A stretch of DNA of 48,732 nt. It comes from a virus (taxonomy: Duplodnaviria > Heunggongvirae > Uroviricota > Caudoviricetes). Location of the stretch: the IMG/VR virus record IMGVR_UViG_2541047965_000007, positions 1 to 48,732 of that record. One strand, given 5' to 3'. The notes under the pieces were generated by a model, which saw nothing but the letters and a program-made list of their open reading frames with translations, had not been told where the DNA came from and did no database searches. Positions within the stretch are counted from its first letter, which is position 1. Each line of letters starts with the position of its first letter. The translations under genes were made by a program, and so were the position numbers. Shown here piece by piece: positions 1 to 48,732 of the stretch.

Positions 1-483
1 ATGACGAAGAAAAAAGCACATAAACCTGGTTCAGCGACCATCGCGCTTAACAAGCGCGCCCGTCACGAATACTTTATCGAAGAAGAGTTCGAAGCGGGAC
101 TTGCCCTGCAAGGCTGGGAGGTTAAATCCCTGCGCGCAGGAAAAGCCAATATCAGCGACAGCTATGTCCTTCTGCGCGACGGAGAGGCATTTCTGTTTGG
201 CGCTAACATCACGCCAATGGCTGTGGCCTCCACGCATGTGGTGTGCGATCCTACCCGTACCCGCAAGTTACTTCTCAACCAGCGCGAACTGGACTCATTG
301 TACGGTCGCGTCAATCGAGAAGGCTATACCGTAGTGGCGCTCTCCCTGTACTGGAAAAATGCCTGGTGCAAAGTGAAAATCGGCGTCGCCAAAGGTAAGA
401 AACAGCACGATAAACGTTCAGATATCAAAGAACGCGAATGGCAGGTGGATAAAGCGCGTATCATGAAAAACGCCCACCGTTAA
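1..483 (+). CDS. smpB: SsrA-binding protein SmpB
   Basis: 160-aa ORF; sequence recognised as SmpB and located immediately upstream of the tmRNA gene, the conserved arrangement. Confidence 0.95.
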
Positions 484-696
484 ACCTATATAAGCGATAC
501 TAATCAAATCCTCACCGCGCCTCCCTATCCGGTGGCGCGAATGAACATCTTATCGACTGTCAAATCTGACACAGATGTAGCCATCCCATTGCTTAATCGA
601 AAAAAATCATACTATGCAGGCGCTAATTCCAGGATGATAACGCCTTTTGGGCTAGTCATGCGGCTCATAAATCTGGTATACTTACCGTTACACATT

Positions 697-1059
697 GGGG
701 CTGATTCTGGATTCGACGGGATTTGCGAAACCCAAGGTGCATGCCGAGGGGCGGTTGGCCTCGTAAAAAGCCGCAAAAAATAGTCGCAAACGACGAAAAC
801 TACGCTTTAGCAGCTTAATAACCTGCTTAGAGCCCTCTCTCCCTAGCCTCCGCTCTTAGGACGGGGATCAAGAGAGGTCAAACCCAAAAGAGATCGCGTG
901 GAAGCCCTGCCTGGGGTTGAAGCGTTAAAACTTAATCAGGCTAGTTTGTTAGTGGCGTGTCCGTCCGCAGCTGGCAAGCGAATGTAAAGACTGACTAAGC
1001 ATGTAGTACCGAGGATGTAGGAATTTCGGACGCGGGTTCAACTCCCGCCAGCTCCACCA
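697..1059 (+). ncRNA. ssrA: tmRNA (SsrA), about 363 nt, with internal tag reading frame ANDENYALAA-stop at 786..818
   Basis: Starts GGGGCTGATTCTGGATTCGACGGG and ends tRNA-like GGTTCAACTCCCGCCAGCTCCACCA; tag peptide frame gcaaacgacgaaaactacgctttagcagcttaa read directly. Confidence 0.95.
1015..1059. repeat. att core copy 1 (45 bp, the 3' end of intact ssrA)
   Basis: atgtaggaatttcggacgcgggttcaactcccgccagctccacca is repeated exactly at 34600..34644. Confidence 0.85.
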
Positions 1060-1182
1060 AATAAATCAAGGGGTTACGTGAAAGCGTGGCCCCTTTTTCT
1101 TTGGTAGTGGCGGCAAAATGGCGACAGACTTTTGCGTCCATCTTGCCTGTCGCCATCTTGAAATCATGCAAAGAGGTTTCAC

Positions 1183-1665
1183 ATGGAAGAACTTCACTTT
1201 GTTTACATCAATGCAAATGGTCGTATCGGTGTTCACTCTATACAGAGCATCAGTTATAGCGAAAATCATATACAGGGCATTTGTAAGAACACCGATCGAA
1301 TAAAAACCTTCCGAAAAGACCGCATTCTTAAACAGTACGATTCACCAGAACAAGCCATTCAGGAGTGCGCGTCATTCCTCCCCGAAAACTACTCACATCT
1401 CACCAAGCAGTCTGGTCCGAAAAAAAATACATTCGATGTATGTTTCACCGGATTTAAGAAAGCAGATAAAGAAAGATTGGTTGATAAGGCGAATGAACAA
1501 GGATTAACGGTAAGAACCTCTGTAACCCAAAGCCTTCAGATGCTCTGTTGCGGTTACAATGCAGGCCCATCAAAAGTATCGGCAGCCCGGATGAAAGGCA
1601 CAATCATCATAGATGAGCCTGGCTTTATACATTTTCTTGAAACGGGTGAGATCCCAGATGAATAA
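1183..1665 (+). CDS. hypothetical small protein; C-terminal BRCT-like region, N-terminal R-x-F-R-x-D-R-I motif reminiscent of WYL domains; prophage-end cargo
   Basis: 160-aa ORF with SD aaagagg 7 nt upstream; AT-richer than neighbours; lies between the att core and ogr where P2 has no gene. Domain assignment is by eye only. Confidence 0.5.
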   Translation: MEELHFVYINANGRIGVHSIQSISYSENHIQGICKNTDRIKTFRKDRILKQYDSPEQAIQECASFLPENYSHLTKQSGPKKNTFDVCFTGFKKADKERLVDKANEQGLTVRTSVTQSLQMLCCGYNAGPSKVSAARMKGTIIIDEPGFIHFLETGEIPDE

Positions 1666-1691
1666 AAACCTGCCGTAGCAGGTTCTCTTTC

Positions 1692-1910
1692 TCAAAAATT
1701 CATATGCCCCTGACCACCTGGCAATGGATGTGGAGGAGCAGTAGCAATCAGTGCGGGTGTCACAATAAACCGGACCACTGTTTCATGGGTAACAAAAGTG
1801 CTCCCGCAGTTAATATTTTGGCACTGGCAGTAACGCTCTTTGGTGCTTTCAGTTACTTGAAAACTGCTCCTTGTGTGTGCCGCATGACCACACTTTGGAC
1901 AATTCATCAT
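1692..1910 (-). CDS. ogr: Ogr-type zinc-finger late-gene activator (start taken at internal Met; the ORF track extends to 1955)
   Basis: CPKCGHAAHTRSS ... CQCQNINCGSTF Cys4 pattern typical of P2 Ogr / 186 B / P4 Delta; sits next to gene D as in P2. Confidence 0.8.
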   Translation of the reverse strand: MMNCPKCGHAAHTRSSFQVTESTKERYCQCQNINCGSTFVTHETVVRFIVTPALIATAPPHPLPGGQGHMNF

Positions 1911-1978
1911 ATCCAGATCCCTACCTTTGCTATCAGAATCATTGTAATGATACACAAAATATCAATATTGAGAACACT

Positions 1979-3079
1979 TTATTCCATTTCAAGATCATCA
2001 ATCTTCACTTCGAGTTCAATACTGGTTGTAAAACCGTTATCCGGGCTGACGGTATGTGTCAGAGTCGTAATGGTCCATTCCGCATCATCTATCGGCTGTT
2101 TAAAACCACTGACCTTCACAGGCATTTCCGTGTAGAGATCTGCCCGCCCTTCCGCCAGTTGTAGCGAGAATGACGCAACGCCACGTTGCAGGCGTTCCCA
2201 CTGCATTTTCGCTGCCCGTTCAGCGTTGCTCCGGTTGGCATAAGTGCGATTAAGTACCAGCACGTTTTCATCCGTCCCCACCAGGTAATCGCCCTGCTTC
2301 GCTTCCGGCTCTTTCTTCTGCTTCTTAGTCCTGCGCTTACGCTTCACCGTAGTGCTTTCTTTCTTCGCGGGTTCGCGGGTATGCAACCAGCTGGCAAGTA
2401 CCCCCGTGTAAGCTCCGCGATCTGCCAGGGTAAAGCGGTGACTGTCGCCGTCCTTACGTGTGATAGTAATCACCGGCAGTGGTTTACCGCTGGCGCTTTT
2501 GCCCTGTCCCTGCCGGATGAATAACAGATTGCCATTTTTCACCGATGCAATGGCACCGTACTGGCGCGCCAGCCGCATCAAAAAACTGCCGTCACTCTCA
2601 TTAGTCTGGTCTATATGCTCCACGGGCTTATCCGACAGGTCTTTACCCAGTGCCATCTTCAGCTTGTGCCGCGCGGCTATTTCCTTCACCACTTCCCCGA
2701 TGGTGGTGTTATGCCACGATTTTTCACGGCGGGTATTCAGCGTTTCCCGAAAATCAGCACTTCGCGCCCGGATAGTCAGGCGGTCCGGTGCGCCAGTGTG
2801 TTCAATCTCGTCCACCGTGAATGCCCCTTTCGGGAAAAGCGGCTGCCCCTTCCAGCCCAGCGCCAGCGTAATGACCGCACCACGGCGCGGCAGCACGATT
2901 TTTCCGTCGGCGTCGTCCAGCTCCAGATCAAGCTGGTCCGCTTCAAAGCCCCGGTTATCCGTCAGCGTAAGCCCCATCAGGCGTTTGTCCAGCACAGTGG
3001 TGATATCCTTCCCCTCAATACTGATGCTGAATGCGGGAGTTTTGTTGCCTTTGTTAAGCAGTTCAGAGCTGAAATTCAC
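1979..3079 (-). CDS. D: tail protein gpD
   Basis: 366-aa ORF; size and position (ogr-D-U-T) match P2. Confidence 0.85.
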   Translation of the reverse strand: MNFSSELLNKGNKTPAFSISIEGKDITTVLDKRLMGLTLTDNRGFEADQLDLELDDADGKIVLPRRGAVITLALGWKGQPLFPKGAFTVDEIEHTGAPDRLTIRARSADFRETLNTRREKSWHNTTIGEVVKEIAARHKLKMALGKDLSDKPVEHIDQTNESDGSFLMRLARQYGAIASVKNGNLLFIRQGQGKSASGKPLPVITITRKDGDSHRFTLADRGAYTGVLASWLHTREPAKKESTTVKRKRRTKKQKKEPEAKQGDYLVGTDENVLVLNRTYANRSNAERAAKMQWERLQRGVASFSLQLAEGRADLYTEMPVKVSGFKQPIDDAEWTITTLTHTVSPDNGFTTSIELEVKIDDLEME

Positions 3080-3561
3080 GACAGCAGCCCTCCCACCGTT
3101 TTACTGATATCGCTTAAGGCAGACGTTGCCGTATCCTGCAAATTATTCAGCTGCGCACTGAGATCACCGAACATATCGGACAGGGATTCATCCACCCGTT
3201 TGAGCGACAGGGTAAACTCAATCCGGCGCGGCATACCATCGCGGAAAAACTCCGTTTTAGTCTGATTCAGTCCCTCAATCACATACATGCCGTAAATCGT
3301 GCCGCTGCCTTCAATCAGGGGCCATGCTTTTCCCTGTTCTGCCATCTGCTCCAGAGCCAGCAACGACAGCCTGCCGCCCGTTATCTCCGGCATAAGAACA
3401 CCAGAAAGCGTCAGCATGTCGTTGTCCGGTCCCAGAAACTGCGTGGACGGACGACGGTTTACCCGGCTGTTTGCCGCATGTCGCCAGCTGCGTTGATACT
3501 GCAGTTCCTGATACGGAACGGTGCGCAGCATAAACACGTACAATCCCAGCACCATCATCAT
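3076..3561 (-). CDS. U: tail protein gpU
   Basis: 161-aa ORF, start overlaps stop of T and end overlaps start of D; P2 synteny. Confidence 0.8.
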   Translation of the reverse strand: MMMVLGLYVFMLRTVPYQELQYQRSWRHAANSRVNRRPSTQFLGPDNDMLTLSGVLMPEITGGRLSLLALEQMAEQGKAWPLIEGSGTIYGMYVIEGLNQTKTEFFRDGMPRRIEFTLSLKRVDESLSDMFGDLSAQLNNLQDTATSALSDISKTVGGLLS

Positions 3562-6500
3562 GCGTCGTATCCCCCCTGATCGCTGTAGTTACTCCTGGCT
3601 TTTGCCTTCAGCCTGCGTTCACGTTCATCAAGCTGGCGTGCCACCTCCCGCGCAATATCCTGCGCACTTTGTCCTGGCTGCGTCTGAATGATGATCTGCG
3701 TCGGTGCCTCAATCCGGTGAACGGGCGGCACAGTGGCTGCACGACTCACCATCGCTTCGTCGCCTTTCGCGGGAAGTGCCAAAGGATGCAACGGTGGAAG
3801 CTCTGCAGGCGCGGCAGCAACGCCCATCATTCCGGCAACAACGGCAGCCAGTGCAGCTGTATTTCTCCGGCTGGTCACATTTGCCGGGCCGTTAACAATT
3901 TCCGGCCCGTTTTCACCGACGATGCCAAACTGCCCACGCGGGATATAGCCGCCGCTGTCATACATCCCCGCAAAGCCATATCCCCATGACGGAAAACCCC
4001 CCGATGGCATCATCACTTTACCGTCTGCATTCACCGTCGCAGGTTGCTGACGCGTCACTCTTTCCGGCAATTTCGCCTTTGCAGCCTCTTTACTGACAAT
4101 GCCGAGTTTCTCCAGCAACCAGGAAACGCCGGATTTCAGGGAGTCCAGCGGATGCATGACCATATTCAGCCCTTCCGCCAGTGCCTCCCCGAATCGCCGC
4201 CCCATTGCCGCTGCACTCTGCAGTTCGGCAGAGGTCGACTTAACGGGCGTCAGCAGATCAGTAAACCAGCCCCACAGCGCCTGTACTTTGTCGCCAATCC
4301 ACTGGAACACGGGCTTAAGCGGTTCGAATGCTGCACTGACGGGACCTGCCGCCGCTTTGAATCCTTCCACCACGCCACCAAGAAATGCGGTGATGGGTTG
4401 CCAGTATTTCCAGACAACCAGCGCCACGCCCGCCAGTGCAGTAACCACAAGACCTATCGGACTGAGCAGAGCACCTAACAGACCAGATACGGCATACAGG
4501 GCAACGCGCAGCATCGCCAGTGGACCAGATGCCAGTACTCGCAGCACCGTGCCTGCGGAGGCCAGTCCACCGCGCAGTACCGCCAGAGGATTCATAAACA
4601 TCACAGCAACAGCACGTAAACCGGATAATCCAGACCGCAAAAGTGCAACCGGCGCACCTGCTACAGTTTTCAGGACATTTCCCGTCAGTGATGCCGTGCG
4701 GCGCAAAGACGACAACGGCGCAGTAAGTAAACCTGCGGCGTTGCCCGATGAAGCAAGCCCGCGTCGCAGCAGTGCAAGTGGTGCGCCAGCCAACCAGGAC
4801 AACGCGCTGCTGGTTCGCGTTACTGCTGCCGTAACGGAAGGTAACGTTTTGATACCCAGCACAGAGAACCCCAGACGGATGACTGCCAGCGGCCCCAGCA
4901 CAGCAGCCAACACCACAGCCAGGGTGCCGAGGCCCACAGTAACAGCAGCCACAACCGCGGCTACTTTCATCAGTGTGCCCGTCAGTTCAGGGTTAGCTTC
5001 CACCCAGCGACGCAACGCCCCCGTGATGCTTTTCACCGTGTACAGAATATCCATCAGCGGCTGGCGCAGCGTTTCGCCCAGGCTGCTGAAGGTGTTCTGC
5101 GCTCCGGTTTTGACCAACAACCACTGCGCAGAAAGTGAGTCCTTGTTAATGTCGGATTCTTTCTGCATCGAACCGAGCGCATCATTGCCCGCTGTCAGTT
5201 TTAGCTGGCGCTGCAGTTCCGGCAGGTTGTTTGCCAATTTCGCCGCATCATCGCCAAACTCTTTACCAAACAACATGGTCATGGCAGACAGGCGCTTATC
5301 CTGCGGCAGTGCGTTCACCTTCTCCAGTACGCGCTGGATAGTTCCCATCGCATCCTTCGTCATCTGCTTTTCAATCACTTCAGGATTGAGTTTCAGCAGA
5401 TTCATTCCTTCAAAGAAACTCTTGCTTTGCATGGTCGCAATGGACAATTCACGCACCATCGCGTTGGCAGCACTGGCAGCGACCTCCGGCGCAGCACCCA
5501 GTGTCAGGAAGGTGGAACCCAGCGCCGCCGCTTTACGATAATCCAGACGATCAGCCACACCGCCCAGGCGTTGCATGACATCAATGATGTCTGCCCCTTT
5601 CGACATAGCGTTATCATCCAGATAGTTCAGCGCATCACCGAGCTGTTCAATATTGCGGGTTGGTATTTTGTAGAGCTGGGCGATTTTCCCCAGACTTTCT
5701 GACAGTTCATCCGCTGGCAGCTCAAAGGCTGTTGCCGCCTTTGCTGCCGTACTGGCGAAGGCCAGCAGGTCACGTTTCTGGTCCTCCCAGCTGTCGTCAG
5801 GGTTTGCCACATTCATGCGCGCACCACCTTCAACCAGTGCGGCGAAGTCCACAGCACCGTTTTCCATTGGCAGCTGTTCACTGGCAGCTTTGATGGCATC
5901 CTGCATTTCGTAAAAACGCGCAGTGCGGTTGCCATTATCGTCACGCAGACCATTGACCTGCTTTGCCACACCTTTCATGGCATCTTCCATGCTGGTATAG
6001 CTTTTTACCGCCGCCATCACTGGCGCGCCCATTGCCAGCCCTGCAGCCGTGGTGGTGGCTCCGGCTCCTGCGATGCGATCGCGCACTTCAAGCCGTCTTG
6101 AGTATTGTTCTCTGGCAGCGTTCATCCGTGCCTGTTGTTCACCCAGACGTTTAAGTGCTTTTTTCTGGCCCTCCAGTGCCTGACGAGTTTCTTCGGCATT
6201 TTTCTTAAGTTCTCGCTGGGCACTACTGAGTTGTCTGGTATCAATCCCTGATTCTTTAAGTGCCTGACGTTGTCTCTGGACCGCCCCCAACAAGCCGTTA
6301 TAGGTCTGCTGAAGTTCCTGTACTCGTGTTTTGGCCTGACTGAATAACTTTGCCTGCGCGGCGGTTGGCCTGTTAGTGGCAGCAAATTGTGTGGCGAGTT
6401 TTGCCGCCTCTTCGCGGGCTGCGTTCAGGTTGTTGGCTGTTATGGCTAGTTGCGAGCGCGTCTTGCGAAATTCATCAATTCTGCCAGCCTGCTTATTCAG

Positions 6501-6635
6501 TTCTTTGAGGCTGTTTCGGGTATTCTGAATTGCGCCAGCCAGCTCTTTCGAACTGGCCTGTGCAGCACGGAATGGGCGGGTGAGTTTGTCAACCGCATTA
6601 AGAATGACCTGCAGGCGCAGGTTATTATCACTCAT
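3558..6635 (-). CDS. T: tail tape measure protein gpT
   Basis: 1025-aa ORF, Ala/Gly/Leu-rich with coiled-coil N-terminal half; follows E/E' as in P2. Confidence 0.85.
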   Translation of the reverse strand: MSDNNLRLQVILNAVDKLTRPFRAAQASSKELAGAIQNTRNSLKELNKQAGRIDEFRKTRSQLAITANNLNAAREEAAKLATQFAATNRPTAAQAKLFSQAKTRVQELQQTYNGLLGAVQRQRQALKESGIDTRQLSSAQRELKKNAEETRQALEGQKKALKRLGEQQARMNAAREQYSRRLEVRDRIAGAGATTTAAGLAMGAPVMAAVKSYTSMEDAMKGVAKQVNGLRDDNGNRTARFYEMQDAIKAASEQLPMENGAVDFAALVEGGARMNVANPDDSWEDQKRDLLAFASTAAKAATAFELPADELSESLGKIAQLYKIPTRNIEQLGDALNYLDDNAMSKGADIIDVMQRLGGVADRLDYRKAAALGSTFLTLGAAPEVAASAANAMVRELSIATMQSKSFFEGMNLLKLNPEVIEKQMTKDAMGTIQRVLEKVNALPQDKRLSAMTMLFGKEFGDDAAKLANNLPELQRQLKLTAGNDALGSMQKESDINKDSLSAQWLLVKTGAQNTFSSLGETLRQPLMDILYTVKSITGALRRWVEANPELTGTLMKVAAVVAAVTVGLGTLAVVLAAVLGPLAVIRLGFSVLGIKTLPSVTAAVTRTSSALSWLAGAPLALLRRGLASSGNAAGLLTAPLSSLRRTASLTGNVLKTVAGAPVALLRSGLSGLRAVAVMFMNPLAVLRGGLASAGTVLRVLASGPLAMLRVALYAVSGLLGALLSPIGLVVTALAGVALVVWKYWQPITAFLGGVVEGFKAAAGPVSAAFEPLKPVFQWIGDKVQALWGWFTDLLTPVKSTSAELQSAAAMGRRFGEALAEGLNMVMHPLDSLKSGVSWLLEKLGIVSKEAAKAKLPERVTRQQPATVNADGKVMMPSGGFPSWGYGFAGMYDSGGYIPRGQFGIVGENGPEIVNGPANVTSRRNTAALAAVVAGMMGVAAAPAELPPLHPLALPAKGDEAMVSRAATVPPVHRIEAPTQIIIQTQPGQSAQDIAREVARQLDERERRLKAKARSNYSDQGGYDA

Positions 6636-7064
6636 CGTTGGCCCCGCTTCTCTGAATCGCTTTATACCGCCATTCCAGCACTTCGGTCAGCGGCATAACG
6701 TCAGTAACGGATGGCGGCCAGTGAAAGATGGTGGCGATATCAGCCACCAGATCGTCAACCGTCAGGCTGTCGGTAAACCGGCAAGCACCGACTTCTTCAA
6801 CAAAAAAGTGACAACCTCAACCGACATGGCAGTGAGATCTGCCGGGTCCATCTCTGCAATTTCCTGTGCAGTCAGTGCCGGACTGGAGATGCGGGGGATC
6901 ACGGTCATCATCGCGTTCACATCCATATCCATAATGGCCTGCAGGCGTGTACCGCGCAGCGCACCGGACTGCGGTTTACGCAGCACAATTTCGGTGATTT
7001 CTGTTTTACCGCGCTTGATGGGGGTATCCAGTTGAATAGTCTTTTCAGTCTGCTTATCGCTCAT
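6628..7064 (-). CDS. E: tail assembly chaperone gpE (6762..7064) and its -1 frameshift extension gpE+E' (to 6628)
   Basis: 100-aa E ORF; slippery T_TTT_TTG at 6801..6807 in E frame; the -1 frame is open for 60 further codons and stops at a TGA overlapping the T start codon. Confidence 0.75.
6801..6807 (-). other. programmed -1 frameshift slippery heptamer T_TTT_TTG
   Basis: Forward caaaaaa; on the minus strand the E codons ACT TTT TTG place the heptamer in the X_XXY_YYZ register. Confidence 0.7.
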
Positions 7065-7118
7065 TTTGCTGTCCTGTAAATTGGGTTCTGGCGCGGTATC
7101 CCGCGCCGTTCAGATACA

Positions 7119-7634
7119 TCAGAGGCCGAGGGCGTTGCGGTGCGCTTCCATCAGGTCCACACCGTCCACAATTTCCACCATGTTGATAAGGTCCACTTCA
7201 TAGAGCACCTCACCATTTATAGTCAGCTTCGCGTAGCTGTTGGTACTGGTCACTTTGGTGGTGTTGCTTTCGCCCGTCTTCCACTCGCCGGAATCCACTT
7301 CTTTGTGACGTCCACGCACCACAAGCTCCACGGCCTGCACTTCCCCGGTATCGTCACGCTGGATAGAGCCGGTAAAGCGCAACTGGATACCATCCACCGT
7401 GGCTTTGCCCATCTGCTTAAACAGCAGCAGTTCAGTACCACCAATGGAAAATTCCGTATCCAGTGCGCCGTCATCCAGCCCCAGATCCACATCCACTGCA
7501 CCCGGCATTCCGCCGCCGCGATACTTCTCATATTTGCGGGTAAATTTCGGCAGCGTCAGCGACTCAACGATCCCCTGCCAGTTGTTCCCGTCATTAAACA
7601 GGTTCAGGTGTTTTAATTTGCGTGGTAAAGCCAT
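7119..7634 (-). CDS. FII: tail tube protein gpFII
   Basis: 171-aa ORF directly downstream of the sheath gene; P2 synteny and size. Confidence 0.85.
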   Translation of the reverse strand: MALPRKLKHLNLFNDGNNWQGIVESLTLPKFTRKYEKYRGGGMPGAVDVDLGLDDGALDTEFSIGGTELLLFKQMGKATVDGIQLRFTGSIQRDDTGEVQAVELVVRGRHKEVDSGEWKTGESNTTKVTSTNSYAKLTINGEVLYEVDLINMVEIVDGVDLMEAHRNALGL

Positions 7635-7643
7635 GTTGTCCCC

Positions 7644-8816
7644 TTACGCGCTGACCTGGCTGGAGAAATTAACCAGGTACTGATCGGTGATGCGCTGACG
7701 CAGCATCAGGTTTTCAAGTGGCGGCACTGGCGTGTAGTCGTAGTCGATGGTGAGTTTTCCGGCTTTCAGCGTGTCTTTGTCGTTCACCGACTCATCCAGC
7801 CAGCAATCACCACCAATGAGATAGCCCTGACTGACCAGGCTGCGCATTTTGGCGCGGATACCCTCGATAATGTCGCGGGCCAGCGACGGATTCAGCGGTT
7901 TATCCACCGCCCACATGTGCGCTTCTGCCATCGTGTCCGTCAGCACCTGCGCCGTGCGGGTGTAGTTTTCGAAGGCAAAGAGCGGGTCATCACTCAGGCA
8001 GCGGGAACCCCAGAAGCGAAAACCGTCTTTGCGGATAAGGGTGGTGACGTCGTTCTGGTTCAGCAGTCCCGCATCGGTTGCCGGGTCCTGCAGATCCCAG
8101 AACACATCAGCAGAAATTCCGGTGACACCGTTAACGCCCACGTTGGACAGGCTTTTGTGCCATCCGGTCTGCTCGTCAATTTTGGCGCGCAGACCAAGCG
8201 CACGGGCGGTGGCATAAGCCGTTGCTTCGGCATTCAGCACCGTGTCCCAGCCAGTAAAGTCAGGCCAGATCAGCATCCCTTCGCGCTGGCTGAAGTTTTC
8301 ACGGTAAGTGATCGCCTCCTGTACCGTCTTGCAGCCATACGCTGACAGGTAAGCAAATCCACGCAGGCTTTGCGCCACGCTCAGCAACTCAGTAGCTACC
8401 GCCTTGGTGTCGTGGCCTGGCACGCCGAGAATGCGCGGTTTAACGCCGAGCTGAGCCTGTGCAGATAACAGGGCTTTCATACCTGTTTTTTTACCTTCAG
8501 CAGTCACTGCGCCGATGATATTGGTCGTGGTTTCGTCTTCCGTTTCACCCTGCGGCACACGCACAACAACGGTCACGGGTTTTGCCTGGTCAGCGATGGC
8601 ATCCAGCGAACGAGCCAGCGTGCCTGACTCACCCGCTTTACCGCTGGCAGTCAGCACATCAGTGATCAGCACGGGTTTATTAAGAGGAAACATTTTTGCA
8701 TCGGCATCATCGCCCGTGCAGACCATACCCACGATGGCGGTGCTCACCGTGGTAATGGATCGGGTGCCTTCGTTGACTTCAACAACGCGCACCCCGTGGT
8801 GGTAATCCTGAGCCAT
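7644..8816 (-). CDS. FI: tail sheath protein gpFI
   Basis: 390-aa ORF; P2 synteny and size. Confidence 0.9.
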
Positions 8817-8958
8817 AGTGGCGAACCTCCTGATTGGATTAGGCTTCGCCCTATGTTGAAGTGATTGTGCCTGACAAACAGCTAAGCGCAGTTGTATCGT
8901 TATTCATACAAAATGACGGTATTTGTCTGCTTTCAGGGATAATCAACATAATGCTGAT

Positions 8959-9531
8959 TCAGGGGGATTCATTGCTCTTATTTGCCGGAAATTTTCTATA
9001 AATTGTGGAAACACCCACATCAAAAATCAGTGCAATACGCTGTCTTGATTCTCCGGCCTCGAGTAAACGTCCAATCTGTGCCCACTGTTCGGTGGTCAAC
9101 TTAGGACGGCGTCCACCTACTCTGCCTTTAGCACGAGCTGCAGCCAGCCCCGCCCTGGTACGTTCAACTATCAGTTCGCGTTCCATTTCAGCCAGGGCCC
9201 CCATGACATGAAAAAAGAAACGGCCCATTGGGGTGCTGGTATCAATACTGTCAGTCAGGCTTCGGAAATTCACGCCACGCTGGCGCAGCTCTTCTATCAG
9301 CGTAACAAGATGCCGCATACTGCGCCCCAGTCTGTCCAGCTTCCAGACAACCAGCGTGTCTCCTGCCGATAGTGTCCTGAGCAGCTTTTTCAGCCCCGGT
9401 CTGTCGGACTTGGTGCCACTGATTTTATCCTCAAAAATCCGCTCACATCCCGCACAGTTCAGTGCATTGCGTTGCAAATCGGTGTTCTGGTCATTTGTTG
9501 ACACGCGTACATAGCCAATAAGCATGATCAT
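8959..9531 (-). CDS. serine DNA invertase, Hin/Gin/Cin/Pin family (likely start at Met3, 9525)
   Basis: Near-identical over long stretches to Hin-type invertases: GYVRVSTNDQNTDLQRNAL, TLVVWKLDRLGRS, MGRFFFHVMGALAEMERELIVERT, C-terminal HTH. Confidence 0.9.
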   Translation of the reverse strand: MIMLIGYVRVSTNDQNTDLQRNALNCAGCERIFEDKISGTKSDRPGLKKLLRTLSAGDTLVVWKLDRLGRSMRHLVTLIEELRQRGVNFRSLTDSIDTSTPMGRFFFHVMGALAEMERELIVERTRAGLAAARAKGRVGGRRPKLTTEQWAQIGRLLEAGESRQRIALIFDVGVSTIYRKFPANKSNESP

Positions 9532-9552
9532 CCCCCTGAATAAAAACCGGAG

Positions 9553-10074
9553 ATGATGCCAGTTAGCCGTTATCTCTGCATTTTCATAAACGTTGGTTTG
9601 GGAGAAGGCTCTGCATTACCTGTTGGTGTGCCTGTTCCATGGCCTTCAGCCACACCGCCAACAGGCTGGCTGAAATGCAACGGTGCGGCTTTTTCTGCTG
9701 AAGAATACCCGGAACTGGCAAAGGCTTATCCGACAAATAAATTGCCTGATTTACGTGGTGAGTTTATTCGTGGCTGGGATGACGGGCGCGGTATTGATGC
9801 AGGACGTGTTTTATTGAGCATTCAGACAGGGATGCTGGAAAAACACCGCCATATTGTTGTTGCCAATGATGGTTACGACACAAAAGATGAATGGGAACTG
9901 GCTACGATTTTCAAAAAGACATACACACAAGGACGGGGACTTGATGCCACAAATACAGGAGGGAGTCTGATCCCATCACCGACACTTCATTCACGAGGGA
10001 GTATCGGTAATACTGGCGGGAGTGAAACCCGTCCACGAAATATTGCATTTAACTATATCGTGAGGGCTGCATAA
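9553..10074 (+). CDS. alternative tail-fibre C-terminal cassette (silent in this orientation; would fuse to H constant region after inversion)
   Basis: ORF reads in frame through the crossover site (VGLGEGS...), with no plausible independent promoter or SD. Confidence 0.65.
   Translation: MMPVSRYLCIFINVGLGEGSALPVGVPVPWPSATPPTGWLKCNGAAFSAEEYPELAKAYPTNKLPDLRGEFIRGWDDGRGIDAGRVLLSIQTGMLEKHRHIVVANDGYDTKDEWELATIFKKTYTQGRGLDATNTGGSLIPSPTLHSRGSIGNTGGSETRPRNIAFNYIVRAA
9581..9606. repeat. 26-bp invertase crossover site, left
   Basis: ttttcataaacgttggtttgggagaa; its reverse complement shares its first 14 nt (ttctcccaaaccaa) with the site at 11423..11448; resembles hix/gix/cix sites with a central AA. 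Confidence 0.7.
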
Positions 10075-10676
10075 TGGATAACGCCGTATTAAATAGCGAG
10101 CTTATTGCCACGAAGGCGGGGAATATTACCGTCTATAACTATGATGGTAAAACTCGGGAATATATTTCTACTTCAAATGAATATCTTGCCATTGGTGTCG
10201 GTATCCCTGCATATTCCTGTCTGGATGAACCTGGTATACATAAGGCGGGTTATGCTATCTGCCGTTCGATGGATTTAAACTCATGGGAATATGTGCCAGA
10301 CCATCGCGGTGAAATCGTCTATAACACCGAAACGGGAGACGCCAAAGAAATCACAGCTCCGGGTGATTATCCTGAAAATACAACCACTATCGCCCCGTTA
10401 ACGCCATTCGATAAATGGGATGGTAAGAAATGGGTGACCGATACTGAGGCACAGCATAGCGCCGCAGTAGACGCGGCAGAAGTACAGCGTCAGTCACTGA
10501 TTAATACTGCAATGGCTTCCATTAGTCTGATTCAACTTAAATTGCAGGCCGGGCGGAAGCTGATGCAGGCAGAGACCACCCGACTTAACACTGTGCTGGA
10601 TTACATTGACGCGGTGACGGCAACAGATACCAGCACAGCGCCGGATGTCATCTGGCCTGAACTGCCGGAGGCGTAG
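10074..10676 (+). CDS. tail-fibre assembly chaperone (partner of alternative cassette)
   Basis: 200-aa ORF whose ATG overlaps the cassette stop; C-terminal WPELPE motif typical of tail-fibre assembly proteins. Confidence 0.7.
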   Translation: MDNAVLNSELIATKAGNITVYNYDGKTREYISTSNEYLAIGVGIPAYSCLDEPGIHKAGYAICRSMDLNSWEYVPDHRGEIVYNTETGDAKEITAPGDYPENTTTIAPLTPFDKWDGKKWVTDTEAQHSAAVDAAEVQRQSLINTAMASISLIQLKLQAGRKLMQAETTRLNTVLDYIDAVTATDTSTAPDVIWPELPEA

Positions 10677-11085
10677 GCCATTCAATATCTGGCACACTGG
10701 AGGTATCAACCAGCTCCAGTGCGTCCAGGTAATCCAGCCACAAATTATATTGCGCCAGTTCCTCGTCTTTCAGACGACCAATAGCGGCTTTACCGGGCCA
10801 TTGTTTACTGTTCATGTATTCGTTGGCCTGATTAAGCAATAATTGCCTTTCTGATTCTGCCTGTTGAATAAGTTCTTCATGTGATGGTGGAGGTATTAGT
10901 GCCCATGTGGGTAATCCATTCTCTCCTGCAACACGAATTTTGCCATCTGGGGGCGTATTTATTGCAAATTCATTATAAACATCATCACTGACAGCCAGAG
11001 CATCATCTGGCCATGAATTTGCATTAATGTAATCATCCTTAAGTGCAGGATTCACAAAAATGTTTAAAGATGGACTATAAAACAT
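10648..11085 (-). CDS. G: tail-fibre assembly chaperone gpG-like (expressed orientation)
   Basis: 145-aa ORF directly after H; C-terminal IEWPTPP motif; converges on and overlaps the alternative chaperone gene. Confidence 0.75.
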   Translation of the reverse strand: MFYSPSLNIFVNPALKDDYINANSWPDDALAVSDDVYNEFAINTPPDGKIRVAGENGLPTWALIPPPSHEELIQQAESERQLLLNQANEYMNSKQWPGKAAIGRLKDEELAQYNLWLDYLDALELVDTSSVPDIEWPTPPAVQAR

Positions 11086-11086
11086 A

Positions 11087-12484
11087 TTACACCCCTATAG
11101 CGATATAACGACCTAATACAGCGTTTGCAGCAGTCGCTATGCTTGAAAAACCGCGGAACTGATTTGATGTAATTGCAGAAGCCGACAGGATTCCTGCGCC
11201 TGAAGGTGTATGCCCCACATGACTAACTATCATTCCATAACATGCTGACGGAAAGGCAAAAGGAAAATCATTAAGATATCCGTCATCTTCACCACCAGAC
11301 CCACCAAATCTCGCCTGCCCCCACTGAATAATCAGTGTTCTCCGGGAACCTGAAATAATTAACGGAATCGTTACATACCCATTCAGACCAATGACACCCG
11401 ATGCAGTGCCAGCCAGAGATAATTCTCCCAAACCAAGGTATGTGAGAAGACCAGCTACATCCTTTCCACTCAAATTAGTCAGCGTATTGTCCAGCGGTTG
11501 TTTACCTGCCAGTGCATTAAGCATTGTCGTGGCAAAGTTCGGGTCATTCCCCAGCGCCGCCGCCAGTTCGTTCAGTGTATCCAGTGCCGCAGGTGCAGAA
11601 CCCACCATTGCTGCAATCGCTGATTTCACAAAAGCTGTAGTGGCAATCTGTGTATTGTTGACCGACTGTGCCGCAGTAGGTGCTGTTGGCGTTCCGGTGA
11701 GTGCCGGACTCGACAGCGGTGCTTTTAGTGCCAGCGCATTGTTAATGGTGGTACTGAATTTCGGGTCATTGTTAATGGCTGCGGCAATTTCTTTCAGTGT
11801 GTCCAGCGTGGCTGGCGCACCGTTAATCAGAGCAGTAATAGCGGCCTGAACAAACGCGGTGGTCGCAATCTGCGTGGTGTTATTCCCCTCCGCTGGCGTT
11901 GGCGCTTTGGGTGTTCCGGTCAATGTCGGGCTTTCTTTGGGTGCATACTGTGAATGCGGGTCCGGTGCGGCAAGATGTTTTGCCATCTTATCATCCACGA
12001 ACACCTTCAGCTCCAGTACCTTGTCATCCACATACTTGCGGGTTGCCAGCACGACGGCAGGGTCGATTTTCAGGGTGATATTGTCCGTGCTGCTGGTAAT
12101 CAGCACCATGCGCACGGTCTGGGTGCGCCCGCTGCCTTCAGCCAGTTGCGGCTTATAGCTTTCCGGGCAGTTGCCTACGGCAATCAATGCCCCGGACTCA
12201 TCAAACAGACCCACTTCACGTATCCACCAACCACCCTCATTTTCAGGGATCACCTGTTCAGCAATAATCTGGCTGCTGTTCTGCGGGTCGATATAGAGCA
12301 TATTCAGCGCAGCCCGGCGTTTCTCATTTACCAGTGCCGTCTGCTTTGCGTCCGGCGTCGGCAATGCTCCGCCGCCATCGCCCACCGCCATATGGGTAAT
12401 TTTTAGCGGCACACCGAGCGCGGCGGCGCTGGCAAGTTTCGCCGCGCCAATATCCGTCAGCAGGGTATAAAATTTTGTGCTCAT
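11087..12484 (-). CDS. H: tail-fibre protein gpH (constant N-terminal region plus currently selected variable C-terminus)
   Basis: 465-aa ORF with repeated fibre-like segments; position between I and G as in P2. Confidence 0.85.
   Translation of the reverse strand: MSTKFYTLLTDIGAAKLASAAALGVPLKITHMAVGDGGGALPTPDAKQTALVNEKRRAALNMLYIDPQNSSQIIAEQVIPENEGGWWIREVGLFDESGALIAVGNCPESYKPQLAEGSGRTQTVRMVLITSSTDNITLKIDPAVVLATRKYVDDKVLELKVFVDDKMAKHLAAPDPHSQYAPKESPTLTGTPKAPTPAEGNNTTQIATTAFVQAAITALINGAPATLDTLKEIAAAINNDPKFSTTINNALALKAPLSSPALTGTPTAPTAAQSVNNTQIATTAFVKSAIAAMVGSAPAALDTLNELAAALGNDPNFATTMLNALAGKQPLDNTLTNLSGKDVAGLLTYLGLGELSLAGTASGVIGLNGYVTIPLIISGSRRTLIIQWGQARFGGSGGEDDGYLNDFPFAFPSACYGMIVSHVGHTPSGAGILSASAITSNQFRGFSSIATAANAVLGRYIAIGV
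11423..11448. repeat. 26-bp invertase crossover site, right, inside tail-fibre gene H
   Basis: ttctcccaaaccaaggtatgtgagaa, inverted relative to the 9581..9606 site; encodes LGLGE in H, and the same peptide is encoded at the other site in the alternative cassette. Confidence 0.7.
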
Positions 12485-13086
12485 GGATTCACTCTCATTG
12501 TGTCAATAACATGGACCGCCCCGCCTTCATGCGCGGTGCCGCCGGAAATAATTGTTTCGTTGATATACGGATAGATCGTGATTTCTTCGCCAAGATAACT
12601 GGCGGCTCCCACCCAATGCGGACCGCTGGTCTGCAGATTGATGGACATGCCGATCATGTGACGGCTACATGGTTTGGCATCGCTTATCAGTCGCTCAAGT
12701 TCCAGATAGGTATCTTCAGTGATGCCCTGGTCCTGCACACCAATGTCCAGACGAAACGTGCCCGGTGTTTCTCCGGTCTGCCACCACTCAATAATGCGGA
12801 TCAGGAAGCCGAACGGCTCCACCACCCGCCGTACGGCACTGGTGGTTCCTTTGTGCTGATGAATATAAAAAGCATCCTTCACTACCTGGCGTTTGACGCT
12901 TTCTGTCCAGCCCTCGTCCCAGCGATCCACAGAGAACGCCCAGGCGAGATAAGGCAGGAAACTGACCGGACAGGTTGCCGGATTCCACAAGTCACGCAGT
13001 GACACCTGCAGATCAGAAATCCCGCTACAGGTTTGCGCCAGTCGGCGCTCCAGTGGCGTTGAACCCGGTGGCAGCAGACTATTCAT
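12481..13086 (-). CDS. I: baseplate protein gpI
   Basis: 201-aa ORF; P2 synteny. Confidence 0.8.
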   Translation of the reverse strand: MNSLLPPGSTPLERRLAQTCSGISDLQVSLRDLWNPATCPVSFLPYLAWAFSVDRWDEGWTESVKRQVVKDAFYIHQHKGTTSAVRRVVEPFGFLIRIIEWWQTGETPGTFRLDIGVQDQGITEDTYLELERLISDAKPCSRHMIGMSINLQTSGPHWVGAASYLGEEITIYPYINETIISGGTAHEGGAVHVIDTMRVNP

Positions 13087-14026
13087 CCGTTCCCCCGTTG
13101 GTCACGCTCCACTGAGTACATGATGCCGCCTGCGTTTTGTTCAGGACCACATCAGCCAGCGGTGAAGCCAGCTCCACACGTTGAACACCCTCAACATGCA
13201 GCGCGGCAAAAATAGCACTACGGCGAATATCCCGACCGAGCCGCGTCTGACTGGCGATGTACCTCTGCAGGCTGACTTTTGCCGCTGCCATTACCGGCTC
13301 TGCTTCCGGTCCCGGATAAAGAAAAATGGTAGCTTCCACACGGTACGGGATGATTTCTGCGCTGCGAACCGTCAGACGGTCAGCCACCGGGCGGACATTC
13401 TCACTGTTCAGGGCTTTCTCCACCACATCCAGCAAGTCTTTTTCTGCTGTTCCGTCGCCTTCACGACTCAGGACAGTCAGTACCACCTCTGCAGGTGCCG
13501 GACTGGTTGCACTGGCATCCGCCACCCGACCGTCGGCGCTTCGGGCATGAAATTCATAAGCGGCAGTTGGCCCCGCAACAGAAAGCCCTTCAAAGGCTGC
13601 GGGCACACGCAGGCGTAACGCTTCATCGCTTTCCATCACAGCCGCAACGGGTGGCACAGCGTCATTATCAGCAGGCGTCACCGTCAGGCGTTTCACGTTG
13701 TAGTTGGCAGCGAGCTGGTCAAGATCGCCGCCCATCGCGTATGCCACCATCACAGCCTGCGCGGCTTCGTTAATGCGCTGGCGCAGAAGCAACTCACGGT
13801 AAGCGTTCTCCTGCAGCAATTTGGTGACGGGTTCAGATTCCAGTTCCAGCGTGCGGATCACGGCTTCCTGCTCATCTTTCGGATGAAGCGCAACAAATTC
13901 GGCCTTGCGTTCGGCAAGCAGCGTCTCAAAGTCCGGCACATCGACAATCTGCGGCGCAGGCAACTGCGAAAGGTCAATCACTGCCATTCTCTGCTCCTGT
14001 TGATACGGAAAGGGAAACAGGCACAC
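13079..14026 (-). CDS. J: baseplate protein gpJ
   Basis: 315-aa ORF; P2 synteny. Confidence 0.85.
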   Translation of the reverse strand: MCLFPFPYQQEQRMAVIDLSQLPAPQIVDVPDFETLLAERKAEFVALHPKDEQEAVIRTLELESEPVTKLLQENAYRELLLRQRINEAAQAVMVAYAMGGDLDQLAANYNVKRLTVTPADNDAVPPVAAVMESDEALRLRVPAAFEGLSVAGPTAAYEFHARSADGRVADASATSPAPAEVVLTVLSREGDGTAEKDLLDVVEKALNSENVRPVADRLTVRSAEIIPYRVEATIFLYPGPEAEPVMAAAKVSLQRYIASQTRLGRDIRRSAIFAALHVEGVQRVELASPLADVVLNKTQAASCTQWSVTNGGTDE

Positions 14027-14333
14027 CGTTATTACGCCGCCCGGTCAGCCCCACCACCATTGAACCGTCAAAATTGCTTTTAATGGTGATGGAATCCAGC
14101 GTCAGCCGTGGCTCCCAGCGACTCAGCGCCACATACACTGCCGACATGACCTGCAGGCGTAATGCCGGATTTTGTGGCTGGTCTATCAGTGTCGACAGCA
14201 GGGAACCATATTCACGACGGGCAATGCGGCTACCCTGCGGTGTCAGTAGAATGTCCCGCACCGACTGACGCAGATGGTCAATATCAGTAATGGCTTTACC
14301 GCTGGTATTGTTCATCCCGATATAAAGCGTCAT
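13974..14333 (-). CDS. W: baseplate protein gpW (start uncertain)
   Basis: 119-aa ORF between V and J; P2 synteny. Confidence 0.75.
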   Translation of the reverse strand: MTLYIGMNNTSGKAITDIDHLRQSVRDILLTPQGSRIARREYGSLLSTLIDQPQNPALRLQVMSAVYVALSRWEPRLTLDSITIKSNFDGSMVVGLTGRRNNGVPVSLSVSTGAENGSD

Positions 14334-14908
14334 ACCGGGCCTCCGGTTGTATCGCCGCCTTTCAGGACGCCAGTATGCTGATGCGCATCAACCACGATCC
14401 CGTTAGAACTCATCGCTCCGCCGCCCTGGGTAACGCCACCATTGATCACCACTTCGCTGTTAATGCGCGTGCGGTCAGCCTCCAGTACAAACTCACTGGT
14501 TTTCATGGTGATGTTGTCAGCGGCTTCAATGACCATTGATTTGATGCCCCTGACATACCAGCGCCCGGTGGCGGGTTCGTATTCAAACCAGCCACCGTCA
14601 GGATGTTCTGTCACGCAGGCGTCCGCCGACGTCGACGGTGGTGCGAACTGATTCGAATAGACAGCGGGCAGCGCAAAGGCGGTTTCCAGATTGCCGCCCA
14701 GACTCAGCAGCACCACCTGCTCACCTTCCGATGGTCGCCACCATGTGCGGGCATTCCCGGCACGCAGCGTCAGCCAGCTAATCCAGTTGGTTTCAAGCTC
14801 GCCCGTTTTCACCCGGCAAAGCCAGTTTTCCCTGTCCACTTCGGTGACTACCCCTGTGCGAATCAGGTTGGTGATAAGGCGCATGATTTCGGTTAATTGT
14901 GCGTTCAT
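14330..14908 (-). CDS. V: baseplate spike gpV
   Basis: 192-aa ORF; P2 synteny. Confidence 0.8.
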   Translation of the reverse strand: MNAQLTEIMRLITNLIRTGVVTEVDRENWLCRVKTGELETNWISWLTLRAGNARTWWRPSEGEQVVLLSLGGNLETAFALPAVYSNQFAPPSTSADACVTEHPDGGWFEYEPATGRWYVRGIKSMVIEAADNITMKTSEFVLEADRTRINSEVVINGGVTQGGGAMSSNGIVVDAHQHTGVLKGGDTTGGPV

Positions 14909-14976
14909 AGGGAAAGGTTGCCATCAGGGGAAGAAAGGCGGCAGTGCTGCAACTTGTATCAGTGCTGATACAAAGA

Positions 14977-15423
14977 TCACCCCGCCAGCCATTGCAGAAT
15001 CATGTCGCGGGTCATTGCCTCAACATCATCATTTACACCCAGCAGGCGGCGCTCTGCGTAACGGACCTCCGGTCCTTTGCGACTGACGCGATCACGCAGG
15101 CCGTAATGGTGAACACGGGCAATACGCTGCACCTTGCCTTCAAACTGTACGCTGGCAGAGTCGGCGCTGGCGGCAGTTTTCAGGTATTTTGTGGTGCGCA
15201 GCTTTGCAAACATCTGACGTTTGATGCGCCCCTTCTTGCTGCGTGCTGTTACCCTGCGCGGTTCATAACTGCTGCCATCTGGATTGCGCTGCATCCTGAT
15301 ATTCTGCTGCTGTGTCCGGCGCAGTTCCTGCGCCAGCTGGCGCATCATGCGGCTTCTCGTGGCTGGTTCCAGATTCGCCAGCAAGGCACTCAGCCAGTCG
15401 TCCACCTTCTGCAGTTCAGCCAC
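14977..15423 (-). CDS. S: tail completion protein gpS
   Basis: 148-aa ORF; P2 synteny. Confidence 0.75.
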   Translation of the reverse strand: MAELQKVDDWLSALLANLEPATRSRMMRQLAQELRRTQQQNIRMQRNPDGSSYEPRRVTARSKKGRIKRQMFAKLRTTKYLKTAASADSASVQFEGKVQRIARVHHYGLRDRVSRKGPEVRYAERRLLGVNDDVEAMTRDMILQWLAG

Positions 15424-15868
15424 GTTTCACCGTCCACATTTCTTCAGGTGCATCAGGTTCCGCTATAGCTTCAACGCTCGACACACTGCCGTCAGTGCTG
15501 ACCAGCACACGCTCCGTCAGTTGCAGGTTCAGGCTGATATCACAGACATCGTTGCGCAGAATATCCACCTCAAAGGTGAATAGCTTTTCCCGTAACGCCG
15601 GGTTATTGATGGCATCGGGCTGGTTATCCCTCAGCCACAGCAAAACCGGGGCCATCAGCAGATTCTGGTCGCCGCTGAAATCCTCAATCACCGCGTTCAG
15701 GGTGTAACGGTACTCCCACGACATGGAGCTGGCCCCCGTGGCAACCAGCGAACCGTTATCCACAAACAGATGCAGTTTGTCCGGGTTATTGCGGACATAA
15801 GGCACCGCTTTATTGAGGGCGTGGCGCAGGGATTGTGGTTTGTTCACTGTTTCGCTCCTGACACGCAA
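15416..15868 (-). CDS. R: tail completion protein gpR
   Basis: 150-aa ORF; P2 synteny. Confidence 0.75.
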   Translation of the reverse strand: MRVRSETVNKPQSLRHALNKAVPYVRNNPDKLHLFVDNGSLVATGASSMSWEYRYTLNAVIEDFSGDQNLLMAPVLLWLRDNQPDAINNPALREKLFTFEVDILRNDVCDISLNLQLTERVLVSTDGSVSSVEAIAEPDAPEEMWTVKRG

Positions 15869-16100
15869 TAATCATGTCCACTTTGTCTGCACAGACCGCC
15901 CAGGCGGCCTCCGTTTCATCCAGCAACGCGTTCAGATCACCGTTAGTGCGCGGCGTTGCCTGATCCAGCCGACACGGCGTCACTCGCGGACAACCACTGA
16001 CGGTAAGCCGTACCTCCGGTGAGTGCCGGACGTTCCCGCAGCCGGATAATGTCAGCAGGCAAAGGAGTATCAGCCCAGCGGCGTAAATCCTCGTTCTCAC
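15810..16100 (-). CDS. lysC: o-spanin LysC (Rz1-like lipoprotein), nested out of frame in the 3' part of lysB
   Basis: 96-aa ORF with signal peptide and lipobox LTLSGC, Pro-rich; embedded in lysB as in P2. Confidence 0.7.
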   Translation of the reverse strand: MRTRIYAAGLILLCLLTLSGCGNVRHSPEVRLTVSGCPRVTPCRLDQATPRTNGDLNALLDETEAAWAVCADKVDMIIACQERNSEQTTIPAPRPQ

Positions 16101-16371
16101 GTTTCAGTTCCTCGATTCGGTGTTGTCGTTGTCTCAGCAGCGCGCTGGTCTGTTCTGCTTCGGCATAGAGCCGCGCCTGCTCCCGGTTATTGGTTTCAGT
16201 CAGAATGGACAGGCTGATAAGCTGGCTGTTGCTCTTTGCCAGTGCCTGGCTTTTGCTATGCAGCTCGTCTGCCTGCGTGCTGATGGTCTGGCTGGCATCA
16301 GCCAGCCGCCACGTCTGCCAGCCCAGCGCCGCCAGTAATAACGCCAGCACAACCAGCAGCAACCGGTTCAT
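15943..16371 (-). CDS. lysB: i-spanin LysB (Rz-like)
   Basis: 142-aa ORF with N-terminal TM helix and coiled-coil periplasmic part. Confidence 0.7.
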   Translation of the reverse strand: MNRLLLVVLALLLAALGWQTWRLADASQTISTQADELHSKSQALAKSNSQLISLSILTETNNREQARLYAEAEQTSALLRQRQHRIEELKRENEDLRRWADTPLPADIIRLRERPALTGGTAYRQWLSASDAVSAGSGNAAH

Positions 16372-16745
16372 GCTGATACCTGTTGCACAATCTGATTACG
16401 GGTCATCCAGAAGGCAATAACGGTCAGCAGATAAAAGACCAGGGTAATAGCCCACCCCGTCCAGGCGAGACTGACGACAATCAGCAATCGCATCACCCAG
16501 CTGATAAATACGTTTTCTTTTCGGGTAATTGTCTTCAGCAAAGATGCCCTCAACTCCTGCCAGAGCGGGCCATTCTTAATTAACGCAGCCAGTGCTACCG
16601 GAATTACCGCCCATGTCAGCAAACAGGCTATCCAAACGCCGGACGCTGCCAGTACCGGAAAAATCCCCTGCGGATACACCATTGCTTCGATTAACAGCGC
16701 CATCCATAACATCAGAAACAGCCCGCTGATTAATTTCTTTTTCAT
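16368..16745 (-). CDS. lysA: LysA-like multi-pass membrane protein (start at internal MKKK)
   Basis: Several hydrophobic helices; position K-lysA-lysB as in P2. Confidence 0.65.
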   Translation of the reverse strand: MKKKLISGLFLMLWMALLIEAMVYPQGIFPVLAASGVWIACLLTWAVIPVALAALIKNGPLWQELRASLLKTITRKENVFISWVMRLLIVVSLAWTGWAITLVFYLLTVIAFWMTRNQIVQQVSA

Positions 16746-16746
16746 T

Positions 16747-17259
16747 TCAGTTTGCTCCCTGTAAGCACCAGGCCATCTCCCGCGCACGGCGGTTATCCAG
16801 CCCCTGATTAAACACACCTTTCACATAAACCCAGCGCGGCAACTGTCGGCACGCATCCGCCCAGCGCCGCTGATTGAGTAATTTCACCAGCGTGGAGCTG
16901 CAGGCATTACCTGTCCCCACGTTGAAGGCAAATGACACCACCGCGTCATACACTTTCTGCGGTGGCTGTTGCTTCACACACCTTTCCAGTGACCGCTCCA
17001 CACGCAGCACGTTGGAGATAAGCCCTTCTGCTGCCTGTCGTTCCGTAATGGTTTTGCCGGGAATGACGCCCGACGTATTACCAATGCCATCGGTCCAGAC
17101 ACCCGCGCTGCACTGATACGGCTGCAGACGACAGCCTTCGTAATCGGCAATCAGTTTCAGCCCCTCCACGGAGGTGTGAAGCTGCTGAAAACCCGGCAGC
17201 GTGGCAGCAATAGCCAGCACGGCCCCGACAAGGCAGCGTTTAACGATTGATGGATTCAT
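16747..17259 (-). CDS. K: endolysin gpK
   Basis: 170-aa ORF with signal-like N-terminus; position between Y and lysA as in P2. Confidence 0.8.
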   Translation of the reverse strand: MNPSIVKRCLVGAVLAIAATLPGFQQLHTSVEGLKLIADYEGCRLQPYQCSAGVWTDGIGNTSGVIPGKTITERQAAEGLISNVLRVERSLERCVKQQPPQKVYDAVVSFAFNVGTGNACSSTLVKLLNQRRWADACRQLPRWVYVKGVFNQGLDNRRAREMAWCLQGAN

Positions 17260-17455
17260 AATCCTCCCGCGAGATCTGTCCGTCGCGCAGAAGCTGGTAG
17301 GCTTTGTGTTTGTAGTACCAGTTGATAGCCAGCATCAGCACACCGATCATCAGGCCGCCCAGCGTTGAGGCATCCTTGATGGACAAATCGCCCAGCCAGG
17401 CCAGCACGACGGCGATGCAATACGTGATAAAGGCGCTGATTCGCTCAAGCGTCAT
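17240..17455 (-). CDS. Y: holin gpY
   Basis: 71-aa ORF with two hydrophobic helices immediately upstream of the endolysin. Confidence 0.7.
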   Translation of the reverse strand: MTLERISAFITYCIAVVLAWLGDLSIKDASTLGGLMIGVLMLAINWYYKHKAYQLLRDGQISREDYESINR

Positions 17456-17458
17456 AAT

Positions 17459-17662
17459 TCAGTCCCATAGCTGGACGGTCTGCACGGTGGTGGTTGTCGG
17501 AATGTCCGGCAGCTCCACCTGCAGCCCGTGAGGTAAAAAGGGGCCGTATTCGGCAAGCCCCGGATTTGCCTTCAGTACCTGCTCCGTGACACCCTGCGTG
17601 CGCCCGTAATGACGCCAGCAAAGCGCGTCCACCGTGTCATACTGATGCGCACGCACTTTCAT
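17459..17662 (-). CDS. X: tail protein gpX
   Basis: 67-aa ORF between L and Y; P2 synteny and size. Confidence 0.7.
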   Translation of the reverse strand: MKVRAHQYDTVDALCWRHYGRTQGVTEQVLKANPGLAEYGPFLPHGLQVELPDIPTTTTVQTVQLWD

Positions 17663-18189
17663 CAGATAAGCTCCACTGTGCAGTGCGGCGCATCCTGCAC
17701 CCGGCTGATGGCCCAGCGGGCGTCACGCCACAAATCACCGCTGGATTCCGCCAGTTCCTCGCCTCGCTTCACACCGGATGCCGTGGCGTCATAGTCCTGG
17801 TATCGTTCGTTGAGCATGGCGCGTGCCCAGCAGTAAACCGCGTTGAAATAGTGCTGAATGCGCTCACTTTTGCCGTCCAGCTGTTCCGCCGGAACCTCAG
17901 CCAGCGACACATATCCCAGCATCTGCTGACGTCTGCGAAACTCATACAGCTCTGCGTTGACCTCCGAAATTGCCGACAGGGCAACCTGCTTTAAACGCGG
18001 CTGCGTCACCGTGCCGTCAGTGCGCATCACGCTGCGAAACTCCGACAGGTCCACATCAGGCCAGAACGGCGTATTTCTGATGATTTCCGCCTGTTCCGGT
18101 GCCTGTTCTGGCGCAACAAACTTCATGCTGCTTTCTCCTGAAATAGAGGGCGGTGGACGGGGTTTTGATGTGGCAGTGCCTTTCGCCAC
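17662..18189 (-). CDS. L: head completion protein gpL
   Basis: 175-aa ORF; P2 synteny. Confidence 0.8.
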   Translation of the reverse strand: MAKGTATSKPRPPPSISGESSMKFVAPEQAPEQAEIIRNTPFWPDVDLSEFRSVMRTDGTVTQPRLKQVALSAISEVNAELYEFRRRQQMLGYVSLAEVPAEQLDGKSERIQHYFNAVYCWARAMLNERYQDYDATASGVKRGEELAESSGDLWRDARWAISRVQDAPHCTVELI

Positions 18190-18221
18190 CCCGTGCCGCC
18201 CGTGCGCGGGGGCACGTTCTG

Positions 18222-18872
18222 TCAGCGGCTGTCATTGCGCAGTCTGCGCTCCAGCTGCTGTTTGTCTTTTTTCACGCCACAGCGGGGATCGAGCTGTAAC
18301 GCATGGTTGAGATGATTAAGGGCGGAAGCCGGATTGCTTTCACTCAGGACAGCGCCAATCGCTTTATGCAGACGCGCCCGTGACTGGTCCGGCATATCCA
18401 GACCGTCTGTCAGCTCCAGCGTCTGCAGCAACAGATCGGCATCAAAGCCGGTGGCGGCAAGCATTGCGCTCTGCGCCGCGTCTGCCATTTCCTCTGCCAG
18501 CACGGTCTGCACATTGCGGTTACCCAGTGGCATCACCCAGCCATGACGCAGGGCATGACGCCCGATCTCCAGCGCCCCGGCATAATCTCCGGCATCAATG
18601 CGCCACAGCATCACGTACATCAGCACGTCATCCTGTTGAGTGCCTCCGGCAGCCAGGACGCCCTCTGCCCAGGCGGCGTACTTCGGCAGCAGCTCCACCT
18701 TGATTTCCGCTTTTTTCACCGTGGACTGAACGCCCTTGAGACGGCGTCGGTCTTCCGCCAGTTGCAGCAGCATCAGGTCATAGCCCGACGCGTGGCGAAC
18801 ACTGCCGCCCTCACGGGCGGCCTGTTCAGCCTGAACGCGCAGGCGATGCTGCCGTGCGGGACTCAGGCTCAT
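18222..18872 (-). CDS. M: terminase small subunit gpM
   Basis: 216-aa ORF after N; P2 synteny. Confidence 0.8.
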   Translation of the reverse strand: MSLSPARQHRLRVQAEQAAREGGSVRHASGYDLMLLQLAEDRRRLKGVQSTVKKAEIKVELLPKYAAWAEGVLAAGGTQQDDVLMYVMLWRIDAGDYAGALEIGRHALRHGWVMPLGNRNVQTVLAEEMADAAQSAMLAATGFDADLLLQTLELTDGLDMPDQSRARLHKAIGAVLSESNPASALNHLNHALQLDPRCGVKKDKQQLERRLRNDSR

Positions 18873-18875
18873 GGA

Positions 18876-19934
18876 TTACGCTCCGGTTTCGGCTGCGGCG
18901 GCGCTGAAATCACCAATCTGGATGTTTTCCACCAGTGCGGCGCAGCGGTAGTCCTCAACCACATAGGCTTCGTTAACGGATTCAAAGTTTTCAATCCGGT
19001 CACGTTTCGGGTTGTCGATAACTGAACGGCGGCGGGTGTCTTCCTGCCAATAGATGGACAGGTTATCCAGACGGGTGATCAGCAGCGCATTCGGCGGGAA
19101 GAACGGCGCACGCACGGCCTGCAGGCCACCCATGCGTTTCTGACTGATGATCATATCGGCAGCCAGTTTTTCACTGTTTTCCTGCTCTTTGTTGACCAGC
19201 GGGAAATACTTGTCAGACAGCAGTTCACGACCGCAAATCACCACCAGATCGTCATCGTCCTGATAGACCACGTCGATAAGCTCGTTAACGGCATCCATCA
19301 CCACGGCGTCCAGGTTGGCATATTCGCCACCTTTCCCGACTTTCACCGCACCCGGTGTGGTTTCACCGCCCGTGGTGGTGCTGCCCATGACGTGATCCGG
19401 TGCATCCTCACGGATTTTCTGCAGCCAGCCTTTATTCACATCCTGCAGTAGCGGGTTTTCGCTACGGTTGGAGGTTTTCGCACGCTTCACGCCGTTAAAG
19501 CCGATCATGATGCGGTCCAGTGCCTGACGTTTCACGATGGCGTCACGGATACGCACCTGAAAATCCTGAAACTTCGCCCACAGGTCCAGCTTCGCGTAGG
19601 TCAGTACCGTGTCAAAGTTGGTCTGCTCGCATTTATATTCCACATCGACCATCAGCGTCGGATCGACAGGTTCACGCTCTTTCGCGGTGGTATCAGTGGT
19701 TCCGGCAATGGTGCTGCCAACTCCCAACCCCAGCAGCTGACCGGACTGCTCAGTCACTGGCGTGACGTTAATCAGCGTCAGGAAAGCGGCGGACTGCTGG
19801 ATCTGGTCTTCCAATGTCTGCTGCACGGACGGCTCTACGGTGAACTTGCTGGACAGTTCTTCAACTGCCACACCGTTCAGACGCGCCAGTTGCTGCAGGT
19901 AAGCGTTAAAAGCAAAGCGGGTATTCTTCTTCAT
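18876..19934 (-). CDS. N: major capsid protein gpN
   Basis: 352-aa ORF; P2 synteny and size. Confidence 0.9.
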   Translation of the reverse strand: MKKNTRFAFNAYLQQLARLNGVAVEELSSKFTVEPSVQQTLEDQIQQSAAFLTLINVTPVTEQSGQLLGLGVGSTIAGTTDTTAKEREPVDPTLMVDVEYKCEQTNFDTVLTYAKLDLWAKFQDFQVRIRDAIVKRQALDRIMIGFNGVKRAKTSNRSENPLLQDVNKGWLQKIREDAPDHVMGSTTTGGETTPGAVKVGKGGEYANLDAVVMDAVNELIDVVYQDDDDLVVICGRELLSDKYFPLVNKEQENSEKLAADMIISQKRMGGLQAVRAPFFPPNALLITRLDNLSIYWQEDTRRRSVIDNPKRDRIENFESVNEAYVVEDYRCAALVENIQIGDFSAAAAETGA

Positions 19935-19950
19935 CAGGTTTTGTGCTCCA

Positions 19951-20784
19951 TCAGCAATTGGTCAGAGTGTCAGCGGGGGCGTTACCGCCTGTTGCACGCT
20001 GGCGGTAGTCCTGCCGGCTGTCTTCATGACTCAGCTTGTCCACCAGTTCGTTAAAGGCGGTCTGCTGTGCCTGCAGGGCAGTCTCCAGCTCAGACAGGCG
20101 TTCTTCCTGCTCAGACAGGGATTTTTCGGTGCGTGCGCTCAGGTTCTGCTGCTCAGTGGCGACCAGCTCCACGGCCTTATGCACATCAGAGAACCGGGCG
20201 TCATCGGACTGCTCTTTTTTGGTAAACAGCGCCGTGACGCGGGCAAACAGGGACGGTTTGTCATCCTGGATTTCTTCCAGTTCGATAATCGTTTCCTCTG
20301 CTGCGGTAAAAAGATTGGCGGGATTCTGCTTGCGGTTTGCCAGCGGGTTATGGGCTGCACTGGCGCTGAATGTCAGCATTTCAGTGCCCAGACTGGCGGG
20401 ATCATCAGTGGCAGCCAGGCCAACCAGGTAGGCTTTGCCCGTATCAGCAAACTTCGGGCTGACTTCCATAGAGGTGAATAATTTCTGGCCTTTTTTCACC
20501 AGTTCCACCAGGGACTCCGTTGGCTCAACGTCGGCATACAGCGCCATCTTGCCTGCCAGCGGACCTTCCGTGATTTCTTCAGCAAACAGCGCCGTCACCT
20601 TGCCGTAGCGGTTAAAGGTGCTGTCCGGCAGATAAGACTTGATGTGCTCAAGGTTAATCAGCGCGGTATACACCGCCGGGTTGTAGCTGGCTGCCATCTG
20701 CTCCAGCCATTCACGCTGGATTTCGCGTCCGTCGGTGGTGGCACCTTCCACCCCGATGCGAAAACGCTTTGCTTTCACTGTCAT
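19951..20784 (-). CDS. O: capsid scaffold protein gpO
   Basis: 277-aa ORF with coiled-coil C-terminal half; divergent from P as in P2. Confidence 0.85.
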   Translation of the reverse strand: MTVKAKRFRIGVEGATTDGREIQREWLEQMAASYNPAVYTALINLEHIKSYLPDSTFNRYGKVTALFAEEITEGPLAGKMALYADVEPTESLVELVKKGQKLFTSMEVSPKFADTGKAYLVGLAATDDPASLGTEMLTFSASAAHNPLANRKQNPANLFTAAEETIIELEEIQDDKPSLFARVTALFTKKEQSDDARFSDVHKAVELVATEQQNLSARTEKSLSEQEERLSELETALQAQQTAFNELVDKLSHEDSRQDYRQRATGGNAPADTLTNC

Positions 20785-20926
20785 GAGCCGTGCTCCGTTA
20801 GAAAAAACTTACTGGAGCCTTATGGTTGCGGTGATGGGGGCAGTGAAACAATGCGCGGTATTTGTACCGACAACCACACAAACCGCAGGCGGGGAAAGCC
20901 GTCATTCAAGGCTGTAGGTTTGTGCC

Positions 20927-22693
20927 ATGAACACCACACTGACACCCGCAGATCTCGATCCCCGTCGGCAGGCCATGCTGCTGTACTTTCAGGGATACCG
21001 CGTAGCCCGCATTGCTGAAATGCTGGGCGAGAAAGTTGCAACCGTTCACAGCTGGAAAAAACGCGACAAGTGGGGTGACTATGGTCCGCTGGATCAGATG
21101 CAGCTCACCACCGCCGCACGCTATTGCCAGCTCATTATGAAGGAGCACAAAGAAGGGAAAGATTTCAAAGAGATTGACCTGCTGGCGCGCCAGTCTGAGC
21201 GCCACGCGCGGATCGGCAAGTTTAACAATGGCGGCAACGAAGCCGACTTAAACCCTAACGTCGCCAACCGCAACAAAGGCCCGCGCCGTCAGCCGGAAAA
21301 GAATGTTTTCACCGATGAACAGATTGAGAAGCTGGAAGAAATCTTCCATTCCTCCATGTTCAACTACCAGCGCCACTGGTGGGAAGCCGGAAAAACCAAT
21401 CGCATCCGCAACCTGCTGAAGTCTCGCCAGATCGGCGCGACCTTTTACTTTGCCCGTGAAGCCCTGATTGACGCCCTGCTGACCGGGCGTAACCAGATTT
21501 TCCTTTCTGCCAGCAAGGCTCAGGCCCACGTCTTTAAACAGTACATCATCGACTTTGCCAAAGAAGTGGAGGTGGAGCTGAAAGGCGATCCGATGGTGCT
21601 TCCTAACGGGGCCACGCTTTACTTCCTCGGCACCAATGCCCGCACTGCCCAGAGTTACCACGGCAACCTGTATCTGGATGAATATTTCTGGATACCGAAA
21701 TTCCAGGAGCTGCGCAAAGTGGCTTCCGGTATGGCTATTCACAAAAAATGGCGACAAACCTATTTTTCCACGCCATCCAGTCTGACCCACAGTGCTTATC
21801 CGTTCTGGTCCGGTGCGCTGTTCAACCGTGGGCGCAACAAAGCCGATAAGGTGGACATCGACCTGTCCCACAGCAATCTGGCCCCCGGCCTGCTGTGCGC
21901 AGACGGGCAATACCGCCAGATAGTCACCGTGGAAGATGCAGTGCGCGGCGGCTGTAACCTTTTCGACCTCGATCAGTTGCGCATGGAGTACAGCCCGGAC
22001 GAATACCAGAACCTGCTGATGTGCGAGTTTGTGGACGATCTCGCGTCCGTGTTTCCGCTCAGCGAGCTGCAGGCGTGCATGGTGGACAGCTGGGAAGTCT
22101 GGACCGACTTTCATGCACTGGCCCTGCGCCCGTTTGGCTGGCGCGAAGTGTGGATCGGTTATGACCCGGCAAAAGGTACGCAGAACGGCGACAGCGCCGG
22201 ATGCGTGGTGGTGGCACCGCCAGCCGTGCCGGGCGGTAAGTTCCGCATTCTTGAGCGTCACCAGTGGCGCGGGATGGACTTCCGCGCCCAGGCTGACGCC
22301 ATCAAAAAACTGACCGAACAGTACAACGTGACCTATATCGGTATCGACTCAACCGGCGTTGGTCACGGGGTTTATGAGAACGTGAAAGCGTTCTTTCCTG
22401 CCGTCCGGGAGTTTGTCTACAACCCCAATGTTAAAAACGCCCTGGTACTCAAGGCCTACGACATTATCAGCCACCGTCGTCTGGAGTTTGACGCCGGGCA
22501 CACCGACATTGCGCAGTCATTCATGGCAATCCGTCGCGCCACCACCGCCAGCGGCAACCGCCCGACCTATGAAGCCAGCCGCAGCGAAGAAGCCAGCCAC
22601 GCCGATCTGGCCTGGGCAACAATGCACGCACTGTTTAACGAACCACTGCAGGGCGAGTCCGCCAATACCAGTAATATTGTGGAGATTTTTTGA
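20927..22693 (+). CDS. P: terminase large subunit gpP
   Basis: 588-aa ORF; size and divergent position match P2 gpP. Confidence 0.9.
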   Translation: MNTTLTPADLDPRRQAMLLYFQGYRVARIAEMLGEKVATVHSWKKRDKWGDYGPLDQMQLTTAARYCQLIMKEHKEGKDFKEIDLLARQSERHARIGKFNNGGNEADLNPNVANRNKGPRRQPEKNVFTDEQIEKLEEIFHSSMFNYQRHWWEAGKTNRIRNLLKSRQIGATFYFAREALIDALLTGRNQIFLSASKAQAHVFKQYIIDFAKEVEVELKGDPMVLPNGATLYFLGTNARTAQSYHGNLYLDEYFWIPKFQELRKVASGMAIHKKWRQTYFSTPSSLTHSAYPFWSGALFNRGRNKADKVDIDLSHSNLAPGLLCADGQYRQIVTVEDAVRGGCNLFDLDQLRMEYSPDEYQNLLMCEFVDDLASVFPLSELQACMVDSWEVWTDFHALALRPFGWREVWIGYDPAKGTQNGDSAGCVVVAPPAVPGGKFRILERHQWRGMDFRAQADAIKKLTEQYNVTYIGIDSTGVGHGVYENVKAFFPAVREFVYNPNVKNALVLKAYDIISHRRLEFDAGHTDIAQSFMAIRRATTASGNRPTYEASRSEEASHADLAWATMHALFNEPLQGESANTSNIVEIF

Positions 22694-23721
22694 TGAAAGA
22701 ACATATCGCGCCAGGCGAAACCGTAACTGCAGAAGAAACTAAAAAACCCGTTGCGGAGGCTTTCAGCTTCGGCGATCCCATTCCAGTACTGGACCGCCGC
22801 GAACTGCTGGACTATGTGGAATGCGTACAGACAGATCGCTGGTATGAGCCGCCAGTGAGTTTTGACGGACTGGCGCGAACCTTCCGCGCTGCCGTACATC
22901 ATAGCTCCCCGATTGCAGTAAAGTGCAACATTCTGACCAGTACCTACATCCCTCATCCGCTGCTCAGCCAGCAGGCTTTTTCACGTTTTGTGCAGGACTA
23001 TCTGGTATTTGGTAATGCCTACCTGGAGAAACGCACGAACCGCTTCGGTGAAGTTATCGCCCTTGAACCGGCCCTGGCAAAATACACCCGACGCGGGTTA
23101 GACCTGGAAACCTACTGGTTTGTGCAATACGGTATGACAACACAGCCGTATCAGTTCACGAAAGGCAGCATCTTTCATCTGATGGAACCGGACATCAACC
23201 AGGAGGTCTACGGCCTGCCCGGTTATCTTTCTGCCATTCCGTCAGCCCTGCTCAACGAGTCCGCCACGCTGTTCCGCCGAAAGTATTACATTAACGGCAG
23301 CCATGCAGGCTTCATCATGTACATGACCGATGCCGCGCAGAATCAGGAGGATGTGAACAACCTCCGCAACGCGATGAAAAGCGCCAAAGGTCCAGGCAAC
23401 TTCCGCAACCTGTTTATGTACTCACCTAACGGCAAAAAAGACGGGCTTCAGATCATCCCATTGTCAGAAGTCGCGGCGAAGGATGAATTTCTTAACATCA
23501 AGAACGTGAGTCGGGATGACATGATGGCAGCGCACCGCGTGCCGCCGCAAATGATGGGGATTATGCCGAATAATGTTGGGGGGTTTGGGGATGTCGAAAA
23601 GGCGAGTCATGTATTTGTTCGTAACGAGTTAATTCCATTACAAAAAAGGCTAATTGAATTAAATGAATGGCTTAATGACGAAATTATTCGTTTTGACGAA
23701 TATAAATTAGGCAATACTTGA
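22690..23721 (+). CDS. Q: portal protein gpQ
   Basis: 343-aa ORF whose ATG overlaps the P stop; P2 synteny and size. Confidence 0.9.
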   Translation: MMKEHIAPGETVTAEETKKPVAEAFSFGDPIPVLDRRELLDYVECVQTDRWYEPPVSFDGLARTFRAAVHHSSPIAVKCNILTSTYIPHPLLSQQAFSRFVQDYLVFGNAYLEKRTNRFGEVIALEPALAKYTRRGLDLETYWFVQYGMTTQPYQFTKGSIFHLMEPDINQEVYGLPGYLSAIPSALLNESATLFRRKYYINGSHAGFIMYMTDAAQNQEDVNNLRNAMKSAKGPGNFRNLFMYSPNGKKDGLQIIPLSEVAAKDEFLNIKNVSRDDMMAAHRVPPQMMGIMPNNVGGFGDVEKASHVFVRNELIPLQKRLIELNEWLNDEIIRFDEYKLGNT

Positions 23722-23758
23722 TTAAAGCCTGTTTAAACTGGCTGTCGGAACAGCCAGT

Positions 23759-24607
23759 TTAAACACCGGCACCAATGAAACCGCCATATGAATCTTCTTC
23801 AAGGCTGATGTATTCTACCCTCCATTGATCCATCCGCCTCAATGCATACAGGGAGAAATGAGTATCAGCAACAGCTATGCACGTATTCAATTCTATAAGT
23901 TCTGAATGCCCCAAGGTTGGATCACCATAAAACTTATAAAACAAAGCCTTTAGATCAGAACATGTTTGTTCAGCCGCTCTTCTGGCATCGGGGCCACCTT
24001 CAGTTGCATCATAAACAACATTGATAGAAAGCTCATATGGTATGCCTTCCTCAAGATCGTTAAATCTTTCTTCGCCCAAATCGAAAAAAACTCCGATCAA
24101 ATGCTCTGCGTTTGTGGCGATAATATCCGCAACTTCTTTTTCGAAAATAAACTTTTTATCCTCGTCGTAAGCCCGCAAGCGCTCTTCAAACGAGTTAGGA
24201 AACGCTGGACGACCATACTTAGCAGCTAACCATTGCTTAAGAGCTTGTTTCTCTTCTGTGCTAATGGAGAATGCTGGATCGTTTTCCTCACAACAGAAAG
24301 CTTCTTTAGGAATGATGACTTTCCTTTCATGCCGGAGCTCTACTGCATTCTTCTTCGCACTTTCTGGGTTTTCAAAACATAGATCGAGTATTCTCGGATG
24401 CTTAGCTCTTTTCATCCTGCTTGACCCCTTTTTCAAGGGGCCAAACATCAGTTCCACGTTTTTTTCTGAATTACTCTGTAAATCACAATCATGCGTTATA
24501 ACTACAACTTTATGGTTCGTTTCATCAGGCTGCAGAATTCCAAGTGAAACGGCATCATCATGTTTAAGTACATGCCCCTGACGCCATGATGTTCCTCGTA
24601 CCAACAT
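23759..24607 (-). CDS. hypothetical cargo protein (282 aa), no domain recognised
   Basis: Last gene of a three-gene minus-strand module between Q and cos; AT-richer than the phage core. Confidence 0.6.
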   Translation of the reverse strand: MLVRGTSWRQGHVLKHDDAVSLGILQPDETNHKVVVITHDCDLQSNSEKNVELMFGPLKKGSSRMKRAKHPRILDLCFENPESAKKNAVELRHERKVIIPKEAFCCEENDPAFSISTEEKQALKQWLAAKYGRPAFPNSFEERLRAYDEDKKFIFEKEVADIIATNAEHLIGVFFDLGEERFNDLEEGIPYELSINVVYDATEGGPDARRAAEQTCSDLKALFYKFYGDPTLGHSELIELNTCIAVADTHFSLYALRRMDQWRVEYISLEEDSYGGFIGAGV

Positions 24608-24616
24608 AAATGTGAT

Positions 24617-25279
24617 TTATTCCTCTACCGTTCCAGGAATTGAAATAGATGACTTCCAATCATCTGTCGGTTTCGCCTTGCTTGCTAAGTAATTGGCCGA
24701 TTCAGCAGCAGCATTCATCGCTTTAGCTTCATCAATCAATACCTGAACTGCCCTATTCCAATCCTCACCTTCTTTTACTACGTCCATTAATGACTTACCA
24801 TTAAATGCTTTCATTTTCACCAATAGCTTCGCATCATGGAGTCCAGCTTTGGAAAAAGAGTCAGCGACATTACTAAGGTTGGTAATGAATTGCACTTTTG
24901 AAGCATCATCAGGCTGGTTCTCCCCTGACAACCATTTATAGAGAGCCTGCCGAGTTATCCCCAAATCCTTTGCCAGTTCTGACATTGATGGAGACAGCAC
25001 TTCTCGAATATTAGCTAAATGTTGGGCAACATTCCTGACATCAACCTCAGGAGAAATTGCAGGCGTGTACGTTGATTCTATGGAATCAAATGCAAACTGA
25101 ACCCTTGGCTGAACATACTGACGCCATTGCTTATAAGCATTTACAGGGTATGAAGCCCCCGTACCAACTAATAGTAAAGATGCGGCGACAGCAACAACAC
25201 CTGATACACATGAGCTTGACTGCAAATTTGGAGAATATCGATCTACAGAGCCTATGCTTCCGGTGGGAATTGCATACAT
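24617..25279 (-). CDS. hypothetical protein with N-terminal hydrophobic segment and XRE-type helix-turn-helix (start at internal Met)
   Basis: SD ggaggtga 8 nt upstream of ATG at 25279; hydrophobic VSGVVAVAASLLLVGTG; HTH-like MSELAKDLGITRQALYKWLSG. Confidence 0.6.
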   Translation of the reverse strand: MYAIPTGSIGSVDRYSPNLQSSSCVSGVVAVAASLLLVGTGASYPVNAYKQWRQYVQPRVQFAFDSIESTYTPAISPEVDVRNVAQHLANIREVLSPSMSELAKDLGITRQALYKWLSGENQPDDASKVQFITNLSNVADSFSKAGLHDAKLLVKMKAFNGKSLMDVVKEGEDWNRAVQVLIDEAKAMNAAAESANYLASKAKPTDDWKSSISIPGTVEE

Positions 25280-25298
25280 TTTAGTCACCTCCGTTGTT

Positions 25299-26108
25299 TC
25301 AGTGCCATTTAGTACGGGCAAAATCTGAAACCATGCCTTCAAATGCTTCTTTAACTTTACTATGCAACGAAAGAATCTGTTTTTCAATTAACTGCAAATC
25401 AGTTGACATGTTGCCTTCAACATAATGATCTGTATCAATTATTGCGTGCATACGATGCTCTGTGTTACTAAATCTCGGCAACGGCAGTAAACCATTAGGA
25501 ATCATATCTGGCGGAAAACCTAGCTGACCATTCATCTTATGTATTCGTGAAACCATAAATCCATTAGGGATCAATGGCTCAACACATGTCTGATATACGG
25601 ACTCTTGTATAGACTGTATTGGCGTCCATCCGAAATCAACACCATGAAGTTCCTTTACAAGATACTGCTCAATTGTTTCGCTTTTCTCAGGAAACACAGC
25701 ATCCAAATATCGAAGCCCAATCCGACTTAACAGCGATGGCTTAGCAAATTCTAGAACTTTGCTCAGACCAAGTATCAATGACGAGATGAAAGATACATGG
25801 TTATCATAATATGTTGTATGGAACGTAATGAAATCGTTGCCTAAAACAAAACCAGATCTTCTATCTGCATCAATCATCAACCAACTTGTCACAGGCTCAA
25901 ATGAATGTACCGGTGGCTCATTGGGGTTTTTTATTTCAAATTTCAACTGAGTTGTATTGGAAACCTCAAATAAAGGAAATCCCTCAACTCTTAGCGCATC
26001 TTGTATGTCTGGAACATACTTACTCATTGCAGCTATTGGAGTAAACTTTACCTGTACCAATGCATAGTAAACGGGCGCATTGGACATACGTTCGCTGTTA
26101 GTACTCAT
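25299..26108 (-). CDS. hypothetical cargo protein (269 aa)
   Basis: First gene of the module; N-terminus MSNAPVYYALVQVKF reminds me of a conserved-hypothetical family seen in defence islands, but this is unverified. Confidence 0.6.
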   Translation of the reverse strand: MSTNSERMSNAPVYYALVQVKFTPIAAMSKYVPDIQDALRVEGFPLFEVSNTTQLKFEIKNPNEPPVHSFEPVTSWLMIDADRRSGFVLGNDFITFHTTYYDNHVSFISSLILGLSKVLEFAKPSLLSRIGLRYLDAVFPEKSETIEQYLVKELHGVDFGWTPIQSIQESVYQTCVEPLIPNGFMVSRIHKMNGQLGFPPDMIPNGLLPLPRFSNTEHRMHAIIDTDHYVEGNMSTDLQLIEKQILSLHSKVKEAFEGMVSDFARTKWH

Positions 26109-26248
26109 GCCGCCCTCCTTGAAATTGTTTCATCTCATATCTCTTTATCTTACTAACTGTAGTTTACACATAGGTTGACACTTTCTCCATCATTAAGTTC
26201 ACTATGACATCAATAGCCAAAACTCTTACGTAATCGCTTCGGCGCGCG

Positions 26249-26267
26249 CTCGTATCCCCGCCACGCC
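26249..26267. other. cos-like sequence of the P2/186-like prophage
   Basis: ctcgtatccccgccacgcc followed by gcccgcttt; homologous in sequence and context to the satellite cos at 39596..39614. Confidence 0.6.
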
Positions 26268-26310
26268 TGCCCGCTTTATGTAGTGGTTTTCATGCACCTG
26301 CATGATCTAC

Positions 26311-26336
26311 GCAAAAGCCCGCCAGTTCTGGCGGGC
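26311..26336 (-). terminator. intrinsic terminator downstream of the LexA-controlled operon
   Basis: Minus strand GCCCGCCA-GAAC-TGGCGGGC followed by TTTTGC. Confidence 0.6.
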
Positions 26337-26471
26337 CTTAGCAAAAACGATCCTCAAACGATCATGCGATCTCATGCGGCATAGACATGCACTACAGAGC
26401 TAACGCCTCGCAAGGGCTCGTTGTTCAACCTTGCTGACGCCAGAAGCAAGTTCAGACGCCAGCAACGTTTC

Positions 26472-26705
26472 TTAATGCAGCCAGCTGTCGTCTTCCCACA
26501 CCTTCTGCATAATTTTCATCACTTGTTTTCTTTCTTCGTCCAGTTGCAGTCCGGTTAGTTCCACACCGTTAGAGCTACCTTTGCGAATGCGAATTACCGT
26601 TTTGGGATACAGGGGGCGCAGATTGCGGTAAAGCTCGGATTCAAGGGCGTCCAGGGTAGACTGGCTAATCTTCTGCTCTTTATCGATCATTATTTCAATG
26701 CGCAT
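26472..26705 (-). CDS. DinI-family protein (77 aa, start at MRIEIMIDK)
   Basis: Sequence pattern of DinI (MRIE..., ...WEDDSW); SD gaggtga 5 nt upstream of ATG at 26705. Confidence 0.8.
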   Translation of the reverse strand: MRIEIMIDKEQKISQSTLDALESELYRNLRPLYPKTVIRIRKGSSNGVELTGLQLDEERKQVMKIMQKVWEDDSWLH

Positions 26706-26715
26706 AAAAGTCACC

Positions 26716-26904
26716 TCAGCTGATGACATCCATTGAGCGGTTGTATTCGTGGGTTCTGATTTTTGCCATGAGTTCATCAGTCAATTCAGAAACCCACTGC
26801 AGAGCCAGCCCCTTCTCTTCATCACTACACTCACTAGCCGCTACAAGCTTAAGAAAAAAATCAATGCGCTGGAGCTTCAAAGACTCCAAAAAATAGTCCT
26901 GCAT
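26716..26904 (-). CDS. small SOS-controlled protein (62 aa) at the position of 186 tum
   Basis: SD taggagg upstream of ATG at 26904, about 45 bp downstream of a consensus LexA box. Confidence 0.55.
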   Translation of the reverse strand: MQDYFLESLKLQRIDFFLKLVAASECSDEEKGLALQWVSELTDELMAKIRTHEYNRSMDVIS

Positions 26905-26947
26905 CTTTCCTCCTATGACACCACACGCAATACTGTATGTATAACCA

Positions 26948-26963
26948 CTGTTTATATTTACAG
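26948..26963. promoter_or_regulatory. LexA box (SOS operator)
   Basis: CTGTTTATATTTACAG matches CTGT-N8-ACAG with AT-rich spacer; a weaker overlapping half-site CTGTATGTATAA lies just upstream. Confidence 0.8.
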
Positions 26964-27057
26964 TATATAATAATCTTACTGATGTAAAACGTTTTTTTAC
27001 GTTCATCAGCCTGATATGCCTGGTATTATTAAGAGCACGAATTGTTAATCCGCGTAA

Positions 27058-29472
27058 TTAATACAGGTTCCGCCACTGATCATCTTCCTGCAAACGCTGG
27101 TTCCGATAGAAGATACGCAGGCCTGCTCCTGACGGAATACTGCCTCCGCGAAGGAGTAAATCGACCTCTTTCTCGCTGCCATCAAATCCTCTGGACTTCA
27201 GCTCATACACGAGCTGCAGTCGCTGATGGTCTGTAATTCGCTGTTTGTAGTCTTTACGCCGTTTCGGTTTCACCAGGCGTAACCTTGCTGCCAGTTCCCG
27301 GCGCTCTTTTTTGCTCATACTGTGCAGGTAATCGTGCAACTCCTTGTCATCCATGCTGGTAATGTCCGTTCTGGGGTCCCCATCAGCTGATTTATCTTTC
27401 TCCTGTTGGTTCAAATTTTCAGCAAGGGGACAGTTATTGCCACGAGTCCAAGGGGCGCAAGCGCCCTGGTCGGCTGCCGCCTCCTGAACGTCAACGGCCT
27501 TACGAACCATTTTCCACTTCACTGCATGAGTGCAGATCTTGCCCTCTGCAATGGGTGACCAGATGCCATAAATACGAATACCGTGATCGCCATAGGCGGT
27601 TGGCTCTTCGTTTATTTCATAAGCGGTTCTGATGAGGTGATATTTGCGGGGAACCAGTACGCCGCCCTGCTTCATGATGTAGGTGGCAAAACAACCAGCA
27701 TCAGCAGCAGCCAGGATGGCATCAAGGCGCGGGTTATCCAGTACCGGCGCACCTGCTTTTTTGTCACCCTGTTGCCTTGCCGCCTGACCAGCCAGCAATC
27801 GCAGTTCACGGTAAGCCTGACGCCCCGGAATGCCAAAGAAGCGGAATTGCTGAACACGATGCAGAGACGCCCAGGCATTAACGTATTCAGCGTTATCACG
27901 CAGGGATTTACCCGTTTCCTTACTGATCTCGCCAGCCAGACCACGCCCGTCAATATTCTTACTGATATATTTCGCAATGTAGCTTGTCGGCGTTCCTTTG
28001 CGCGGGTTTATCAGCTCAGACTTAAAGCGTGGCCCCGTGTTATTGCCCAGCTCCTCGCGGTCTTCACGGATGGCAAACTTACGCAACAATGCAGTAATGG
28101 CGCGGCGGTCTTTTTTGCGCATGAAACACAACAGGTGCCAGTGAACTGTGCCGTCATGATGCGGCTCAGCCACCCGCACGCCATACCAGCGCAACCCGGC
28201 TTTGTGCATAGCCTTACGAAATGCAGCAAACATGCCGACCAGATAATCGCTGCTTTGTCTTACTGTCGCGTTGGTCCAGGTCGGGTTTGGCCTGCCGTTA
28301 TTTAGCGTGGAATGGAAACGTGACGGACAGGTGATGGTGTAGAAAACGGCGCAGTCACCACGCATTTCCGCAATAAGCTCCAGGCCTTTAACACAGGCCA
28401 TCATCTCGTTGCGGCGATGCGCCGGGTTGCTGCTGCTGGCGTTTACCACATCCTCCATGTTCAGCGTGTCGCCGTCTTCGTTCACCAGTTCATGAGAACG
28501 GAAAAACTCCAGCGACTTACGGCGCTGCTCACGTTTATGCATCACGGCTTCATAGCTGACATAGGGAGATGCTTTTTTGCTGACCAGGCAGACAGCACGC
28601 AACTGCTCTTCCCGCCATTCGCAACGCATCTTCCATAATTTCCGATACCACCAGTCGGCGCACAGCATACGCGCCAGCGAACCCGGAATGAGTTCATAAG
28701 GCACAGGTTTGCGGCGGTTTCTTTTCCGGCGGAGTTGCTCAAACGCAGGCGGTATGACATCCAGTCGCAGGGTTTCTGCAGCCACCTTTTCCCATGTCTT
28801 GCGGATTTCTTCTGGCTTAACATCATCGGAGGCGTACAAATCACCACAAGCGGCATCAAGACACATGCTCATATGCGCAGCGACAAGGGTAGACAGGCGT
28901 TTCACCTGATCCTGACTCATTTCAGGCAGGATCAGCAGACCGTCCAGCCCTTCATGGCTTGCCATAAAACGAAAAGATGCAGATAGCTGGCTGTCGCGTA
29001 CATGCTCCAGTCGTTCCAGACATGGCTTAATCGTCTCACGTAAATAGCGGGAATAAGCCTTTGGCCTGCCCAGGCTACTGAAATATTCAATACGTTGCAT
29101 CAGCGGCTTGCTGATATGGGAAGGCTGGGCGTTGACGTCAGCCAGAATGACCATGACTGGATTAAAACGCTGCTGCTCATGCGCCATCTTTGCCCGGCTA
29201 ATGAGCTTATCCTGCTCCATTTTACGTTGGACAGGATCACGGGATTCATTAAAGAAATAACGCTCCCAGACCTGATCACTCAGTGCCTCGCGGCGCAGTT
29301 GTTCCTGCTCGTTATCGGTAGCGTACAGAGTGATCAGGTTTGAAAGCGCAGAAACCGGCGCAACTTCCGCCGGGTCCAGATAAGGGTTAATGGCCTTTTT
29401 CGGGCTGTTCCATGAGAATGCTGCGGCGACCTCGTTAAAGCCGCTGCAGTTGTTCATATCAGCATGGCTCAT
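27058..29472 (-). CDS. A: rolling-circle replication initiator gpA
   Basis: 804-aa ORF with HUH-like [11 protein letters not shown] and catalytic-Tyr region YIAKYISK; P2 gpA position. Confidence 0.9.
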
Positions 29473-30398
29473 GCACGCACTCCGTACACGGCAGAACTAT
29501 CCACGCCACGCGAAGGATCAAATCCCACCCAGCAGCGCGGCCCGGAAACAGCGATGATTTCTGTTGCAGATTTACTCTCACCAGCTGCTACACCGATGCT
29601 GCGTTTTGCCTTGATGTAGTGGTGAGTAAAATTGCGATACAGCGAACGGATCAGGGATGTATCACTGTTAGAAACAATGACCGGATGTCCTTCTGATGAC
29701 CGATGTTCAAGAACGGATGCCAGGTGATACTGGTCATCTTCAGTGAAACCATCAGTGTGATAGCCGGAAAACGTACCGTCATACGGCGGATCGCAATACA
29801 CCACATCCCCCACCTGCAGCATCGCCAGCGTTTCATCAAAGCTTGCGCAGATAAACGTTGCACGCTGGGCTTTCTCTGCAAATGCGCGAATTTCTTTTTC
29901 AGGGAAATACGGATTTTTATAATTACCGTACGGAATGTTGAAATGCCCGCTCTTGTTATAGCGACATAATCCACGGTAACCATGACGATTGAGATACAGG
30001 AAATATACCGCTTTCATGAAATCAGTAATTTCAGTGGAGTAATTAAACTCCTGCCTTATGTTGTAATAAGCCACCTCCCTGTTTGCGATCTCAAATAAAA
30101 CTCTGGCGCGAGATATAAACGATTCACAATCAGCGGCAACCTTTTTATAGAGGTTGATTAAATCAGGATTAATATCCGCAACCAGATAGCTGGGGTAATC
30201 CGTCTCCATCATCACAGCACAGGAACCCGCGAAAGGTTCAACCAGTCGCGGGCCAGCAGGAAGGTGTTTTTTCAGTTCGGACATAATGGCGGTTTTATTT
30301 CCCGCCCATTTCAGGATGGTGCTCATACAGCACCTCCTGCAATAACATATCCTAAAGCTTCTAATGGGGTTAATGGGCGAATTGATAGCATCACCCAT
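29469..30398 (-). CDS. DNA N6-adenine methyltransferase (Dam-like)
   Basis: 309-aa ORF with DPPY motif ([11 protein letters not shown]). Confidence 0.8.
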
Positions 30399-30625
30399 TG
30401 TTCTGAAACTGCCATGACGTCATTAACCGGAAGCACATGAGAGATAACAGCGGCCCATTCCCTACCCGTAAATACGCCATGCTTCCATTCGCAGAGAGAA
30501 AGAACATCACCAACTTTATAGCCACGATCGTCTTTACGAAGTTCAGCCGTCTTTTGACCTGCAACCACAGCGTTGAAATACTTAGGTGCAATTTTTAATT
30601 GATGGATACGCACTGCCCTTGTCAT
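30323..30625 (-). CDS. hypothetical protein (start at internal Met)
   Basis: ORF in the early operon; start chosen so that it abuts the upstream gene. Confidence 0.5.
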
Positions 30626-30849
30626 ACAGCACCTCCGTTGTAGTGCTTGCCTTTCAGCTCTGCGATTTCCTGACAGGTAATGCAAAGCTGCACACCCGGA
30701 ATGGCGCGGCGTCGTGCTGGCGGAATTGGCGCTTCACATTCAATGCAAAGTACGCGGGACACGCCCGGCGTTTTGGTACGGGCAGCACGGATATGGCGCT
30801 GGCGTTCTTCTTCAACGCGCTGCTGTACGAGATCCATTGCATCAGCCAT
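30622..30849 (-). CDS. TraR/DksA-type C4 zinc-finger protein
   Basis: 75-aa ORF with CIECEAPIP ... CITCQ. Confidence 0.7.
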
Positions 30850-31088
30850 TAGTGGACCTCCTGCGCTTCGTTCTGGATTGCTTCAGCGGTCACACGCAGC
30901 AGTTCTGCTGCTTCGACGTGGTTTAGCTGGCGGGATGTAATATGACACGCAAGGCTATCAAGGCGGGCAGCCATTGCCTCAGCCCTTGCCCGACGTTCTT
31001 CCAGACGAGCCTCTGTCAGTAAAATATTAAGTCCTGCGTCATCCGGTCCGCTTTTAGTCGAGAGGGTTTCAATATTACGCATAATCAA
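30849..31088 (-). CDS. hypothetical early-operon protein
   Basis: 79-aa ORF, start/stop overlap with neighbours. Confidence 0.5.
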   Translation of the reverse strand: MIMRNIETLSTKSGPDDAGLNILLTEARLEERRARAEAMAARLDSLACHITSRQLNHVEAAELLRVTAEAIQNEAQEVH

Positions 31089-31149
31089 TTCTCCTGAATT
31101 TAGATAAAGAAATGCCCGGCGGGTTTACGCCATGAATTTCATTAATTGG

Positions 31150-31491
31150 TTAATTCGGCATGGCTAGCCGTCTGGGAAATAAGCTCACCACTGCACGAAG
31201 ATGATTCATTACTTTAATCAACTCCCGCTTTTCGTCAGTGGTCAGTTCATTAATGCTGATGCTATGACGTTCAGCTGGAATTTTTGCTATAAAGAATATA
31301 GCAGCCAGTGCCCGTTTATTTCGTTCATAATTAACATCCCGTGGATCACGTATATCTTTAATAAACCGCTCAAGCTCTGACTCAATATTCAGGCCAAATA
31401 CTTTCGCCCTTAATTCCGCAATATGATTAAGTCCATTCAGGCGTTCACCTGGGCTTAATGGAACAGTCGCCGCAGCGCCATTAATTGCCAT
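31150..31491 (-). CDS. hypothetical early-operon protein
   Basis: 113-aa ORF. Confidence 0.5.
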   Translation of the reverse strand: MAINGAAATVPLSPGERLNGLNHIAELRAKVFGLNIESELERFIKDIRDPRDVNYERNKRALAAIFFIAKIPAERHSISINELTTDEKRELIKVMNHLRAVVSLFPRRLAMPN

Positions 31492-31513
31492 AATTCATAT
31501 CCCCAAAACGCAA

Positions 31514-31738
31514 CTATCGCTCTTTGTTCTTACGGTAACGCTCAAGAGGAGATATATTTTTTCGTATCATCTCTTTAACCTGCTCTCCCCGTAAAAACGT
31601 CCCATCCTTTAGCGTGAAAAAGTAACTGCCATCGCCCGACAACGACGGATAACAACAGAGCAAATCATCTTCAGGTACTGAATAACTCTCCCCTCTGTAA
31701 CGAAACTGATAAACCACTTCACTTTCCGCTGCATACAT
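31514..31738 (-). CDS. hypothetical early-operon protein
   Basis: 74-aa ORF; overlaps an alternative-frame ORF (31609..31935). Confidence 0.45.
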   Translation of the reverse strand: MYAAESEVVYQFRYRGESYSVPEDDLLCCYPSLSGDGSYFFTLKDGTFLRGEQVKEMIRKNISPLERYRKNKER

Positions 31739-31912
31739 TTTGACTTTCTCCGTTTCCCCGTGGTCAATTCAGACAGCAATTCATCTTGTGAACGGCACGG
31801 ATGCCAGCGTTTACCATCCTCACCTATGATCCAGCCGTGACCGTAGTGCATTGCCGGGCTTTGTTTTACCAGCAGCGATGCAAATGATGGTTCTTTCGTC
31901 AGCATAAGCACC

Positions 31913-32422
31913 TCACAGCAAACCGAATGAAGCACCGAGGCCAGTCACGGTATCAACTGCACTCGCCATCGCAGGATTAGCCTGTAAACGGGCCTGTAAT
32001 GAAACAGCCGCCAGCGCCATCAATCGTGTTACAGAGTTAATGCTGCTGATAGCATCACGACGACCTGCACTGGTTTTTACATCGCCAGATACCGCACCTG
32101 CAGCAACACGCCCGATCTCTGCGGTTGCACTCATGACGTAATGTGGCAGTTTCTCTTTTGCCACCTCATTAATTGGTACGCATGGCAGGCAGTGAATCTG
32201 TGCCAGAAAGCCATCTACCAGCGTTGAATCTTCAGTCAGATCGGTGAGCAACCAGATTTCTGGCGCTGTGAGCTGATGCGGTTGATCTGGGTTGAGTTTG
32301 TTTCGCAGTGTCTGAACATTCATTCCTGCACGTTCTGCCAGCTTCGCCATATTGTGGCGTAGTGCAAAAGCTCTACAGGCTTCATCAAAATGCGGATGTT
32401 TGGAAATCTTGTAATCAAACAT
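31913..32422 (-). CDS. cII: CII-like lysogeny-establishment regulator (186 type)
   Basis: 169-aa ORF (the length I recall for 186 CII), recognised sequence pattern, position after apl. Confidence 0.8.
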   Translation of the reverse strand: MFDYKISKHPHFDEACRAFALRHNMAKLAERAGMNVQTLRNKLNPDQPHQLTAPEIWLLTDLTEDSTLVDGFLAQIHCLPCVPINEVAKEKLPHYVMSATAEIGRVAAGAVSGDVKTSAGRRDAISSINSVTRLMALAAVSLQARLQANPAMASAVDTVTGLGASFGLL

Positions 32423-32454
32423 GCTGCCCCCTTAGAAAGTTCTCATAATTGAAC

Positions 32455-32703
32455 TTAGCCACCAACGATGACATTAAAATTGAAATTGGATTGGCCCATG
32501 TTTTTCCTGACTTGTTCCTTTTTGTACTCAAGGTAACGTATACATACTCTGTCTTTCGGTTTTTCCTTTTTTTCCAAGAATTTAGCGAGCTTACCATTAT
32601 GAATCATTTGATATACCGAACCGCGAGAGCGGCCTTCCCATTCCGCGAACTCTGCAGGTGTTGCCATCACTTTTGGTACACGAATTGAAATGTCGTTGCT
32701 CAT
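32455..32703 (-). CDS. apl: Apl/Cox-like excisionase-repressor
   Basis: 82-aa HTH protein, first gene of the rightward (lytic) operon, divergent from cI. Confidence 0.6.
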   Translation of the reverse strand: MSNDISIRVPKVMATPAEFAEWEGRSRGSVYQMIHNGKLAKFLEKKEKPKDRVCIRYLEYKKEQVRKNMGQSNFNFNVIVGG

Positions 32704-32822
32704 AGTGCAGTATCTCTCGATTAAGGTTTGGTTTATGTCGTTTTATCTTGTTTTATTAGATTCAATATTTGATACATCGAGATACTACGATCCAATATTT
32801 GATACGTCAATAGGATTAAGAA
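32704..32822. promoter_or_regulatory. lysis-lysogeny switch region (divergent promoters, putative operators)
   Basis: Intergenic between apl and cI; direct repeats ttcaatatttgatacatcga (32761..32780) and tccaatatttgatacgtcaa (32791..32810) spaced 30 bp. Confidence 0.5.
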
Positions 32823-33455
32823 ATGATACAAGTAAAAGCTGGCGAGAATACAGGGGGAAGAGAGGCTATCCATAGACTAATGGCAGCCTATGATTTCAAG
32901 TCCAGACAGCAACTTTGCGATCACTTAGGCGCATCAAAAAGCACTATGGCAAACAGATACTTAAGAGATAGCTTTCCCGCAGAGTGGGTGATTCAGTGCG
33001 CCTTGGAAACAGGAGTTTCTTTACTGTGGCTAACCACCGGACAAGGCGAGCCAGGTTCAAACATTGACCCTAAAAAAAATATCAATTCTGTGAACTTCAG
33101 CAGGGTTAAACCTCTTTCTGAGCTTGTATCTCCTGAAATTGACAAGGCAACTCTCAACGGTGGTTTATTGGTCGATGCTGGAAAAGCAATCATTGATAGC
33201 AGCATACTCCCCTCAGACTCAAGCAACCTGCTGCTGGTGAGTACTTCTGGTGATTCTTATTTAATAGATCGCAACCAAACACCACCAGTAAATGGTACGT
33301 GGTTAGTGGACATCGACGGGATAAAGAGCATTGTAAAATTGACACGACTCCCGGGAAACAGATTAGTAGTGCATCAGGATGATTCATCGTTTGAGTGCGA
33401 ACTGGATGATATTGAGGTAATAGGTCGCGCACTGAAAATCATTAAGAGCCTTTGA
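32823..33455 (+). CDS. cI: CI immunity repressor (possible true start at Met20, 32880)
   Basis: N-terminal HTH, C-terminal domain; located between the switch and int as in 186. Confidence 0.75.
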   Translation: MIQVKAGENTGGREAIHRLMAAYDFKSRQQLCDHLGASKSTMANRYLRDSFPAEWVIQCALETGVSLLWLTTGQGEPGSNIDPKKNINSVNFSRVKPLSELVSPEIDKATLNGGLLVDAGKAIIDSSILPSDSSNLLLVSTSGDSYLIDRNQTPPVNGTWLVDIDGIKSIVKLTRLPGNRLVVHQDDSSFECELDDIEVIGRALKIIKSL

Positions 33456-33456
33456 T

Positions 33457-34482
33457 ATGACCATCAGAAAACAGCCGAACGGAAAGTGGTTATGTGAATG
33501 CTACCCAAACGGGAGAGATGGCAAACGCGTACGCAAACAATTTGCGACGAAAGGCGAAGCCATTGCGTTTGAGAATTTCACCATGGATGAGGTAAACAAG
33601 AAACCTTGGCTGGGAGAAAAGGAAGATCGGCGACAACTGTCAGAAGTGATTGAGCAATGGTATTCCCTGTACGGTCAGACACTCGCTGACCCTAAGCGAT
33701 TAATGGCTAAGTTAAAAATCATTTGTAATGGACTTGGCGATCCCATCGCTTCTGAATTGACAGCAGGTGATTTCACAAAGTACCGGGAAGCCAGATTAAA
33801 AGGTGAGGTCAAAAACGAAGATGGCGTGCTCATGTCACCGGTTAAGCCCAGAACGGTGAACCTTGAACAGCGTAACCTATCCTCAGTTTTTGGCACACTG
33901 AAAAAGCTGGGACATTGGTCTGCACCCAACCCCCTCGCCGGTCTGCCAACTTTCAAAATTGCAGAAGGTGAACTGGCGTTCCTTGCTGCTGATGAAATCA
34001 AACGCCTGCTTGACGCATGTGCTGAATCTCAAAGTCCCAGTCTGCTAATGATTGCCAAGATTTGCCTGGCTACCGGGGCAAGATGGAGCGAAGCCGAAAA
34101 CCTGCAAGGTAATCAGATATCAAAGTATCGAATTACCTATACCAAAACAAAAGGAAAGAAAAACCGAACGGTTCCTATTTCTCAGGAACTGTATGAAGAA
34201 TTACCCAAAAACAGAGGAAAGTTATTCACACCATGCCGAAAGGCTTTTGAGCGTGCGGTAAAACGGGCTGGAATTGAACTACCTGAAGGTCAATGTACCC
34301 ACGTTCTGCGCCACACTTTCGCCAGCCACTTTATGATGAACGGCGGAAACATTTTGGTATTGAGGGATATTTTAGGACACGCTGATATTAAAATGACCAT
34401 GATTTATGCCCATTTTGCACCGGATCATCTGGAAGATGCCGTTACCAAAAATCCACTTCATAACCTCAACTGGCATCGCTAA
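33457..34482 (+). CDS. int: tyrosine integrase (P2/186 type)
   Basis: 341-aa ORF with C-terminal HxxR...Y catalytic region (VLRHTFASHF ... MIYAHF); adjacent to att core. Confidence 0.9.
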   Translation: MTIRKQPNGKWLCECYPNGRDGKRVRKQFATKGEAIAFENFTMDEVNKKPWLGEKEDRRQLSEVIEQWYSLYGQTLADPKRLMAKLKIICNGLGDPIASELTAGDFTKYREARLKGEVKNEDGVLMSPVKPRTVNLEQRNLSSVFGTLKKLGHWSAPNPLAGLPTFKIAEGELAFLAADEIKRLLDACAESQSPSLLMIAKICLATGARWSEAENLQGNQISKYRITYTKTKGKKNRTVPISQELYEELPKNRGKLFTPCRKAFERAVKRAGIELPEGQCTHVLRHTFASHFMMNGGNILVLRDILGHADIKMTMIYAHFAPDHLEDAVTKNPLHNLNWHR

Positions 34483-34599
34483 TAAATGGCGGCATTTTGG
34501 CGGCAGAACACTAAAAACAAGTAAAACAAGCAAATACAGATTAACACTAACATTATGATTTAAAATAAAAAAATATGATTTTGTTAGTATAAAAATGGT

Positions 34600-34644
34600 A
34601 TGTAGGAATTTCGGACGCGGGTTCAACTCCCGCCAGCTCCACCA
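34600..34644. repeat. att core copy 2 (45-bp duplicate of the ssrA 3' end)
   Basis: Exact copy of 1015..1059; junction between prophage and satellite. Confidence 0.85.
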
Positions 34645-34677
34645 CTTGCTCTTCCGGATACGTCCGGAGAAATCCTG

Positions 34678-34714
34678 AAAGCCCGCATGGCACAAGCTTT
34701 GCGGGCTTTTTTGT
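34678..34714 (+). terminator. intrinsic terminator downstream of the second att core
   Basis: GCCCGCA ... TGCGGGC hairpin followed by TTTTTT. Confidence 0.5.
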
Positions 34715-34755
34715 GTCTACCGTTGTCCGAGGATATCCAGCTAAATCCAGTGATT

Positions 34756-34809
34756 ATTGGTATACGTTTAGGTATACGGTAGGATATATACCTAAACGCG
34801 TATACCAAT
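34756..34809. repeat. inverted repeat immediately upstream of intA (putative Int arm-type or operator sites)
   Basis: attggtatacgtttaggtatac and its near-perfect inverted copy; a third direct copy at 46977..46999. Confidence 0.6.
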
Positions 34810-34828
34810 TCATGAAGGAGCGGCCAAA

Positions 34829-36037
34829 GTGGCAAGAACGACACGCCCCCTGACCAACACAGAAGTTCTGCGCGCTAAAGCGTTAGAAAAGGATCTAACG
34901 TTGCATGATGGCGATGGTCTTTTTCTGCTCGTTAAAACGAACGGTAAGAAGTTATGGCGTTTCCGTTATCAACGTCCAGCAACAAAACAGCGAACAATGA
35001 TGGGGCTAGGTGCCTTCCCCACCCTTTCACTTGCTGACGCCCGACGGTTAAGAGCGAATTACCTTTCCTTGTTAGCCAACGGAATTGACCCGCAAATTCA
35101 AGCTGAAATTGCAGTGGAACAGCAGCAAATCGCACTGGACAGTATTTTTTCAACCGTCGCCGCTAACTGGTTCCAGCTTAAAAGCAAAAGCGTTACCCCT
35201 GATTACGCGAAAGACATTTGGCGTTCACTAGAAAAAGATGTATTCCCTGCCATCGGTGAGATCCCAGTTCAGCAAATCAAAGCCCGAATGCTTGTTGAAG
35301 CCCTAGAGCCTATCAAAGCACGTGGGGCACTAGAGACGGTACGTCGTCTGGTGCAGCGTATTAATGAGATAATGATTTACGCCGTAAACACAGGTCTGAT
35401 TGATACCAATCCAGCATCAGGTATTGGGATGGCCTTTGAGAAACCTAAAAAGCAAAACATGCCGACGCTCCGGCCAGAAGAATTACCGAAGCTGATGCGT
35501 TCTTTGATTATGTCTAATCTGTCTGTTCCGACACGTTGTCTTATTGAGTGGCAACTACTGACCCTTGTACGCCCTTCTGAAGCCTCTGGTACTCGGTGGG
35601 CAGAGATCAATCTCGATGCAAAGCTCTGGACGATTCCAGCCGAACGGATGAAGGCCAAACGTGAGCACATTGTTCCTCTATCTCCTCAGGCATTAGAAAT
35701 TCTGGAAGTGATGAAACCAATCAGTGCTCATCGTGAACATGTTTTTCCGAGCAGAAATGACCCAAAGCAAGCAATGAATAGCCAGACTGCAAATGCTGCT
35801 TTAAAGAGAATTGGATATGGTGGTAAATTAGTAGCTCATGGTTTACGGGCAATTGCTAGTACATGTATGAATGAAGCAGAATTTAATCCTGATGTGATTG
35901 AAGCTGCATTAGCTCATATTGAAAGTAATGATGTTAGAAAAGCCTATAACCGCTCAACCTATCTAGAGCATCGAAAAGAATTGATGAACTGGTGGGGTAT
36001 GCATTGCACTTCTGCAAAAAATGGGATTGTTAGATAG
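34829..36037 (+). CDS. intA: P4-type tyrosine integrase (GTG start)
   Basis: 402-aa ORF recognised as P4/CP4-57-type integrase; SD aaggag 7 nt upstream of GTG. Confidence 0.9.
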   Translation: MARTTRPLTNTEVLRAKALEKDLTLHDGDGLFLLVKTNGKKLWRFRYQRPATKQRTMMGLGAFPTLSLADARRLRANYLSLLANGIDPQIQAEIAVEQQQIALDSIFSTVAANWFQLKSKSVTPDYAKDIWRSLEKDVFPAIGEIPVQQIKARMLVEALEPIKARGALETVRRLVQRINEIMIYAVNTGLIDTNPASGIGMAFEKPKKQNMPTLRPEELPKLMRSLIMSNLSVPTRCLIEWQLLTLVRPSEASGTRWAEINLDAKLWTIPAERMKAKREHIVPLSPQALEILEVMKPISAHREHVFPSRNDPKQAMNSQTANAALKRIGYGGKLVAHGLRAIASTCMNEAEFNPDVIEAALAHIESNDVRKAYNRSTYLEHRKELMNWWGMHCTSAKNGIVR

Positions 36038-36078
36038 CAGCATCTTTTTGACTCAATTCTACATAAATGGAGTAATAA

Positions 36079-36441
36079 ATGGATCTTAGTTTCTTTAAGA
36101 GCAGCTTGAAATACAATGCAACAGCAACGATTTTCTGTGTTTTTGCATTATATTTATCAATGCCTATTTTCGAAAATGTTAATTTCATATCGAGCCATCC
36201 AATTATCGTCTCAGTACTATTTACTTTACTTGTAAATTCTTTACTTTTAATAATTTACTGGACATCCCATACAAAAAAAACAAATTCAAAGTCGGGTGTA
36301 AAAGGAAACAAAATAATCGGAAACAAGGCAAAAAACATTAACATACTTTCCAATGGAGAAATAACTAAAAACATCGTCAGTAATAATGATAGTAATGGTG
36401 ACATTAATATTGGGCAGGTCTTCAAAAATGGAAAAAAATGA
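36079..36441 (+). CDS. small membrane protein with two TM helices and Asn/Lys-rich repeats; probably the N-terminal part of a frameshifted gene
   Basis: SD ggag upstream; hydrophobic ATATIFCVFALYLSMPIF and IIVSVLFTLLVNSLLLIIYW; ends at TGA right after an A7 tract. Confidence 0.55.
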   Translation: MDLSFFKSSLKYNATATIFCVFALYLSMPIFENVNFISSHPIIVSVLFTLLVNSLLLIIYWTSHTKKTNSKSGVKGNKIIGNKAKNINILSNGEITKNIVSNNDSNGDINIGQVFKNGKK

Positions 36442-37009
36442 AAGCCTAGTCATTTCTGATAATGAAATAACTAATAATAATCCTGGGAGAGATCTGAACA
36501 TTGGGACACACATAAGTTTCAATGAGGTTAAGAATCGGAGCAATGCATTAGCAAATTTATTAGAACGTTCTAAAAAACTTTGTGAAACAGATCAAGAATA
36601 TAAATACATGCTCGAAGAGTTACAAGAGTATCTTCAGCCCCGTCCAGGTCGAAAAATCATAGGGTTAGAAGGAAAACTAAAAGAAGGCAATCGACTTGAT
36701 TTGTTAGAAGATGCAGCTTATTTAGAAAATAAGTTTGCAAGACGAGTTAGCAAGCATCAGTTTTCCATATCAGAAGAAATCATTTACTGTCATTGCTTAA
36801 GTAAAATAAACTCATCTTTTTCACAATATGTCAAACCACTGTTTAAAAACACAGTAAACACTGCTATAATTGACAGAGTCATTTATGACAGAATAGTTGA
36901 ACCTCTTTATGAAGAAGTGTCTGAAGTTAGTACCGCTATTTCTAGCGAATTAATTAGAGGCATGATTTTCTTCTTAACGGGTAAATGTCACTTACGGTGG
37001 GTTGGTTAA
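36428..37009 (+). CDS. hypothetical helical protein; probably the C-terminal part of the same frameshifted gene
   Basis: Begins with a repeat (SDNEITNNN...DLNIG) homologous to the end of the upstream ORF but in the +1 frame; stop overlaps next start (TAATG). Confidence 0.55.
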   Translation: MEKNESLVISDNEITNNNPGRDLNIGTHISFNEVKNRSNALANLLERSKKLCETDQEYKYMLEELQEYLQPRPGRKIIGLEGKLKEGNRLDLLEDAAYLENKFARRVSKHQFSISEEIIYCHCLSKINSSFSQYVKPLFKNTVNTAIIDRVIYDRIVEPLYEEVSEVSTAISSELIRGMIFFLTGKCHLRWVG

Positions 37010-37500
37010 TGATTATTTATCATCCATTTAAAGATGCAAACCATTGCTCATATCGTATTATAAGCTTGCTATATAAAAACAATAACAAGATTAGGGATGA
37101 GCACCTTAATTTTATGGATTTCTATTACCTTTTCCCTTGTCAAATAAAGAACATTGATGGATGGCCGCGTTCAAATTCGAAACTTGCACGCCGAATTTCT
37201 ACTATAGAGGACACTTATGAAACAATTGAAAATCCTCGTAGAATTTTCTTTGAATTAAATATAATACGTAGAAACACCTTAGCACATTTATTTTCGAAGG
37301 GCATTCTATCCTTGATAGATGAATATATCCACCTGAATATTGAAAGAATACCAACATCCCTGATTAATACGCTTGAAGCTGACACCTTTAGAGCCACCTT
37401 CGAATTTACTACCATTGCTAACGAAATACCCAAACTAGCAATCAAAGGTAAAAAAGGCCTTAAAGCAAAAACTAATTTAATGGAATATCGTTATGATTAA
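37009..37500 (+). CDS. hypothetical small protein (163 aa), middle component of the cargo operon
   Basis: Translationally coupled on both sides (TAATG at 37007..37011; ATGATTAA at 37493..37500). Confidence 0.6.
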   Translation: MIIYHPFKDANHCSYRIISLLYKNNNKIRDEHLNFMDFYYLFPCQIKNIDGWPRSNSKLARRISTIEDTYETIENPRRIFFELNIIRRNTLAHLFSKGILSLIDEYIHLNIERIPTSLINTLEADTFRATFEFTTIANEIPKLAIKGKKGLKAKTNLMEYRYD

Positions 37501-39412
37501 AAAACCGTCATATCTCAAGTTAAATAGATTAGTCATAACTAAGGCTGGTAAACAGTTATATGACGAAAAATTTCACGATGGTATAAACATAATCAGAGGG
37601 GAGCACTCTGTAGGAAAATCAACAATTTTAGATATGATTTTTTATATTTTAGGCGGAGAATTAAAAAAAGACGACTGGAAATATCCAGCCGATAAATGCT
37701 CGAATGTTAATGCAGAGATTACAATTAATGACCGCATTATTACCTTAACCAGGCCAGTGGATCCTAGTGGCGCAGCTCCTCATATTAAAATCTATGAAGG
37801 AGAGTATGATAAGGCAATGAAAGATGCAGATGGCTGGCTAGACTATGGCTCAAGGAGAAGCAATGAGCGATTAAGCTTCTCAGAAATGATGTTTGAACTT
37901 TTCGATTGGGGACAATATAAATCTGACAGCCATCAAAATTTAACCATGCATCAAATAATGCGACTCATTTATTTAAGTCAATCATCAGATTCTAACAGAA
38001 TATTTCGCAAAGAGTCTACTCGCTCTGACAATGAAAATACCAGGACAGCTATCGCTGAGTTTCTTTTCGGTCTCGATGATTTGGAAACTCACTCAGTTCG
38101 TCAAAATTTATTGAAGTATGAGAGAGATTATGAAAATACCGGAACAGAATTAAGAGCATATTTCGAGCTTTTAGGAAATGACTCTAATCTAACTGTTGAT
38201 ATAATTAACGAATTATTGAATGAAAAATACACTGAACTATCCAAAATAGACTCAAAGAAAGAAATTTTATTGCGTTCAACAGATAATATTGATGGTAACA
38301 ATGAATATAACCTAGCTATCGAACGCAATGACATCCTTTTAAAAATACAATCACTAACAAACAAAATATCACTTAAAAACAATGAGTTACATTCAATAAA
38401 GACCGAAATCCAGGACTGTTTGCTTTTTGGAAAAAATTTAGCATATCGTTTAAAATCTTTGAATGAATCACAAGAAACATATAAAGGCTTAGGTCGAATT
38501 TCTTTTGAATACTGCCCTTGTTGCTTAACACCAATATCAGAACACGATAACACTGATAGTGGTTGCGCACTTTGCAAATCAACAGTCAACAATTCCTCAT
38601 TAGAGGAAAAATATATTGAATCACTGAACGAACTGCAATATCAACAGCGTCAAAATAATAAAATTATAGAAAAACTATATAGTTCAGCAGAATATATAGA
38701 GGGCTATATTAAAGAGCTTCAAAAAGAGCTTGAAAGCTTACACAATAGATTGTTTGAAATCAATTTAGTCTCAAATTATCGAGAATTGGCTATAACTTCA
38801 ATCGTAGAAGAAAGAACTGCAAAATTAATTGAAATCAACTCCCTGCAAGATAAAATTGATTCAATAGCTAAAGTTGACGACTTAAAATCAAAACGTGAAG
38901 ACATCGCAAAGCAAATGGAAAAATTTCGTTCACGAATAACCGCTCTTGAAGCAAAAAACAAGCGCAGAAAAGAATATGTTTACTCAAAACTATCTGAATT
39001 TTCCACTTTTATTCTTGAAGGAGACTCGGGGAATGAAGAGCTATTTAAAACAGCAACTCAACTTTCCTCAGAGATTGACTTTGCAAAAGATCGCTGGCTT
39101 TTGAATGAACGGGTAAATTACTCAGATAGTTCAAACGTTGTCAAAAAAGCAGCTCTACATTTAGCATTTCTTATTTTTTCAATCGTTGATTCAGCTTGCC
39201 GATATCCTCGTTTTTCCATTATGGACTTCGAATGCGGGGATATAAATGAAGCTCGAAGCCATAACCTTCAAAAATTAATCACTACAAGCCTTAGTAACTT
39301 TAAAGGTTTTCAGCTTATTATGACTACATCTAAAATTGATTCATCTTTGAACAACAACACTTACGGGGTTGGTCGTTATTATGACAAAAATGACTACATT
39401 TTGAAGATTTGA
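37493..39412 (+). CDS. Rad50/SbcC/SMC-like ABC ATPase with coiled coil and Cys4 cluster
   Basis: Walker A GEHSVGKST at 37598..37624 in an SMC-head-like N-terminus; long Glu/Lys/Leu-rich middle; CPCC-x16-CALC at 38513..38575; C-terminal FSIMDFE Walker-B-like motif. Confidence 0.75.
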   Translation: MIKKPSYLKLNRLVITKAGKQLYDEKFHDGINIIRGEHSVGKSTILDMIFYILGGELKKDDWKYPADKCSNVNAEITINDRIITLTRPVDPSGAAPHIKIYEGEYDKAMKDADGWLDYGSRRSNERLSFSEMMFELFDWGQYKSDSHQNLTMHQIMRLIYLSQSSDSNRIFRKESTRSDNENTRTAIAEFLFGLDDLETHSVRQNLLKYERDYENTGTELRAYFELLGNDSNLTVDIINELLNEKYTELSKIDSKKEILLRSTDNIDGNNEYNLAIERNDILLKIQSLTNKISLKNNELHSIKTEIQDCLLFGKNLAYRLKSLNESQETYKGLGRISFEYCPCCLTPISEHDNTDSGCALCKSTVNNSSLEEKYIESLNELQYQQRQNNKIIEKLYSSAEYIEGYIKELQKELESLHNRLFEINLVSNYRELAITSIVEERTAKLIEINSLQDKIDSIAKVDDLKSKREDIAKQMEKFRSRITALEAKNKRRKEYVYSKLSEFSTFILEGDSGNEELFKTATQLSSEIDFAKDRWLLNERVNYSDSSNVVKKAALHLAFLIFSIVDSACRYPRFSIMDFECGDINEARSHNLQKLITTSLSNFKGFQLIMTTSKIDSSLNNNTYGVGRYYDKNDYILKI

Positions 39413-39464
39413 CAATACCGTTTACCCACATTGTCATTTAACGTAGTTATCTTCACAAATCTAA

Positions 39465-39500
39465 GTTGCTAATTTATTAATAATTAGCAACCTTTTTATT
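39465..39500 (+). terminator. intrinsic terminator of the cargo operon
   Basis: gttgctaatt-tattaat-aattagcaac hairpin followed by cttttt. Confidence 0.6.
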
Positions 39501-39595
39501 GTCACAAAACGTTTTACATTCATATGAGGCTGTTTCGATAAATTAGTTTTAAACACCTCTGTATAATAAATATGCGTATATCCACTCAGCGCGCA

Positions 39596-39614
39596 GTGCT
39601 TTCCCCGCCTCGCC
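39596..39614. other. P2/P4-type cos (19-nt cohesive-end sequence)
   Basis: gtgctttccccgcctcgcc is the reverse complement of GGCGAGGCGGGGAAAGCAC, which I recall as the P2/P4 cohesive end. Confidence 0.8.
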
Positions 39615-39778
39615 CGCCCGCTTTGCGGGGCGGTTTTAATGCAGTTTCACTGACACGCTCAGGCCGCGCCGGGAATGGCGCGGTCTGCAGAAAATGAGGC
39701 AAGAAAACGCATGCAAAGCCATGCACCTTATCGATGCATGGCTTTTTTCAGTAAAAACGGGCGGATTTTCGGGGAGTT

Positions 39779-40351
39779 TTACACAGACTGATGTGATGCC
39801 AGTTGCGCACTTTTACGCGAAAAAATCATGTTCTGCGCAGGAGTGAATTTTTCACGGCTGTCATCCACCGAAGCCGCGTCAGGCCTGAATCCGATGGTCG
39901 TTAAAATGTCGCTATCCTGTGCGGAATAATTAATTTTTTCACCCTTCGCAAGCCAGGACAGGAGGGCTTCACGCAGGGCATCTGTGGCACGCTGTATGGC
40001 ACAGTTTCGGGCAATGGCCGTCAGCTCACTGTAGCCCATCAGCTCCGGTGCCAGTGCCGCCGCCAGTGCTGTGCCGTGCTGCTGCATAAAATCATTCAGC
40101 CGGTCGCGGATGCTGATGTGCTGAACGGCTTCATGCGAACGAATATAACGACCGGCGGCCTGATTCACCTGCCATTTTCTGACTTCGATAATATTGCGTA
40201 ATTCGTCCAGGCGACTGACGTTTCTGCCTTCTCCTGACAGAAGCCGCAGATATTCCTGTTCGGCCGCAGCCAGCTCATTTTTGCGTTGCAGCCATGCTGC
40301 TTTGTTATTCTGACAGGTGTCAAAGGCCTGCTGTAAGGCTGTGCTTTCCAT
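39779..40351 (-). CDS. psu: polarity suppression protein Psu (capsid decoration)
   Basis: 190-aa ORF recognised as Psu; gene order psu-delta-sid. Confidence 0.85.
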   Translation of the reverse strand: MESTALQQAFDTCQNNKAAWLQRKNELAAAEQEYLRLLSGEGRNVSRLDELRNIIEVRKWQVNQAAGRYIRSHEAVQHISIRDRLNDFMQQHGTALAAALAPELMGYSELTAIARNCAIQRATDALREALLSWLAKGEKINYSAQDSDILTTIGFRPDAASVDDSREKFTPAQNMIFSRKSAQLASHQSV

Positions 40352-40424
40352 CGTTATCTCTTTCTCATCATGCTGAAGAATAAAAATACGGTGTGCGGCG
40401 ACGGCCGGTGTTAACCGGCAGCCC

Positions 40425-40925
40425 TCATTCCAGACGCAGCGAATATGATTGTGTTTTTAAGCGTACTGGCGGCAGTTCCTGTTTTTCATGCAGGCGTTCT
40501 GCCAGTTCGTCCGGTGTGACCGGGCGGACAATGAAGCGGTTGATGGTCTGAAGCGTTTTAAACACCAGACCACAGCCCGGATCCGTGCACACATAAAAAC
40601 GCTCGGTGACTTCCTGAGAAAGACGCCGCGATGTTCTTGACAGTGCAAGGCCTTTACATCTCCGACAACAATATCCGGTAACAAGCATTCTTTTCGGGCG
40701 TTTCATGCTACCGGAGGCTGACGTCAGTGAATCGCGGTATCTCTGTTTGCCTGAAATGTATTCCATTCCTGAATCTTTACAGTCAGAGAAAAAGCTTTCA
40801 CTCGCTTCAAATGTCGCAGAGCAATAAATATTCCGGCACTGTGCAATCATTATCTTGGAGCCATCGTCCATGAAATGTGCGCGACGGGTGTGAGCAACAT
40901 GTCCACACGACGGGCAGTAAATCAT
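40425..40925 (-). CDS. delta: Delta late-gene transactivator (tandem Ogr-like zinc fingers)
   Basis: 166-aa ORF with two Ogr-type Cys4 modules (CPSCGHVAHTR ... CRNIYC and CCRRC ... CTDPGC). Confidence 0.85.
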   Translation of the reverse strand: MIYCPSCGHVAHTRRAHFMDDGSKIMIAQCRNIYCSATFEASESFFSDCKDSGMEYISGKQRYRDSLTSASGSMKRPKRMLVTGYCCRRCKGLALSRTSRRLSQEVTERFYVCTDPGCGLVFKTLQTINRFIVRPVTPDELAERLHEKQELPPVRLKTQSYSLRLE

Positions 40926-41674
40926 GACAGCAGTCCTCTGGCCTTAAGCTCTGCTCCCTGCTGGTCTATTTTGTCCTGCCACACCTTGCGCTGTGCCGGT
41001 GTGCCTGCCACCTCATAATCCATGTGCGGGAGTGTTGCCGCTGACAGTCCGGTCAGCCGGAGAACCGGCTCGCCGGTGAGGCTGATTTGCATCTGTTTTA
41101 TTTTCTGTTCCAGCGATGATTTCACCTGCTGCATGACAGCTTTATCGGGTGCGACGTAGCCCTGATGCCCGGTGGTGTTGGCGAGCGGATTTTCCTGTAC
41201 CAGAATGCTCAGATGCATTGCCCGGACAAGCGCCTCACAGGTTTCATTCAGGGCGTGTTCCAGCTCATGCTCTGCATACAGACTCAGAAGGTGATGATGT
41301 GCCTTCCGGTAGGCGGTGGCCGTGCTGTCACACGCCCCTTTCAGGCGTTCGCGTTCAAAATTCAGCACCACGGCCAGATTGTCATATTCCTGTACCAGCT
41401 CCCGGCGTGCCACGCGCTCAATGTGGCGCTGTTTCAGCTCGTCGCTCAGGACACCACCGGCTGCACGAAAGGCCGTGCGCCAGTCGTCAGCGTCGTTTCC
41501 GTCGGCCTGCGTCAGCGCATTTTTTTCCTGCTCTACCCGTTCAATGGCCGTGACGGTCTCATCCATCAGGCGGGCGTTCTCAAGGTGGGCGGCTCTGGCC
41601 TTTTCCAGTTGTGCCAGTGCGGGTTGCAGATATTCAGGGATGGTGTTGTCAGACATTTTCCGGCTCCTCGTCAC
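40922..41674 (-). CDS. sid: capsid size determination protein Sid
   Basis: 250-aa helical ORF upstream of delta; P4 synteny. Confidence 0.8.
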   Translation of the reverse strand: MTRSRKMSDNTIPEYLQPALAQLEKARAAHLENARLMDETVTAIERVEQEKNALTQADGNDADDWRTAFRAAGGVLSDELKQRHIERVARRELVQEYDNLAVVLNFERERLKGACDSTATAYRKAHHHLLSLYAEHELEHALNETCEALVRAMHLSILVQENPLANTTGHQGYVAPDKAVMQQVKSSLEQKIKQMQISLTGEPVLRLTGLSAATLPHMDYEVAGTPAQRKVWQDKIDQQGAELKARGLLS

Positions 41675-41821
41675 TTCAGGTTAAGAAAATTGTGACGTAC
41701 ACCGGACAACAACACGACGCATTGCAGATGTGCCAGCCCTGACACAGGAGACTCATCCTCAGACCGGCAAGCCAGGAAAAGGTCGCAGGAAAAACCGGCT
41801 TACTGTTTGTTTTTTATATTT

Positions 41822-41940
41822 TACTGTTCACCTCTGTTCACCATAAGAAAAAAGATAAGTAATACAGTAAGTTAAAGGGTGAACAATCGCAGTAATGACT
41901 GTTCACCGTCTGTTCACCACTGTTCACCACTGTTCACCCG
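41822..41940. repeat. cluster of TGTTCACC iterons (P4 ori-type alpha-binding sites)
   Basis: At least six copies of tgttcacc in both orientations (ctgttcacctctgttcacc ... gtgaacaatcgc ... ctgttcaccgtctgttcaccactgttcaccactgttcaccc). Confidence 0.7.
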
Positions 41941-42217
41941 TTGATGGGCTTTTTGTGCTGTTTATTACTGTTTGTTTTTATTAATTCGCCGGGAATGAAT
42001 AAGAAAAAACGATTTGTATTTCACTATAATTTTTTCCAGCTCCTTCCAGAGCGTTTTAAAGCTATCTGGCGCTAATGTACAAAAAATACACAACCATTGT
42101 AAGGCTGCCGGAACAAATCCCCCCTGTTGCGTCTGCTGAAAATATTCACAAAATAAAGCGCTACCCGAAGCCGGACGGACTTATCCGGTGCTGTATGGAC
42201 ATTAACGAGGTAGCCCG

Positions 42218-42484
42218 ATGCAAGCTGTTTTTTCTTCCCCGTCTCCCGCCCCTGTGACGCCACTGATGCCGCTGCCGGACATCACGCAGGAGCGTTTTTT
42301 ACGTCTGCCGGAAGTGATGCACCTGTGCGGCCTGTCACGCTCGACCATCTACGAACTCATCCGTAAGGGGGAATTTCCGCCGCAGGTGAGTCTTGGCGGT
42401 AAAAATGTGGCCTGGCTGCACTCTGAAGTCACCGCATGGATGGCCGGGCGCATTGCCGGACGCAAACGGGGGTACGACGCATGA
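42218..42484 (+). CDS. AlpA/Vis-type prophage regulatory DNA-binding protein
   Basis: 88-aa ORF with [25 protein letters not shown] and C-terminal W-rich tail. Confidence 0.75.
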
Positions 42485-43027
42485 TGATGCCCGCTCTGCA
42501 AAAAGTCCCTTTTTCTGGCTTGCCTTTTTCCGGCATTTGCGGATATAGTTTTTCCGCTGCCGCAAAATCGGCAGCCGGGCGTAGGAACCCGAGTTACTTC
42601 AAGGCGACATATGACGCGCCATGCGTCTTTTTTTACGTCGTTGCTTCGGCACACCTGTTTTTCTGGCTGTGGTTTTTAAACCGTAGCCTCTGTCAGATAA
42701 TGGTGGTCCGGGCGGGGCAGCCTTCGGGCTGGCCGGTTTCCTTGAAGGCCGGTATTCCTACCCCCGTCCGGGCTACCACCCATGAGCGTAGGAACTCCAG
42801 TGGTAGCTGTAACTGTTACTTCAAGGAGACTGCCATCATGGCTACAACCCTTACCCCCTCACACCCTGAATTTGTCTTTGTGTTTGCTGCTGTCCGTCGC
42901 GCAGACCGTCATCCCCGTATCTGTATGCTTCGCACCGTCGCCGGTGATGAACGCAGTGCCCGCCGTTCCCTTGTCCGTGACTATGTGCTCTCCCTTGCTG
43001 CCCGTCTGCCGGTGATGGGGGTGTCCC

Positions 43028-43315
43028 GTGCGTAATAAAAAAGCCCCTCAGACCGTCTCAGCGCGTCATGACGCCCGTGAACACCTCAGCATTGAGGCTT
43101 ACCATAAGCTCAACCGCGCCAGCGCCGTATCCCAGTTTGTTGGGGGTGATTTGATTCACCGTGAACTCTCCGGCCTGCATCAGCTCTACATTCCGCATAT
43201 TTTCAGCTACCTGAATGAAGATATTGATTTTGTGCTGAATGAGCTGAAAGCCAAAGGCCTGTGCCGCGATTTTCTCGCCCAGCAGAAAGACCGGGGAGAC
43301 AAGACGCATGTTTGA
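43028..43315 (+). CDS. small protein at the position of P4 epsilon
   Basis: 95-aa ORF in the operon leading to alpha. Confidence 0.5.
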
Positions 43316-43763
43316 TTTTCCCCAGCCCGGTGAGATTTTCCGTTCTGCCGGTTTTCCCGATGTGGCCGTGGTCGGCATTCTGGAAGACGGTATTCCGTGG
43401 GAAATGCCGTACCGCTGCCCGGAAATTGTCTGGAACCCGTACCGCCGTAAATTCAGTATCCTTGTGCGTATCCTCGCCGACGGGCGCACCACAGACATCC
43501 CGCTGGGGCGTTTTCTGCGGGAATTTACCTGTGACCGTCCTGACCTGTTTAAACGCAGCCCCGTAAACCGGCATGCGGTACTGAAAGAAATGGCCGGAGA
43601 CCCGGAATTACAGAAATGGCGGGAGAAATATCTGGATATTTACCCACAGGACCCTGTTCCGGTCAGCCGGGCGGCACCGATGGCGCGGGAATGGCGGGAA
43701 ATTCCCCGCACGGAGCCTGACCCGGAAATCACCCCGGATAACAGTTACCGCAATTATCTGTAA
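43308..43763 (+). CDS. P4 orf151-like protein
   Basis: 151-aa ORF; order 95-151-106-alpha matches my recollection of P4. Confidence 0.6.
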   Translation: MFDFPQPGEIFRSAGFPDVAVVGILEDGIPWEMPYRCPEIVWNPYRRKFSILVRILADGRTTDIPLGRFLREFTCDRPDLFKRSPVNRHAVLKEMAGDPELQKWREKYLDIYPQDPVPVSRAAPMAREWREIPRTEPDPEITPDNSYRNYL

Positions 43764-43898
43764 TTAAAAAACGACACCCGAAAAATTAAATGTGCGTATT
43801 CGCGCAGGGATACGCACGTCTTCAGGAGACGCAGATATGCCTTATCAGTTAATGCAACCGGCACGGAATGCAGTCATCTGTCACAGGGAGGAAAACAA

Positions 43899-44219
43899 AT
43901 GAAAACACCCTTACCGCCCGTCTTACGCGCTGCCCTTTACCGTCGCGCTGTCGCCTGTGCCTGGCTGACCGTGTGCGAACGTCAGCACCGCTACCCGCAT
44001 CTCACCCTTGAGTCACTGGAGGCGGCCATCGCCGCTGAGCTGGAAGGCTTTTATCTGCGCCAGCACGGTGAGGAAAAAGGGCGTCAGATAGCCTGTGCCC
44101 TGCTGGAAGATTTAATGGAATCCGGCCCCCTGAAGGCCGCGCCGTCGCTGTCCTTTCTCGGGCTGGTTGTGATGGATGAACTCTGTGCCCGTCACATAAA
44201 AGCGCCGGTACTGCACTGA
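43899..44219 (+). CDS. P4 orf106-like protein
   Basis: 106-aa ORF directly upstream of alpha. Confidence 0.6.
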
Positions 44220-44233
44220 AGGAGAACAACACC

Positions 44234-46567
44234 ATGAAAATGAACGTAACCGCCACCGTCAGCCATGCGCTCGGCCACTGGCCGCGTATTCTCCCGGCGC
44301 TGGGGATTCAGGTGCTGAAAAACCGTCATCAGCCCTGTCCGGTCTGTGGCGGGAGTGACCGCTTCCGTTTTGATGACAGGGAGGGGCGCGGCACCTGGTA
44401 CTGCAATCAGTGTGGTGCCGGTGACGGCCTGAAACTGGTTGAAAAGGTGTTTGGTGTCTCCCCGTCCGACGCGGCCACAAAGGTGGCTGCCGTGACCGGC
44501 AGCCTGCCCCCGGCTGACCCGGCAGTGACGGCTGCCGCCGTTGCTGAAACAGACGCTGCCCGGAAGAACGCTGCCGCACTGGCACAAACCCTGATGGCAA
44601 AAACCCGTCCCGGAACCGGTAACGCCTACCTGACCCGCAAGGGCTTTCCCGACCGGGAATGCCGGATGCTGACCGGCACACACAGAGCCGGTGGCGTGAG
44701 CTGGCGCGCCGGTGACCTTGTGGTGCCACTGTATGACGACAGCGGCGAACTGGTTAACCTTCAGTTAATCAGTGCTGACGGCCGTAAGCGCACCCTGAAA
44801 GGCGGACAGGTCAGGGGCACCTGTCACACCCTTGAAGGACAGAATCAGGCCGGAAAACGTCTGTGGATAGCGGAGGGATACGCGACCGCACTTACCGTAC
44901 ATCACCTGACCGGTGAAACGGTGATGGTGGCGCTTTCTTCCGTGAACCTCCTTTCTCTGGCCAGCCTTGCCCGGCAGAAGCATCCGGCCTGTCAGATTGT
45001 CCTTGCCGCAGACCGTGACCTCAGCGGTGACGGCCAGAAAAAAGCCGCCGCAGCCGCAGATGCGTGTGAGGGCGTTGTTGCCCTGCCGCCGGTCTTCGGT
45101 GACTGGAATGATGCCTTCACGCAGTACGGCGGGGAGGCCACCCGTAAGGCCATTTACGATGCCATCCGGCCACCGGCTGAAAGCCCGTTCGACACCATGA
45201 GCGAAGCAGAGTTTTCCGCCATGAGTACCAGCGAAAAGGCCATGCGTATCTATGAGCATTACGGTGAGGCGCTCGCGGTCGATGCCAACGGCCAGCTTCT
45301 GTCCCGCTATGAAAATGGTGTCTGGAAGGTGCTGCCGCCACAGGACTTTGCCCGGGATGTGGCCGGGCTGTTTCAGCGTCTGCGCGCGCCGTTCTCCTCC
45401 GGGAAGGTGGCCTCCGTGGTGGACACCCTGAAGCTGATTATTCCGCAGCAGGAAGCCCCCTCCCGCCGCCTGATTGGCTTTCGTAACGGTGTGCTCGACA
45501 CACAGAACGGCACGTTCCACCCGCACAGTCCGTCACACTGGATGCGTACCCTGTGCGATGTGGATTTCACCCCACCGGTGGAAGGGGAAACGCTGGAAAC
45601 CCACGCCCCCGCGTTCTGGCGCTGGCTTGACCGTGCCGCCGGTGGCCGTGCGGAAAAACGCGACGTGATTCTGGCCGCACTGTTTATGGTGCTGGCAAAC
45701 CGCTACGACTGGCAGCTCTTTCTGGAGGTGACCGGTCCCGGCGGCAGCGGCAAAAGTATCATGGCCGAAATAGCCACCCTGCTGGCCGGTGAGGATAACG
45801 CCACGTCGGCCACCATCGAGACGCTGGAATCCCCGCGTGAACGTGCCGCGTTAACTGGCTTCTCACTGATACGCCTGCCGGACCAGGAAAAATGGAGCGG
45901 CGACGGAGCCGGACTCAAGGCCATCACCGGCGGCGATGCAGTGTCCGTTGACCCGAAATACCGGGATGCGTACTCCACGCACATCCCGGCGGTGATTCTG
46001 GCCGTGAACAATAACCCGATGCGCTTCACCGACCGCAGCGGCGGCGTGTCACGCCGGCGGGTGATTATTCACTTCCCGGAACAGATAGCCCCGCAGGAGC
46101 GCGACCCGCAGCTTAAGGACAAAATCACCCGCGAGCTGGCGGTCATCGTGCGTCACCTGATGCAGAAGTTCAGCGACCCGATGCTCGCCCGGTCACTGCT
46201 TCAGTCCCAGCAGAACTCAGACGAGGCGCTGAACATCAAACGGGATGCCGACCCGACGTTTGATTTTATCGGCTATCTGGAAACCCTGCCGCAGACCAGC
46301 GGCATGTATATGGGGAACGCCAGTATCATCCCGCGCAATTACCGTAAATACCTCTATCACGCCTATCTGGCCTACATGGAGGCAAACGGCTACCGGAATG
46401 TACTCAGTCTGAAAATGTTCGGGCTGGGGCTGCCGGTGATGCTGAAGGAATACGGACTGAATTACGAGAAGCGCCATACCAAACAGGGGATACAGACCAA
46501 CCTGACACTGAAAGAGGAAAGCTACGGCGACTGGCTGCCAAAATGTGACGACCCTGCAACAACCTGA
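44234..46567 (+). CDS. alpha: alpha primase-helicase
   Basis: 777-aa ORF; N-terminal zinc ribbon CPVCGGSDRFRFDD ... CNQCG, Walker A GPGGSGKS. Confidence 0.9.
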   Translation: MKMNVTATVSHALGHWPRILPALGIQVLKNRHQPCPVCGGSDRFRFDDREGRGTWYCNQCGAGDGLKLVEKVFGVSPSDAATKVAAVTGSLPPADPAVTAAAVAETDAARKNAAALAQTLMAKTRPGTGNAYLTRKGFPDRECRMLTGTHRAGGVSWRAGDLVVPLYDDSGELVNLQLISADGRKRTLKGGQVRGTCHTLEGQNQAGKRLWIAEGYATALTVHHLTGETVMVALSSVNLLSLASLARQKHPACQIVLAADRDLSGDGQKKAAAAADACEGVVALPPVFGDWNDAFTQYGGEATRKAIYDAIRPPAESPFDTMSEAEFSAMSTSEKAMRIYEHYGEALAVDANGQLLSRYENGVWKVLPPQDFARDVAGLFQRLRAPFSSGKVASVVDTLKLIIPQQEAPSRRLIGFRNGVLDTQNGTFHPHSPSHWMRTLCDVDFTPPVEGETLETHAPAFWRWLDRAAGGRAEKRDVILAALFMVLANRYDWQLFLEVTGPGGSGKSIMAEIATLLAGEDNATSATIETLESPRERAALTGFSLIRLPDQEKWSGDGAGLKAITGGDAVSVDPKYRDAYSTHIPAVILAVNNNPMRFTDRSGGVSRRRVIIHFPEQIAPQERDPQLKDKITRELAVIVRHLMQKFSDPMLARSLLQSQQNSDEALNIKRDADPTFDFIGYLETLPQTSGMYMGNASIIPRNYRKYLYHAYLAYMEANGYRNVLSLKMFGLGLPVMLKEYGLNYEKRHTKQGIQTNLTLKEESYGDWLPKCDDPATT

Positions 46568-46574
46568 CCCACCT

Positions 46575-46600
46575 GACCGGCATCTGCCGGTCTTTTTTTA
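46575..46600 (+). terminator. intrinsic terminator after alpha
   Basis: accggc-atct-gccggt hairpin followed by ttttttt. Confidence 0.6.
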
Positions 46601-46613
46601 TCCCGACATCCCC

Positions 46614-46920
46614 CGAAGGTGAACAATCCACTGTTCACCCTTCACCGTATATTCACCCGTTATCACACTGAAATTAAAAGAGAAAAATGAAAGGTGAACA
46701 GTGTGAACAATCAAATCAAAAAAAACTTTTTTCTCCCTGTGCGATTTTCGGTGCAGGGAATTAATCACCGGTATGAGTCACACCGGCAGAATGCCGGAGG
46801 TGAAGAATCGAATGTTCACCCTTCACCCATTATTCACCACCTATCCAACTGAAATAAAAGGAGAAAACAGAAAGGTGAACAGTGTGAACAGTTCTTTCGA
46901 AAAAAAATTTTTTTCCTGTA
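46614..46920. repeat. crr-like region: two roughly 120-bp direct repeats each carrying TGTTCACC-type iterons
   Basis: Unit 1 from about 46614 and unit 2 from about 46797 share gtgaa(c/g)aatc ... tgttcacccttcacc ... ttcacc ... aaaggtgaacagtgtgaaca ... aaaaaaa-ttttt. Confidence 0.75.
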
Positions 46921-46976
46921 CGATATAGCATCAATCCAAGTAAAAATGCGCTTTCATTTCACATTAACTTACAGCC

Positions 46977-46999
46977 ATTGGTATACGATTAGGTATACG
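46977..46999. repeat. third copy of the intA-upstream 23-bp arm sequence
   Basis: attggtatacgattaggtatacg differs at one position from 34756..34778. Confidence 0.6.
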
Positions 47000-47042
47000 C
47001 ACAAAAACTGAATTAAACAAAATCATTAAAAATCAAAGCAAT

Positions 47043-47060
47043 ACAATATTTATTCAAACT
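47043..47060. repeat. degenerate att-core-like sequence (possible right junction of the satellite)
   Basis: ttcaaactccgccagccc resembles ttcaactcccgccagctcc of the ssrA core with indels. Confidence 0.4.
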
Positions 47061-47198
47061 CCGCCAGCCCAAATAATGATTGGACGGTGTAAGGACTACA
47101 CCAACAAAAACAGGAAGTTATAAGTCTCAGCAGGACACCGACCAGACGGTGAGGAGACAAAAAAGGATACGCAACGGAGTCGCGACTCCCTATGACAT

Positions 47199-47226
47199 TA
47201 AAGCCCGCTGATGCGGGCTTTTTTAT
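47199..47226 (+). terminator. intrinsic terminator
   Basis: aagcccgc-tgat-gcgggctt hairpin followed by ttttttatt. Confidence 0.6.
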
Positions 47227-47615
47227 TGGTCCTGACCCGCCCTGAATAGAATTCATCCAATTACAGTCCAGACATATACAGTATCCCTCAGCTCAGTATC
47301 AGCTTCTCGACAAATGGTCACTGTTATTTACCCGTTGCCAGAAAGAGAATAATTTGCCCCCATAGCCAGCCTTCCCGGAATCTGTATATTCATTAATATT
47401 GTTATCGATTCCATCAAGTAACATAGGTTGGATGCGATTGATCTTACTCACATTAGTCGACACGGAACTCAGTAAGTTGAACTCTGAAAAAGCAGTTTAA
47501 ATAGCATTTAAACAAATGCCACCAGTTCGAAAAAGAGTATAAGCACACTTAATATATTGTTTTAATTATTCATTTCCTTTCAACCCAATTCTTATCCCTC
47601 ACATTATTTGTTATT

Positions 47616-47637
47616 AATTTGTTGTTTTTGATCACAA
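47616..47637. promoter_or_regulatory. possible CRP-like site in the csiD upstream region
   Basis: ttgtt-N6-tcaca about 120 bp upstream of the csiD ATG; only the right half-site is consensus. Confidence 0.3.
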
Positions 47638-47655
47638 TAAGAAAACAATATGTAA

Positions 47656-48732
<1,077 letters not shown>

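Follow-up and report, generated by a model that had tools for sequence, protein, structure and literature searches.

A Fels-2-type prophage and a P4-type satellite side by side at the Escherichia coli tmRNA gene: probable outcome of two separate integrations

Introduction

The tmRNA locus is E. coli defence-island hotspot #9, occupied by prophages and P4-like satellites, and several integrase subfamilies target ssrA, where prophages, P4-like satellites and other elements occur, sometimes several together, as described in PMC10121019. The viral sequence analysed here (hereafter the window; 48,732 nucleotides, IMG/VR record IMGVR_UViG_2541047965_000007) carries a P2-family prophage directly followed by a P4-type satellite at this site. 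How did the two come to be adjacent, in what order did they arrive, and is the adjacency a sign of a working helper-satellite pair?

Results

The tmRNA gene and its duplicated 3' end

The left core-genome flank is smpB (1-483, + strand; 98.8% nucleotide identity to K-12 smpB, with smpB annotated in syntenic loci), followed by an intact ssrA (697-1059, +) recognized by ARAGORN with the tag ANDENYALAA and by Rfam RF00023 over its full length (295.8 bits), and 100% identical to K-12 ssrA. The last 45 nt of the gene (ATGTAGGAATTTCGGACGCGGGTTCAACTCCCGCCAGCTCCACCA) serve as the prophage's left att copy. An exact repeat search confirmed that this sequence occurs exactly twice in the window, at 1015-1059 and 34600-34644 (spacing 33,585), just as an earlier note on this DNA had reported; a 23-nt sub-pattern of the repeat has a chance expectation of 0 matches. 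Copy 1 (1015-1059, +) is attL of the Fels-2-like prophage, and the same 45 nt reconstitute the Fels-2 attP, whilst copy 2 (34600-34644, +), an exact repeat, is a non-functional ssrA 3' fragment that forms both the prophage attR and the satellite attL. In satellite-only genomes intact ssrA abuts the same satellite sequence at the point equivalent to 34644. A terminator scan placed a terminator-like, phage-supplied hairpin directly 3' of ssrA (1068-1095, +), and the arm sequence containing it is also found at the Fels-2 left end.

A complete Fels-2-type prophage

Between the two copies lies a complete prophage of the P2 family (1060-34599; 33.5 kb, 33,540 bp between cores), colinear with Fels-2 (NC_010463), to which 80% of its length aligns at 82% nucleotide identity. 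The element of about 33.6 kb originally described as P2/186-like can thus be refined: head, cos and integrase are not P2- or 186-type, and we assign the prophage specifically to the Fels-2 type (Felsduovirus-like). A 97.3% identical prophage is present alone at ssrA in STEC2018-553, and all 48 of its 48 genes are full length and stop-free in the window.

An accessory ORF of 160 aa between attL and ogr (1183-1665, +) has a weak BRCT-like match and a C-terminal match to PADLOC PDC-S48 (1.8e-07), and is 100% identical in the STEC2018-553 prophage. The ogr/B-type late activator (1695-1910, -) shares 78%, 67% and 56% amino acid identity with the Fels-2 Ogr-like protein, 186 B and P2 Ogr respectively, and is followed by the tail genes D, U, T (tape measure), E/E', FII (tube) and FI (sheath) (1979-8816, -). 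A Gin/Cin-type DNA invertase in the Z/fun position (8959-9531, -; Pfam Resolvase 2.3e-53 and HTH_7) matches the Fels-2 invertase in its location. Next to it is an invertible tail-fibre segment (9581-11448), which is bounded by 26-nt inverted crossover sites (9581-9606 and 11423-11448, 85% complementary) and contains a tail-collar fragment, two tail-fibre assembly genes and the 3' end of H. Products of the head and packaging genes (17665-23721; L, M, N and O on the - strand, P and Q on the +) are close to those of Fels-2 (gpN 91%, gpP 97% and gpM 94% amino acid identity), with gpN at 59% and gpP (terminase) at 63% versus P2.

The island contains both of the cargo hotspots that the earlier note had recognized, one in each element. 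That of the prophage (23759-26108, -; GC 0.40-0.42) lies between portal Q and cos/A, agrees in position with the published P2 hotspot (PMC9122126) and holds three genes, encoding a 282-aa unknown protein, an HTH protein and a member of the TIGR04255 family (NCBIfam match 4e-53); no PADLOC system was found within 23759-26108. The adjacent cos 19-mer (GGCGTGGCGGGGATACGAG; 26249-26267, -) lies in a cos region identical in Fels-2 and agrees with the P2/P4 19-mer in 14 of its 19 bases. An SOS module with a layout like that of 186 p95-tum (26475-26965, -) consists of a LexA box (26946-26965; 0 matches expected by chance), a small ORF and a DinI/Tum-like gene (Pfam DinI 1.3e-22), the product of which is 99% identical to the Fels-2 DinI-family protein and 41% to 186 Tum. 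Replication endonuclease A (27058-29472, -) is 89% identical at the amino acid level to the Fels-2 gpA-like protein. The CI repressor is of 186/Fels-2 type (32823-33455, +; Pfam Phage_CI_repr and Phage_CI_C), with 58% identity to Fels-2 CI, 32% to 186 CI and no match when compared with P2 C, and the Fels-2-type tyrosine integrase (33457-34482, +) shares 95% of its amino acids with Fels-2 Int, 56% with 186 Int and 38% with P2 Int.

A P4 satellite with a different integrase and cargo

The satellite starts directly after the second core copy and spans 12.4 kb (34645-47052), in agreement with the earlier description of a P4-like element of that size. It is 97.4% identical to P4 at the nucleotide level over 39615-46913 (cos to crr), homology beginning at the cos end, and Psu, Delta, Sid, Vis, Epsilon and Alpha are 97-100% identical to their P4 counterparts in amino acid sequence. 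The element is essentially P4 itself, in which the integrase/att module and the cargo have been exchanged. Its ssrA-specific integrase belongs to the P4 subfamily (34829-36037, +; Pfam Arm-DNA-bind_3, Phage_int_M and Phage_integrase) and is CP4-57-type, with 58% amino acid identity to K-12 IntA versus 35% to P4 Int. Arm-type repeats are found on the int side (GGTATACGTTTAGGTATAC plus one inverted unit, 34759-34795) and on the far side (GGTATACGATTAGGTATAC, 46980-46998, +), 115 nt and 55 nt off the core respectively, as in the P4 attP. The satellite cargo hotspot (36079-39412, +; GC 0.32-0.34) carries a Lamassu-family locus made up of a small ORF, an ABC-3C CTD9 protein, an MC5 middle component and an LmuB-like SMC ATPase (Pfam PF20285 1.5e-31 and PF20291 2e-28; PADLOC LmuB 7e-36).

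The satellite cos (GGCGAGGCGGGGAAAGCAC; 39596-39614, -) matches the P2/P4 19-mer exactly, with 0.02 matches expected by chance. Beyond it lie the helper-exploitation operon psu, delta and sid (39779-41674, -; 98.9%, 97.6% and 98.4% amino acid identity to P4; Pfam Psu and Ogr_Delta) and vis/alpA (42218-42484, +; 98.9% versus P4 orf88), followed by the immunity RNAs (42543-42783, +), namely the C4-type target sites a1b1, an isrK-like RNA and the CI (C4) RNA, with matches to Rfam RF03163, RF01394 and RF01695 each above the gathering score. Next come epsilon, orf151, orf106 and alpha, the primase-helicase gene (43028-46567, +; 97.9%, 96.7%, 100% and 99.2% amino acid identity to P4), and crr (46613-46913, +), whose two 120-nt direct repeats at a spacing of 181 align to the annotated P4 crr (4291-4590). 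Both mobile elements at ssrA are apparently intact.

The right end and the K-12 locus

A degenerate core is present near the right end of the island, as the earlier note had stated, but it sits at 47053-47072 (+) rather than at 47043-47060, about 10 nt to the right with 8 nt of overlap. It is the satellite attR, a fossil ssrA 3' end (TTCAAACTCCGCCAGCCCAA versus TTCAACTCCCGCCAGCTCCA in ssrA). It is homologous to K-12 psaA, the right end of CP4-57, and the two are one and the same fossil site. There follows a native flank in common with K-12, where it lies downstream of CP4-57 (47073-47224, +; 88.5% identity over 47052-47223). This flank ends in a terminator (47200-47221), and the right core flank is glaH (csiD; 47755-48732, +; Pfam CsiD 6.7e-150; 93% nucleotide identity to K-12 glaH). 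The order in K-12 is CP4-57, ypjA, pinH, ypjB, ypjC, ileY, ygaQ and then glaH, and the earlier note was right to place CP4-57 at this site with several further genes before csiD. This 10.6-kb K-12 stretch is missing from the window, and the view of the ssrA-csiD interval as plastic is borne out. A K-12 fossil (L002, 28955-29044) also has a P4-type right arm and a damaged core fused to a Fels-2-type left arm.

Occurrence in other genomes

Genome comparisons drew on a set of 5,426 complete E. coli genomes; as the genome from which the window comes is missing in the searched collections, these offer no sister strain for timing the insertions. The junction of prophage arm, core and P4-type arm occurs in 47 of the 5,426 genomes and the Fels-2-type prophage arm (attR) in about 233, whilst the junction between P4 primase and glaH is common to 103. 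Among the variants of the tandem junction some have both elements decayed and others are partly decayed; a full satellite is present at the junction in GPEC673 and 2020N21-246. No donor with an identical composite was found among the 5,426 genomes. The same satellite (99.7%) is found alone at ssrA in nine genomes, JNE25-001 among them, and the prophage in STEC2018-553. As other E. coli thus have either element at ssrA without its partner, the two are independent; the earlier note had named excision only as a single unit as a refutation, and these solitary copies speak against it. Similar tandem junctions also occur in other genera, and in three of five representatives of other species a Fels-2-type attR has P4-type int or psu sequences downstream of it.

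Discussion

The 46-kb island probably results from two separate site-specific integrations into the 3' end of ssrA, each carried out by a tyrosine integrase unrelated to the other. The earlier proposal that one attachment site was used twice holds insofar as both elements are at the ssrA 3' end, with the nuance that the two integrase families differ in the identity involved: the Fels-2-type Int has a 45-bp identity block with ssrA and left a perfect duplicate, whilst for the P4-type Int only about 8 bp (CCGCCAGC) are in common with the degenerate right-end site. One element is a complete P4 satellite. It keeps the P4 backbone between cos and crr, with psu-delta-sid, the CI RNA, epsilon and alpha, but a CP4-57/IntA-type, ssrA-specific integrase has replaced the P4 integration module and a Lamassu/ABC-3C system the P4 cargo. 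Integrases of this type cross over within about 8 bp and bring in a fresh ssrA 3' end and a terminator-like hairpin, so that the earlier, decayed 3' end stays behind as attR (47053-47072). The other is a complete Fels-2-type phage of the P2 family, predicted to be SOS-inducible, whose attP matches the ssrA 3' end over 45 bp without a difference; recombination with intact ssrA would then have created the two perfect copies and pushed the satellite distally.

Because both 45-bp copies are identical the order of insertion is not readable from the sequence, but most likely the satellite or a predecessor came first and the prophage second. The reverse, in which the Fels-2-type phage entered ssrA and the satellite afterwards used the distal of the two 45-bp copies (the prophage attR) instead of the gene, is less likely. 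With an identical core in both copies either would be usable by the P4-type integrase, and the K-12 fossil described above shows P4-type integration after a Fels-2-type prophage, though at the proximal copy. However, a prophage that arrived first would have left two equivalent targets open to the satellite, whereas a satellite that arrived first leaves the prophage a single intact 45-bp target, always giving the observed order. In the satellite attR, moreover, native flank comes after the old fossil core, as it does in satellite-only genomes, in keeping with a site long occupied by P4-type elements, and P4-type integrase elements at ssrA look much commoner in E. coli than Fels-2-type prophages, whose arm is present in about 233 of the 5,426 genomes. 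We consider it unlikely that the integrations happened elsewhere and that the smpB-glaH region was imported with the composite by homologous recombination. Identity to K-12 is uneven around the island (smpB-ssrA spacer ~80% and glaH 93%, but smpB 98.8% and ssrA 100%), suggesting a locally divergent or imported region, and 103 genomes have the same P4-primase-to-glaH junction; against this, no donor of the same composite is found in the survey set, and such an import touches only the place of the integrations, not their mechanism. An assembly artefact, which the earlier note had raised and in which two contigs would be misjoined through the 45-bp repeat, is extremely improbable, with nothing in its favour except the existence of the repeat: 47 complete E. 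coli genomes, each assembled independently, have the same kind of junction, the arms at each junction are exactly as predicted from the Fels-2 attP and the satellite-only loci, and 45 bp is far below sequencing-read length.

P2 and 186 are both helpers of P4, Ogr-class activators switch on the P4 late promoters, and the target of Epsilon is the P2 C repressor. After SOS induction, the neighbouring prophage might plausibly serve the satellite through its Ogr-type activator and its late genes. Counting against a working pair, however, the prophage and satellite cos differ at 5 of 19 positions, the prophage capsid has only 59% identity with either P2 gpN or 186 T (themselves 76% identical to one another), and the repressor is a 186-type CI and not P2 C. 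The sequence evidence is mixed and the prophage's helper function uncertain; 'helper' is used here only as a family label. That the tandem is a selected coupled unit, through co-inheritance and co-induction or through retention of the prophage as an insulator of ssrA against satellite excision, seems improbable to us, although the prophage is predicted to be SOS-inducible and has an activator of Ogr type, tandems of this kind are found repeatedly in E. coli and in other genera, and the geometry guards ssrA against the P4-type excision effect documented in PMC10107115. The P4-type arm adjoins only 47 of about 233 Fels-2-type attR arms, several of these 47 tandems are decayed remnants rather than working pairs, both types of element are common alone, and cos, capsid and repressor type are unmatched to the known requirements of P4. 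Moreover, a recent survey (PMC13586616) found that defence genes do not pass between P2 and P4, and a keyword search of its text yielded no passage describing adjacency of the two element types. The adjacency is best explained as a by-product of one target shared by two integrase families, not as a sign of functional coupling, and the tandem is ordinary, being a recurrent arrangement at a well-known integration hotspot. As the ssrA end in the satellite attL is now only a pseudo-copy, excision of the satellite would spare the working tmRNA gene, and the prophage may thereby shield functional ssrA from damage by excision of elements with P4-type integrases; in satellite-only strains, excision would turn ...GCCAGCTCCACCA into ...GCCAGCCCAAATA.

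Comparison with known systems

The prophage resembles Fels-2 of Salmonella Typhimurium LT2 (Felsduovirus, Peduoviridae; a relative of SopE-phi) in its gene order from ogr to int, the Gin-type invertase with its invertible tail-fibre segment, the cargo slot adjoining cos, the DinI/Tum-type SOS module, the 186-type CI, an Int with 95% amino acid identity, and an identical attP core and cos. Unlike Fels-2 its host is E. coli, its CI and Apl are only 58% and 72% identical, so that immunity specificity is probably different, its cargo is the TIGR04255 set, it has the extra 160-aa ORF between attL and ogr, and about 20% of it is unaligned. The satellite shares with P4 (NC_001609) 97.4% nucleotide identity from cos to crr, the 19-nt cos and the attP architecture, with arm repeats at P4-like distances from the core. 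It differs in its integrase (35% identical) and target (ssrA versus leuX), in the replacement of the gop-beta-cII cargo by a four-gene Lamassu/ABC-3C locus and in a 58-nt segment (42641-42698) beside the CI RNA in place of the 103 nt of P4. With CP4-57 of K-12 it has in common the ssrA site, the orientation, an int directly after ssrA (58% versus IntA) and a homologous degenerate right-end core without T357 (K-12 psaA), followed by the same native flank of ~160 bp; CP4-57, however, is degraded, a 22-kb island that lacks psu, sid, delta and alpha, as opposed to a complete satellite, and the right-end core in the window is decayed further, with CCAAAT for CCACCA.

Elements with P4 integrases change the ssrA 3' end on excision, whilst those with P2 integrases such as Fels-2 do not, as set out in PMC10107115, Table 1 of which has Fels-2 integrating in ssrA without damage and lists for Salmonella LT2 Fels-2, with a P2 integrase, as well as Stm27X, with a P4 integrase. 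Integrative elements arrayed in tandem at the tmRNA gene are known (Williams 2003, as cited in PMC10121019 and PMC10107115); in the window, both partners look intact, and the partner with the P4 integrase is a bona fide P4 satellite.

Results

Two elements at one ssrA locus

At the left end of the window smpB (1-483; 98.8% identical to K-12) precedes a full-length tmRNA gene, ssrA (697-1059; tag ANDENYALAA by ARAGORN, 295.8 bits in Rfam), which is 100% identical to that of K-12. The last 45 nt of this gene (1015-1059) recur exactly at 34600-34644, as an earlier note on this DNA had claimed, and the chance expectation for a 23-nt part of this core repeat is 0 matches. Between the two copies lies a prophage (1060-34599), and the second copy forms the left core of a P4-type satellite (34645-47052). 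Two integrase families, with two kinds of attachment site, are present at a single ssrA locus, both elements are complete, and each occurs independently of the other. The structural reading of the earlier note, a helper-type prophage and a satellite in tandem at ssrA, stands with two corrections, namely that the prophage is of Fels-2 type and that the right core of the satellite lies at 47053-47072.

The smpB-ssrA spacer (484-696) is ~80% identical to both K-12 and the comparison E. coli genome JNE25-001, the -10 region directly 5' of ssrA being kept despite this divergence, and glaH, at the other end of the window, also matches K-12 at only 93%. Either this region or the host lineage is divergent within E. 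coli.

Each layer of the locus brings a terminator for ssrA, given those supplied by the prophage (1068-1095), by the satellite left arm and by the native flank (47200-47221). The satellite left arm (34645-34715) starts with a hairpin (GCCCGCA, a 12-nt loop, TGCGGGC and a T-run) that would serve as the ssrA terminator in satellite-only genomes; our terminator scan, with a loop limit of 8 nt, did not flag it.

The prophage is of Fels-2 type

The gene order of the prophage is that of Fels-2 from end to end: ogr and the tail genes D, U, T, E/E', FII and FI; a Gin-type invertase with an invertible tail-fibre segment; G, H, I, J, W, V, S and R, then the lysis genes; the head and packaging genes L, M, N and O, then P and Q; a cargo slot, cos, and a LexA box with a DinI/Tum-like gene; and finally A, dam, the early genes CII and Apl, a 186-type CI, with int last. 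Amino acid identities to Fels-2 are 95% (Int), 91% (gpN), 97% (gpP), 94% (gpM) and 89% (gpA), and the Fels-2 alignment covers ~80% of the prophage DNA at 82% identity. The two phages have the same cos region and the same 45-nt attP core, a reconstituted Fels-2 attP containing the identical 45 nt of the ssrA 3' end flanked by similar arms. Since amino acid identity to P2 and 186 in the head proteins is only about 59-63%, the previous description of the element as 'P2/186-like' is valid at the family level only.

PMC13586616 models P2-like phages on a gpQ-to-gpL head/packaging operon, the gpA replication endonuclease and an integrase. All of these marker genes are present here at full length (85-97% amino acid identity to Fels-2), and the tail, baseplate and lysis modules are complete and colinear with Fels-2. 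STEC2018-553, another E. coli genome, carries a 97.3% identical prophage at ssrA, and the 48 genes common to both prophages are all full length and stop-free in the window. The prophage therefore looks intact. On the minus strand, an SOS module (26475-26965) comprises a LexA box (CACTGTTTATATTTACAGTA; 26946-26965) 5' of a small ORF and a DinI/Tum-like gene, the latter 99% identical (amino acids) to the Fels-2 DinI-family gene, in a layout resembling the annotated p95-tum induction module of 186. Because the LexA box precedes a Tum/DinI-like operon, as in 186 p95-tum, the prophage should be SOS-inducible, and with its gene complement intact it is predicted to make infectious virions upon induction.

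Accessory regions of the prophage

A Gin/Cin-type invertase (8959-9531, minus strand) adjoins a 1.87-kb invertible segment (9581-11448) bounded by 26-nt inverted crossover sites (9581-9606 and 11423-11448; 85% complementary) and holding an alternative tail-fibre C-terminus together with tail-fibre assembly genes. This looks like a host-range switch, comparable to the invertible tail-fibre switches of Mu, P1 and Fels-2. In the cargo slot, three genes (23759-26108) encode a 282-aa protein without a family, an HTH protein and a TIGR04255-family protein, all 99.6-100% conserved in amino acid sequence in STEC2018-553. No PADLOC match linked this cargo to a known defence system, the TIGR04255 family name being the sole annotation, and we found no mention of the family in the literature searched. 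As the genes occupy the exact slot in which P2-like phages carry defence systems, we consider them a candidate uncharacterised defence locus.

The interval between attL and ogr contains a low-GC stretch with a 160-aa ORF (1183-1665) that shows weak BRCT-like similarity and a C-terminal PADLOC match to PDC-S48 (1.8e-07). The ORF is 100% identical in the STEC2018-553 prophage, whilst Fels-2 has no counterpart at that position, and the interval may be an extra accessory slot beside the att site.

A P4 backbone with exchanged modules

Over the stretch that runs from its cos 19-mer through the crr repeats (up to 46913) the satellite is 97.4% identical to P4 at the nucleotide level, bearing out the earlier assignment of a P4-like satellite to the sequence following the second core copy. 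The core gene set of P4-like satellites consists of int, psu, delta, sid, alpA, epsilon and alpha (PMC8628076), and here a psu-delta-sid operon, alpA/vis, epsilon, alpha and an end-located tyrosine integrase are all present, with amino acid identities to P4 of 98.9% (Psu), 97.6% (Delta), 98.4% (Sid), 98.9% (Vis), 97.9% (Epsilon) and 99.2% (Alpha). Pfam matches were obtained for Psu (1.3e-88) and Ogr_Delta (1.2e-21), and the alpha primase-helicase carries Primase, Toprim and D5 domains. The satellite also has a P2-type cos whose 19-mer (39596-39614) matches P2 and P4 exactly, crr/ori repeats and, in Rfam, a C4-type CI RNA (42696-42783), a1b1 target sites (42543-42595) and an isrK-like RNA (42556-42633). 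Between these features of the immunity region 58 nt (42641-42698) stand where P4 has 103 nt, and because of this replacement the immunity specificity of the satellite may differ from that of P4.

The integrase (34829-36037), a tyrosine recombinase with arm-binding, central and catalytic domains, is 58% identical (amino acids) to IntA of the K-12 element CP4-57 and only 35% identical to P4 Int. An IntA-like integrase directly downstream of ssrA, in an element that supplies the ssrA 3' end, places it in the ssrA-specific P4 subfamily; in satellite-only loci of the JNE25-001 type, intact ssrA continues straight into the same satellite sequence. Between int and cos, where P4 has gop-beta-cII, the satellite carries a Lamassu/ABC-3C locus of four genes (36079-39412) encoding an ABC-3C CTD9 protein, an MC5 middle component and an LmuB-like ATPase (PADLOC LmuB, 7e-36; Pfam MC5, 2e-28; CTD9, 1.5e-31). 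The SMC-like ABC ATPase, the middle component and the effector with an ABC-3C domain at its C-terminus that characterise such systems are all present, and the locus is predicted to provide anti-phage defence. The satellite is an instance of modules being swapped on a P4 backbone: its integrase/att module and its defence cargo have been exchanged, whilst 7.3 kb are still 97% identical to P4.

The only CTGT-N8-ACAG motif of the window besides that of the prophage SOS module lies inside the CTD9 gene (36839-36854), 130 nt 5' of the MC5 gene and beside a TATAAT, and the surrounding 47 nt (36827-36873) share 70% identity with the operator region of the prophage SOS module (26936-26982). When the sequence was shuffled, 10 of 100 shuffles contained two motifs of this kind, for which reason SOS control of the cargo is not claimed; the motif may be a chance occurrence.

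Satellite ends and right flank

Within the satellite, direct repeats (GGTATACGnTTAGGTATAC) are found at 115 nt from the left core and at 55 nt from the right core, the same distances from the core as the annotated arm-type sites of P4 attP, which supports the satellite boundaries. A degenerate third core had been proposed at 47043-47060; such a core exists, though these coordinates were rejected in favour of a site ~10 nt further right, TTCAAACTCCGCCAGCCCAA at 47053-47072. It reads ...CCGCCAGCCCAA, lacking T357 (CGCCAGC-CC) as the K-12 site does, which fits the pattern tabulated for P4-subfamily ssrA elements (PMC10107115, Table 1), and it is homologous to psaA, the 14-bp pseudo-ssrA at the right end of CP4-57 in K-12. 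Together with the next ~160 bp (to 47223) the core is 88.5% homologous to the right end of CP4-57, although it is more decayed than its K-12 equivalent (CCAAAT against CCACCA). CCGCCAGC is the only block common to both satellite ends, and it is likewise found at both ends of CP4-57, an element for which excision has been demonstrated by experiment (PMC10107115).

Beyond 47223 the K-12 genes ypjA through ygaQ (10.6 kb) are missing, and the window realigns with K-12 from 200 bp upstream of glaH (= csiD). The alignment also bore out what the earlier note says of K-12, that CP4-57 occupies this site and that further genes precede csiD. In place of ypjA-ygaQ the window has 333 bp (47224-47556) with no counterpart in the K-12 ssrA-glaH interval. 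The junction of a P4 primase with glaH that results is common to 103 complete E. coli genomes.

Independence and recurrence of the tandem

In nine genomes, JNE25-001 among them, a 99.7% identical satellite directly follows intact ssrA; JNE25-001 was the one locus inspected, and there no prophage lies between ssrA and the satellite. A near-identical prophage sits alone at ssrA in STEC2018-553 and its relatives. Each element being found at ssrA without the other, the two have moved separately. The exact composite was absent from 5,426 complete E. coli genomes, where the prophage had a best match of 97.3% and the satellite one of 99.7%, the latter beside another flank. A 275-nt junction query (prophage arm, core and P4-type arm), at least 80% of which had to be covered, recovered the tandem junction in 47 of these 5,426 genomes, and in ~233 genomes a Fels-2-type arm adjoins a second core copy. 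Among the tandems sampled, TOK-001 retains no more than a remnant of a P4-type integrase, strain 2824 has a pair with both partners decayed, and GPEC673 and 2020N21-246 have full satellites.

An exact-pattern scan of species-representative genomes returned five species besides E. coli, and in three of the five representatives a P4-type int or psu lies just downstream of a Fels-2-type attR. These loci, from Citrobacter pasteurii (L011), a Klebsiella sp. (L012) and a Citrobacter sp. (L014), have Fels-2-type integrases (93-94% amino acid identity) with the same attR, and P4-type integrase or psu fragments within a few kb of them; the tandem pattern therefore reaches beyond E. coli. The Klebsiella tandem is on a 775-kb replicon labelled as a plasmid.

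In the K-12 locus (L002, 28566-29044) a third, damaged ssrA 3' end (TTCAGTCACTGCCAGCCCACCA) is joined to a left arm of Fels-2 type that is 89% identical to window positions 1047-1121, and just before this fossil a pinH invertase fragment is 79.5% identical to window positions 9275-9396. The K-12 ypjA-ypjC region resembles a graveyard of past elements that targeted ssrA, among them what looks like a P4-type element inserted proximal to a Fels-2-type prophage.

Discussion

We think that the satellite, or a predecessor of it, was probably resident at ssrA before the prophage; a Fels-2-type phage would then have recombined with the intact ssrA through the 45-bp identity, duplicating these 45 bp perfectly and displacing the satellite. 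This order is favoured because, with the satellite already in place, a single intact target is left, which always gives the arrangement observed, whereas had the prophage come first the satellite would have had two equivalent targets. Excision of P4-integrase elements moves core changes such as those of the right core into ssrA and abolishes trans-translation, whilst ssrA stays intact when elements with a P2 integrase, Fels-2 among them, excise (PMC10107115, Table 1). In a satellite-only strain such as JNE25-001, loss of the satellite is predicted to leave an ssrA ending ...GCCAGCCCAAATA, with function lost. Such damage is predicted not to apply in the tandem because the satellite attL is the pseudo-copy at 34600-34644, on which satellite excision would now act, the working tmRNA gene being shielded.

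P2 and 186 both act as helpers of P4. The prophage and the satellite might be a functional, co-inherited unit in which the Fels-2-type prophage both helps P4 and insulates ssrA. The prophage, lying between ssrA and the satellite, would then uncouple excision from the tmRNA damage caused by a P4-type integrase and, being SOS-inducible, would be a resident helper even though its cos, capsid and repressor have diverged. It speaks for this that the neighbour of the satellite is an intact phage of the P2 family and encodes an Ogr-type activator, Ogr/Delta-type late activators being encoded on both sides (prophage ogr, 1695-1910, and satellite delta). The prophage cos 19-mer (GGCGTGGCGGGGATACGAG), located by local BLAST and comparison with Fels-2, matches the P2-type cos of the satellite at 14 of 19 positions with a similar flank architecture, and a search of the window for the P2 cos 19-mer allowing up to 3 mismatches matched the satellite copy alone. 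Prophage gpP is 63% identical to P2 gpP. P2 gpN and 186 T, which share 76% identity, are each 59% identical to gpN of the prophage. The C repressor of P2 is the target of derepression by Epsilon; a P2 C-type repressor had no match in the prophage, which has a 186/Fels-2-type CI. PSP3, considered as a bridge to helper competence, is 186-type (Eganvirus, cos identical to that of 186) rather than Fels-2-type, and so gives the helper reading no support, and the literature searched contained no link between Fels-2 and P4 helper function. With Ogr for, and cos, capsid and repressor against, the helper evidence is mixed; we regard a functional unit as unlikely and treat the adjacency as a by-product of the shared target. 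Were the pair such a unit, the helper range of P4 would reach the Fels-2 lineage.

The value of this locus is mainly annotational, in that the boundaries of two apparently intact elements, along with their att sites, cos sites and cargo slots, are cleanly defined at a site that ranks among the busiest for integration in enterobacteria. The strain, if available, would also be a convenient natural system for asking whether a Fels-2-type phage can be a P4 helper, and whether an intervening prophage protects tmRNA from excision damage by a P4-type integrase; either answer would leave current understanding standing. The tmRNA locus is a hotspot for prophages, P4-like satellites and other elements with integrases of several subfamilies (PMC10121019), and Salmonella LT2 is listed with both Fels-2 and a P4-integrase element (PMC10107115, Table 1). 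The tandem lies at this known hotspot, and its arrangement is a recurrent one, already catalogued in outline.

Follow-up and report, generated by a model that had tools for sequence, protein, structure and literature searches.

A small open reading frame lies where phage P2 has none, between the attachment site and the late-gene activator gene of a P2/186-type Escherichia coli prophage, which raises the questions of whether it is a real gene, what protein it encodes, and what that protein might do for the phage. The open reading frame (positions 1183–1665, plus strand) has an ATG start and 160 codons plus stop, and belongs to a window of 48,732 nucleotides, which is the whole stretch of DNA analyzed here. 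We refer to it as the WYL-BRCT gene after the two domains predicted in its product.

Position, cassette, and expression of the gene

The window starts with the host genes smpB (1–483) and ssrA, which encodes tmRNA (697–1059, plus strand; ARAGORN; Rfam RF00023, 295.8 bits) and whose 3′ end is the phage attachment site. Pattern search and exact extension gave a 45-bp exact att repeat at 1015–1059 (attL) and 34600–34644 (attR), both on the plus strand. The repeat is identical to the last 45 nucleotides of ssrA and brackets a P2/186-type prophage of ~33.6 kb. At the left prophage end, the WYL-BRCT gene is followed by the phage core gene ogr/B for the late-gene activator (1692–1910, minus strand) and by gpD (1979–3079, minus strand), with gpU and the tape-measure gene. 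Terminase and portal genes also lie inside the prophage, as do gpA (27058–29472) and a gene for a DinI-like protein that may be Tum-like (26475–26777). The right end holds the cI immunity repressor gene of P2/186 type (32823–33455, plus strand; from the list of open reading frames) and int (33457–34482, plus strand), together with cII and an apl-like gene. The cI product is named "phage repressor protein CI" by PGAP in a near-identical prophage, and it matches the repressors encoded upstream of homologues of the WYL-BRCT gene elsewhere.

When the prophage ends are joined, as in the circular phage, the order becomes cI, int, attP, and WYL-BRCT on one strand, with the last gene converging on ogr. 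The Cartapus and MLG42 phages have the same order, and according to the annotation of phage 186, its lysogenic operon (pL, cI, int, orf69) continues through attP as far as a terminator beyond it. Integration at ssrA splits this order and thereby leaves the WYL-BRCT gene at the far end of the prophage. The preliminary description, which placed the gene at the extreme end of the prophage, is thus correct for the integrated form, but in the circular form the gene stands last on the lysogeny side, behind cI, int, and attP. Its slot between the ssrA/att repeat and ogr is as described there, and the same slot is indeed empty in P2, where ogr and the attP core are separated by nothing but a terminator and Int/IHF sites.

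The open reading frame is preceded by a good Shine–Dalgarno sequence, AAGAGG (1171–1176), 6 nucleotides upstream of the ATG. Its GC content is 0.43–0.45 versus 0.53–0.59 in gpD, gpU, and gpT, which bears out the earlier remark that it is AT-richer than the neighboring phage genes; ogr is AT-rich too. The dN/dS values were 0.05–0.15 in enterobacterial orthologue pairs with unsaturated synonymous sites, the orthologues being taken from Yersinia phage MLG42 and from prophages of Erwinia, Klebsiella, Tatumella, Citrobacter, and Plesiomonas. This comparison indicates that the gene is under strong purifying selection. The ssrA–gene–ogr context was found with the gene present in 171 of 5426 complete Escherichia coli genomes. 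A word-indexed search of 5.8 billion proteins returned 122 relatives, and a family profile matched 208 sequences at E < 1e-30 and 890 at E < 1e-10 among 1.84 billion cluster representatives. As judged from these comparisons, a chance open reading frame is excluded at 1183–1665, and the gene is real. A scan of viral contigs returned mostly near-identical E. coli prophage ends.

The gene had been suggested to be a moron-type accessory gene, as opposed to a conserved core gene of this phage lineage. It is not a core gene. The same ssrA att site, terminator, Int arm sites, and ogr-D genes are found in Fels-2, SopEPhi, and RE2010, which align with the window along the att arm and the ogr flank; the gene is missing from all three, and the alignment does not extend over it. 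In the alignment with Fels-2, identity extends up to ...AAAATGGCGACAG (~1128), and homology returns at the hairpin that follows the stop codon. These break points define a cassette of ~540 bp (~1128–1665) that consists of a 55-nucleotide leader and the open reading frame. The base composition is also that of a moron, with a GC content of 0.43 versus 0.53–0.59 in the neighbors.

Upstream of the cassette, a phage-supplied intrinsic terminator with a 12-bp stem and a U-run is found at 1068–1104 (plus strand; −19.4 kcal/mol, z = −4.1), and its stem shows compensatory changes across eight phages and prophages. Judging from its position, this hairpin must end ssrA in the lysogen, and it would end the cI–int transcript in the circular phage. 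It is followed by the Int arm-type sites of the att arm (1105–1128, GTGGCGGCAAAATGGCGACAG), after which the similarity to Fels-2 breaks off at the cassette. This stretch is nearly invariant in eight sequences, with one varying G/A position, and in our reading it resembles YAYCGCCAYTY, the arm consensus given in the annotation of phage 186. The cassette leader (1128–1182, plus strand), which contains the Shine–Dalgarno sequence, is variable among orthologues. A search of 1060–1200 gave no sigma-70 match (scan), no TAnnnT, and no Ogr-type TGT-N12-ACA dyad. In an Rfam search of 500–2100, tmRNA was the sole match above the gathering threshold, which argues against a riboswitch or small RNA in the leader. 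Downstream, a terminator hairpin at 1667–1684 (−11.8 kcal/mol) lies between the convergent WYL-BRCT and ogr genes and is common to both; it corresponds to the hairpin after ogr in Fels-2. Because the gene stands behind a terminator and has no recognizable promoter, its expression would need read-through, from ssrA in the lysogen or from cI–int in the free phage, or an unrecognized promoter. In phages integrated at ssrA, read-through from the host tmRNA gene could be the driver. Where the gene directly follows cI, as in other phages described below, cotranscription with cI is the natural reading. The E. coli layout, with the gene behind a strong terminator, weighs against the function proposed below, for which expression in the lysogen is assumed.

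Predicted domain architecture

The preliminary description had seen BRCT-like spacing in the C-terminal half of the protein and a resemblance to WYL sensor domains in its N-terminal part, and had pointed to structure prediction as a check. The AlphaFold2 model of the full-length protein (pLDDT 91.5, pTM 0.52; 57-sequence alignment) contains both a five-strand Sm-like barrel and a BRCT fold. The pTM value is as expected for two domains joined by a flexible linker, and the N-terminal unit modeled alone reached a pLDDT of 92.0 and a pTM of 0.77. The WYL-type barrel (residues 1–54; 1183–1344, plus strand) has five strands between residues 3 and 52, the Sm-like arrangement that characterizes WYL domains. 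It is followed by two short helices (residues 55–73) and a low-confidence linker (mean pLDDT of 69 for residues 71–80), a region (residues 55–83; 1345–1431, plus strand) of variable length among homologues. A single BRCT domain of LigA/RFC1 type completes the protein (residues 84–156; 1432–1650, plus strand). The barrel, the helical linker, and the BRCT domain fill all 160 residues, which leaves no space for a catalytic domain or a helix-turn-helix. On the basis of this model, the protein is a two-domain WYL and BRCT protein that is non-enzymatic.

The assignment of the barrel draws on relatives of the protein. The 160-residue protein itself had no match to Pfam WYL (PF13280) even at E ≤ 10, but the threshold of 21.8 bits was passed by the homologues P0138 (28.5 bits), P0155 (25.1 bits), and P0196 (27.6 bits), and a precomputed PF13280 match exists for P0097, so that the WYL-like character first noticed in the N-terminal part is upheld. 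The motif R-x-F-R-x-D-R-I, which had suggested this relationship, is present except for its first residue, which is Lys in this protein (K41-T-F-R-K-D-R-I48) and Arg in 24 of the 57 homologues. The basic strand is otherwise well kept (T42 in 57/57, F43 in 56/57, R44 in 52/57, and R47 in 50/57 sequences; Ile or Val at position 48), and Y8 and T42 are invariant in the barrel. The W-Y-L triad of the third strand is replaced by H29-I30-Q31, and the family has His or Tyr, then Ile, Leu, or Phe, then Gln at these positions. WYL domains of CapW, DriD, and PafBC bind ssDNA according to PMC11662680 and the titles of deposited structures, and the ssDNA contacts of CapW include arginines that flank the triad (RWHVR; PMC11662680). 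In WYL-BRCT, by contrast, the triad has the form H/Y-I/L-Q and the flanking arginines are missing; the region reads H-I-Q-G, not RWHVR, and two of the four ssDNA-contacting residues of CapW are absent. The ligand of the barrel is therefore uncertain, and this difference weighs against the DNA-binding exclusion function that we propose below.

For the C-terminal domain, the first evidence came from motifs, every one of which was found in the translation, and the BRCT fold is supported at the profile level and in the predicted structure. The family profile matches BRCT chains of RFC1 and LigA in the PDB, the best E values ranging from 3e-5 to 2e-4 (RFC1, 3e-5; Thermus LigA, 4e-5). The score of the 160-residue protein against Pfam BRCT (PF00533) is 19.5 bits versus a gathering threshold of 21.3, which the homologues P0171 (30.3 bits), P0196 (31.0 bits), and P0155 (74.6 bits) pass. 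In the model, residues 85–154 run β-α-β-β-α-β-α, and the four-strand parallel sheet with three flanking helices that defines the BRCT fold is formed. T89, G90, F91, L99, L121, G124, and K131 are invariant among the 57 sequences, and position 96 (Lys in this protein) is Lys or Arg in all of them. The phosphate pocket of BRCT domains is composed of a Ser/Thr-Gly pair after strand 1 and a Lys at the start of helix 2 (PMC10386641). With T89 and G90 at the former and K131 at the latter positions, the pocket is intact as far as the alignment tells. The family motif G-Y-N-A-G-P-x-K parallels GENPG-SK of LigA and GRDSGQSK of RFC1 in profile alignments. The isolated RFC1 BRCT is cited in PMC9293004 as binding DNA with a recessed 5′-phosphate at a Kd of ~10 nM.

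The size of the relatives was surveyed in the best 150 family representatives. Most are short (≤200 residues in 86/150), and 64/150 are longer. Among 63 of the 64 longer representatives, transmembrane-type hydrophobic segments occur at the N terminus in 39 and at the C terminus in 4, so that ~29–30% of the best 150 are membrane-anchored. At least 12 of the 63 have an additional undescribed domain of ~150–200 residues, at either end, with the motifs GW-F-V, F-x-EGD-VFY, LQV, and TQ-F-LL-TG; it gave no match in Pfam or the PDB. Membrane-anchored forms also occupy the slot behind the repressor gene, as seen in P2-like prophages of Pasteurellaceae (loci L048 and L052; P0181 and P0155).

Genomic neighborhoods and comparison with known systems

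The context of homologues was scanned at 49 loci, one genome per species. A CI-like gene lies upstream on the same strand in 14 of them, at a distance of 7–115 bp or with a slight overlap of the called open reading frames in 10, and at 384–613 bp in 4. The repressor directly precedes the gene in Vibrio PV94 (gap of 27 bp) and Mannheimia PHL101 (gap of 4 bp), and a Xenorhabdus prophage has the order cI, gene, int. The 14 loci include prophages of Pseudomonas and Colwellia with a lambda-type repressor (HTH and S24 peptidase), which is unrelated to the P2/186 type. In Burkholderia phages, the gene shares its strand with one for a ribbon-helix-helix protein, and a hydrolase gene lies in between. 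The layout of att, gene, and ogr-D recurs at six further loci of the 49. The cargo after the gene varies and is often defense-like (KAP NTPase, DUF4209/DUF7380, AAA_21/AAA_15 ATPase, bPH and SHOCT, putAbiC). A conserved partner gene was sought downstream of the homologues and none was found. As read from these gene orders, unrelated temperate phages carry the gene on their lysogeny side as an optional cassette.

Around the 24 loci that had no phage marker genes nearby, there were five integrases; single matches to AbiTii, restriction-modification, and PycC-like genes; and mostly housekeeping genes. The defense enrichment around these loci is weak, which counts against an exclusion function. 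In single look-ups, homologues were seen beside Mrr, MrcB-HNH, AbiGi, or HsdR genes. A 2026 survey of 8165 P2-like prophages reported two main defense hotspots, GpA–GpQ and the tail region, and minor ones in the integrase–att and integrase–primase intervals (PMC13586616). The WYL-BRCT gene lies outside both main hotspots and adjoins the minor integrase–att hotspot.

The domain content separates the protein from the systems to which its parts are related. The wHTH-WYL-WCX regulators (CapW, BrxR, DriD, and PafBC) have a wHTH and a WCX domain, whereas WYL-BRCT has neither and its barrel starts at residue 3, so that a transcription factor of this kind is excluded. The BRCT domains of LigA and RFC1 share with it the fold and the pocket motifs T-G and G-x-N-A-G-P-x-K, but they are attached to an enzyme or AAA+ module, whereas here the BRCT domain is joined to a WYL barrel. 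Genes located behind prophage repressors often have exclusion or defense functions, as in lambda rexAB and P22 sieA and sieB, and lambda rexAB, P22 sieA/sieB, and P2 old, tin, and fun are repressor-linked prophage exclusion genes. From general knowledge, the likeness of these genes to WYL-BRCT is that of an AT-rich accessory gene in or beside the lysogeny operon, patchy among close relatives; there is no sequence or fold relation.

A fusion of WYL and BRCT was listed in the census of WYL architectures by Makarova et al. in 2014 (PMC4012209), which gives the fusion only, without phage context, structure, or function. In the full-text literature, this listing was the only item found, and there was no study of a WYL-BRCT protein. 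The fusion itself was thus already known; here, a WYL sensor domain is coupled to a BRCT domain in place of the HTH, within an accessory cassette of a prophage. The family is widespread: both P2-like prophages and prophages of Pseudomonas that have lambda-type repressors encode members, some soluble and others tethered to the membrane. The structural reading, which is drawn from predicted models, is solid, and the genomic association, which is drawn from gene order, is clear and, to our knowledge, new.

Proposed function and alternatives

Here, we propose that the protein is an exclusion or defense factor, made in lysogens, that binds DNA ends, nicks, or gaps. This is our best guess, to which we give a probability of about 0.4. 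Because it joins domain families that bind ssDNA and 5′-phosphate and has no output domain, the protein is a compact candidate for non-enzymatic recognition of DNA ends or gaps in phage–phage competition. Under the assumption that WYL-BRCT is made in lysogens, it would act alone as a DNA-structure binder, with the WYL face contacting single-stranded DNA and the BRCT pocket holding the 5′-phosphate at a nick, gap, or recessed end. The structures occupied would be those on incoming or replicating foreign DNA, such as annealed cos ends before ligation. The sealing of cos ends, replication, or entry would then be hindered, and competing phages or other mobile DNA would be excluded. In the membrane-tethered relatives (~30%), the same module would be placed at the inner membrane, where foreign DNA enters.

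The features counted for this proposal are the domains, the slot behind the repressor, the anchored variants found there, the varied defense-like cargo, the lack of a fixed partner, and presence or absence combined with purifying selection. Besides the points already raised, the net charge of the BRCT domain is ~0, which weighs against a DNA-binding exclusion factor. The annotated proteins of Vibrio phage SSP002, which we take to be virulent, include a relative at the level of the fold; if the phage is virulent, this occurrence weighs in the same direction. A broader form of the proposal, which we consider doubtful, is that the family represents a class of stand-alone DNA-structure sensors that would read ssDNA next to a 5′-phosphate and block entry, circularization, or replication of foreign DNA without an enzyme, the anchored forms acting at the site of entry. 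If true, this would be the first BRCT-based immune or exclusion factor in prokaryotes.

The tight coupling to the repressor gene (gaps of 7–21 bp in many phages) could also mean that the protein modulates the lysogenic switch. It would sense ssDNA or damaged DNA and tune induction or the establishment of lysogeny via the repressor or the lysis–lysogeny circuit, and WYL domains are in fact established ssDNA sensors in DNA-damage responses (DriD, PafBC, and CapW). As the protein has no DNA-binding HTH, it would have to work by protein contacts. The upstream repressors, however, come from unrelated families (Phage_CI_repr without a protease domain, and lambda-type HTH with S24), and a conserved physical partner is therefore unlikely. 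The prophage already has the DinI-like and possibly Tum-like protein, ~29% of the best 150 family representatives are membrane-anchored, and homologues also occur apart from any repressor, all of which argue against this role. We regard it as unlikely.

A role on the phage's own DNA at the establishment of lysogeny appears quite unlikely. In this view, the cI–int transcript of the circular phage would yield the protein, which before integration would shield or tag nicks, gaps, or cos ends or bring in host LigA or repair factors. Such a role would suit a gene that lies downstream of cI–int in the same orientation, and a BRCT domain of the ligase/RFC1 type, which engages nicked or 5′-phosphate DNA; the annotated lysogenic transcript of phage 186 also runs across attP. 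On the other hand, close relatives that use the same att site (Fels-2, SopEPhi, and RE2010) do without the gene, and its position relative to int varies (before, after, or far away). The membrane anchoring also fits poorly with such a helper.

The preliminary description had mentioned anti-defense as another possibility. As a counter-defense decoy, the protein would soak up the ssDNA or DNA-end signals of WYL-controlled immunity (CapW/CBASS and BrxR/BREX) or compete with the BRCT domain of LigA. We consider this improbable. The sensor fold is that of CapW and BrxR without the output domain, and the fold-level relative in SSP002 would be in keeping with such a role, but the gene belongs to the lysogeny module and is not among the early lytic genes, and membrane-tethered variants exist.

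Finally, the public annotations name the protein "DNA ligase" (phrog_2561 at 2e-77; RefSeq, phages 500465-1 and PHL101) or "putative exonuclease" (Cartapus). That these names are correct has next to no probability: although they already exist and weak NCBIfam matches to LigA and DEDDh-exonuclease models can be found, the domain content refutes them, the matches being limited to the BRCT portion of the models. The match to the NAD+-dependent DNA ligase model TIGR00575 covers only positions 549–650 (19.6 bits versus a cutoff of 444), and that to the DEDDh exonuclease model PRK06063 covers only positions 229–307 of 331 (26.1 bits versus 389). No adenylation, OB, Zn-finger, HhH, or DEDDh domain was found in the protein. 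Since the NCBIfam matches cover the C-terminal BRCT domain alone, we reject both names. Membership in two PADLOC families was rejected on similar grounds. The match to the candidate PDC-S48 (E = 1.8e-7) is limited to its C-terminal BRCT domain (~70 residues, positions 335–406 of the 411-position model), the rest of PDC-S48 having no counterpart in WYL-BRCT, and the match to SspE is likewise one to the C-terminal BRCT domain alone. The labels "DNA ligase" and "putative exonuclease", as they stand in PHROGs, RefSeq, and GenBank, derive solely from the BRCT domain and should be replaced.

Expression and annotation of the WYL–BRCT gene

The terminator at positions 1068–1104 of the window is phage DNA, and it ends ssrA in lysogens. 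It is kept in eight ssrA-integrating phages, where its stem carries compensatory base changes from G-C to A-T (alignment A5). The stretch ahead of the WYL–BRCT gene (1060–1200) lacks any promoter-like element: a sigma-70 match, TAnnnT, and an Ogr dyad were all sought, and none was found. Expression of the gene may be dependent on read-through out of the tmRNA gene.

In public records, the family is named "DNA ligase" or "putative exonuclease protein" (PHROG phrog_2561; RefSeq NC_049342, NC_008201, NC_028898, NC_047750; and NC_070909). Both names were rejected, as their basis is BRCT similarity alone. The structural model of the WYL–BRCT protein matched, at the fold level, two small phage proteins of similar size in BFVD: H9EB15 of Vibrio phage SSP002 (162 aa) and A0A5Q2F6J3 of Serratia phage JS26 (168 aa). 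Because SSP002, a virulent phage, has such a fold-matched protein, the family may be wider than the temperate phages.

Homologues with additional domains

In some homologues, the WYL–BRCT module is fused to an undescribed domain of ~150–200 aa, which precedes the module in some proteins and follows it in others (e.g., loci L022, 5443–6489, and L024, 5242–6456). The domain has the motifs GW-F-V, F-x-EGD-VFY, LQV, and TQ-F-LL-TG, and its carriers in alignment A3 are the homologues P0121, P0124, P0129, P0130, P0159, P0172, P0183, P0186, P0171, P0196, P0229, P0242, and P0251. No sequence match to it was found in Pfam or PDB. In P2-like prophages of Pasteurellaceae, membrane-anchored variants are located immediately behind the repressor (L048, 5536–6492; L052, 5719–6519; L145, 6001–6825; and L146, 6001–7101). 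They have about one to three predicted transmembrane segments, and one of them has a second BRCT domain. Among the best 150 family representatives, ~29% contain hydrophobic segments of the transmembrane type.

Cargo sites in the prophage and its relatives

There are small cargo sites on both sides of attP. Two close relatives carry other cargo between int and attP: Cartapus has a 401-aa protein named "RES, NAD+-binding" (L001, 2508–3713), and Escherichia coli 2012EL-2448 has a hypothetical protein of 222 aa (L012, 34424–35092). In the cI–int stretch of other P2-like prophages, the WYL–BRCT gene is followed by more cargo (L035, 7644–9164; L037, 6468–7922; L040, 6527–8314; and L061, 6171–8087), namely, a KAP-family NTPase, a DUF7380/DUF4209 protein, or an AAA_21/AAA_15 ATPase, all of which look like defence-type genes.

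Just past attR, the window encodes another integrase, this one P4-type (34829–36037; Arm-DNA-bind_3 and Phage_integrase domains), followed by an ABC-3C/Lamassu-like trio comprising a CTD9-domain protein (36386–37009), the middle component MC5 (36985–37500), and an LmuB-like SMC ATPase (37493–39412). This integrase and trio (together 34829–39412) therefore form a defence island that is integrated at ssrA in a tandem arrangement with the prophage.

Three minus-strand genes (23759–26108) occupy the cargo hotspot known from P2 that lies between portal and gpA, and they could make up an uncharacterised defence system. The 282-aa protein had no match in Pfam or PADLOC, the 256-aa protein has an HTH_3 domain, and the annotation of a near-identical prophage calls the 269-aa protein a "TIGR04255 family protein". 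Immediately upstream of gpA, a DinI-domain protein is encoded on the minus strand (26475–26777; Pfam DinI, 80 bits), and by analogy with phage 186, it may be a Tum-type SOS-controlled antirepressor.

Follow-up and report, generated by a model that had tools for sequence, protein, structure and literature searches.

A P2-family E. coli prophage, apparently intact judging by its sequence, very probably (about 90%) carries a two-state host-range switch driven by a DNA invertase, in which inversion of a short segment would exchange the tip of the tail fiber. The module is of a known kind, an already well-described phage device, and lies in a stretch of 48,732 nt (hereafter the 48.7-kb window); its features are listed in Table 1. 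In line with the preliminary description, the prophage is P2-like (Peduoviridae), with structural and replication genes of P2 type in P2 order (D-U-T-E-FII-FI / G-H-I-J-W-V) between 45-bp direct att repeats (1015-1059 and 34600-34644). Domain matches include Phage_cap_P2 (4e-152), GPA (2e-127), GPD, and Baseplate_J, and the prophage also encodes a gpP-type terminase, a portal protein, a CI repressor, and an integrase. It is located at the 3' end of ssrA, where prophages of the Fels-2/SopE-phi group reportedly integrate as well.

Table 1. Features of the invertible tail fiber module (positions in the window).
Feature	Position	Strand	Details
Serine DNA invertase, 188 aa, Pin/Gin/Cin family	8959..9525	-	Pfam Resolvase 2e-53, HTH_7 1.5e-15
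Putative Fis-dependent recombinational enhancer	9436..9507	.	Gene nt 19-90, inside invertase 5' end; predicted
Left 26-bp crossover site	9581..9606	+	Adjoins invertase, head of silent cassette; core TT 9593-9594
Invertible segment	9593..11436	.	1,844 bp from core to core
Silent tip Hv', 159 aa	9595..10074	+	Pfam Collar domain 1e-15
Silent assembly chaperone, TfaE-like, 200 aa	10074..10676	+	Pfam Caudo_TAP 3e-31
Expressed assembly chaperone, gpG/TfaP-like, 145 aa	10648..11085	-	Pfam Caudo_TAP 7e-35
Expressed tip Hv, H residues 351-465, 115 aa	11087..11434	-	Pfam Gp53-like_C 3e-11
Right 26-bp crossover site	11423..11448	-	Within gene H, codons L347-E354; core AA 11435-11436
Tail fiber gene H	11087-12484	-	P2-type fiber N-terminus
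H constant part, residues 1-350	11435..12484	-	Pfam Phage_tail_fib N-terminal domain 6e-65

The two arms previously described as inverted sites sharing a 14-nt half are present as such and form the top-ranked inverted repeat of the region. The arms agree at 22 of 26 positions, with an identical inner 14 nt (TTGGTTTGGGAGAA) and with outer half-sites that differ between left and right at 4 of 12 positions. Like the sites of Hin, Gin, Cin, and Pin, they are two inverted, imperfect 26-bp dyads with an identical 2-bp core (TT/AA), and they align with gix, cix, and the e14 sites. When up to 3 mismatches are allowed, a consensus for Hin/Gin-type sites matches at only these 2 places in 48.7 kb, and the same pattern recovers exactly the annotated sites of Mu (gix), P1 (cix), and e14, its center coinciding with the annotated crossover points of all three. 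A chance inverted repeat can be ruled out, given that 0.01 matches were expected by chance and that the sites are where a flipped relative has its breakpoints (see below). No third crossover site was found in the window with either the 26-bp consensus (up to 3 mismatches) or the 14-nt half (up to 2 mismatches); with two sites only in both searches, a shufflon or a Min-type multi-inversion system is ruled out.

Two details of the preliminary description need revision. The bounded segment is there, but the size of roughly 1.87 kb given for it corresponds to the outer ends of the sites, while the exchanged unit extends from core to core and is accordingly smaller. Similarly, of the two sites at which the peptide LGLGE had been read, only the right one encodes it; the silent one reads V-GLGE, and inversion regains the Leu codon (C|TT) from the constant side.

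The right site had been placed inside tail fiber gene H, and indeed it interrupts this gene after codon 350, downstream of a constant part that is colinear with relatives of both orientations. The H promoter and codons 1-350 are fixed, and inversion would therefore swap the C-terminal tip. Flipping the segment in silico produces an uninterrupted fiber of 509 aa, compared to 465 aa as found, with Hv' joining the constant part; the crossover thus lies in the fiber ORF, and the constant N-terminus is in frame with either of the two opposed cassettes. Comparison of the variable regions with known receptor-binding domains, as had been suggested, sets a Gp53-like_C or pyocin-foot-like tip against a Collar or gp37-like one. 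The expressed tip Hv weakly matches the foot of the R1-pyocin fiber (6CXB, 8e-4) and is 38% identical to the C-terminus of e14 StfP, while the silent tip Hv' matches the tip of T4 gp37 (2XGF, 5e-17) and shares 62% identity with e14 StfE. Homology between the two tips was rejected, as no sequence similarity was seen when they were compared. With such unrelated sequences, the two tips may bind different receptors.

As proposed earlier, either cassette has a tail fiber assembly chaperone of its own downstream, both small ORFs there encoding Caudo_TAP proteins. The two chaperone genes overlap convergently by 29 bp, and their products are alike in the C-terminal third only (34% identity). The gpG/TfaP-like protein and e14 TfaP share 50% identity and nearly the same C-terminus, and the TfaE-like protein is 87% identical to e14 TfaE; a PDB sequence search with the latter returned no matches. 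Upstream of the silent tip, we found a 14-codon leader ORF (start at 9553/9556) with a poorly spaced Shine-Dalgarno motif, and a sigma-70 promoter scan, which performed at background level, revealed no convincing promoter for the silent cassette. It is reasonable to regard this cassette as promoterless.

Next to the left site lies an intact gene for a serine invertase of the Hin/Gin family, again as described before. Its product combines an N-terminal catalytic domain of resolvase type, in which Ser 9/10 is the nucleophile and the Arg and Asp residues are conserved, and a C-terminal helix-turn-helix (HTH_7; residues 140-183 of the 190-aa ORF) that matches the DNA-binding domain of Hin (1HCR, 7e-9). 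Residues 1-184 match the structures of Mu Gin (3UJ3/4M6F; E 8e-93), and overall identity is highest to e14 PinE (85%), followed by P1 Cin (77%) and Mu Gin (74%). Residues Y5, R7, S9, D64, R65, R68, H106, and M114 are invariant among this invertase, Gin, Cin, and PinE; a missing catalytic Ser, named earlier as a sign of an inactive enzyme, is thus not the case, with Ser9 present in a full-length ORF. The reading frame is open as far as 9531 (190 aa), but the true start is almost certainly the homologous ATG at 9525, because it gives the N-terminus MLIGYVRVS... known from Gin, Cin, and Pin and is preceded by a GGGGGA Shine-Dalgarno motif 5 nt upstream. NCBIfam yielded sub-threshold matches only for the invertase and no specific names for the fiber or chaperone proteins.

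The enhancers of Hin, Gin, Cin, and Pin consist of two Fis sites with a spacing of about 48 bp and typically lie within the 5'-terminal part of the gene for the invertase. Our candidate enhancer spans the same nucleotides of the gene (19-90) as the enhancer annotated in P1 cin, with DNA identities of 76% to P1 and 87.5% to pinE, though in coding sequence that is conserved anyway. Only two 15-mers of the form G-N13-C occur in the first 110 nt of the gene (nt 22-36 and 71-85, or 9490-9504 and 9441-9455 in the window), 49 bp apart and placed just as in gin and pinE; they are putative Fis sites, and inversion may depend on Fis and the enhancer here.

The background-level sigma-70 scan revealed no promoter for the invertase gene either. 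Together with the 4 of 12 differing positions in the outer half-sites, this would fit a frozen relic of an e14/Mu-type ancestor that no longer flips here, with its invertase unexpressed or its sites degraded and with the orientations in other genomes resulting from old events or from cassette exchange via homologous recombination. We consider this very unlikely, as the invertase gene is not truncated and has retained all catalytic residues, imperfect outer halves are normal in gix, cix, and hix sites, and the left site is identical at 26/26 positions to an e14 site that was experimentally shown to recombine, with identical inner halves. Furthermore, related invertases elsewhere in the cell could act in trans, like PinQ of the K-12 Qin prophage, which inverts the e14 P segment (PMC12529663). 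Since the core sites do not differ from those of e14, prophages that share a cell can probably cross-flip each other's segments with their invertases.

That two alternative tips arise by inversion, as the preliminary description proposed, is further supported by complete E. coli genomes, which contain both orientations. With the sequence as given, 69 E. coli records align at 80% coverage or more (best at 100% coverage in one piece, 97.4% identity), and with its flipped version 97 records do so (best at 100% coverage in one piece, 97.9% identity). In E. coli PEC422, for example, 9593-11439 of the window aligns in reverse at 99.7% identity between colinear flanks, and a 509-aa fiber is annotated. 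The breakpoints (9593-9606 and 11423-11439) fall within the 14-nt shared half-sites. Among related E. coli prophages, both orientations of the segment thus occur, joined at the site cores; as the nearest database relatives are around 97% to 98% identical, these two orientations are seen between lineages and not within one clone. The flanks of PEC422 are only 95.8% to 97% identical to the window, indicating that horizontal cassette exchange also occurs, as the frozen relic would have it. However, breakpoints exactly at the site cores in flipped relatives are unlike the expected result of homologous exchange. An active switch remains our preferred reading, under which the segment would also flip in the source strain.

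In the mechanism that we propose, invertase dimers would bind both 26-bp sites and would be joined by Fis on the putative enhancer within the invertase gene (around 97 bp and around 146 bp from the left crossover), forming an invertasome on supercoiled DNA. Ser9 would cleave at the TT/AA dinucleotide in the middle of each site, half of the tetramer would turn by 180 degrees, and religation of the DNA would leave 9593-11436 inverted. The last 115 aa of the 465-aa fiber—a gp53-like lectin-type foot—would thereby be exchanged for the 159-aa gp37/StfE-like collar-needle tip of a 509-aa fiber, and the matching chaperone gene would be placed behind the tip. Each phage coming from a lysogen population would then display one of two receptor specificities.

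A different role has been reported for the orthologous e14 segment with the same core repeat (Kirigo et al. 2025, PMC12529663), and the switch could by analogy be chiefly an anti-phage device of the lysogen and not a host-range tool of the phage. Flipping would fuse the leader ORF (from 9556) to the gp53-like tip, resulting in a 128-aa StfE2-like protein that masks outer membrane receptors and stops the adsorption of T2-like phages; an ORF for a 128-aa "gp53-like domain-containing protein" is indeed annotated in the flipped PEC422. We nevertheless find this extremely unlikely as the main function, given that the tip shares just 38% identity with that of e14 StfP, that the leader ORF has no promoter in the scan and a poorly spaced Shine-Dalgarno motif, and that the module lies within a complete P2-type morphogenesis operon, which makes a host-range role the simplest reading. 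The two roles are compatible with each other. That one and the same inversion does double duty in an intact, inducible P2-like prophage, varying the host range of the phage and protecting the host through a leader-tip StfE2-like fusion that blocks T-even-type adsorption, is an idea that we deem very unlikely. In that case, the core repeat being the same as in e14, the state of the switch could be set in trans by Pin-type invertases of other prophages in the cell.

As a probable host-range switch, the module has slight importance apart from correct annotation. What automatic pipelines call here as two "extra" small ORFs for a tail fiber and a chaperone, plus a "recombinase family protein", is one functional unit, and both the 465-aa and the 509-aa product of the fiber gene are legitimate. 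Which orientation an assembly shows is arbitrary, and this bears on host-range prediction, prophage typing, and false calls of "structural variants" or "pseudogenes".

The comparison with known systems supports a switch of the Mu G-segment/P1 C-segment type, as the preliminary description had it, but its nearest relative is found in E. coli K-12, namely the e14 P segment and its invertase PinE (stfP-tfaP-tfaE-stfE-pinE). This orthologous module has the same gene order, the same 29-bp convergent chaperone overlap, a crossover at the ...GLGE codons as well, and a similar size (1,797 bp compared to 1,844 bp here; PMC12529663). Our left site is identical to its stfE-side site over the full 26 bp and our right site over the inner 14 nt, and both PinE and PinQ act on the e14 repeats (TTGGTTTGGGAGAAGG) in flipping (PMC12529663). 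However, the fiber gene of e14, a defective lambdoid remnant, is truncated, whereas the prophage studied here has a full P2-type gpH N-terminus and a complete P2-like tail operon, and the expressed tip and chaperone have diverged (38% and 50% identity). A parallel arrangement in another host genus is found in the P2-like Fels-2/SopE-phi phages of Salmonella, where the pin homologue fin lies beside an invertible tail fiber C-terminus; in Fels-2, strains LT2 and LT7 carry the fin segment in opposite orientations (PMC7953296). Inversions of e14 and of segments of P2-like prophages in EPEC E2348/69 were shown by sequencing and PCR (Goldberg et al. 2014, PMC4272514). One tail fiber locus of the P2-like prophages there has two variants as in our case, while another has three repeats and four variants, compared to the two sites of our window. 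Mu G/Gin and P1 C/Cin follow the same logic, with Sc as the constant part, Sv and Sv' as the alternative tips, and U and U' as the chaperones. Their sites are likewise 26 bp long, the invertase gene lies immediately beyond the segment, and its 5' end contains an enhancer (putative here). Their segments of 3 to 4.2 kb have much longer variable parts, and the phage types, outer halves of the sites, and tips differ. Shufflons, which use a tyrosine recombinase, and the Min system of plasmid p15B also diversify the C-terminus of an adhesin or fiber by site-specific inversion, but with several crossover sites and many isoforms as opposed to the two sites and two isoforms here.

The prophage under study had been described as P2-like, and it indeed carries P2-family capsid, terminase, portal, GPA, GPD, Baseplate_J, CI repressor, and integrase genes in P2 order between the two copies of a 45-bp direct repeat (1015–1059 and 34600–34644) that is the 3' end of ssrA. 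At the left end, smpB-ssrA is 99.6% identical to many strains of the host, E. coli. Five genes lie within 8959–12484 (see table), and the invertase module is located between the chaperone gene at the position of P2 gene G and the sheath gene FI. A TGT-N12-ACA dyad (8893–8910, TGTATCGTTATTCATACA) in the gap that separates the invertase stop from the start of the sheath gene matches the Ogr-type late-promoter motif of P2; it would be the promoter of the FI operon, and the module would then be inserted between the two late operons.

Features of the invertase module and of the element behind attR
Feature	Position	Strand	Remarks
Tail-fibre gene H	11087–12484	minus	465 aa; N-terminal PF12571 (6e-65), C-terminal Gp53-like_C
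Chaperone gene after H	10648–11085	minus	Caudo_TAP
Silent-cassette ORF, opposite direction to H	9553–10074	plus	phage tail Collar domain
Second chaperone gene, after Collar ORF	10074–10676	plus	Caudo_TAP
Serine recombinase gene	8959–9531 (as ORF)	minus	Resolvase + HTH_7
Integrase of the satellite-like element	34829–36037		
ABC-3C CTD9 domain protein	36386–37009		
LmuB-like SMC ATPase	37493–39412		639 aa; PADLOC LmuB 7e-36
Psu	39779–40351		
Ash-family protein	42436–43035		
C4 / isrK / c4-a1b1 RNAs	42543–42783		
P4 alpha-like primase-helicase	44234–46567		

The inverted 26-bp sites of the preliminary description (9581–9606 and 11423–11448, here I1) rank first among the region's inverted repeats, matching each other at 22 of 26 positions with an identical inner 14 nt (TTGGTTTGGGAGAA). 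A search of the 48.7-kb window with the generic Hin/Gin consensus TTNTCNNAAACCNNGGTTTNNGAGAA, allowing up to 3 mismatches, returned only these two sites (shuffle expectation 0.01), and the same pattern hits the crossover points annotated in Mu (gixL/gixR) and P1 (cixL/cixR) as well as the sites of e14. The paired sites are therefore real and not a product of chance. In an alignment of eight sites, the left one is identical to the stfE-side site of e14 (26/26).

The adjacent gene encodes, from the ATG at 9525 (MLIGYVRVSTNDQ; GGGGGA 5 nt upstream), a protein of 188 aa whose residues 1–184 match solved Mu Gin structures (E 8e-93), in agreement with its earlier assignment to the Hin/Gin family; it is 85% identical to PinE of e14, 77% to P1 Cin, and 74% to Mu Gin. 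The catalytic serine, whose absence had been named beforehand as an example of an inactive invertase, is present as nucleophile S9 and, like Y5, R7, D64, R65, R68, K46, H106, and M114, invariant among these enzymes. The spacing from crossover site to invertase start resembles that of gixR and gin in Mu. In the P1 record, the enhancer for Cin is placed at cin nt 19–90; the homologous stretch of the window (9436–9507) shares 76% identity with P1 and 87.5% with pinE. The first 110 nt of the invertase gene contain only two G-N13-C 15-mers (nt 22–36 and 71–85, 49 bp apart), at positions shared with gin and pinE. These fit a Fis enhancer lying ~97 and ~146 bp from the left crossover, which we call putative since this DNA also codes for the best-conserved portion of the invertase.

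The right site spans codons L347–E354 of H (LTYLGLGE), with the central dinucleotide (11435–11436) supplying the second and third bases of codon Leu350. The peptide LGLGE previously read at both sites is thus found only here, whereas the left site, in the plus-strand cassette frame, encodes F-I-N-V-G-L-G-E. When 9593–11436 (1,844 bp, core TT/AA) is inverted in silico, residues 1–350 of H continue in frame into GLGEGSALPVGVPVPWPS...IVRAA, and the fibre becomes 509 aa long instead of 465 aa, as expected for the proposed alternative C-terminal cassette on the opposite strand. This silent cassette lacks a fibre N-terminus of its own, having only 14 leader codons, which start at an ATG (9553/9556) with a poorly spaced GGAG motif 0–3 nt upstream, and no convincing promoter was found, consistent with its description as promoterless.

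The expressed tip (H residues 351–465, Gp53-like_C) matches the R1-pyocin fibre weakly but specifically at its LPS-binding foot (6CXB, 8e-4) and is 38% identical to the StfP C-terminus of e14. For the silent tip, the match is to the T4 gp37 fibre tip (2XGF, 5e-17) and extends to the terminal ...NIAFNYIVRxA motif. Its identity to e14 StfE is 62%; the first ~80 residues are the same in both, and the middle part is mosaic. Comparison of the two tips revealed no similarity, and the chaperones behind them (TfaE-like, 87% identity; TfaP-like, 50%) have only their C-terminal third in common. Inversion is thus predicted to swap two structurally different receptor-binding modules, each with its own chaperone, as noted in the first reading. 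The two chaperone genes run towards each other and overlap by 29 bp (10648–10676), just like tfaP/tfaE of e14, so that the C-termini …PDVIWPELPEA and …PDIEWPTPPAVQAR are encoded by opposite strands of the same DNA.

Using public genomes as a natural experiment, we queried 8700–12600 as given and flipped in silico, which retrieved 69 and 97 E. coli records, respectively, with at least 80% coverage; the segment occurs in both orientations, as its presumed invertibility implies. The best matches, each in one piece with 100% coverage, were ST95-32 (as given, 97.4% identity), annotated with the same arrangement as the window, and PEC422 (flipped, 97.9%), annotated with a 509-aa fibre and a 128-aa "gp53-like" ORF at the silent position. 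By BLAST, 9593–11439 aligns to the PEC422 locus (L001 3891–5737) in reverse at 99.7% identity, while 8700–9606 (invertase/sheath flank, 97.0%) and 11423–12600 (fibre constant part, 95.8%) align forward. These block limits place the breakpoints within the shared 14-nt half-sites, which is the signature of site-specific inversion at these sites; the two orientations are a difference between lineages and not one observed inside a single clone. As a block, the cassettes appear to be passed from prophage to prophage.

Elsewhere in the prophage, a D12-class N6-adenine DNA methyltransferase gene (29469–30398, minus strand) adjoins the replication gene A homologue. Three minus-strand ORFs (282, 256, and 269 aa; 23759–26108) lie between portal gene and replication region, at the position of the variable tin/old locus of P2; Pfam and PADLOC gave nothing for them beyond weak HTH, and they may be uncharacterised cargo. 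Directly behind attR, a second mobile element (34645–~47000) looks like a P4-type satellite, so that a potential helper and its satellite stand in tandem at ssrA. The stretch separating its integrase from psu (36079–39412) is likely anti-phage cargo, and its genes suggest a Lamassu-like system. Two direct repeats of ~100 bp downstream of the primase gene (~46610–46720, …GTGAACAATCCACTGTTCACCCTTCACC…; ~46795–46900, …GAATGTTCACCCTTCACCC…) may be a P4 crr/ori-type repeat.

Inversion of tail fibre segments was previously shown by sequencing for e14 and for P2-like prophages of EPEC, and for e14 also by PCR (PMC4272514). In Salmonella Fels-2, the pin homologue fin sits beside a fibre segment whose orientation differs between LT2 and LT7 (PMC7953296). 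PinE and PinQ flip the e14 repeats TTGGTTTGGGAGAAGG, and one chimera resulting from e14 flipping was reported to block T2 adsorption (PMC12529663); these repeats are identical to the core of the window's sites. That the silent-position ORF has a StfE2-like defence role is the least ordinary reading and strikes us as very improbable. Overall, the features of the preliminary description are confirmed and its reading as a host-range switch is supported. The inversion switch is a textbook mechanism in a very common type of E. coli prophage, with a "DNA invertase" annotated at the same position in related phage records (e.g., Cartapus, pro483, and 500465-1). The e14 P segment (stfP-tfaP-tfaE-stfE-pinE) is the orthologue of this module, which is here grafted onto a P2-type fibre and shares its working principle with Mu G/Gin and P1 C/Cin, the type of switch to which it had been assigned.

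Follow-up and report, generated by a model that had tools for sequence, protein, structure and literature searches.

A lysB/lysC gene pair with overlapped architecture in a P2-like prophage, predicted to encode a two-component spanin

Results

Layout of the lysB/lysC locus

We analyzed a 48,732-nt stretch of Caudoviricetes DNA (IMG/VR record IMGVR_UViG_2541047965_000007), referred to here as the window. A preliminary description of this DNA had reported ORFs of 142 and 96 aa in different frames, and both were found on the minus strand. The main features are as follows.

15943..16371, minus strand: lysB, putative i-spanin gene (142 aa, ATG start; ORF, TIGR03495 and phrog_89)
15810..16100, minus strand: lysC, putative o-spanin gene (96 aa, GTG start; ORF, NF038368 and PF23793)
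15943..16100, minus strand: doubly coding stretch of 158 nt (lysB codons 91-142 and stop; lysC codons 1-53)
15810..15847, minus strand: 38-nt overlap of the lysC 3' end and the start of gene R

The lysC frame is +1 relative to lysB. lysC had also been described as wholly embedded in lysB, which the coordinates contradict: 158 nt lie inside lysB, and a further 133 nt run past the lysB stop codon, the final 38 nt of them inside the tail gene R. At the other end of the pair, the lysB ATG overlaps the stop codon of an upstream LysA-like gene (4-nt ATGA). The architecture is that of the "overlapped" class typified by P2 and not of the "embedded" class of lambda. P2 is the type example of overlapped spanin architecture (PMC6139136); P2 lysC begins inside lysB, in the +1 frame, and terminates in R (PMC3091744). 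The terms "nested" or "wholly embedded" and "P2-type" are therefore contradictory, because in the P2 type lysC passes beyond lysB into R. The locus illustrates cleanly how the two architectures differ. Its least variable part is the 38-nt lysC/R overlap, where 5 of 38 sites are variable (mean pi 0.005).

Neighboring genes of the lysis cassette

The pair is flanked by the following genes.

15416..15847, minus strand: gene R, tail completion protein (PF06891 P2_Phage_GpR, 159.5 bits)
16368..16745, minus strand: LysA-like multi-pass membrane protein, 125 aa (NF038378, 121 bits; phrog_162)
16747..17259, minus strand: endolysin, 170 aa (PF00959, 137 bits; phrog_7)
17240..17455, minus strand: holin of the HP1 family, 71 aa (PF16080, 36.7 bits against a cutoff of 28.8; phrog_20)

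The cassette thus reads holin, endolysin, LysA-like gene, lysB/lysC and R, and its lysis genes, all on the minus strand, abut or overlap one another. The pair lies in the lysis cassette beside the holin and endolysin genes, which is the location expected of a two-component spanin. Gene R, with a GTG start codon at 15847 preceded by AGGAGC, forms the downstream boundary of the cassette.

The order Y-K-lysA-lysB/lysC-R proposed in the preliminary description agrees with this arrangement, and its LysA assignment holds, while Y and K are appropriate as positional labels only. The LysA-like gene shares phrog_162 with P2 LysA; pairwise similarity to P2 LysA is weak, and the shared family indicates homology to P2 lysA at the family level. 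The endolysin has the Phage_lysozyme fold and a SAR-like N-terminal segment. Orthology of the holin and endolysin with P2 Y and K was considered and rejected, since the holin belongs to phrog_20 (phrog_175 for Y) and the endolysin to phrog_7 (phrog_90 for K), and BLASTP against Y and K gave only short segments with negligible similarity (E = 1e-4 and 0.035, respectively). Of the holin, endolysin and LysA-like genes, only the last shares a family with its P2 counterpart; the spanin module has therefore been kept while the holin and endolysin were exchanged. Such exchange is usual among P2-like phages (PMC3091744).

A promoter and terminator scan of positions 14900-18300 gave nothing beyond shuffled expectation on the coding strand near lysB/lysC. 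A hairpin at the position of the P2 "putative attenuator" in lysC was no better than shuffles (z = -0.69 in the window and -1.49 in P2). A third copy of the ssrA 3' repeat, which would close a P4-like element, was not found.

Family membership of LysB and LysC

LysB matches TIGR03495 (phage_LysB) over residues 3-136 of 142 with 176.5 bits (cutoff 92.75) and phrog_89 (Rz-like spanin) with E = 8.8e-46. LysC matches NF038368 (P2_Rz1) with 122.6 bits and PF23793 (LysC) with 57.9 bits, the cutoff being 27 for both models, as well as phrog_456 and phrog_952. TIGR03495 and NF038368 are NCBI "equivalog" models, and the E-values of the LysB/LysC family HMMs were 5e-36 and 3e-52. The three PHROG families (phrog_89, phrog_456 and phrog_952) are common to the window pair and P2 LysB/LysC. 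By these scores, the window genes are clear members of the P2 LysB and LysC families. The lysC frame was also found by tblastn in 276 phage records, which include phages of Klebsiella, Yersinia, Escherichia, Salmonella, Erwinia, Pseudomonas and Burkholderia.

The length of the lysC ORF and its lipobox motif alone do not exceed chance. The window has many long ORFs in alternative frames (up to 174 aa), for example an antisense ORF at 14944-15468. A loose PROSITE-like lipobox rule matches 12 of 1532 candidate starts in the window, and 11 of the matches are apparently spurious; we therefore rejected the lipobox by itself as evidence for lysC. lysC is placed beyond chance by its family HMM scores and by the conservation of the frame across the 276 phage records.

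In Pfam, the sole match of LysB was the coiled-coil family TMF_TATA_bd, below threshold (19.7 bits against 29.1), which we rejected as a compositional match. A sequence search of the PDB with LysB and LysC gave nothing meaningful (best E = 0.3 and 0.76).

Predicted features of LysB

16309..16365, minus strand: predicted N-terminal transmembrane anchor of LysB, RLLLVVLALLLAALGWQTW (lysB codons 3-21; hydropathy)

The hydrophobicity of LysB peaks at residues 4-18 (Kyte-Doolittle 15-residue mean of 2.86), and a hydrophobic N-terminus is kept in 10 diverged homologs. A single-sequence AlphaFold2 (AF2) model consists of one long helix spanning residues 2-101 (pLDDT about 90-98; 84.8 on average over the whole protein), and the C-terminal part after the helix is less confident. 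The predicted topology, an N-terminal transmembrane domain (TMD) followed by a mostly alpha-helical periplasmic domain, is that of an i-spanin. LysB contains no Cys.

Start codon and predicted signal peptide of LysC

16038..16100, minus strand: predicted lipoprotein signal peptide of LysC (lysC codons 1-21; pattern rule and hydropathy)
16109..16113, minus strand: Shine-Dalgarno-like GAGGA, 8 nt upstream of the lysC GTG

The 96-aa LysC opens with MRTRIYAAGLILLCLLTLSGC, in which a basic n-region (MRTR) and a 12-residue hydrophobic core (h-region, IYAAGLILLCLL) are followed by the lipobox L-S-G-C, with the break between LSG and C and with Gly at position +2. The Kyte-Doolittle maximum of the h-region is 2.31 (residues 5-19). 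The preliminary description had given the lipobox as LTLSGC, and this motif is present in the 96-aa ORF, with its Cys at residue 21. Lipidation is predicted at Cys21. Two codons upstream of the GTG, the reading frame is closed by a TGA (16104-16106), which rules out a longer N-terminus, and there is no further ATG, GTG or TTG between the GTG and Cys21.

The residue at position +2 after the lipidated Cys decides the sorting of lipoproteins (Lol rule). As LysC has Gly and no Asp at this position, sorting to the outer membrane is predicted. A signal peptidase II signal without Asp at +2 is what is expected of an o-spanin, and LysC has both features as judged by the pattern rule.

Besides the lipidated Cys, mature LysC contains four Cys. 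It had been described as Pro-rich, which is mildly true: mature LysC has only 7 Pro in 76 residues (9.2%), with no Pro run and no penta-proline stretch. The published values are 9.5-9.7% for P2-like LysC and about 26% for lambda-like Rz1 (PMC3091744). An AF2 model shows the signal helix, a linker and a helix at residues 56-87, with a confidence (mean pLDDT 57.6) that is too low for a fold search. The linker after the signal helix is probably unstructured and carries four of the seven prolines.

Conservation and selection in the two reading frames

A set of 114 close loci from viral contigs, together with the window sequence, was reduced to 92 distinct haplotypes. The GTG start codon of lysC and the lipobox (L[TI]LSGC) are present in all 92, and the lysC ORF is intact in every haplotype, with only the last residue lost in four. 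The preliminary description had named the absence of a lipobox or a start codon as grounds for abandoning lysC; lysC has both, and neither has been lost among its relatives.

Over the 95 nt where lysC is the sole coding frame, the variable sites number 5, 7 and 13 at the first, second and third codon positions, which is a third-position bias. Synonymous changes make up 18 of the 30 observed in this stretch, against 22% of those possible (p = 6.5e-6). The 158-nt doubly coding stretch has third-position bias in neither frame among the 92 haplotypes. In this overlap, 14 of the 50 observed changes are non-synonymous in the lysB and lysC frames alike, which is a depletion relative to the 221 of 474 among possible changes (p = 0.0056, one-sided binomial). 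The site counts in both stretches are those of haplotypes and not of independent events, and transition bias is ignored. We regard these as signs of selection on both the lysB and the lysC frame, with the counts being supportive and not proof.

Comparison with P2 and diverged Peduoviridae

The P2 reference (NC_001895) has lysB at 7922-8347, lysC at 8202-8492 and R from 8455. As in the window, P2 lysC is in the +1 frame and overlaps lysB and then R, and a LysA-family gene lies directly upstream of lysB. In both, lysC and R share 38 nt and their start codons are 253 nt apart. The parts of lysC differ slightly: 146 nt lie inside lysB in P2 and 158 nt here, and 145 and 133 nt, respectively, extend past the lysB stop. 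LysB has 141 aa in P2 and 142 aa in the window, and LysC has 96 aa in both, with its lipobox Cys (residue 21) and its four other Cys aligned. However, identity is only 32% for LysB and 41% for LysC (full length, gapless), P2 lysC starts with ATG instead of GTG, P2 LysB has two Cys near the C-terminus where the window LysB has none, and P2 has Y and K in place of the HP1-type holin and the SAR-like lysozyme. The proposal that the genes are a P2-type LysB/LysC (Rz/Rz1-like) pair is borne out by the curated HMM scores well above cutoff, the similarity to P2 and the P2 geometry.

A more diverged set comprised ten Peduoviridae of Escherichia, Yersinia, Klebsiella, Salmonella, Erwinia, Pseudomonas and Burkholderia, including P2, drawn from the tblastn search of phage records and eight fetched loci. 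All ten have lysC in the +1 frame, with 146-176 nt shared with lysB, 94-145 nt beyond the lysB stop and 8-47 nt inside R. GAGG precedes the lysC start at a matching spacing in nine of the ten, P2 among them. The lipobox Cys is aligned at position 21 in all ten LysC homologs; Cys37, Cys43 and Cys70 occur without exception and Cys80 in nine of ten. The lysC start codon is GTG in the clade of the window and ATG in the P2 clade, a difference that corresponds to Arg or Asn at LysB residue 91, just before the motif ENE..RRW. This motif is conserved in LysB. A scan of viral contigs seeded with an alignment of the window and P2 LysB returned only loci of the same kind with 83-99% identity.

Comparison with the spanins of lambda and T4

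The predicted functional design of the pair is that of lambda Rz/Rz1: an i-spanin with an N-terminal TMD and a helical periplasmic domain, a small outer-membrane lipoprotein as o-spanin whose +1 gene starts inside the i-spanin gene, and the spanin as the last function of the lysis cassette (PMC6139136). It differs from lambda, where the whole of Rz1 lies within Rz, in that lysC continues beyond lysB into R. In addition, no lambda-family Pfam match was found here, the penta-proline stretch is absent from LysC with its 9.2% Pro, and the disulfide Cys, which in lambda occur in both Rz (C99 and C152) and Rz1 (C29), are confined here to the o-spanin.

T4 PseT.3/PseT.2 likewise combines a Cys-free i-spanin with an o-spanin that has Cys and a predicted C-terminal helix (PMC6139136); in LysC, too, a helix is predicted with low confidence (residues 56-87). 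In contrast, the two T4 genes do not overlap but stand apart from each other and at a distance from the holin and endolysin genes, and their sequence family is unrelated to LysB/LysC.

Discussion

Proposed function of LysB and LysC

We propose that lysB and lysC of this P2-like (Peduoviridae) prophage, arranged in the overlapped architecture, very probably encode a two-component spanin, the complex that disrupts the outer membrane in the final step of phage lysis. LysB would be the i-spanin, anchored in the inner membrane by its N-terminal transmembrane helix and extending a long alpha-helical domain into the periplasm. LysC would be translated in the +1 frame from the GTG at 16100, which lies within lysB, exported, cut by signal peptidase II, lipidated at Cys21 and delivered to the outer membrane. 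Judging from homology with lambda Rz/Rz1 and P2 LysB/LysC, LysB and LysC would join by their periplasmic ends and bridge the envelope. Once the holin and endolysin have cleared the peptidoglycan meshwork, the spanin complex would collapse and merge the inner membrane with the outer one, freeing the virions. The analysis shows the ORFs and their signals, the family membership, the gene geometry and the conservation of the two frames; we infer the membrane topology, lipidation, complex formation and membrane fusion of LysB and LysC. The mechanism follows work on lambda and P2, in which the two spanin proteins bridge the periplasm (PMC6139136).

The lambda and T4 spanins require homotypic disulfide bonds, 169 of 526 i-spanins lack Cys, and the maximum number of Cys in an o-spanin is four (PMC6139136). 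With no Cys in LysB and four conserved periplasmic Cys in LysC, the present pair falls inside this published range, and covalent homodimerization would have to come from LysC. LysC thereby supplies the at least one periplasmic Cys expected for homotypic disulfides, which are themselves predicted.

Alternative interpretations

According to RefSeq, LysC (WP_224732563.1) starts at a CTG at 16058 and has 82 aa (MLTLSGC...). Such a protein would have no functional signal peptide, because only six residues precede the lipobox Cys, and it would not be an outer-membrane lipoprotein. All three RefSeq genomes checked carry the CTG start. However, CTG is a rare initiator and no Shine-Dalgarno-like sequence lies ahead of 16058, whereas the GTG at 16100 is preceded at 8 nt by GAGGA, is itself invariant in the 92 haplotypes and aligns with the LysC ATG of P2, PSP3, EtG, FLC5 and RCIP0057. 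The N-terminal pattern MRT.I.AAG is conserved with P2, which is unexpected if this stretch is untranslated, although lysB constrains it too, and the NF038368 alignment begins at residue 5 of the 96-aa LysC. Wrong o-spanin starts are a documented annotation problem, with 64 cases (PMC6139136). The GTG at 16100 is the better-supported start, and we consider a LysC that begins at the CTG and is not an outer-membrane lipoprotein highly improbable. It is harder still to credit that the 96-aa frame is a chance alternative-frame ORF that makes no protein. Long spurious ORFs such as the 174-aa antisense ORF, the 11 other lipobox-like motifs and the phage records in which the lysC frame is unannotated would fit a chance ORF; set against them are HMM matches of lysC at E = 5e-36 and 1e-15, tblastn similarity in the 276 records down to 35-50% identity, the synonymous excess in the lysC-only stretch and the conservation of the start codon, lipobox and four Cys. 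As far as computation goes, the conservation data refute the chance-ORF reading.

The lambda-type arrangement, in which the o-spanin gene lies wholly inside the i-spanin gene, has in common with the present pair that a lipoprotein ORF begins within the i-spanin gene and in its +1 frame, but it is refuted by the coordinates, with the lysC stop 133 nt beyond that of lysB. Moreover, the Pfam matches of LysB and LysC (E <= 0.01) comprise only the LysC family and the sub-threshold coiled coil, and the Pro content of LysC is far from the 26% or so of lambda-like Rz1. It is also very unlikely that LysB and LysC are regulators of lysis timing and not envelope-spanning fusion proteins. This idea draws on the label "lysis regulatory protein" in several phage records and on the P2 record, which labels lysB and lysC "nonessential; affects timing of lysis". 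Timing effects are, however, what spanin loss is expected to cause in the laboratory when divalent cations are absent, and P2 lysB and lysC together reportedly complement lambda Rz/Rz1 null mutants (Markov et al., 2004, J Bacteriol 186:4628). The predicted anatomy, an inner-membrane anchor with a helical rod and an outer-membrane lipoprotein signal, is that of an i-spanin and an o-spanin. The current curated families are named Rz-like and Rz1-like, and a spanin survey places P2 LysB/LysC beside lambda Rz/Rz1 as a paradigm two-component spanin (PMC6139136). The two-component spanin thus remains our preferred reading of the pair, and none of the observations contradicts it.

Sub-clade features

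Two mild oddities of the sub-clade may be mentioned: the combination of a Cys-free LysB with a four-Cys LysC could represent a T4-like chemistry within a P2-type overlapped pair, and the near-invariant 38-nt lysC/R overlap could couple the translation of R to the end of the lysis cassette. We hold these suggestions to be doubtful. If true, covalent dimerization entirely through the o-spanin or translational coupling of R would be a small variation on known spanin biology.

Prevalence and annotation

The 562-nt region (15810-16371) is 100% identical to DNA annotated as lysB/lysC in RefSeq E. coli genomes, where lysC is noted as "substantially overlapping although not fully embedded". It matches 1028 E. 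coli records (1023 genomes), of which 1020 records (1015 genomes) are covered over at least 80% of the query; the region is thus found in 1023 of 5426 complete E. coli genomes, about a fifth. Because identical DNA carries this annotation, the pair is nothing new: it is an already known, ordinary annotated arrangement and adds little biologically. The practical value of the analysis lies in annotation: the o-spanin of this clade carries the truncated CTG start in RefSeq genomes, has shrunk to 38 aa in one RefSeq phage record and is missing from others.

The lysis cassettes of Wadgaonvirus and Elveevirus, which are prophages and phages of E. coli and Klebsiella such as Escherichia phage 500465-1 and Klebsiella phage 4LV2017, have 97-98% nucleotide identity to that of the window and are in effect the same genes. 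o-Spanins are often missing or mis-started in annotation (PMC6139136). With lysC annotated in truncated or fragmentary form or not at all, automated surveys of lysis cassettes or lipoproteins will miss or misclassify LysC. The Wadgaonvirus and Elveevirus records differ from the present locus in under-annotating lysC: that of 500465-1 has a 38-aa C-terminal fragment, and that of 4LV2017 has none.

Prophage ends and the adjacent satellite

The P2-like prophage, the 33.6-kb Peduoviridae-type element that carries the lysis cassette, is flanked by a 45-nt repeat from the 3' end of the tmRNA gene ssrA, which is complete in the window and encodes the tag ANDENYALAA.

697-1059, plus strand: ssrA, complete
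1015-1059: last 45 nt of ssrA
34600-34644: exact second copy of these 45 nt

The bracketing of the prophage by the two repeats identifies them as its att sites and places its integration at the 3' end of ssrA. Escherichia coli strain 3090 has an identical lysis cassette, but its prophage is located at another site, between ybjL and rcdA.

A P4-like satellite element (34829-46913) directly adjoins the second ssrA repeat, and therefore the helper prophage and the satellite are arranged in tandem. In the window, the satellite's right end was sought and was not found. The following features were assigned to this element.

34829-36037: integrase
36386-39412, plus strand: cargo
39779-40351, minus strand: Psu
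40425-40925, minus strand: Delta (Ogr/Delta zinc finger)
42436-43035: Ash-family protein
42543-42783: c4-a1b1, isrK and C4 antisense RNA (Rfam matches)
44234-46567: primase-helicase
46613-46732 and 46794-46913: two 120-nt direct repeats, similar to the P4 crr region

Cargo genes

Two ORFs in the satellite cargo match CTD9 (PF20285) and MC5 (PF20291), which are parts of ABC-three-component (ABC-3C) conflict systems, and the 639-aa ORF that follows them has no Pfam match. The cargo in this variable region of the satellite probably constitutes an anti-phage system.

The P2-like prophage has cargo of its own, with the portal gene (22690-23721) on one side and the replication genes on the other.

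23759-26108, minus strand: three ORFs of 282, 256 and 269 aa

The 256-aa ORF gave a weak HTH match, and no Pfam match was obtained for the 282- and 269-aa ORFs. This region is a variable cargo site, because the related prophage of strain 3090 has different cargo at the same position (AIPR family and ComF family).

Lysis genes

The annotation of the o-spanin gene lysC of this clade (15810-16100, minus strand, and the same DNA in RefSeq) is inconsistent between records. In all three RefSeq E. coli genomes checked, it is an 82-aa ORF starting from CTG (WP_224732563.1). The record of Escherichia phage 500465-1 annotates a fragment of 38 aa, and that of Klebsiella phage 4LV2017, like several others, lacks lysC altogether. 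The gene also contains a potential RNA structure.

15875-15925, minus strand: 7-bp hairpin GGCCGCC-UGGG-CGGUCU

At the homologous position in P2 lysC, a "putative transcription attenuator" is annotated. Neither hairpin folded better than shuffled sequence (z = -0.69 for 15875-15925 and z = -1.49 for P2), and there is thus no evidence of hairpin function.

Opposite the transmembrane segment of lysB, the i-spanin gene, an antisense ORF (16190-16420, plus strand) fits a loose, PROSITE-like lipobox rule (…LLLCSSSAC). As a lipoprotein gene, this ORF was taken as spurious, because reverse reading of hydrophobic coding segments yields lipobox-like motifs.

The endolysin and holin genes together occupy 16747-17455 (minus strand). 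The endolysin begins with MNPSIVKRCLVGAVLAIAATLPGF, a weakly hydrophobic Gly/Ala-rich segment containing Cys9, and residues E41, C43 and C50 are located downstream. This pattern is similar to that of P1 Lyz and other SAR endolysins whose regulation involves disulfide caging. The partner of the endolysin is a 71-aa HP1-family holin, which is also a weak match to the P21 holin family, and the two proteins may act in a pinholin/SAR-endolysin lysis pathway.

Follow-up and report, generated by a model that had tools for sequence, protein, structure and literature searches.

A three-gene module with a TIGR04255-family protein between cos and portal gene Q of a Fels-2/186-like prophage: a putative tripartite toxin-antitoxin or abortive-infection cargo

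Introduction

The gpA-cos-gpQ hotspot of P2-like prophages, which as defined by Rousset et al. takes in both sides of cos, is known to harbour anti-phage systems: of eight that were newly cloned, three were active, as was old-tin, and about a quarter of P2 hotspot loci hold plasmid-maintenance rather than defence genes (Rousset et al. 2022; PMC9122126). P2 itself carries old and tin on the A side of cos, as the sequence cloned in that study shows (Table S2A, PMC9122126). The exact trio of genes described here (A, B and C in operon order) already stands in the same study as system #59, labelled HTH_31 and counted at 69 of 18,150 loci (Table S5B, PMC9122126), so that the preliminary description of this locus went too far in calling the module possibly undescribed. 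The catalogued proteins are the same three (a few residues differ) at the same locus, with the remark “1 TM in protein 2”; the entry is a listing alone, outside the tested set and with no function or family analysis (PMC9122126). New beyond that listing are the TIGR04255 membership of A, the predicted MazF-like fold of C, the conservation across phyla and the upstream element. Rst_3HP (pFR109), which protects against P1, likewise has three genes without Pfam domains in the same hotspot, and shares with the trio the slot between Q and the same Fels-2-type cos and terminator; its cloned locus has the cos and flank of the prophage analysed here (PMC9122126). Identity with this validated system was nevertheless rejected, as the proteins differ in length and sequence (Table S2A, PMC9122126) and PADLOC returned nothing for A and C. 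A 2026 preprint on the P2/P4 hotspots tested P4 loci only.

RosmerTA (RmrT/RmrA) is comparable to the trio in that an HTH antitoxin-like protein partners a poorly defined toxin, but the match is limited to the HTH, and A and C match no Rosmer model. Further comparators are the type II toxin-antitoxin (TA) operons of the MazEF/PemIK/CcdAB class, together with the tripartite paaR2-paaA2-parE2 and toxin-antitoxin-chaperone (TAC) arrangements. Like the MazEF/PemIK/CcdAB class, the trio is a small, tightly spaced and putatively co-transcribed operon on mobile elements with a likely autoregulatory operator; the gene of a DNA-binding protein stands just upstream of one with a predicted CcdB/MazF fold, as in type II operons, and tripartite variants also have a third, accessory gene. 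It differs from them in that C resembles none of MazF, PemK and CcdB in sequence, is 2.5 times larger (about 280 aa), has an extra alpha/beta domain and carries a conserved H-D-C-D/E/R site unlike the Arg/Thr site of MazF, and in that B combines an XRE HTH with a hydrophobic N-terminus, whereas MazE-type antitoxins have the AbrB fold. To our knowledge, gene A has no counterpart in known tripartite systems.

Results

The window, that is, the whole 48,732-nucleotide stretch that was analysed (IMG/VR record IMGVR_UViG_2541047965_000007), contains a Fels-2/186-like prophage of the P2 family, which carries the trio as cargo between cos and portal gene Q (23759-26108, minus strand). The flank sequence of the prophage matches Fels-2. 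Terminase gene P (20927-22693) and portal gene Q (22690-23721) lie on one side of the cargo; on the other, a cos-like 19-mer of the Fels-2/186 type, read from the sequence (GGCGTGGCGGGGATACGAG, 26267-26249, minus strand), forms the right boundary, followed by DinI and then by replication gene A (gpA, 27058-29472). This order (Q, cargo, cos-like site, DinI, gpA) places the trio within the gpA-gpQ hotspot. It had been suggested that the trio fills the slot in which P2 carries old and tin, which is correct insofar as all of them belong to this hotspot, but the trio is on the Q side of cos and old and tin are on the A side. Other P2-like loci have the same cos and flank directly upstream of the cassette. 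The exact P2 cos 19-mer was also tried as a marker of the prophage and discarded, its sole exact match (39596-39614) belonging to the adjacent P4-like satellite.

The three co-oriented minus-strand genes (269, 220 and 282 aa) were recovered exactly as first described, as was their AT-rich composition (GC of 0.38-0.43 over 23.6-26.2 kb versus 0.52-0.61 in P, Q and the capsid genes), and no homology to phage morphogenesis or replication proteins was found for the trio, in line with its reported lack of a counterpart in the P2 core. The proposed survey of what occupies the slot showed that, among 5,426 complete E. coli genomes, 1,252 had a partial match to the query, namely to the flanks, and at least 80% of the query was matched in only 18. 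As the flanks are this widespread and the module is present in so few of the genomes, the site varies by presence and absence, and the trio is a swappable accessory cargo of the variable gpA-cos-gpQ hotspot. A DNA search of deposited phage genomes did not find the module.

Gene A (25299..26108, minus strand) is the first gene of the operon and encodes a full-length member of TIGR04255 (NCBIfam), matched well above the curated cutoff (180.7 bits against 30) over residues 7-269 and profile positions 1-252 of 252. This match supersedes the earlier view of the 269-aa protein as one without an assignable domain. NCBIfam assigns no function to the family, and full-text searches for TIGR04255, its InterPro and CHP names and the three RefSeq accessions of the trio found no paper. 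In each of the nine independent distant loci inspected (a count that leaves out Robbsia), a conserved trio began with a gene for a TIGR04255 protein. Neither the single sequence nor a profile of A gave a sequence link to solved structures, and its fold matches are spread over the guanidino kinase, TBP and AdoMetDC classes, an ambiguity that makes any role given to A a guess. R129, R133, D225 and D227 are conserved.

Gene C (23759..24607, minus strand) encodes a two-domain protein of 282 aa and is the putative effector or toxin. Its N-terminal domain is predicted to be beta-rich with a CcdB/MazF/ToxN-like fold, a moderate match covering one domain (model pTM 0.51), and on this model the domain would be an SH3-like barrel of the CcdB/MazF type. 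The motif H39-D40-C41-D42 is conserved together with E52 and R72 (C41, D42 and R72 being invariant), and a conserved linker (W126-L-x2-R-Y-x-R133) leads to an alpha/beta C-terminal domain. Membership of the MazF family by sequence was rejected: Pfam searches of C and five distant homologues (E ≤ 0.1) gave no match to any family, MazF/PemK/Kid (PF02452) included, and an hhalign comparison of the C family with a MazF/Kid/EndoA/PemK alignment returned a probability of 0.2%. A recognisable MazF catalytic pattern is also absent, so the assignment of C as a toxin depends on the moderate one-domain fold match. As with A, neither single-sequence nor profile searches linked C to solved structures. An active nucleotidyltransferase (MNT) was considered for the C-terminal domain and dropped, as the acidic residues of a G-S ... 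D-x-D pattern are not conserved. The family of C, at about 2,000 sequence clusters, consists of ~280-aa proteins that are currently without annotation.

Gene B (24617..25279, minus strand) encodes the putative repressor or antitoxin. Its ATG at 25279, downstream of the start of the longest middle open reading frame (24617-25387, minus strand), has a strong Shine-Dalgarno sequence 7-13 nt upstream (GGAGGTG, 25292-25286) and agrees with the RefSeq annotation (WP_001368407.1). The 220-aa product has a hydrophobic N-terminal segment (residues 24-42, Kyte-Doolittle mean 2.03), an XRE-type HTH (~85-125) and a conserved C-terminal helical region with a tail, and these features of the middle protein agree with the preliminary description. 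Sequence matches identify B as an XRE/Cro-C1-type HTH protein, albeit with a marginal HTH_3 score in B itself (23.3-23.6 bits, cutoff 23); HTH_3 was matched by 19 of 23 homologues of B (best E 7.7e-6), and B matched the phrog_8 transcriptional regulator at 4.5e-15. Matches to HigA-type antidote models were weak, and the Xre-like-HTH model gave weak matches in only two of 23 family members. A resemblance of the C-terminus of B to DUF2384, the toxin-binding domain of Xre/MbcA/ParS antitoxins, was considered, but a search with ten C-terminal fragments (E ≤ 10) gave no match to PF09722 and hence no support. A universal membrane anchor was likewise rejected, since the segment is missing (window KD < 1.2) in six of 27 family members.

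All three open reading frames (25299-26108, the middle frame and 23759-24607) can be taken as real genes rather than chance, each having hundreds of homologues. They are separated by 19 nt (A-B) and 9 nt (B-C), and strong ribosome-binding sites precede A (AGGAGG, 26119-26114) and B; distant versions of the trio have gene overlaps of 4-10 nt. Upstream of A lies a putative operator (26162..26180, minus strand) of two direct heptamers, TGTCAAC (26180-26174) and TGTAAAC (26168-26162), set 12 nt apart. Among the 62 loci with enough upstream sequence and a gene A at least 39% identical (the closer subfamily), GTCAAC-N5-TGTAAAC was found on the same strand 47-78 nt upstream of gene A in 60, and both strands of the fetched loci, 878 kb in total, contained a single further match. 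The element accompanies the cassette on plasmids and chromosomal islands without P2 genes. A candidate sigma-70 promoter (26161..26189, minus strand; -35 TGGAGA at 26189-26184, 17-nt spacer, -10 TAAACT at 26166-26161) was read by hand, overlaps the heptamers and is kept in close relatives; it is tentative because a simple consensus scan upstream of gene A called no sigma-70 promoter. A perfect 16-bp hairpin (23730..23765; RNA fold -24.1 kcal/mol, z -6.1 versus shuffles) sits where gene C and portal gene Q converge, between their stops; it probably terminates transcription in both directions and bounds the cargo on the left.

Every related locus that was readable at all three positions, about 70 in number and with identity down to 21%, had the same order A-B-C. 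It was kept in 45 viral loci (not counting one cut short by the contig end and one without gene A) and in 10 metagenome or genome loci at 39-100% identity, as well as in eight plasmid loci whose A is only 21-34% identical, including those from Cyanobacteria and Deinococcota. Carriers are P2-like phages, plasmids and genomic islands in Proteobacteria, Cyanobacteria and Deinococcota; in P2-like phages the trio keeps the same cos-Q slot across 39-100% protein identity, and other contexts include plasmids, integrase-bounded islands and phage-plasmids. Frequent neighbours were HicAB, VapBC, PIN-MazE, PemK, YhaV-PrlF, RES, Abi_2, BrxR together with an SNF2 helicase, and DUF499. Some homologous cassettes lie among ordinary chromosomal genes, for instance in Shewanella. 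At locus L058, the neighbour of the RES toxin is itself a split HEPN/RES protein.

The trio was not identical to any characterised defence system found in literature searches, in the comparison with 3HP or in PADLOC-DB v2.0.0, which was searched with 22 diverse members of the trio families; no PADLOC family was matched by A or C of the window or by eight further distant A and eight further distant C proteins. The sole PADLOC signal was a weak one between the HTH of B and that of RmrA (E about 1e-3 to 5e-6). B is without the M78 peptidase domain, which we take to be a hallmark of RmrA.

Discussion

Our leading explanation, which we rate at about an even chance, is that the trio is an autonomous, autoregulated and horizontally mobile operon forming a tripartite cargo of the toxin-antitoxin or abortive-infection type. 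In this scheme, the lysogen would transcribe the operon from a promoter overlapping the TGTCAAC/TGTAAAC heptamers, and B would bind the heptamers through its HTH and repress it. B may also keep C inactive, as proposed from the antitoxin-then-toxin order of type II toxin-antitoxin operons. C would be the effector, built on a MazF/CcdB-type scaffold with a different conserved site (H-D-C-D, E52, R72), and once released could cause growth arrest, with RNA or some other essential target as the probable point of attack. In what is the weakest step of the scheme, A might be a third component that senses an infection cue or modulates the B-C pair as an enzyme. The outcome would be protection from competing phages, through abortive infection or superinfection exclusion, with stabilisation of the mobile element as a by-product. 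We infer the anti-phage function from position, mobility, neighbours and the toxin-like fold; the earlier proposal of an anti-phage or superinfection-exclusion cargo thus stands as regards accessory hotspot cargo, and its anti-phage part is still conjecture, addiction fitting nearly as well. It is possible, though we hold this more doubtfully, that a TIGR04255 protein, an XRE-HTH partner and a ~280-aa MazF-fold protein together make up an unrecognised tripartite abortive-infection system found across phyla, with a new Cys/Asp-centred effector site on the CcdB/MazF scaffold and A as a new sensor or modifier with a TBP/guanidino-kinase-like double-repeat fold.

The same architecture and fold evidence would be expected of a plain addiction module that stabilises its carrier by post-segregational killing and has no anti-phage role. 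The module often occurs on plasmids, where other toxin-antitoxin pairs and partition genes lie beside it, the plasmid-maintenance share of P2 hotspot loci (PMC9122126) agrees with such a role, and given the TA-type neighbours plain addiction fits equally well. Against it stand the constant cos-Q slot in P2-like phages over the full range of identity, the rapid exchange of cargo and high rate of validated defence at that slot (PMC9122126), and the conserved third component A, which would be superfluous for simple addiction. We consider plain addiction unlikely, bearing in mind that it partly overlaps the abortive-infection reading because many TA modules perform both roles. It is rather unlikely that the roles are reversed and that A, as an ATP-using modifying enzyme with a fold of the guanidino-kinase/glutamine-synthetase class, is the catalytic effector, with C as sensor or adaptor and B as regulator.

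A non-conflict accessory module (regulatory, stress-response or metabolic) that simply rides mobile elements would account for the lack of a sequence match to any known defence or toxin family and for the cassettes amid housekeeping or LPS genes, and several hotspot systems assayed by Rousset et al. showed no defence (PMC9122126). It is improbable, however, in view of a compact, self-regulated cassette that moves as one unit between unrelated replicons and phyla, of a predicted toxin-fold protein, of neighbours that are repeatedly TA, Abi or defence genes, and of domain searches that turned up no metabolic or transport domain. The trio also adjoins cos and the portal gene in a slot conserved in many P2-like phages, as might be expected if it served the phage itself in packaging, lysogeny control or counter-defence; that most otherwise near-identical prophages and the deposited phage genomes (DNA search) are without it, and that the same cassette with its upstream element occurs on plasmids and islands lacking P2 genes, make this highly improbable.

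If the module proves to be an active defence or toxin-antitoxin system, a function would be gained for the orphan TIGR04255 family and for the ~280-aa family of C (about 2,000 clusters), a tripartite architecture would be added to prophage-borne immunity modules, and the CcdB/MazF fold would have a new catalytic or binding use. The hypothesis can be tested directly through the conserved operator and residues (C41, D42, R72 and R133 in C; R129, R133, D225 and D227 in A). Presence of the module in E. coli strains could affect phage therapy host range and prophage competition. The module is carried by clinical Shiga-toxin-producing (STEC) and other E. coli strains.

Prophage setting of the cargo operon

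Between portal gene Q (22690-23721, plus strand) and cos of the P2-family prophage lie three minus-strand open reading frames encoding proteins of 269, 220 and 282 aa (A, 25299-26108; B, 24617-25279; C, 23759-24607), and all the elements of the preliminary description of this cargo were found. Its AT-richness was also confirmed (GC 0.38-0.43 versus 0.52-0.61 in the flanks). The intergenic gaps are 19 nt and then 9 nt, and strong Shine-Dalgarno sequences precede the first two genes, A and B; the start of B is the ATG at 25279, in agreement with the RefSeq annotation, and the convergent stops of C and Q are parted by a perfect 16-bp hairpin (z -6.1). On the Q side, terminase P (20927-22693, plus strand) follows the tail and capsid genes. 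On the other side, a cos-like site of the prophage was located from its sequence, GGCGTGGCGGGGATACGAG (26267-26249, minus strand), beside a strong terminator hairpin with T-run (26336-26317) that comes after a DinI-like gene (Pfam, 1.3e-22) and a short phrog_698 ORF, both within 26472-27006 between replication gene A and cos. Beyond the cargo region are replication endonuclease A itself (804 aa; 27058-29472, minus strand) and, upstream of it, a Dam-type DNA adenine methylase (within 29469-30398; RefSeq annotation of an identical locus). The cos flank matches Fels-2, and the same cos with its flanking terminator is present in the P2-hotspot clone of Rousset et al. (PMC9122126). The proposed equivalence to the slot of P2 old and tin holds in that both lie inside the published gpA-gpQ hotspot, but P2 old and tin are on the A side of cos and the cargo is on the Q side.

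The window begins with the tmRNA gene ssrA (697-1059; tag ANDENYALAA), which marks the left edge of the prophage and is probably its integration site. A serine invertase of the Cin/Hin type (8959-9531; Resolvase, 2.3e-53) adjoins a tail-collar fragment (9553-10074), with a tail-fiber assembly gene (10074-10676) alongside, suggesting that the prophage has an invertible tail-fiber (host-range) segment here.

The three genes travel as a unit

Homologues of C were found on 46 viral contigs (39-100% identity), and in every one with readable upstream sequence the gene order is unchanged, A and then B preceding C. The majority are P2-like and have the trio adjoining Q even where Q identity is 58-93%; others lack P2 genes altogether. 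The same trio was also found on metagenome and genome contigs, in five types of surroundings: alongside BrxR, an SNF2 helicase and an NYN protein; on a Komagataeibacter plasmid amid HicAB, Phd and PIN genes; in integrase-bounded islands with Abi_2, ImmA/IrrE-type or DUF499 genes; adjoining YhaV-PrlF; and on its own in a Shewanella chromosome. By tblastn, 16 plasmid records matched A at 21-49% identity, and the three-gene layout was the same in all eight records inspected among the more distant matches (Pseudomonas, Klebsiella, Acinetobacter, Gloeocapsopsis, Meiothermus, Mesorhizobium, Vibrio and Rhizobium). Profiles of B and C matched all four loci kept out of profile building (E 1e-6 to 5e-65). 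Genes of the distant plasmid versions overlap by 4-10 nt, which suggests translational coupling. The trio is a compact, self-contained, widely mobile operon.

In three metagenome contigs (9065-13896 in L009-L011) the same four-gene block lies 3' of the trio (379 aa, a sigma-54-activator-type AAA+ protein of ~518 aa, 342 aa and 315 aa); it keeps its place in two different upstream contexts and may be another mobile module. On a Pseudomonas putida plasmid (L058, 1859-3175), a RES-domain gene beside a distant trio is apparently split into two ORFs, one with a HEPN/RES N-terminal domain and the start of RES, the next with the remainder.

When the 170-nt stretches preceding gene A were aligned, a GTCAAC-N5-TGTAAAC pair emerged 47-78 nt ahead of the start codon (26179-26162, minus strand, in the window); in distant versions this pair grows to four heptamers. 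By pattern count it occurs in 60 of 62 loci with enough upstream sequence and A at least 39% identical, the other two having a variant, and only once elsewhere on either strand of the 878 kb of sequence fetched, so it is carried along when the cassette enters unrelated replicons. The window copy overlaps a candidate promoter read by hand (-35 TGGAGA, 17-nt spacer, -10 TAAACT); a consensus promoter scan upstream of gene A called none. The natural reading is that the element is a putative operator for the HTH protein B.

Protein families and possible function

The trio combines an orphan TIGR04255 protein (A), an XRE-HTH protein (B) and a protein of toxin-class fold (C). The HTH_3 match of B is marginal yet family-wide (19 of 23 homologues), and B weakly matches HigA-type antidote models and the HTH of RmrA. 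Its N-terminal hydrophobic segment is strong in the window protein (KD 2.03), though not every family member has one. No Pfam model, the suspected DUF2384 included, matched the conserved C-terminal region. One of 23 B-family proteins (alignment A7) gave an isolated match to the Pfam model Tox-HDC ("toxin with a H, D/N and C signature"; E 6.7e-4), probably spuriously, and this is mentioned because the partner C carries a conserved H-D-C-D motif. An exhaustive profile search placed C in a family of 1,971 clusters at 50% identity, nearly all of 255-300 aa. Among 135 diverse members, five residues never vary (C41, D42, R72, W126 and R133) and five more are at least 97% conserved (Q10, H39, D40, E52 and Y131), giving C its own polar site on the predicted fold. 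That fold is common to C and MazF/PemK, but C falls outside the family, since profile-profile comparison gave zero signal.

The slot is a known home of anti-phage systems (PMC9122126). In the proposed mechanism, B would act as repressor of the operon and hold C in check; C, set free on infection, would halt growth, and A would serve as a sensor or modulator. We give this mechanism about an even chance; that the operon is mobile and autoregulated is much safer than that it serves in defense. That the trio is a plain addiction module is rather unlikely, and reversed roles, with A as an enzyme effector, are a little more doubtful again. A function outside conflict appears improbable, and a phage-intrinsic role very improbable indeed, because the cassette also lives outside P2 phages. 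On this analysis the trio is a good, readily testable candidate that would not surprise specialists; toxin-antitoxin-like cargo in a prophage defense hotspot is familiar as a kind.

Prior record and the neighboring satellite

The suggestion that the module might be undescribed goes too far: locus and gene list were already catalogued by Rousset et al. in 2022 (Table S5B) as system #59, with the Pfam label "HTH_31", which equals the trio within a few residues and is entered with 69 of 18,150 loci and the remark "1 TM in protein 2" (PMC9122126). Its proteins are absent from that study's tables of tested systems and bear no relation to the three-hypothetical-protein system validated from the same slot (PMC9122126). 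Full-text searches (TIGR04255, aliases, three RefSeq accessions) gave no literature matches, and we found no paper describing the protein families, tripartite composition, cross-phylum spread or operator. At the DNA level the module was found in no deposited phage genome; the full module is present in 18 of 5,426 complete E. coli genomes, and the flanks in about 1,250.

A P4-like satellite adjoins the prophage from about 34.8 kb (34829-46567), placing helper and satellite side by side, with an integrase (34829-36037), Psu (39779-40351; Pfam, 1.3e-88) and alpha primase-helicase (44234-46567). The sole exact P2/P4 cos 19-mer in the window (39596-39614) is the satellite's. Its hotspot cargo (36079-39412) includes a 120-aa ORF with no matches (36079-36441) and is a Lamassu/ABC-3C-type system, comprising a CTD9-domain protein of 207 aa (PF20285, 1.5e-31), an MC5 middle component of 171 aa (PF20291, 2e-28) and an LmuB-like SMC ATPase of 639 aa (PADLOC LmuB, 7e-36).

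Follow-up and report, generated by a model that had tools for sequence, protein, structure and literature searches.

The DNA analysed here (the window, meaning the whole stretch of 48,732 nt) very probably carries a split tumA/tumB SOS induction module belonging to a Fels-2/186-like (Peduoviridae) prophage. A LexA-repressed pair of small genes, one encoding an antirepressor and the other a DinI-like protein, is a DNA-damage switch of an already described and ordinary kind. The split form of tum is likewise not new, as it is annotated in phage PSP3, has been reported in the literature for Fels-2 and PSP3, and has been tested experimentally in a near-identical prophage. The prophage is thus predicted to be SOS-inducible through an antirepressor and not through repressor cleavage, with the near-identical prophage of E. 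coli HS as the precedent. The main value of this result lies in annotation: the 62-aa antirepressor is a 'hypothetical protein' in RefSeq, and the 'Tum/DinI' label in databases sits on the accessory gene rather than on the antirepressor. In addition, a double SOS box and the co-occurrence of TumA with more than one type of CI repressor provide modest leads on induction timing and prophage crosstalk.

Layout of the operon between gene A and cos

The elements of the locus, read in the direction of transcription of the operon, and its presumed target are as follows.

29472..27058, minus strand: replication gene A, 804 aa (Pfam Phage_GPA, E 2e-127)
26983..26988, minus strand: -35 hexamer TTTACA of the SOS promoter, the equivalent of 186 p95, 17 nt upstream of the -10
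26960..26965, minus strand: -10 hexamer TACTGT inside LexA box 1, as annotated for 186 p95
26948..26963, minus strand: LexA box 1, CTGTAAATATAAACAG, a perfect CTGT-N8-ACAG that overlaps the -10
26933..26948, minus strand: LexA box 2 (predicted), GTGGTTATACATACAG, with 2 core mismatches, overlapping box 1 by one base
26909..26914, minus strand: SD of ORF1, AGGAGG (read from the sequence)
26716..26904, minus strand: ORF1, a tumA-type antirepressor gene, 62 aa (stop included), assigned by phrog_698 and Fels-2 STM2728
26711..26717, minus strand: SD of ORF2, GAGGTGA, overlapping the ORF1 stop codon (read from the sequence)
26472..26705, minus strand: ORF2, tumB, DinI family, 77 aa (stop included), assigned by Pfam DinI
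26427..26469, minus strand: conserved hairpin directly 3' of the operon, with no U-tract (fold prediction)
26313..26339, minus strand: intrinsic terminator, a GC stem plus UUUU, GGCCCGCCAGAACUGGCGGGC-UUUU (fold energy)
26249..26267, minus strand: cos cohesive-end 19-mer GGCGTGGCGGGGATACGAG, the right end of the packaged genome (alignment to 186 cos)
32823..33455, plus strand: 186-type CI repressor, 210 aa, the presumed target (Phage_CI_repr, E 4.6e-31; Phage_CI_C, E 4.3e-28)

The original prediction had described a two-gene operon with a LexA box, SD sequences and a terminator at the position that tum occupies in 186. All of these features were found on the minus strand, in every detail, and the operon (26988-26313) does lie directly after replication gene A, which ends at 27058, and before cos. 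We scanned one genome per species and obtained 40 loci with an ORF1 relative (65-100% identical), which span Escherichia, Citrobacter, Enterobacter, Klebsiella, Serratia, Pantoea, Erwinia, Tatumella and others; together with the window and Fels-2 they make up the 42 loci compared below. The -35 position reads TTTACA in 27 of the 42 and TTCACA, the 186 form, in five more, and the TACTGT -10 is kept in nearly all of them. A generic promoter scan missed this SOS promoter because its -10 agrees at only 3 of 6 positions.

LexA box 1, which reads CTGTTTATATTTACAG on the plus strand (26948-26963), is the sole site in the 48.7-kb window with no more than three mismatches from the 20-mer consensus TACTGTATATATATACAGTA; 100 shuffles yielded no such site. 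The looser pattern CTGT-N8-ACAG occurs twice in the window against 0.5 expected, and its second occurrence, at 36839, was rejected as a candidate: it falls within an ORF that belongs to an AT-rich island and is in line with what chance would give. The distance from the end of box 1 to the ATG of ORF1 is 43 nt, in line with the roughly 45 bp anticipated. Furthermore, 41 of the 42 loci have a LexA box with at most one core mismatch 5' of their ORF1 homologue, and the remaining contig is cut inside the operator.

A second box (at most two core mismatches, at an offset of +15) was present in 22 of the 42 loci, compared with an expectation of 0.3%. Judged by its sequence, the operator is a colicin-type double SOS box consisting of two 16-bp boxes with a 1-bp overlap. 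Over 42-43 bp it shares 84-86% identity with the operator that immediately precedes colicin-like genes on Col plasmids, and two LexA dimers are typically bound at such colicin-gene sites (PMC2994835). LexA would be expected to occupy both boxes here too, and the double box would then give tighter repression and later induction. A separate observation concerns a hairpin over the -35 (26975-27012, z -4.5), which is present in the Fels-2 group (the window, Fels-2 and E. coli HS); no equivalent palindrome was seen by eye in the more distant loci.

Both ORFs have the translation signals that had been predicted. The strong SD before the 62-aa ORF is present as AGGAGG; most related loci keep the form [A/G]GGAGG[G/A], and AGGAGA, AGGAAG and TGAGGG are among the variants found in several of them. 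The 77-aa DinI-family ORF follows 10 nt after the ORF1 stop with its own SD, GAGGTGA, and the corresponding spacers of the related loci, 9-13 nt long, likewise hold G-rich, SD-like sequences. A terminator-like intercistronic hairpin, GTCATCAGCTGAGGTGAC-TTTT, which spans the ORF1 stop and the ORF2 SD, was considered as an attenuator or coupling device and rejected (z -1.0, unconserved in relatives).

Downstream of ORF2, the hairpin at 26427..26469 recurs as the element GTTGCTGGCGT...ACGTCAGCAAGGTTGAACAACGAG directly 3' of tumA in loci without dinI, and part of it, TTGAACAACGAGC...GCGAGGCGTTAGC, is also found near the right end of 186; it may serve either as an RNA end or as part of the cos region. 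The expected terminator is present about 130 nt past ORF2 and thus beyond the interval given in the original prediction, at 26313-26339 (-24.8 kcal/mol, z -4.96; none of 200 shuffles was as stable), and lies about 45 nt (46) ahead of the cos cleavage region. The cos site of the window aligns with the annotated 186 cos junction, CATAAAG(T/C)GGGCA followed across the junction by GGCGTGGCGGGGA.... A search of 26100-27200 against Rfam returned no RNA family. Among the three downstream cargo genes, PADLOC gave no match for two; a 256-aa HTH cargo protein had weak RmrA/mad1 matches only (E 8e-4 to 8e-3).

Two genes corresponding to the two halves of 186 Tum

The 186 Tum protein is a LexA-repressed antirepressor of CI that is expressed from p95. 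The original prediction had raised the possibility of a split tum, and ORF1 and ORF2 indeed match the N- and C-terminal halves of 186 Tum, respectively, in the arrangement annotated as tumA/tumB in PSP3. The GenBank record of PSP3 describes tumA as 'similar to 5' end 186 tum; UV induction of prophage' and tumB as 'similar to dinI and 3' end of 186 tum'.

The assignment of ORF2 was straightforward. It matches the Pfam family DinI (PF06183) with an E-value of 6.6e-23 and 81.3 bits against a cut-off of 24.2, and alignment to DinI, which had been proposed as a check, paired residues 1-75 with 1-77 of E. coli DinI (1GHH) over the full length (E 2.7e-6). An acidic segment at its C-terminal end, VWEDDSW, lines up with the C-terminus of DinI. 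ORF2 shares 41% identity with residues 71-146 of 186 Tum and 78% with PSP3 TumB, and it is identical at 77/77 positions to Fels-2 STM2726.1 and to the DinI-like protein of E. coli HS. Against the NCBIfam DinI equivalog NF007893 it scored 42.7 bits, below the cut-off of 111. By these sequence criteria, ORF2 is a phage paralogue and not the host DinI.

ORF1 is identical at 61/62 positions both to Fels-2 STM2728 and to ECHS_RS04495 of E. coli HS. BLASTP of ORF1 gave no match to residues 1-70 of 186 Tum and none to PSP3 TumA, and profile methods were therefore needed to establish the link that alignment to Tum had been suggested to reveal. In PHROG, ORF1 matched phrog_698 (3.6e-38), phrog_8554 (2.4e-8) and phrog_1993 (2.2e-3), and residues 1-70 of 186 Tum matched the same three families, namely phrog_1993 (1.5e-23), phrog_8554 (3.4e-12) and phrog_698 (5.9e-6), with the two proteins covering the same profile positions. 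When the ORF1 family was compared by hhalign with standalone relatives of the Tum N-terminal half, the match was collinear over positions 2-44 of both (E 2.1e-4). A common core could be recognised by eye, R-[VI]-[ED]-x3-[KR]-L-x5-C-x7-AL-x-[LW]-[IV]-[AS]-E-[IL], and overall ORF1 and the 186 Tum N-terminal half are only about 20% identical. These results suggest that ORF1 is a homologue of the N-terminal half of 186 Tum and of PSP3 TumA, one that is remote but consistent, with moderate profile E-values.

Structure and family searches were less informative about ORF1. Its AF2 model is a two-helix hairpin with a generic fold (pLDDT 88.6). Foldseek found nothing at E <= 0.001 for this model in PDB and BFVD, a PDB sequence search with the ORF1 family profile returned noise only, and ORF1 has no Pfam or NCBIfam family.

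Whether the locus encodes one split Tum or two proteins had been left unresolved by the original prediction, which also pointed out that the two ORFs lie in different frames, that the downstream frame stays open into ORF1, and that a single-base change could fuse them into a protein of about 140 aa. The frames do differ (offset 199 nt), and the ORF2 frame is open upstream to an ATG at 26777, giving a 101-aa ORF. The fusion is arithmetically true; it has no biological weight, because the frame relation is unconserved among relatives. In the 21 species-level loci with the two-ORF layout, the spacer varies from 9 to 13 nt, and the two ORFs stand in frame relation 0, +1 or +2. Moreover, both ORFs have a dN/dS of 0.04-0.15 (0.04-0.13 for ORF1) against relatives with near-saturated synonymous sites. 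Both ORFs are thus real genes under strong purifying selection. With their own SDs, their varying frames and this selection, the question is settled in favour of two independent proteins.

These data also bear on the idea that a 186-like tum has been broken here by a frameshift, introduced either by faulty sequencing or assembly or by a recent mutation that turned it into a pseudogene, so that the true or ancestral product would be about 140 aa long. It could draw on the 72 nt over which the ORF2 frame is open upstream of its own ATG into ORF1, and on 186 Tum itself, which unites the same two halves in one protein of 146 aa. However, of 5426 complete E. coli genomes, 1144 contain a sequence resembling the region (801 bp), 731 of them at a coverage of at least 80%, and the two-ORF layout is the same in those 731 genomes, in Fels-2, in E. 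coli HS and in many phage records, as well as in the 21 species-level loci. Beyond the variable spacers and frames, and the SD and low dN/dS of each ORF, no TumA-DinI fusion occurred among the ORF1 relatives (0 in 87 representatives drawn from 1.84 billion proteins). We consider the chance that the locus is such a broken gene to be practically nil. Among the close relatives of the 186 Tum N-terminal half, standalone proteins of 63-78 aa are common and are called 'Tum protein' in NCBI.

Programmed recoding, in which a +1 frameshift or stop read-through would make a fused TumA-TumB as the real antirepressor beside the separate products, would have a parallel in 186, whose tum gives rise both to full-length Tum and to a truncated DinI-like product; nested tum products are annotated in its record, one of them a 76-aa DinI-like form that starts at an internal GTG. 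The ORF2 frame of the window is also open across the ORF1 stop. Such a mechanism is nevertheless very improbable. Because the spacer ranges from 9 to 13 nt and each of the three frame relations is found, different loci would need different events and no recoding event could be conserved; in about half of the loci there is no dinI to fuse. By eye, the junction contains no canonical slippery heptamer or prfB-like +1 site, and the hairpin located there is neither significant nor conserved.

The antirepressor, its CI target and the predicted course of induction

The role of the upstream gene is informed by the P2-like prophage DuoHS of E. coli HS, in which an in-frame tum deletion abolishes induction by mitomycin C, as does a lexA(Ind-) allele (PMC12055606, Nat Microbiol 2025). 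According to the supplement of that work, the deleted 'tum' is ECHS_RS04495 (PMC12055606). In the HS genome this gene comes directly after gene A and encodes a 62-aa 'hypothetical protein'; the DinI-like ECHS_RS04500 follows 10 nt later. Because ORF1 is near-identical to this experimentally tested gene, its function can, on that similarity, be taken as established. The upstream gene of PSP3 has also been credited with antirepressor activity, in a personal communication cited second-hand in PMC3121763.

One could instead assign the effector function to the DinI-like ORF2, acting for example on RecA or CI, with ORF1 as an accessory protein or chaperone. Only ORF2 of the pair has a recognised domain, and the Tum family is named 'RecA filament binding protein DinI' in databases. 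Against this, the HS in-frame deletion removes the 62-aa gene alone and abolishes induction with an identical dinI kept in place, and non-polar dinI deletions in the Gifsy prophages had no significant effect on induction (PMC3121763). In addition, 19 of the 40 loci lack dinI and at least two further ones have a degraded copy (truncated in L019, frameshifted in L043), and tumA and its LexA box persist. Such a reversal of roles is accordingly very unlikely. The frequent loss of dinI from loci that retain tumA and the LexA box agrees with an essential effector role for TumA and an accessory one for TumB. By extrapolation from E. coli DinI, the most likely role of TumB is to bind RecA filaments and tune the strength or timing of the SOS signal.

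The presumed target of TumA is the CI protein encoded at 32823..33455, which is 32% identical to 186 CI. Since Pfam gave Phage_CI_repr and Phage_CI_C only, this CI appears to have no LexA/lambda-type (S24) autocleavage domain. Genes for CII, the Fil region and Dam are also present in the window.

This repressor type argues against the notion that the operon is an SOS-regulated moron, one that benefits the lysogen by modulating the SOS response of the host and plays no role in prophage induction. In its favour, DinI homologues do modulate RecA, the operon adjoins a cargo region, and ORF1 has neither a Pfam nor an NCBIfam family. Against it stand the tum position, the homology to tum, the delta-tum phenotype of the near-identical HS counterpart, and the company of a non-cleavable 186-type CI, which was found in 33 of the 40 loci. 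We regard it as extremely improbable.

For the tumA/tumB induction module, the following course of events can be proposed, drawing on the literature on 186, PSP3, DuoHS and colicins. In the lysogen, LexA would sit on the two boxes that share one base (26933-26963) and cover the -10 and the start region. Upon DNA damage, activated RecA would trigger LexA self-cleavage, and a bicistronic mRNA ending at the terminator before cos would be produced. The two-helix TumA (62 aa) would then bind the 186-type CI, releasing the lytic promoter and leading to lytic growth. TumB (77 aa), the DinI paralogue, would bind RecA filaments in an accessory capacity and adjust the SOS response. Both the direct contact between TumA and CI and the interaction of TumB with RecA are deduced from these related systems.

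A further point concerns the range of repressors that TumA may meet. Identical or 98%-identical TumA proteins occur alongside three types of CI (210, 198 and 189 aa), whose N-terminal HTH domains are 64-75% identical and whose C-domains are 33-42% identical. TumA may therefore act on the CI N-domain, since one TumA meets CIs that are alike in this domain and divergent in the C-domain. We tentatively propose, as a possibility that is less likely than not, that the double box causes late, high-threshold induction, and that TumA targets the CI N-domain and may cross-induce Fels-2-like prophages with different CIs. If true, this would amount to inter-prophage crosstalk among co-resident prophages, like that of the Gifsy antirepressors. 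Neither the double box at Fels-2-type tumA nor the pairing of one TumA with several CIs was found described in the literature that we searched.

Comparison with known systems

The closest counterparts of the window are Fels-2, with STM2728/STM2726.1, and DuoHS, which have the same promoter, the same 10-nt spacer and the same position after gene A. In DuoHS both LexA boxes agree with the window base for base and there are a few differences in the wider promoter region, whereas in the Fels-2 operator two spacer positions of box 2 differ. Fels-2 and HS carry further genes 3' of dinI, whereas the window goes straight to the conserved cos-proximal region. The CI of the window (210 aa) also differs from that of HS (189 aa), with 67% identity in the N-domain and 33% in the C-domain.

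Compared with 186, the window has the same genomic position, the same placement of the LexA box over a TACTGT -10, homologous halves and the same kind of CI. In 186, however, one 146-aa protein comprises both halves and its gene has nested internal starts, whereas the window has two ORFs, and orf97 comes next in the 186 tum operon. PSP3 resembles the window in having a split, LexA-boxed tum that follows gene A and consists of a small first gene and a 77-aa DinI-like second gene. Its TumA (60 aa) belongs to the 186-like sequence subfamily, and just the conserved core motif aligns with ORF1; moreover, PSP3 tumA and tumB are in the same frame, separated by the stop and one codon, unlike the window ORFs, which are in different frames. 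Both 186 and PSP3 have a single LexA box, in contrast to the two predicted boxes of the window operator.

Fels-2 and PSP3 were described as having a split tum by Lemire et al. (PMC3121763), and the same work provides a parallel in Gifsy-1/2/3, where an operon of a LexA-repressed antirepressor (GfoA, GftA) and a DinI homologue acts with a repressor that stays uncleaved, as proposed for the window (PMC3121763). The Gifsy operons differ in their reversed order, with dinI first, and in belonging to lambdoid phages; no sequence relationship between the Gifsy antirepressors and TumA is given in that paper (PMC3121763). Finally, the window operator shares with the colicin operators the layout in which CTGT-N8-(A/C)CAG has its last G in common with GTGG-TTATA-N3-TACAG. 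The colicin operators control a toxin, whereas the operator of the window controls a prophage antirepressor.

Annotation of ORF1 and ORF2 homologues and type of the CI repressor

There is an annotation gap for homologues of ORF1 (the TumA-type antirepressor) and ORF2 (the DinI-family TumB) in RefSeq and PHROG. The 62-aa ORF1-type antirepressor, which experiment has shown to be required, is named 'hypothetical protein' and in places 'levan regulatory protein' in these resources, and neither Pfam nor NCBIfam holds a model for it. 'RecA filament binding protein DinI' is the label of the whole Tum family (PHROG 189; RefSeq records of 186 and PSP3). The TumA sequence was compared with the type of the CI repressor in genome loci L005 to L044 as well as L002 and L048, and the two were found to be uncoupled. 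For example, L005 showed 100% identity to the window in TumA and 98% in the replication protein gpA, but only 42% in CI. In the 33 of 40 loci with a CI match, the CI C-domains were far less conserved than the N-domains.

Non-coding elements on both sides of the operon

Two elements flank the ORF1/ORF2 operon:

26975-27012, minus strand: stable A/T-rich hairpin, GGCUGAUGAACGU-AAAAAA-ACGUUUUACAUCAG, after the gene A stop codon and ahead of the SOS promoter (-12 kcal/mol, z -4.5)
26249-26267, minus strand: prophage cos site, with flanks at 26270-26470

The -35 hexamer of the SOS promoter falls inside the hairpin, which might act as a terminator of the gene A transcript. Fels-2 and E. coli HS share this hairpin, and a by-eye look at more distant loci revealed no equivalent palindrome. 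At the cos site, the annotated 186 cos junction aligns with the 19-mer GGCGTGGCGGGGATACGAG and the flank CATAAAGCGGGCA. ORF2 and cos are separated by non-coding DNA with AACGAG...GCGAGGCGTTAG followed by a GCCAG...CTGGC hairpin. This DNA is also kept in 186 and in distant dinI-less loci, and PSP3 keeps part of it, the cos-proximal GCCAG...CTGGC segment; it probably belongs to the packaging-recognition region.

Probable integrated island and cargo genes

An AT-rich island with several ORFs comes after a second integrase:

33457-34482: prophage integrase
34829-36037: second integrase, P4-type, with an Arm-DNA-bind_3 domain, directly after the first
36839-36854: second exact CTGT-N8-ACAG motif, CACTGTTTAAAAACACAGTA, within the island ORF 36386-37009
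37493-39412: 639-aa ATPase-like protein of the island

The region 34829-39412 is probably a separate integrated island adjoining the prophage. Since about 0.5 CTGT-N8-ACAG matches per window are expected by chance, the motif at 36839-36854 is probably not a LexA site.

Three cargo genes (23759-26108, minus strand) lie between cos and the portal gene:

25299-26108, minus strand: 269 aa, TIGR04255 family (E 4.3e-53)
24617-25387, minus strand: 256 aa, weak HTH match
23759-24607, minus strand: 282 aa, without family

PADLOC gave no match for two of the three and only weak RmrA/mad1 matches for the 256-aa HTH protein. Because the relatives Fels-2, E. coli HS and vB_EcoM-813R9 carry differing genes here, the cos-portal interval is a variable cargo slot.
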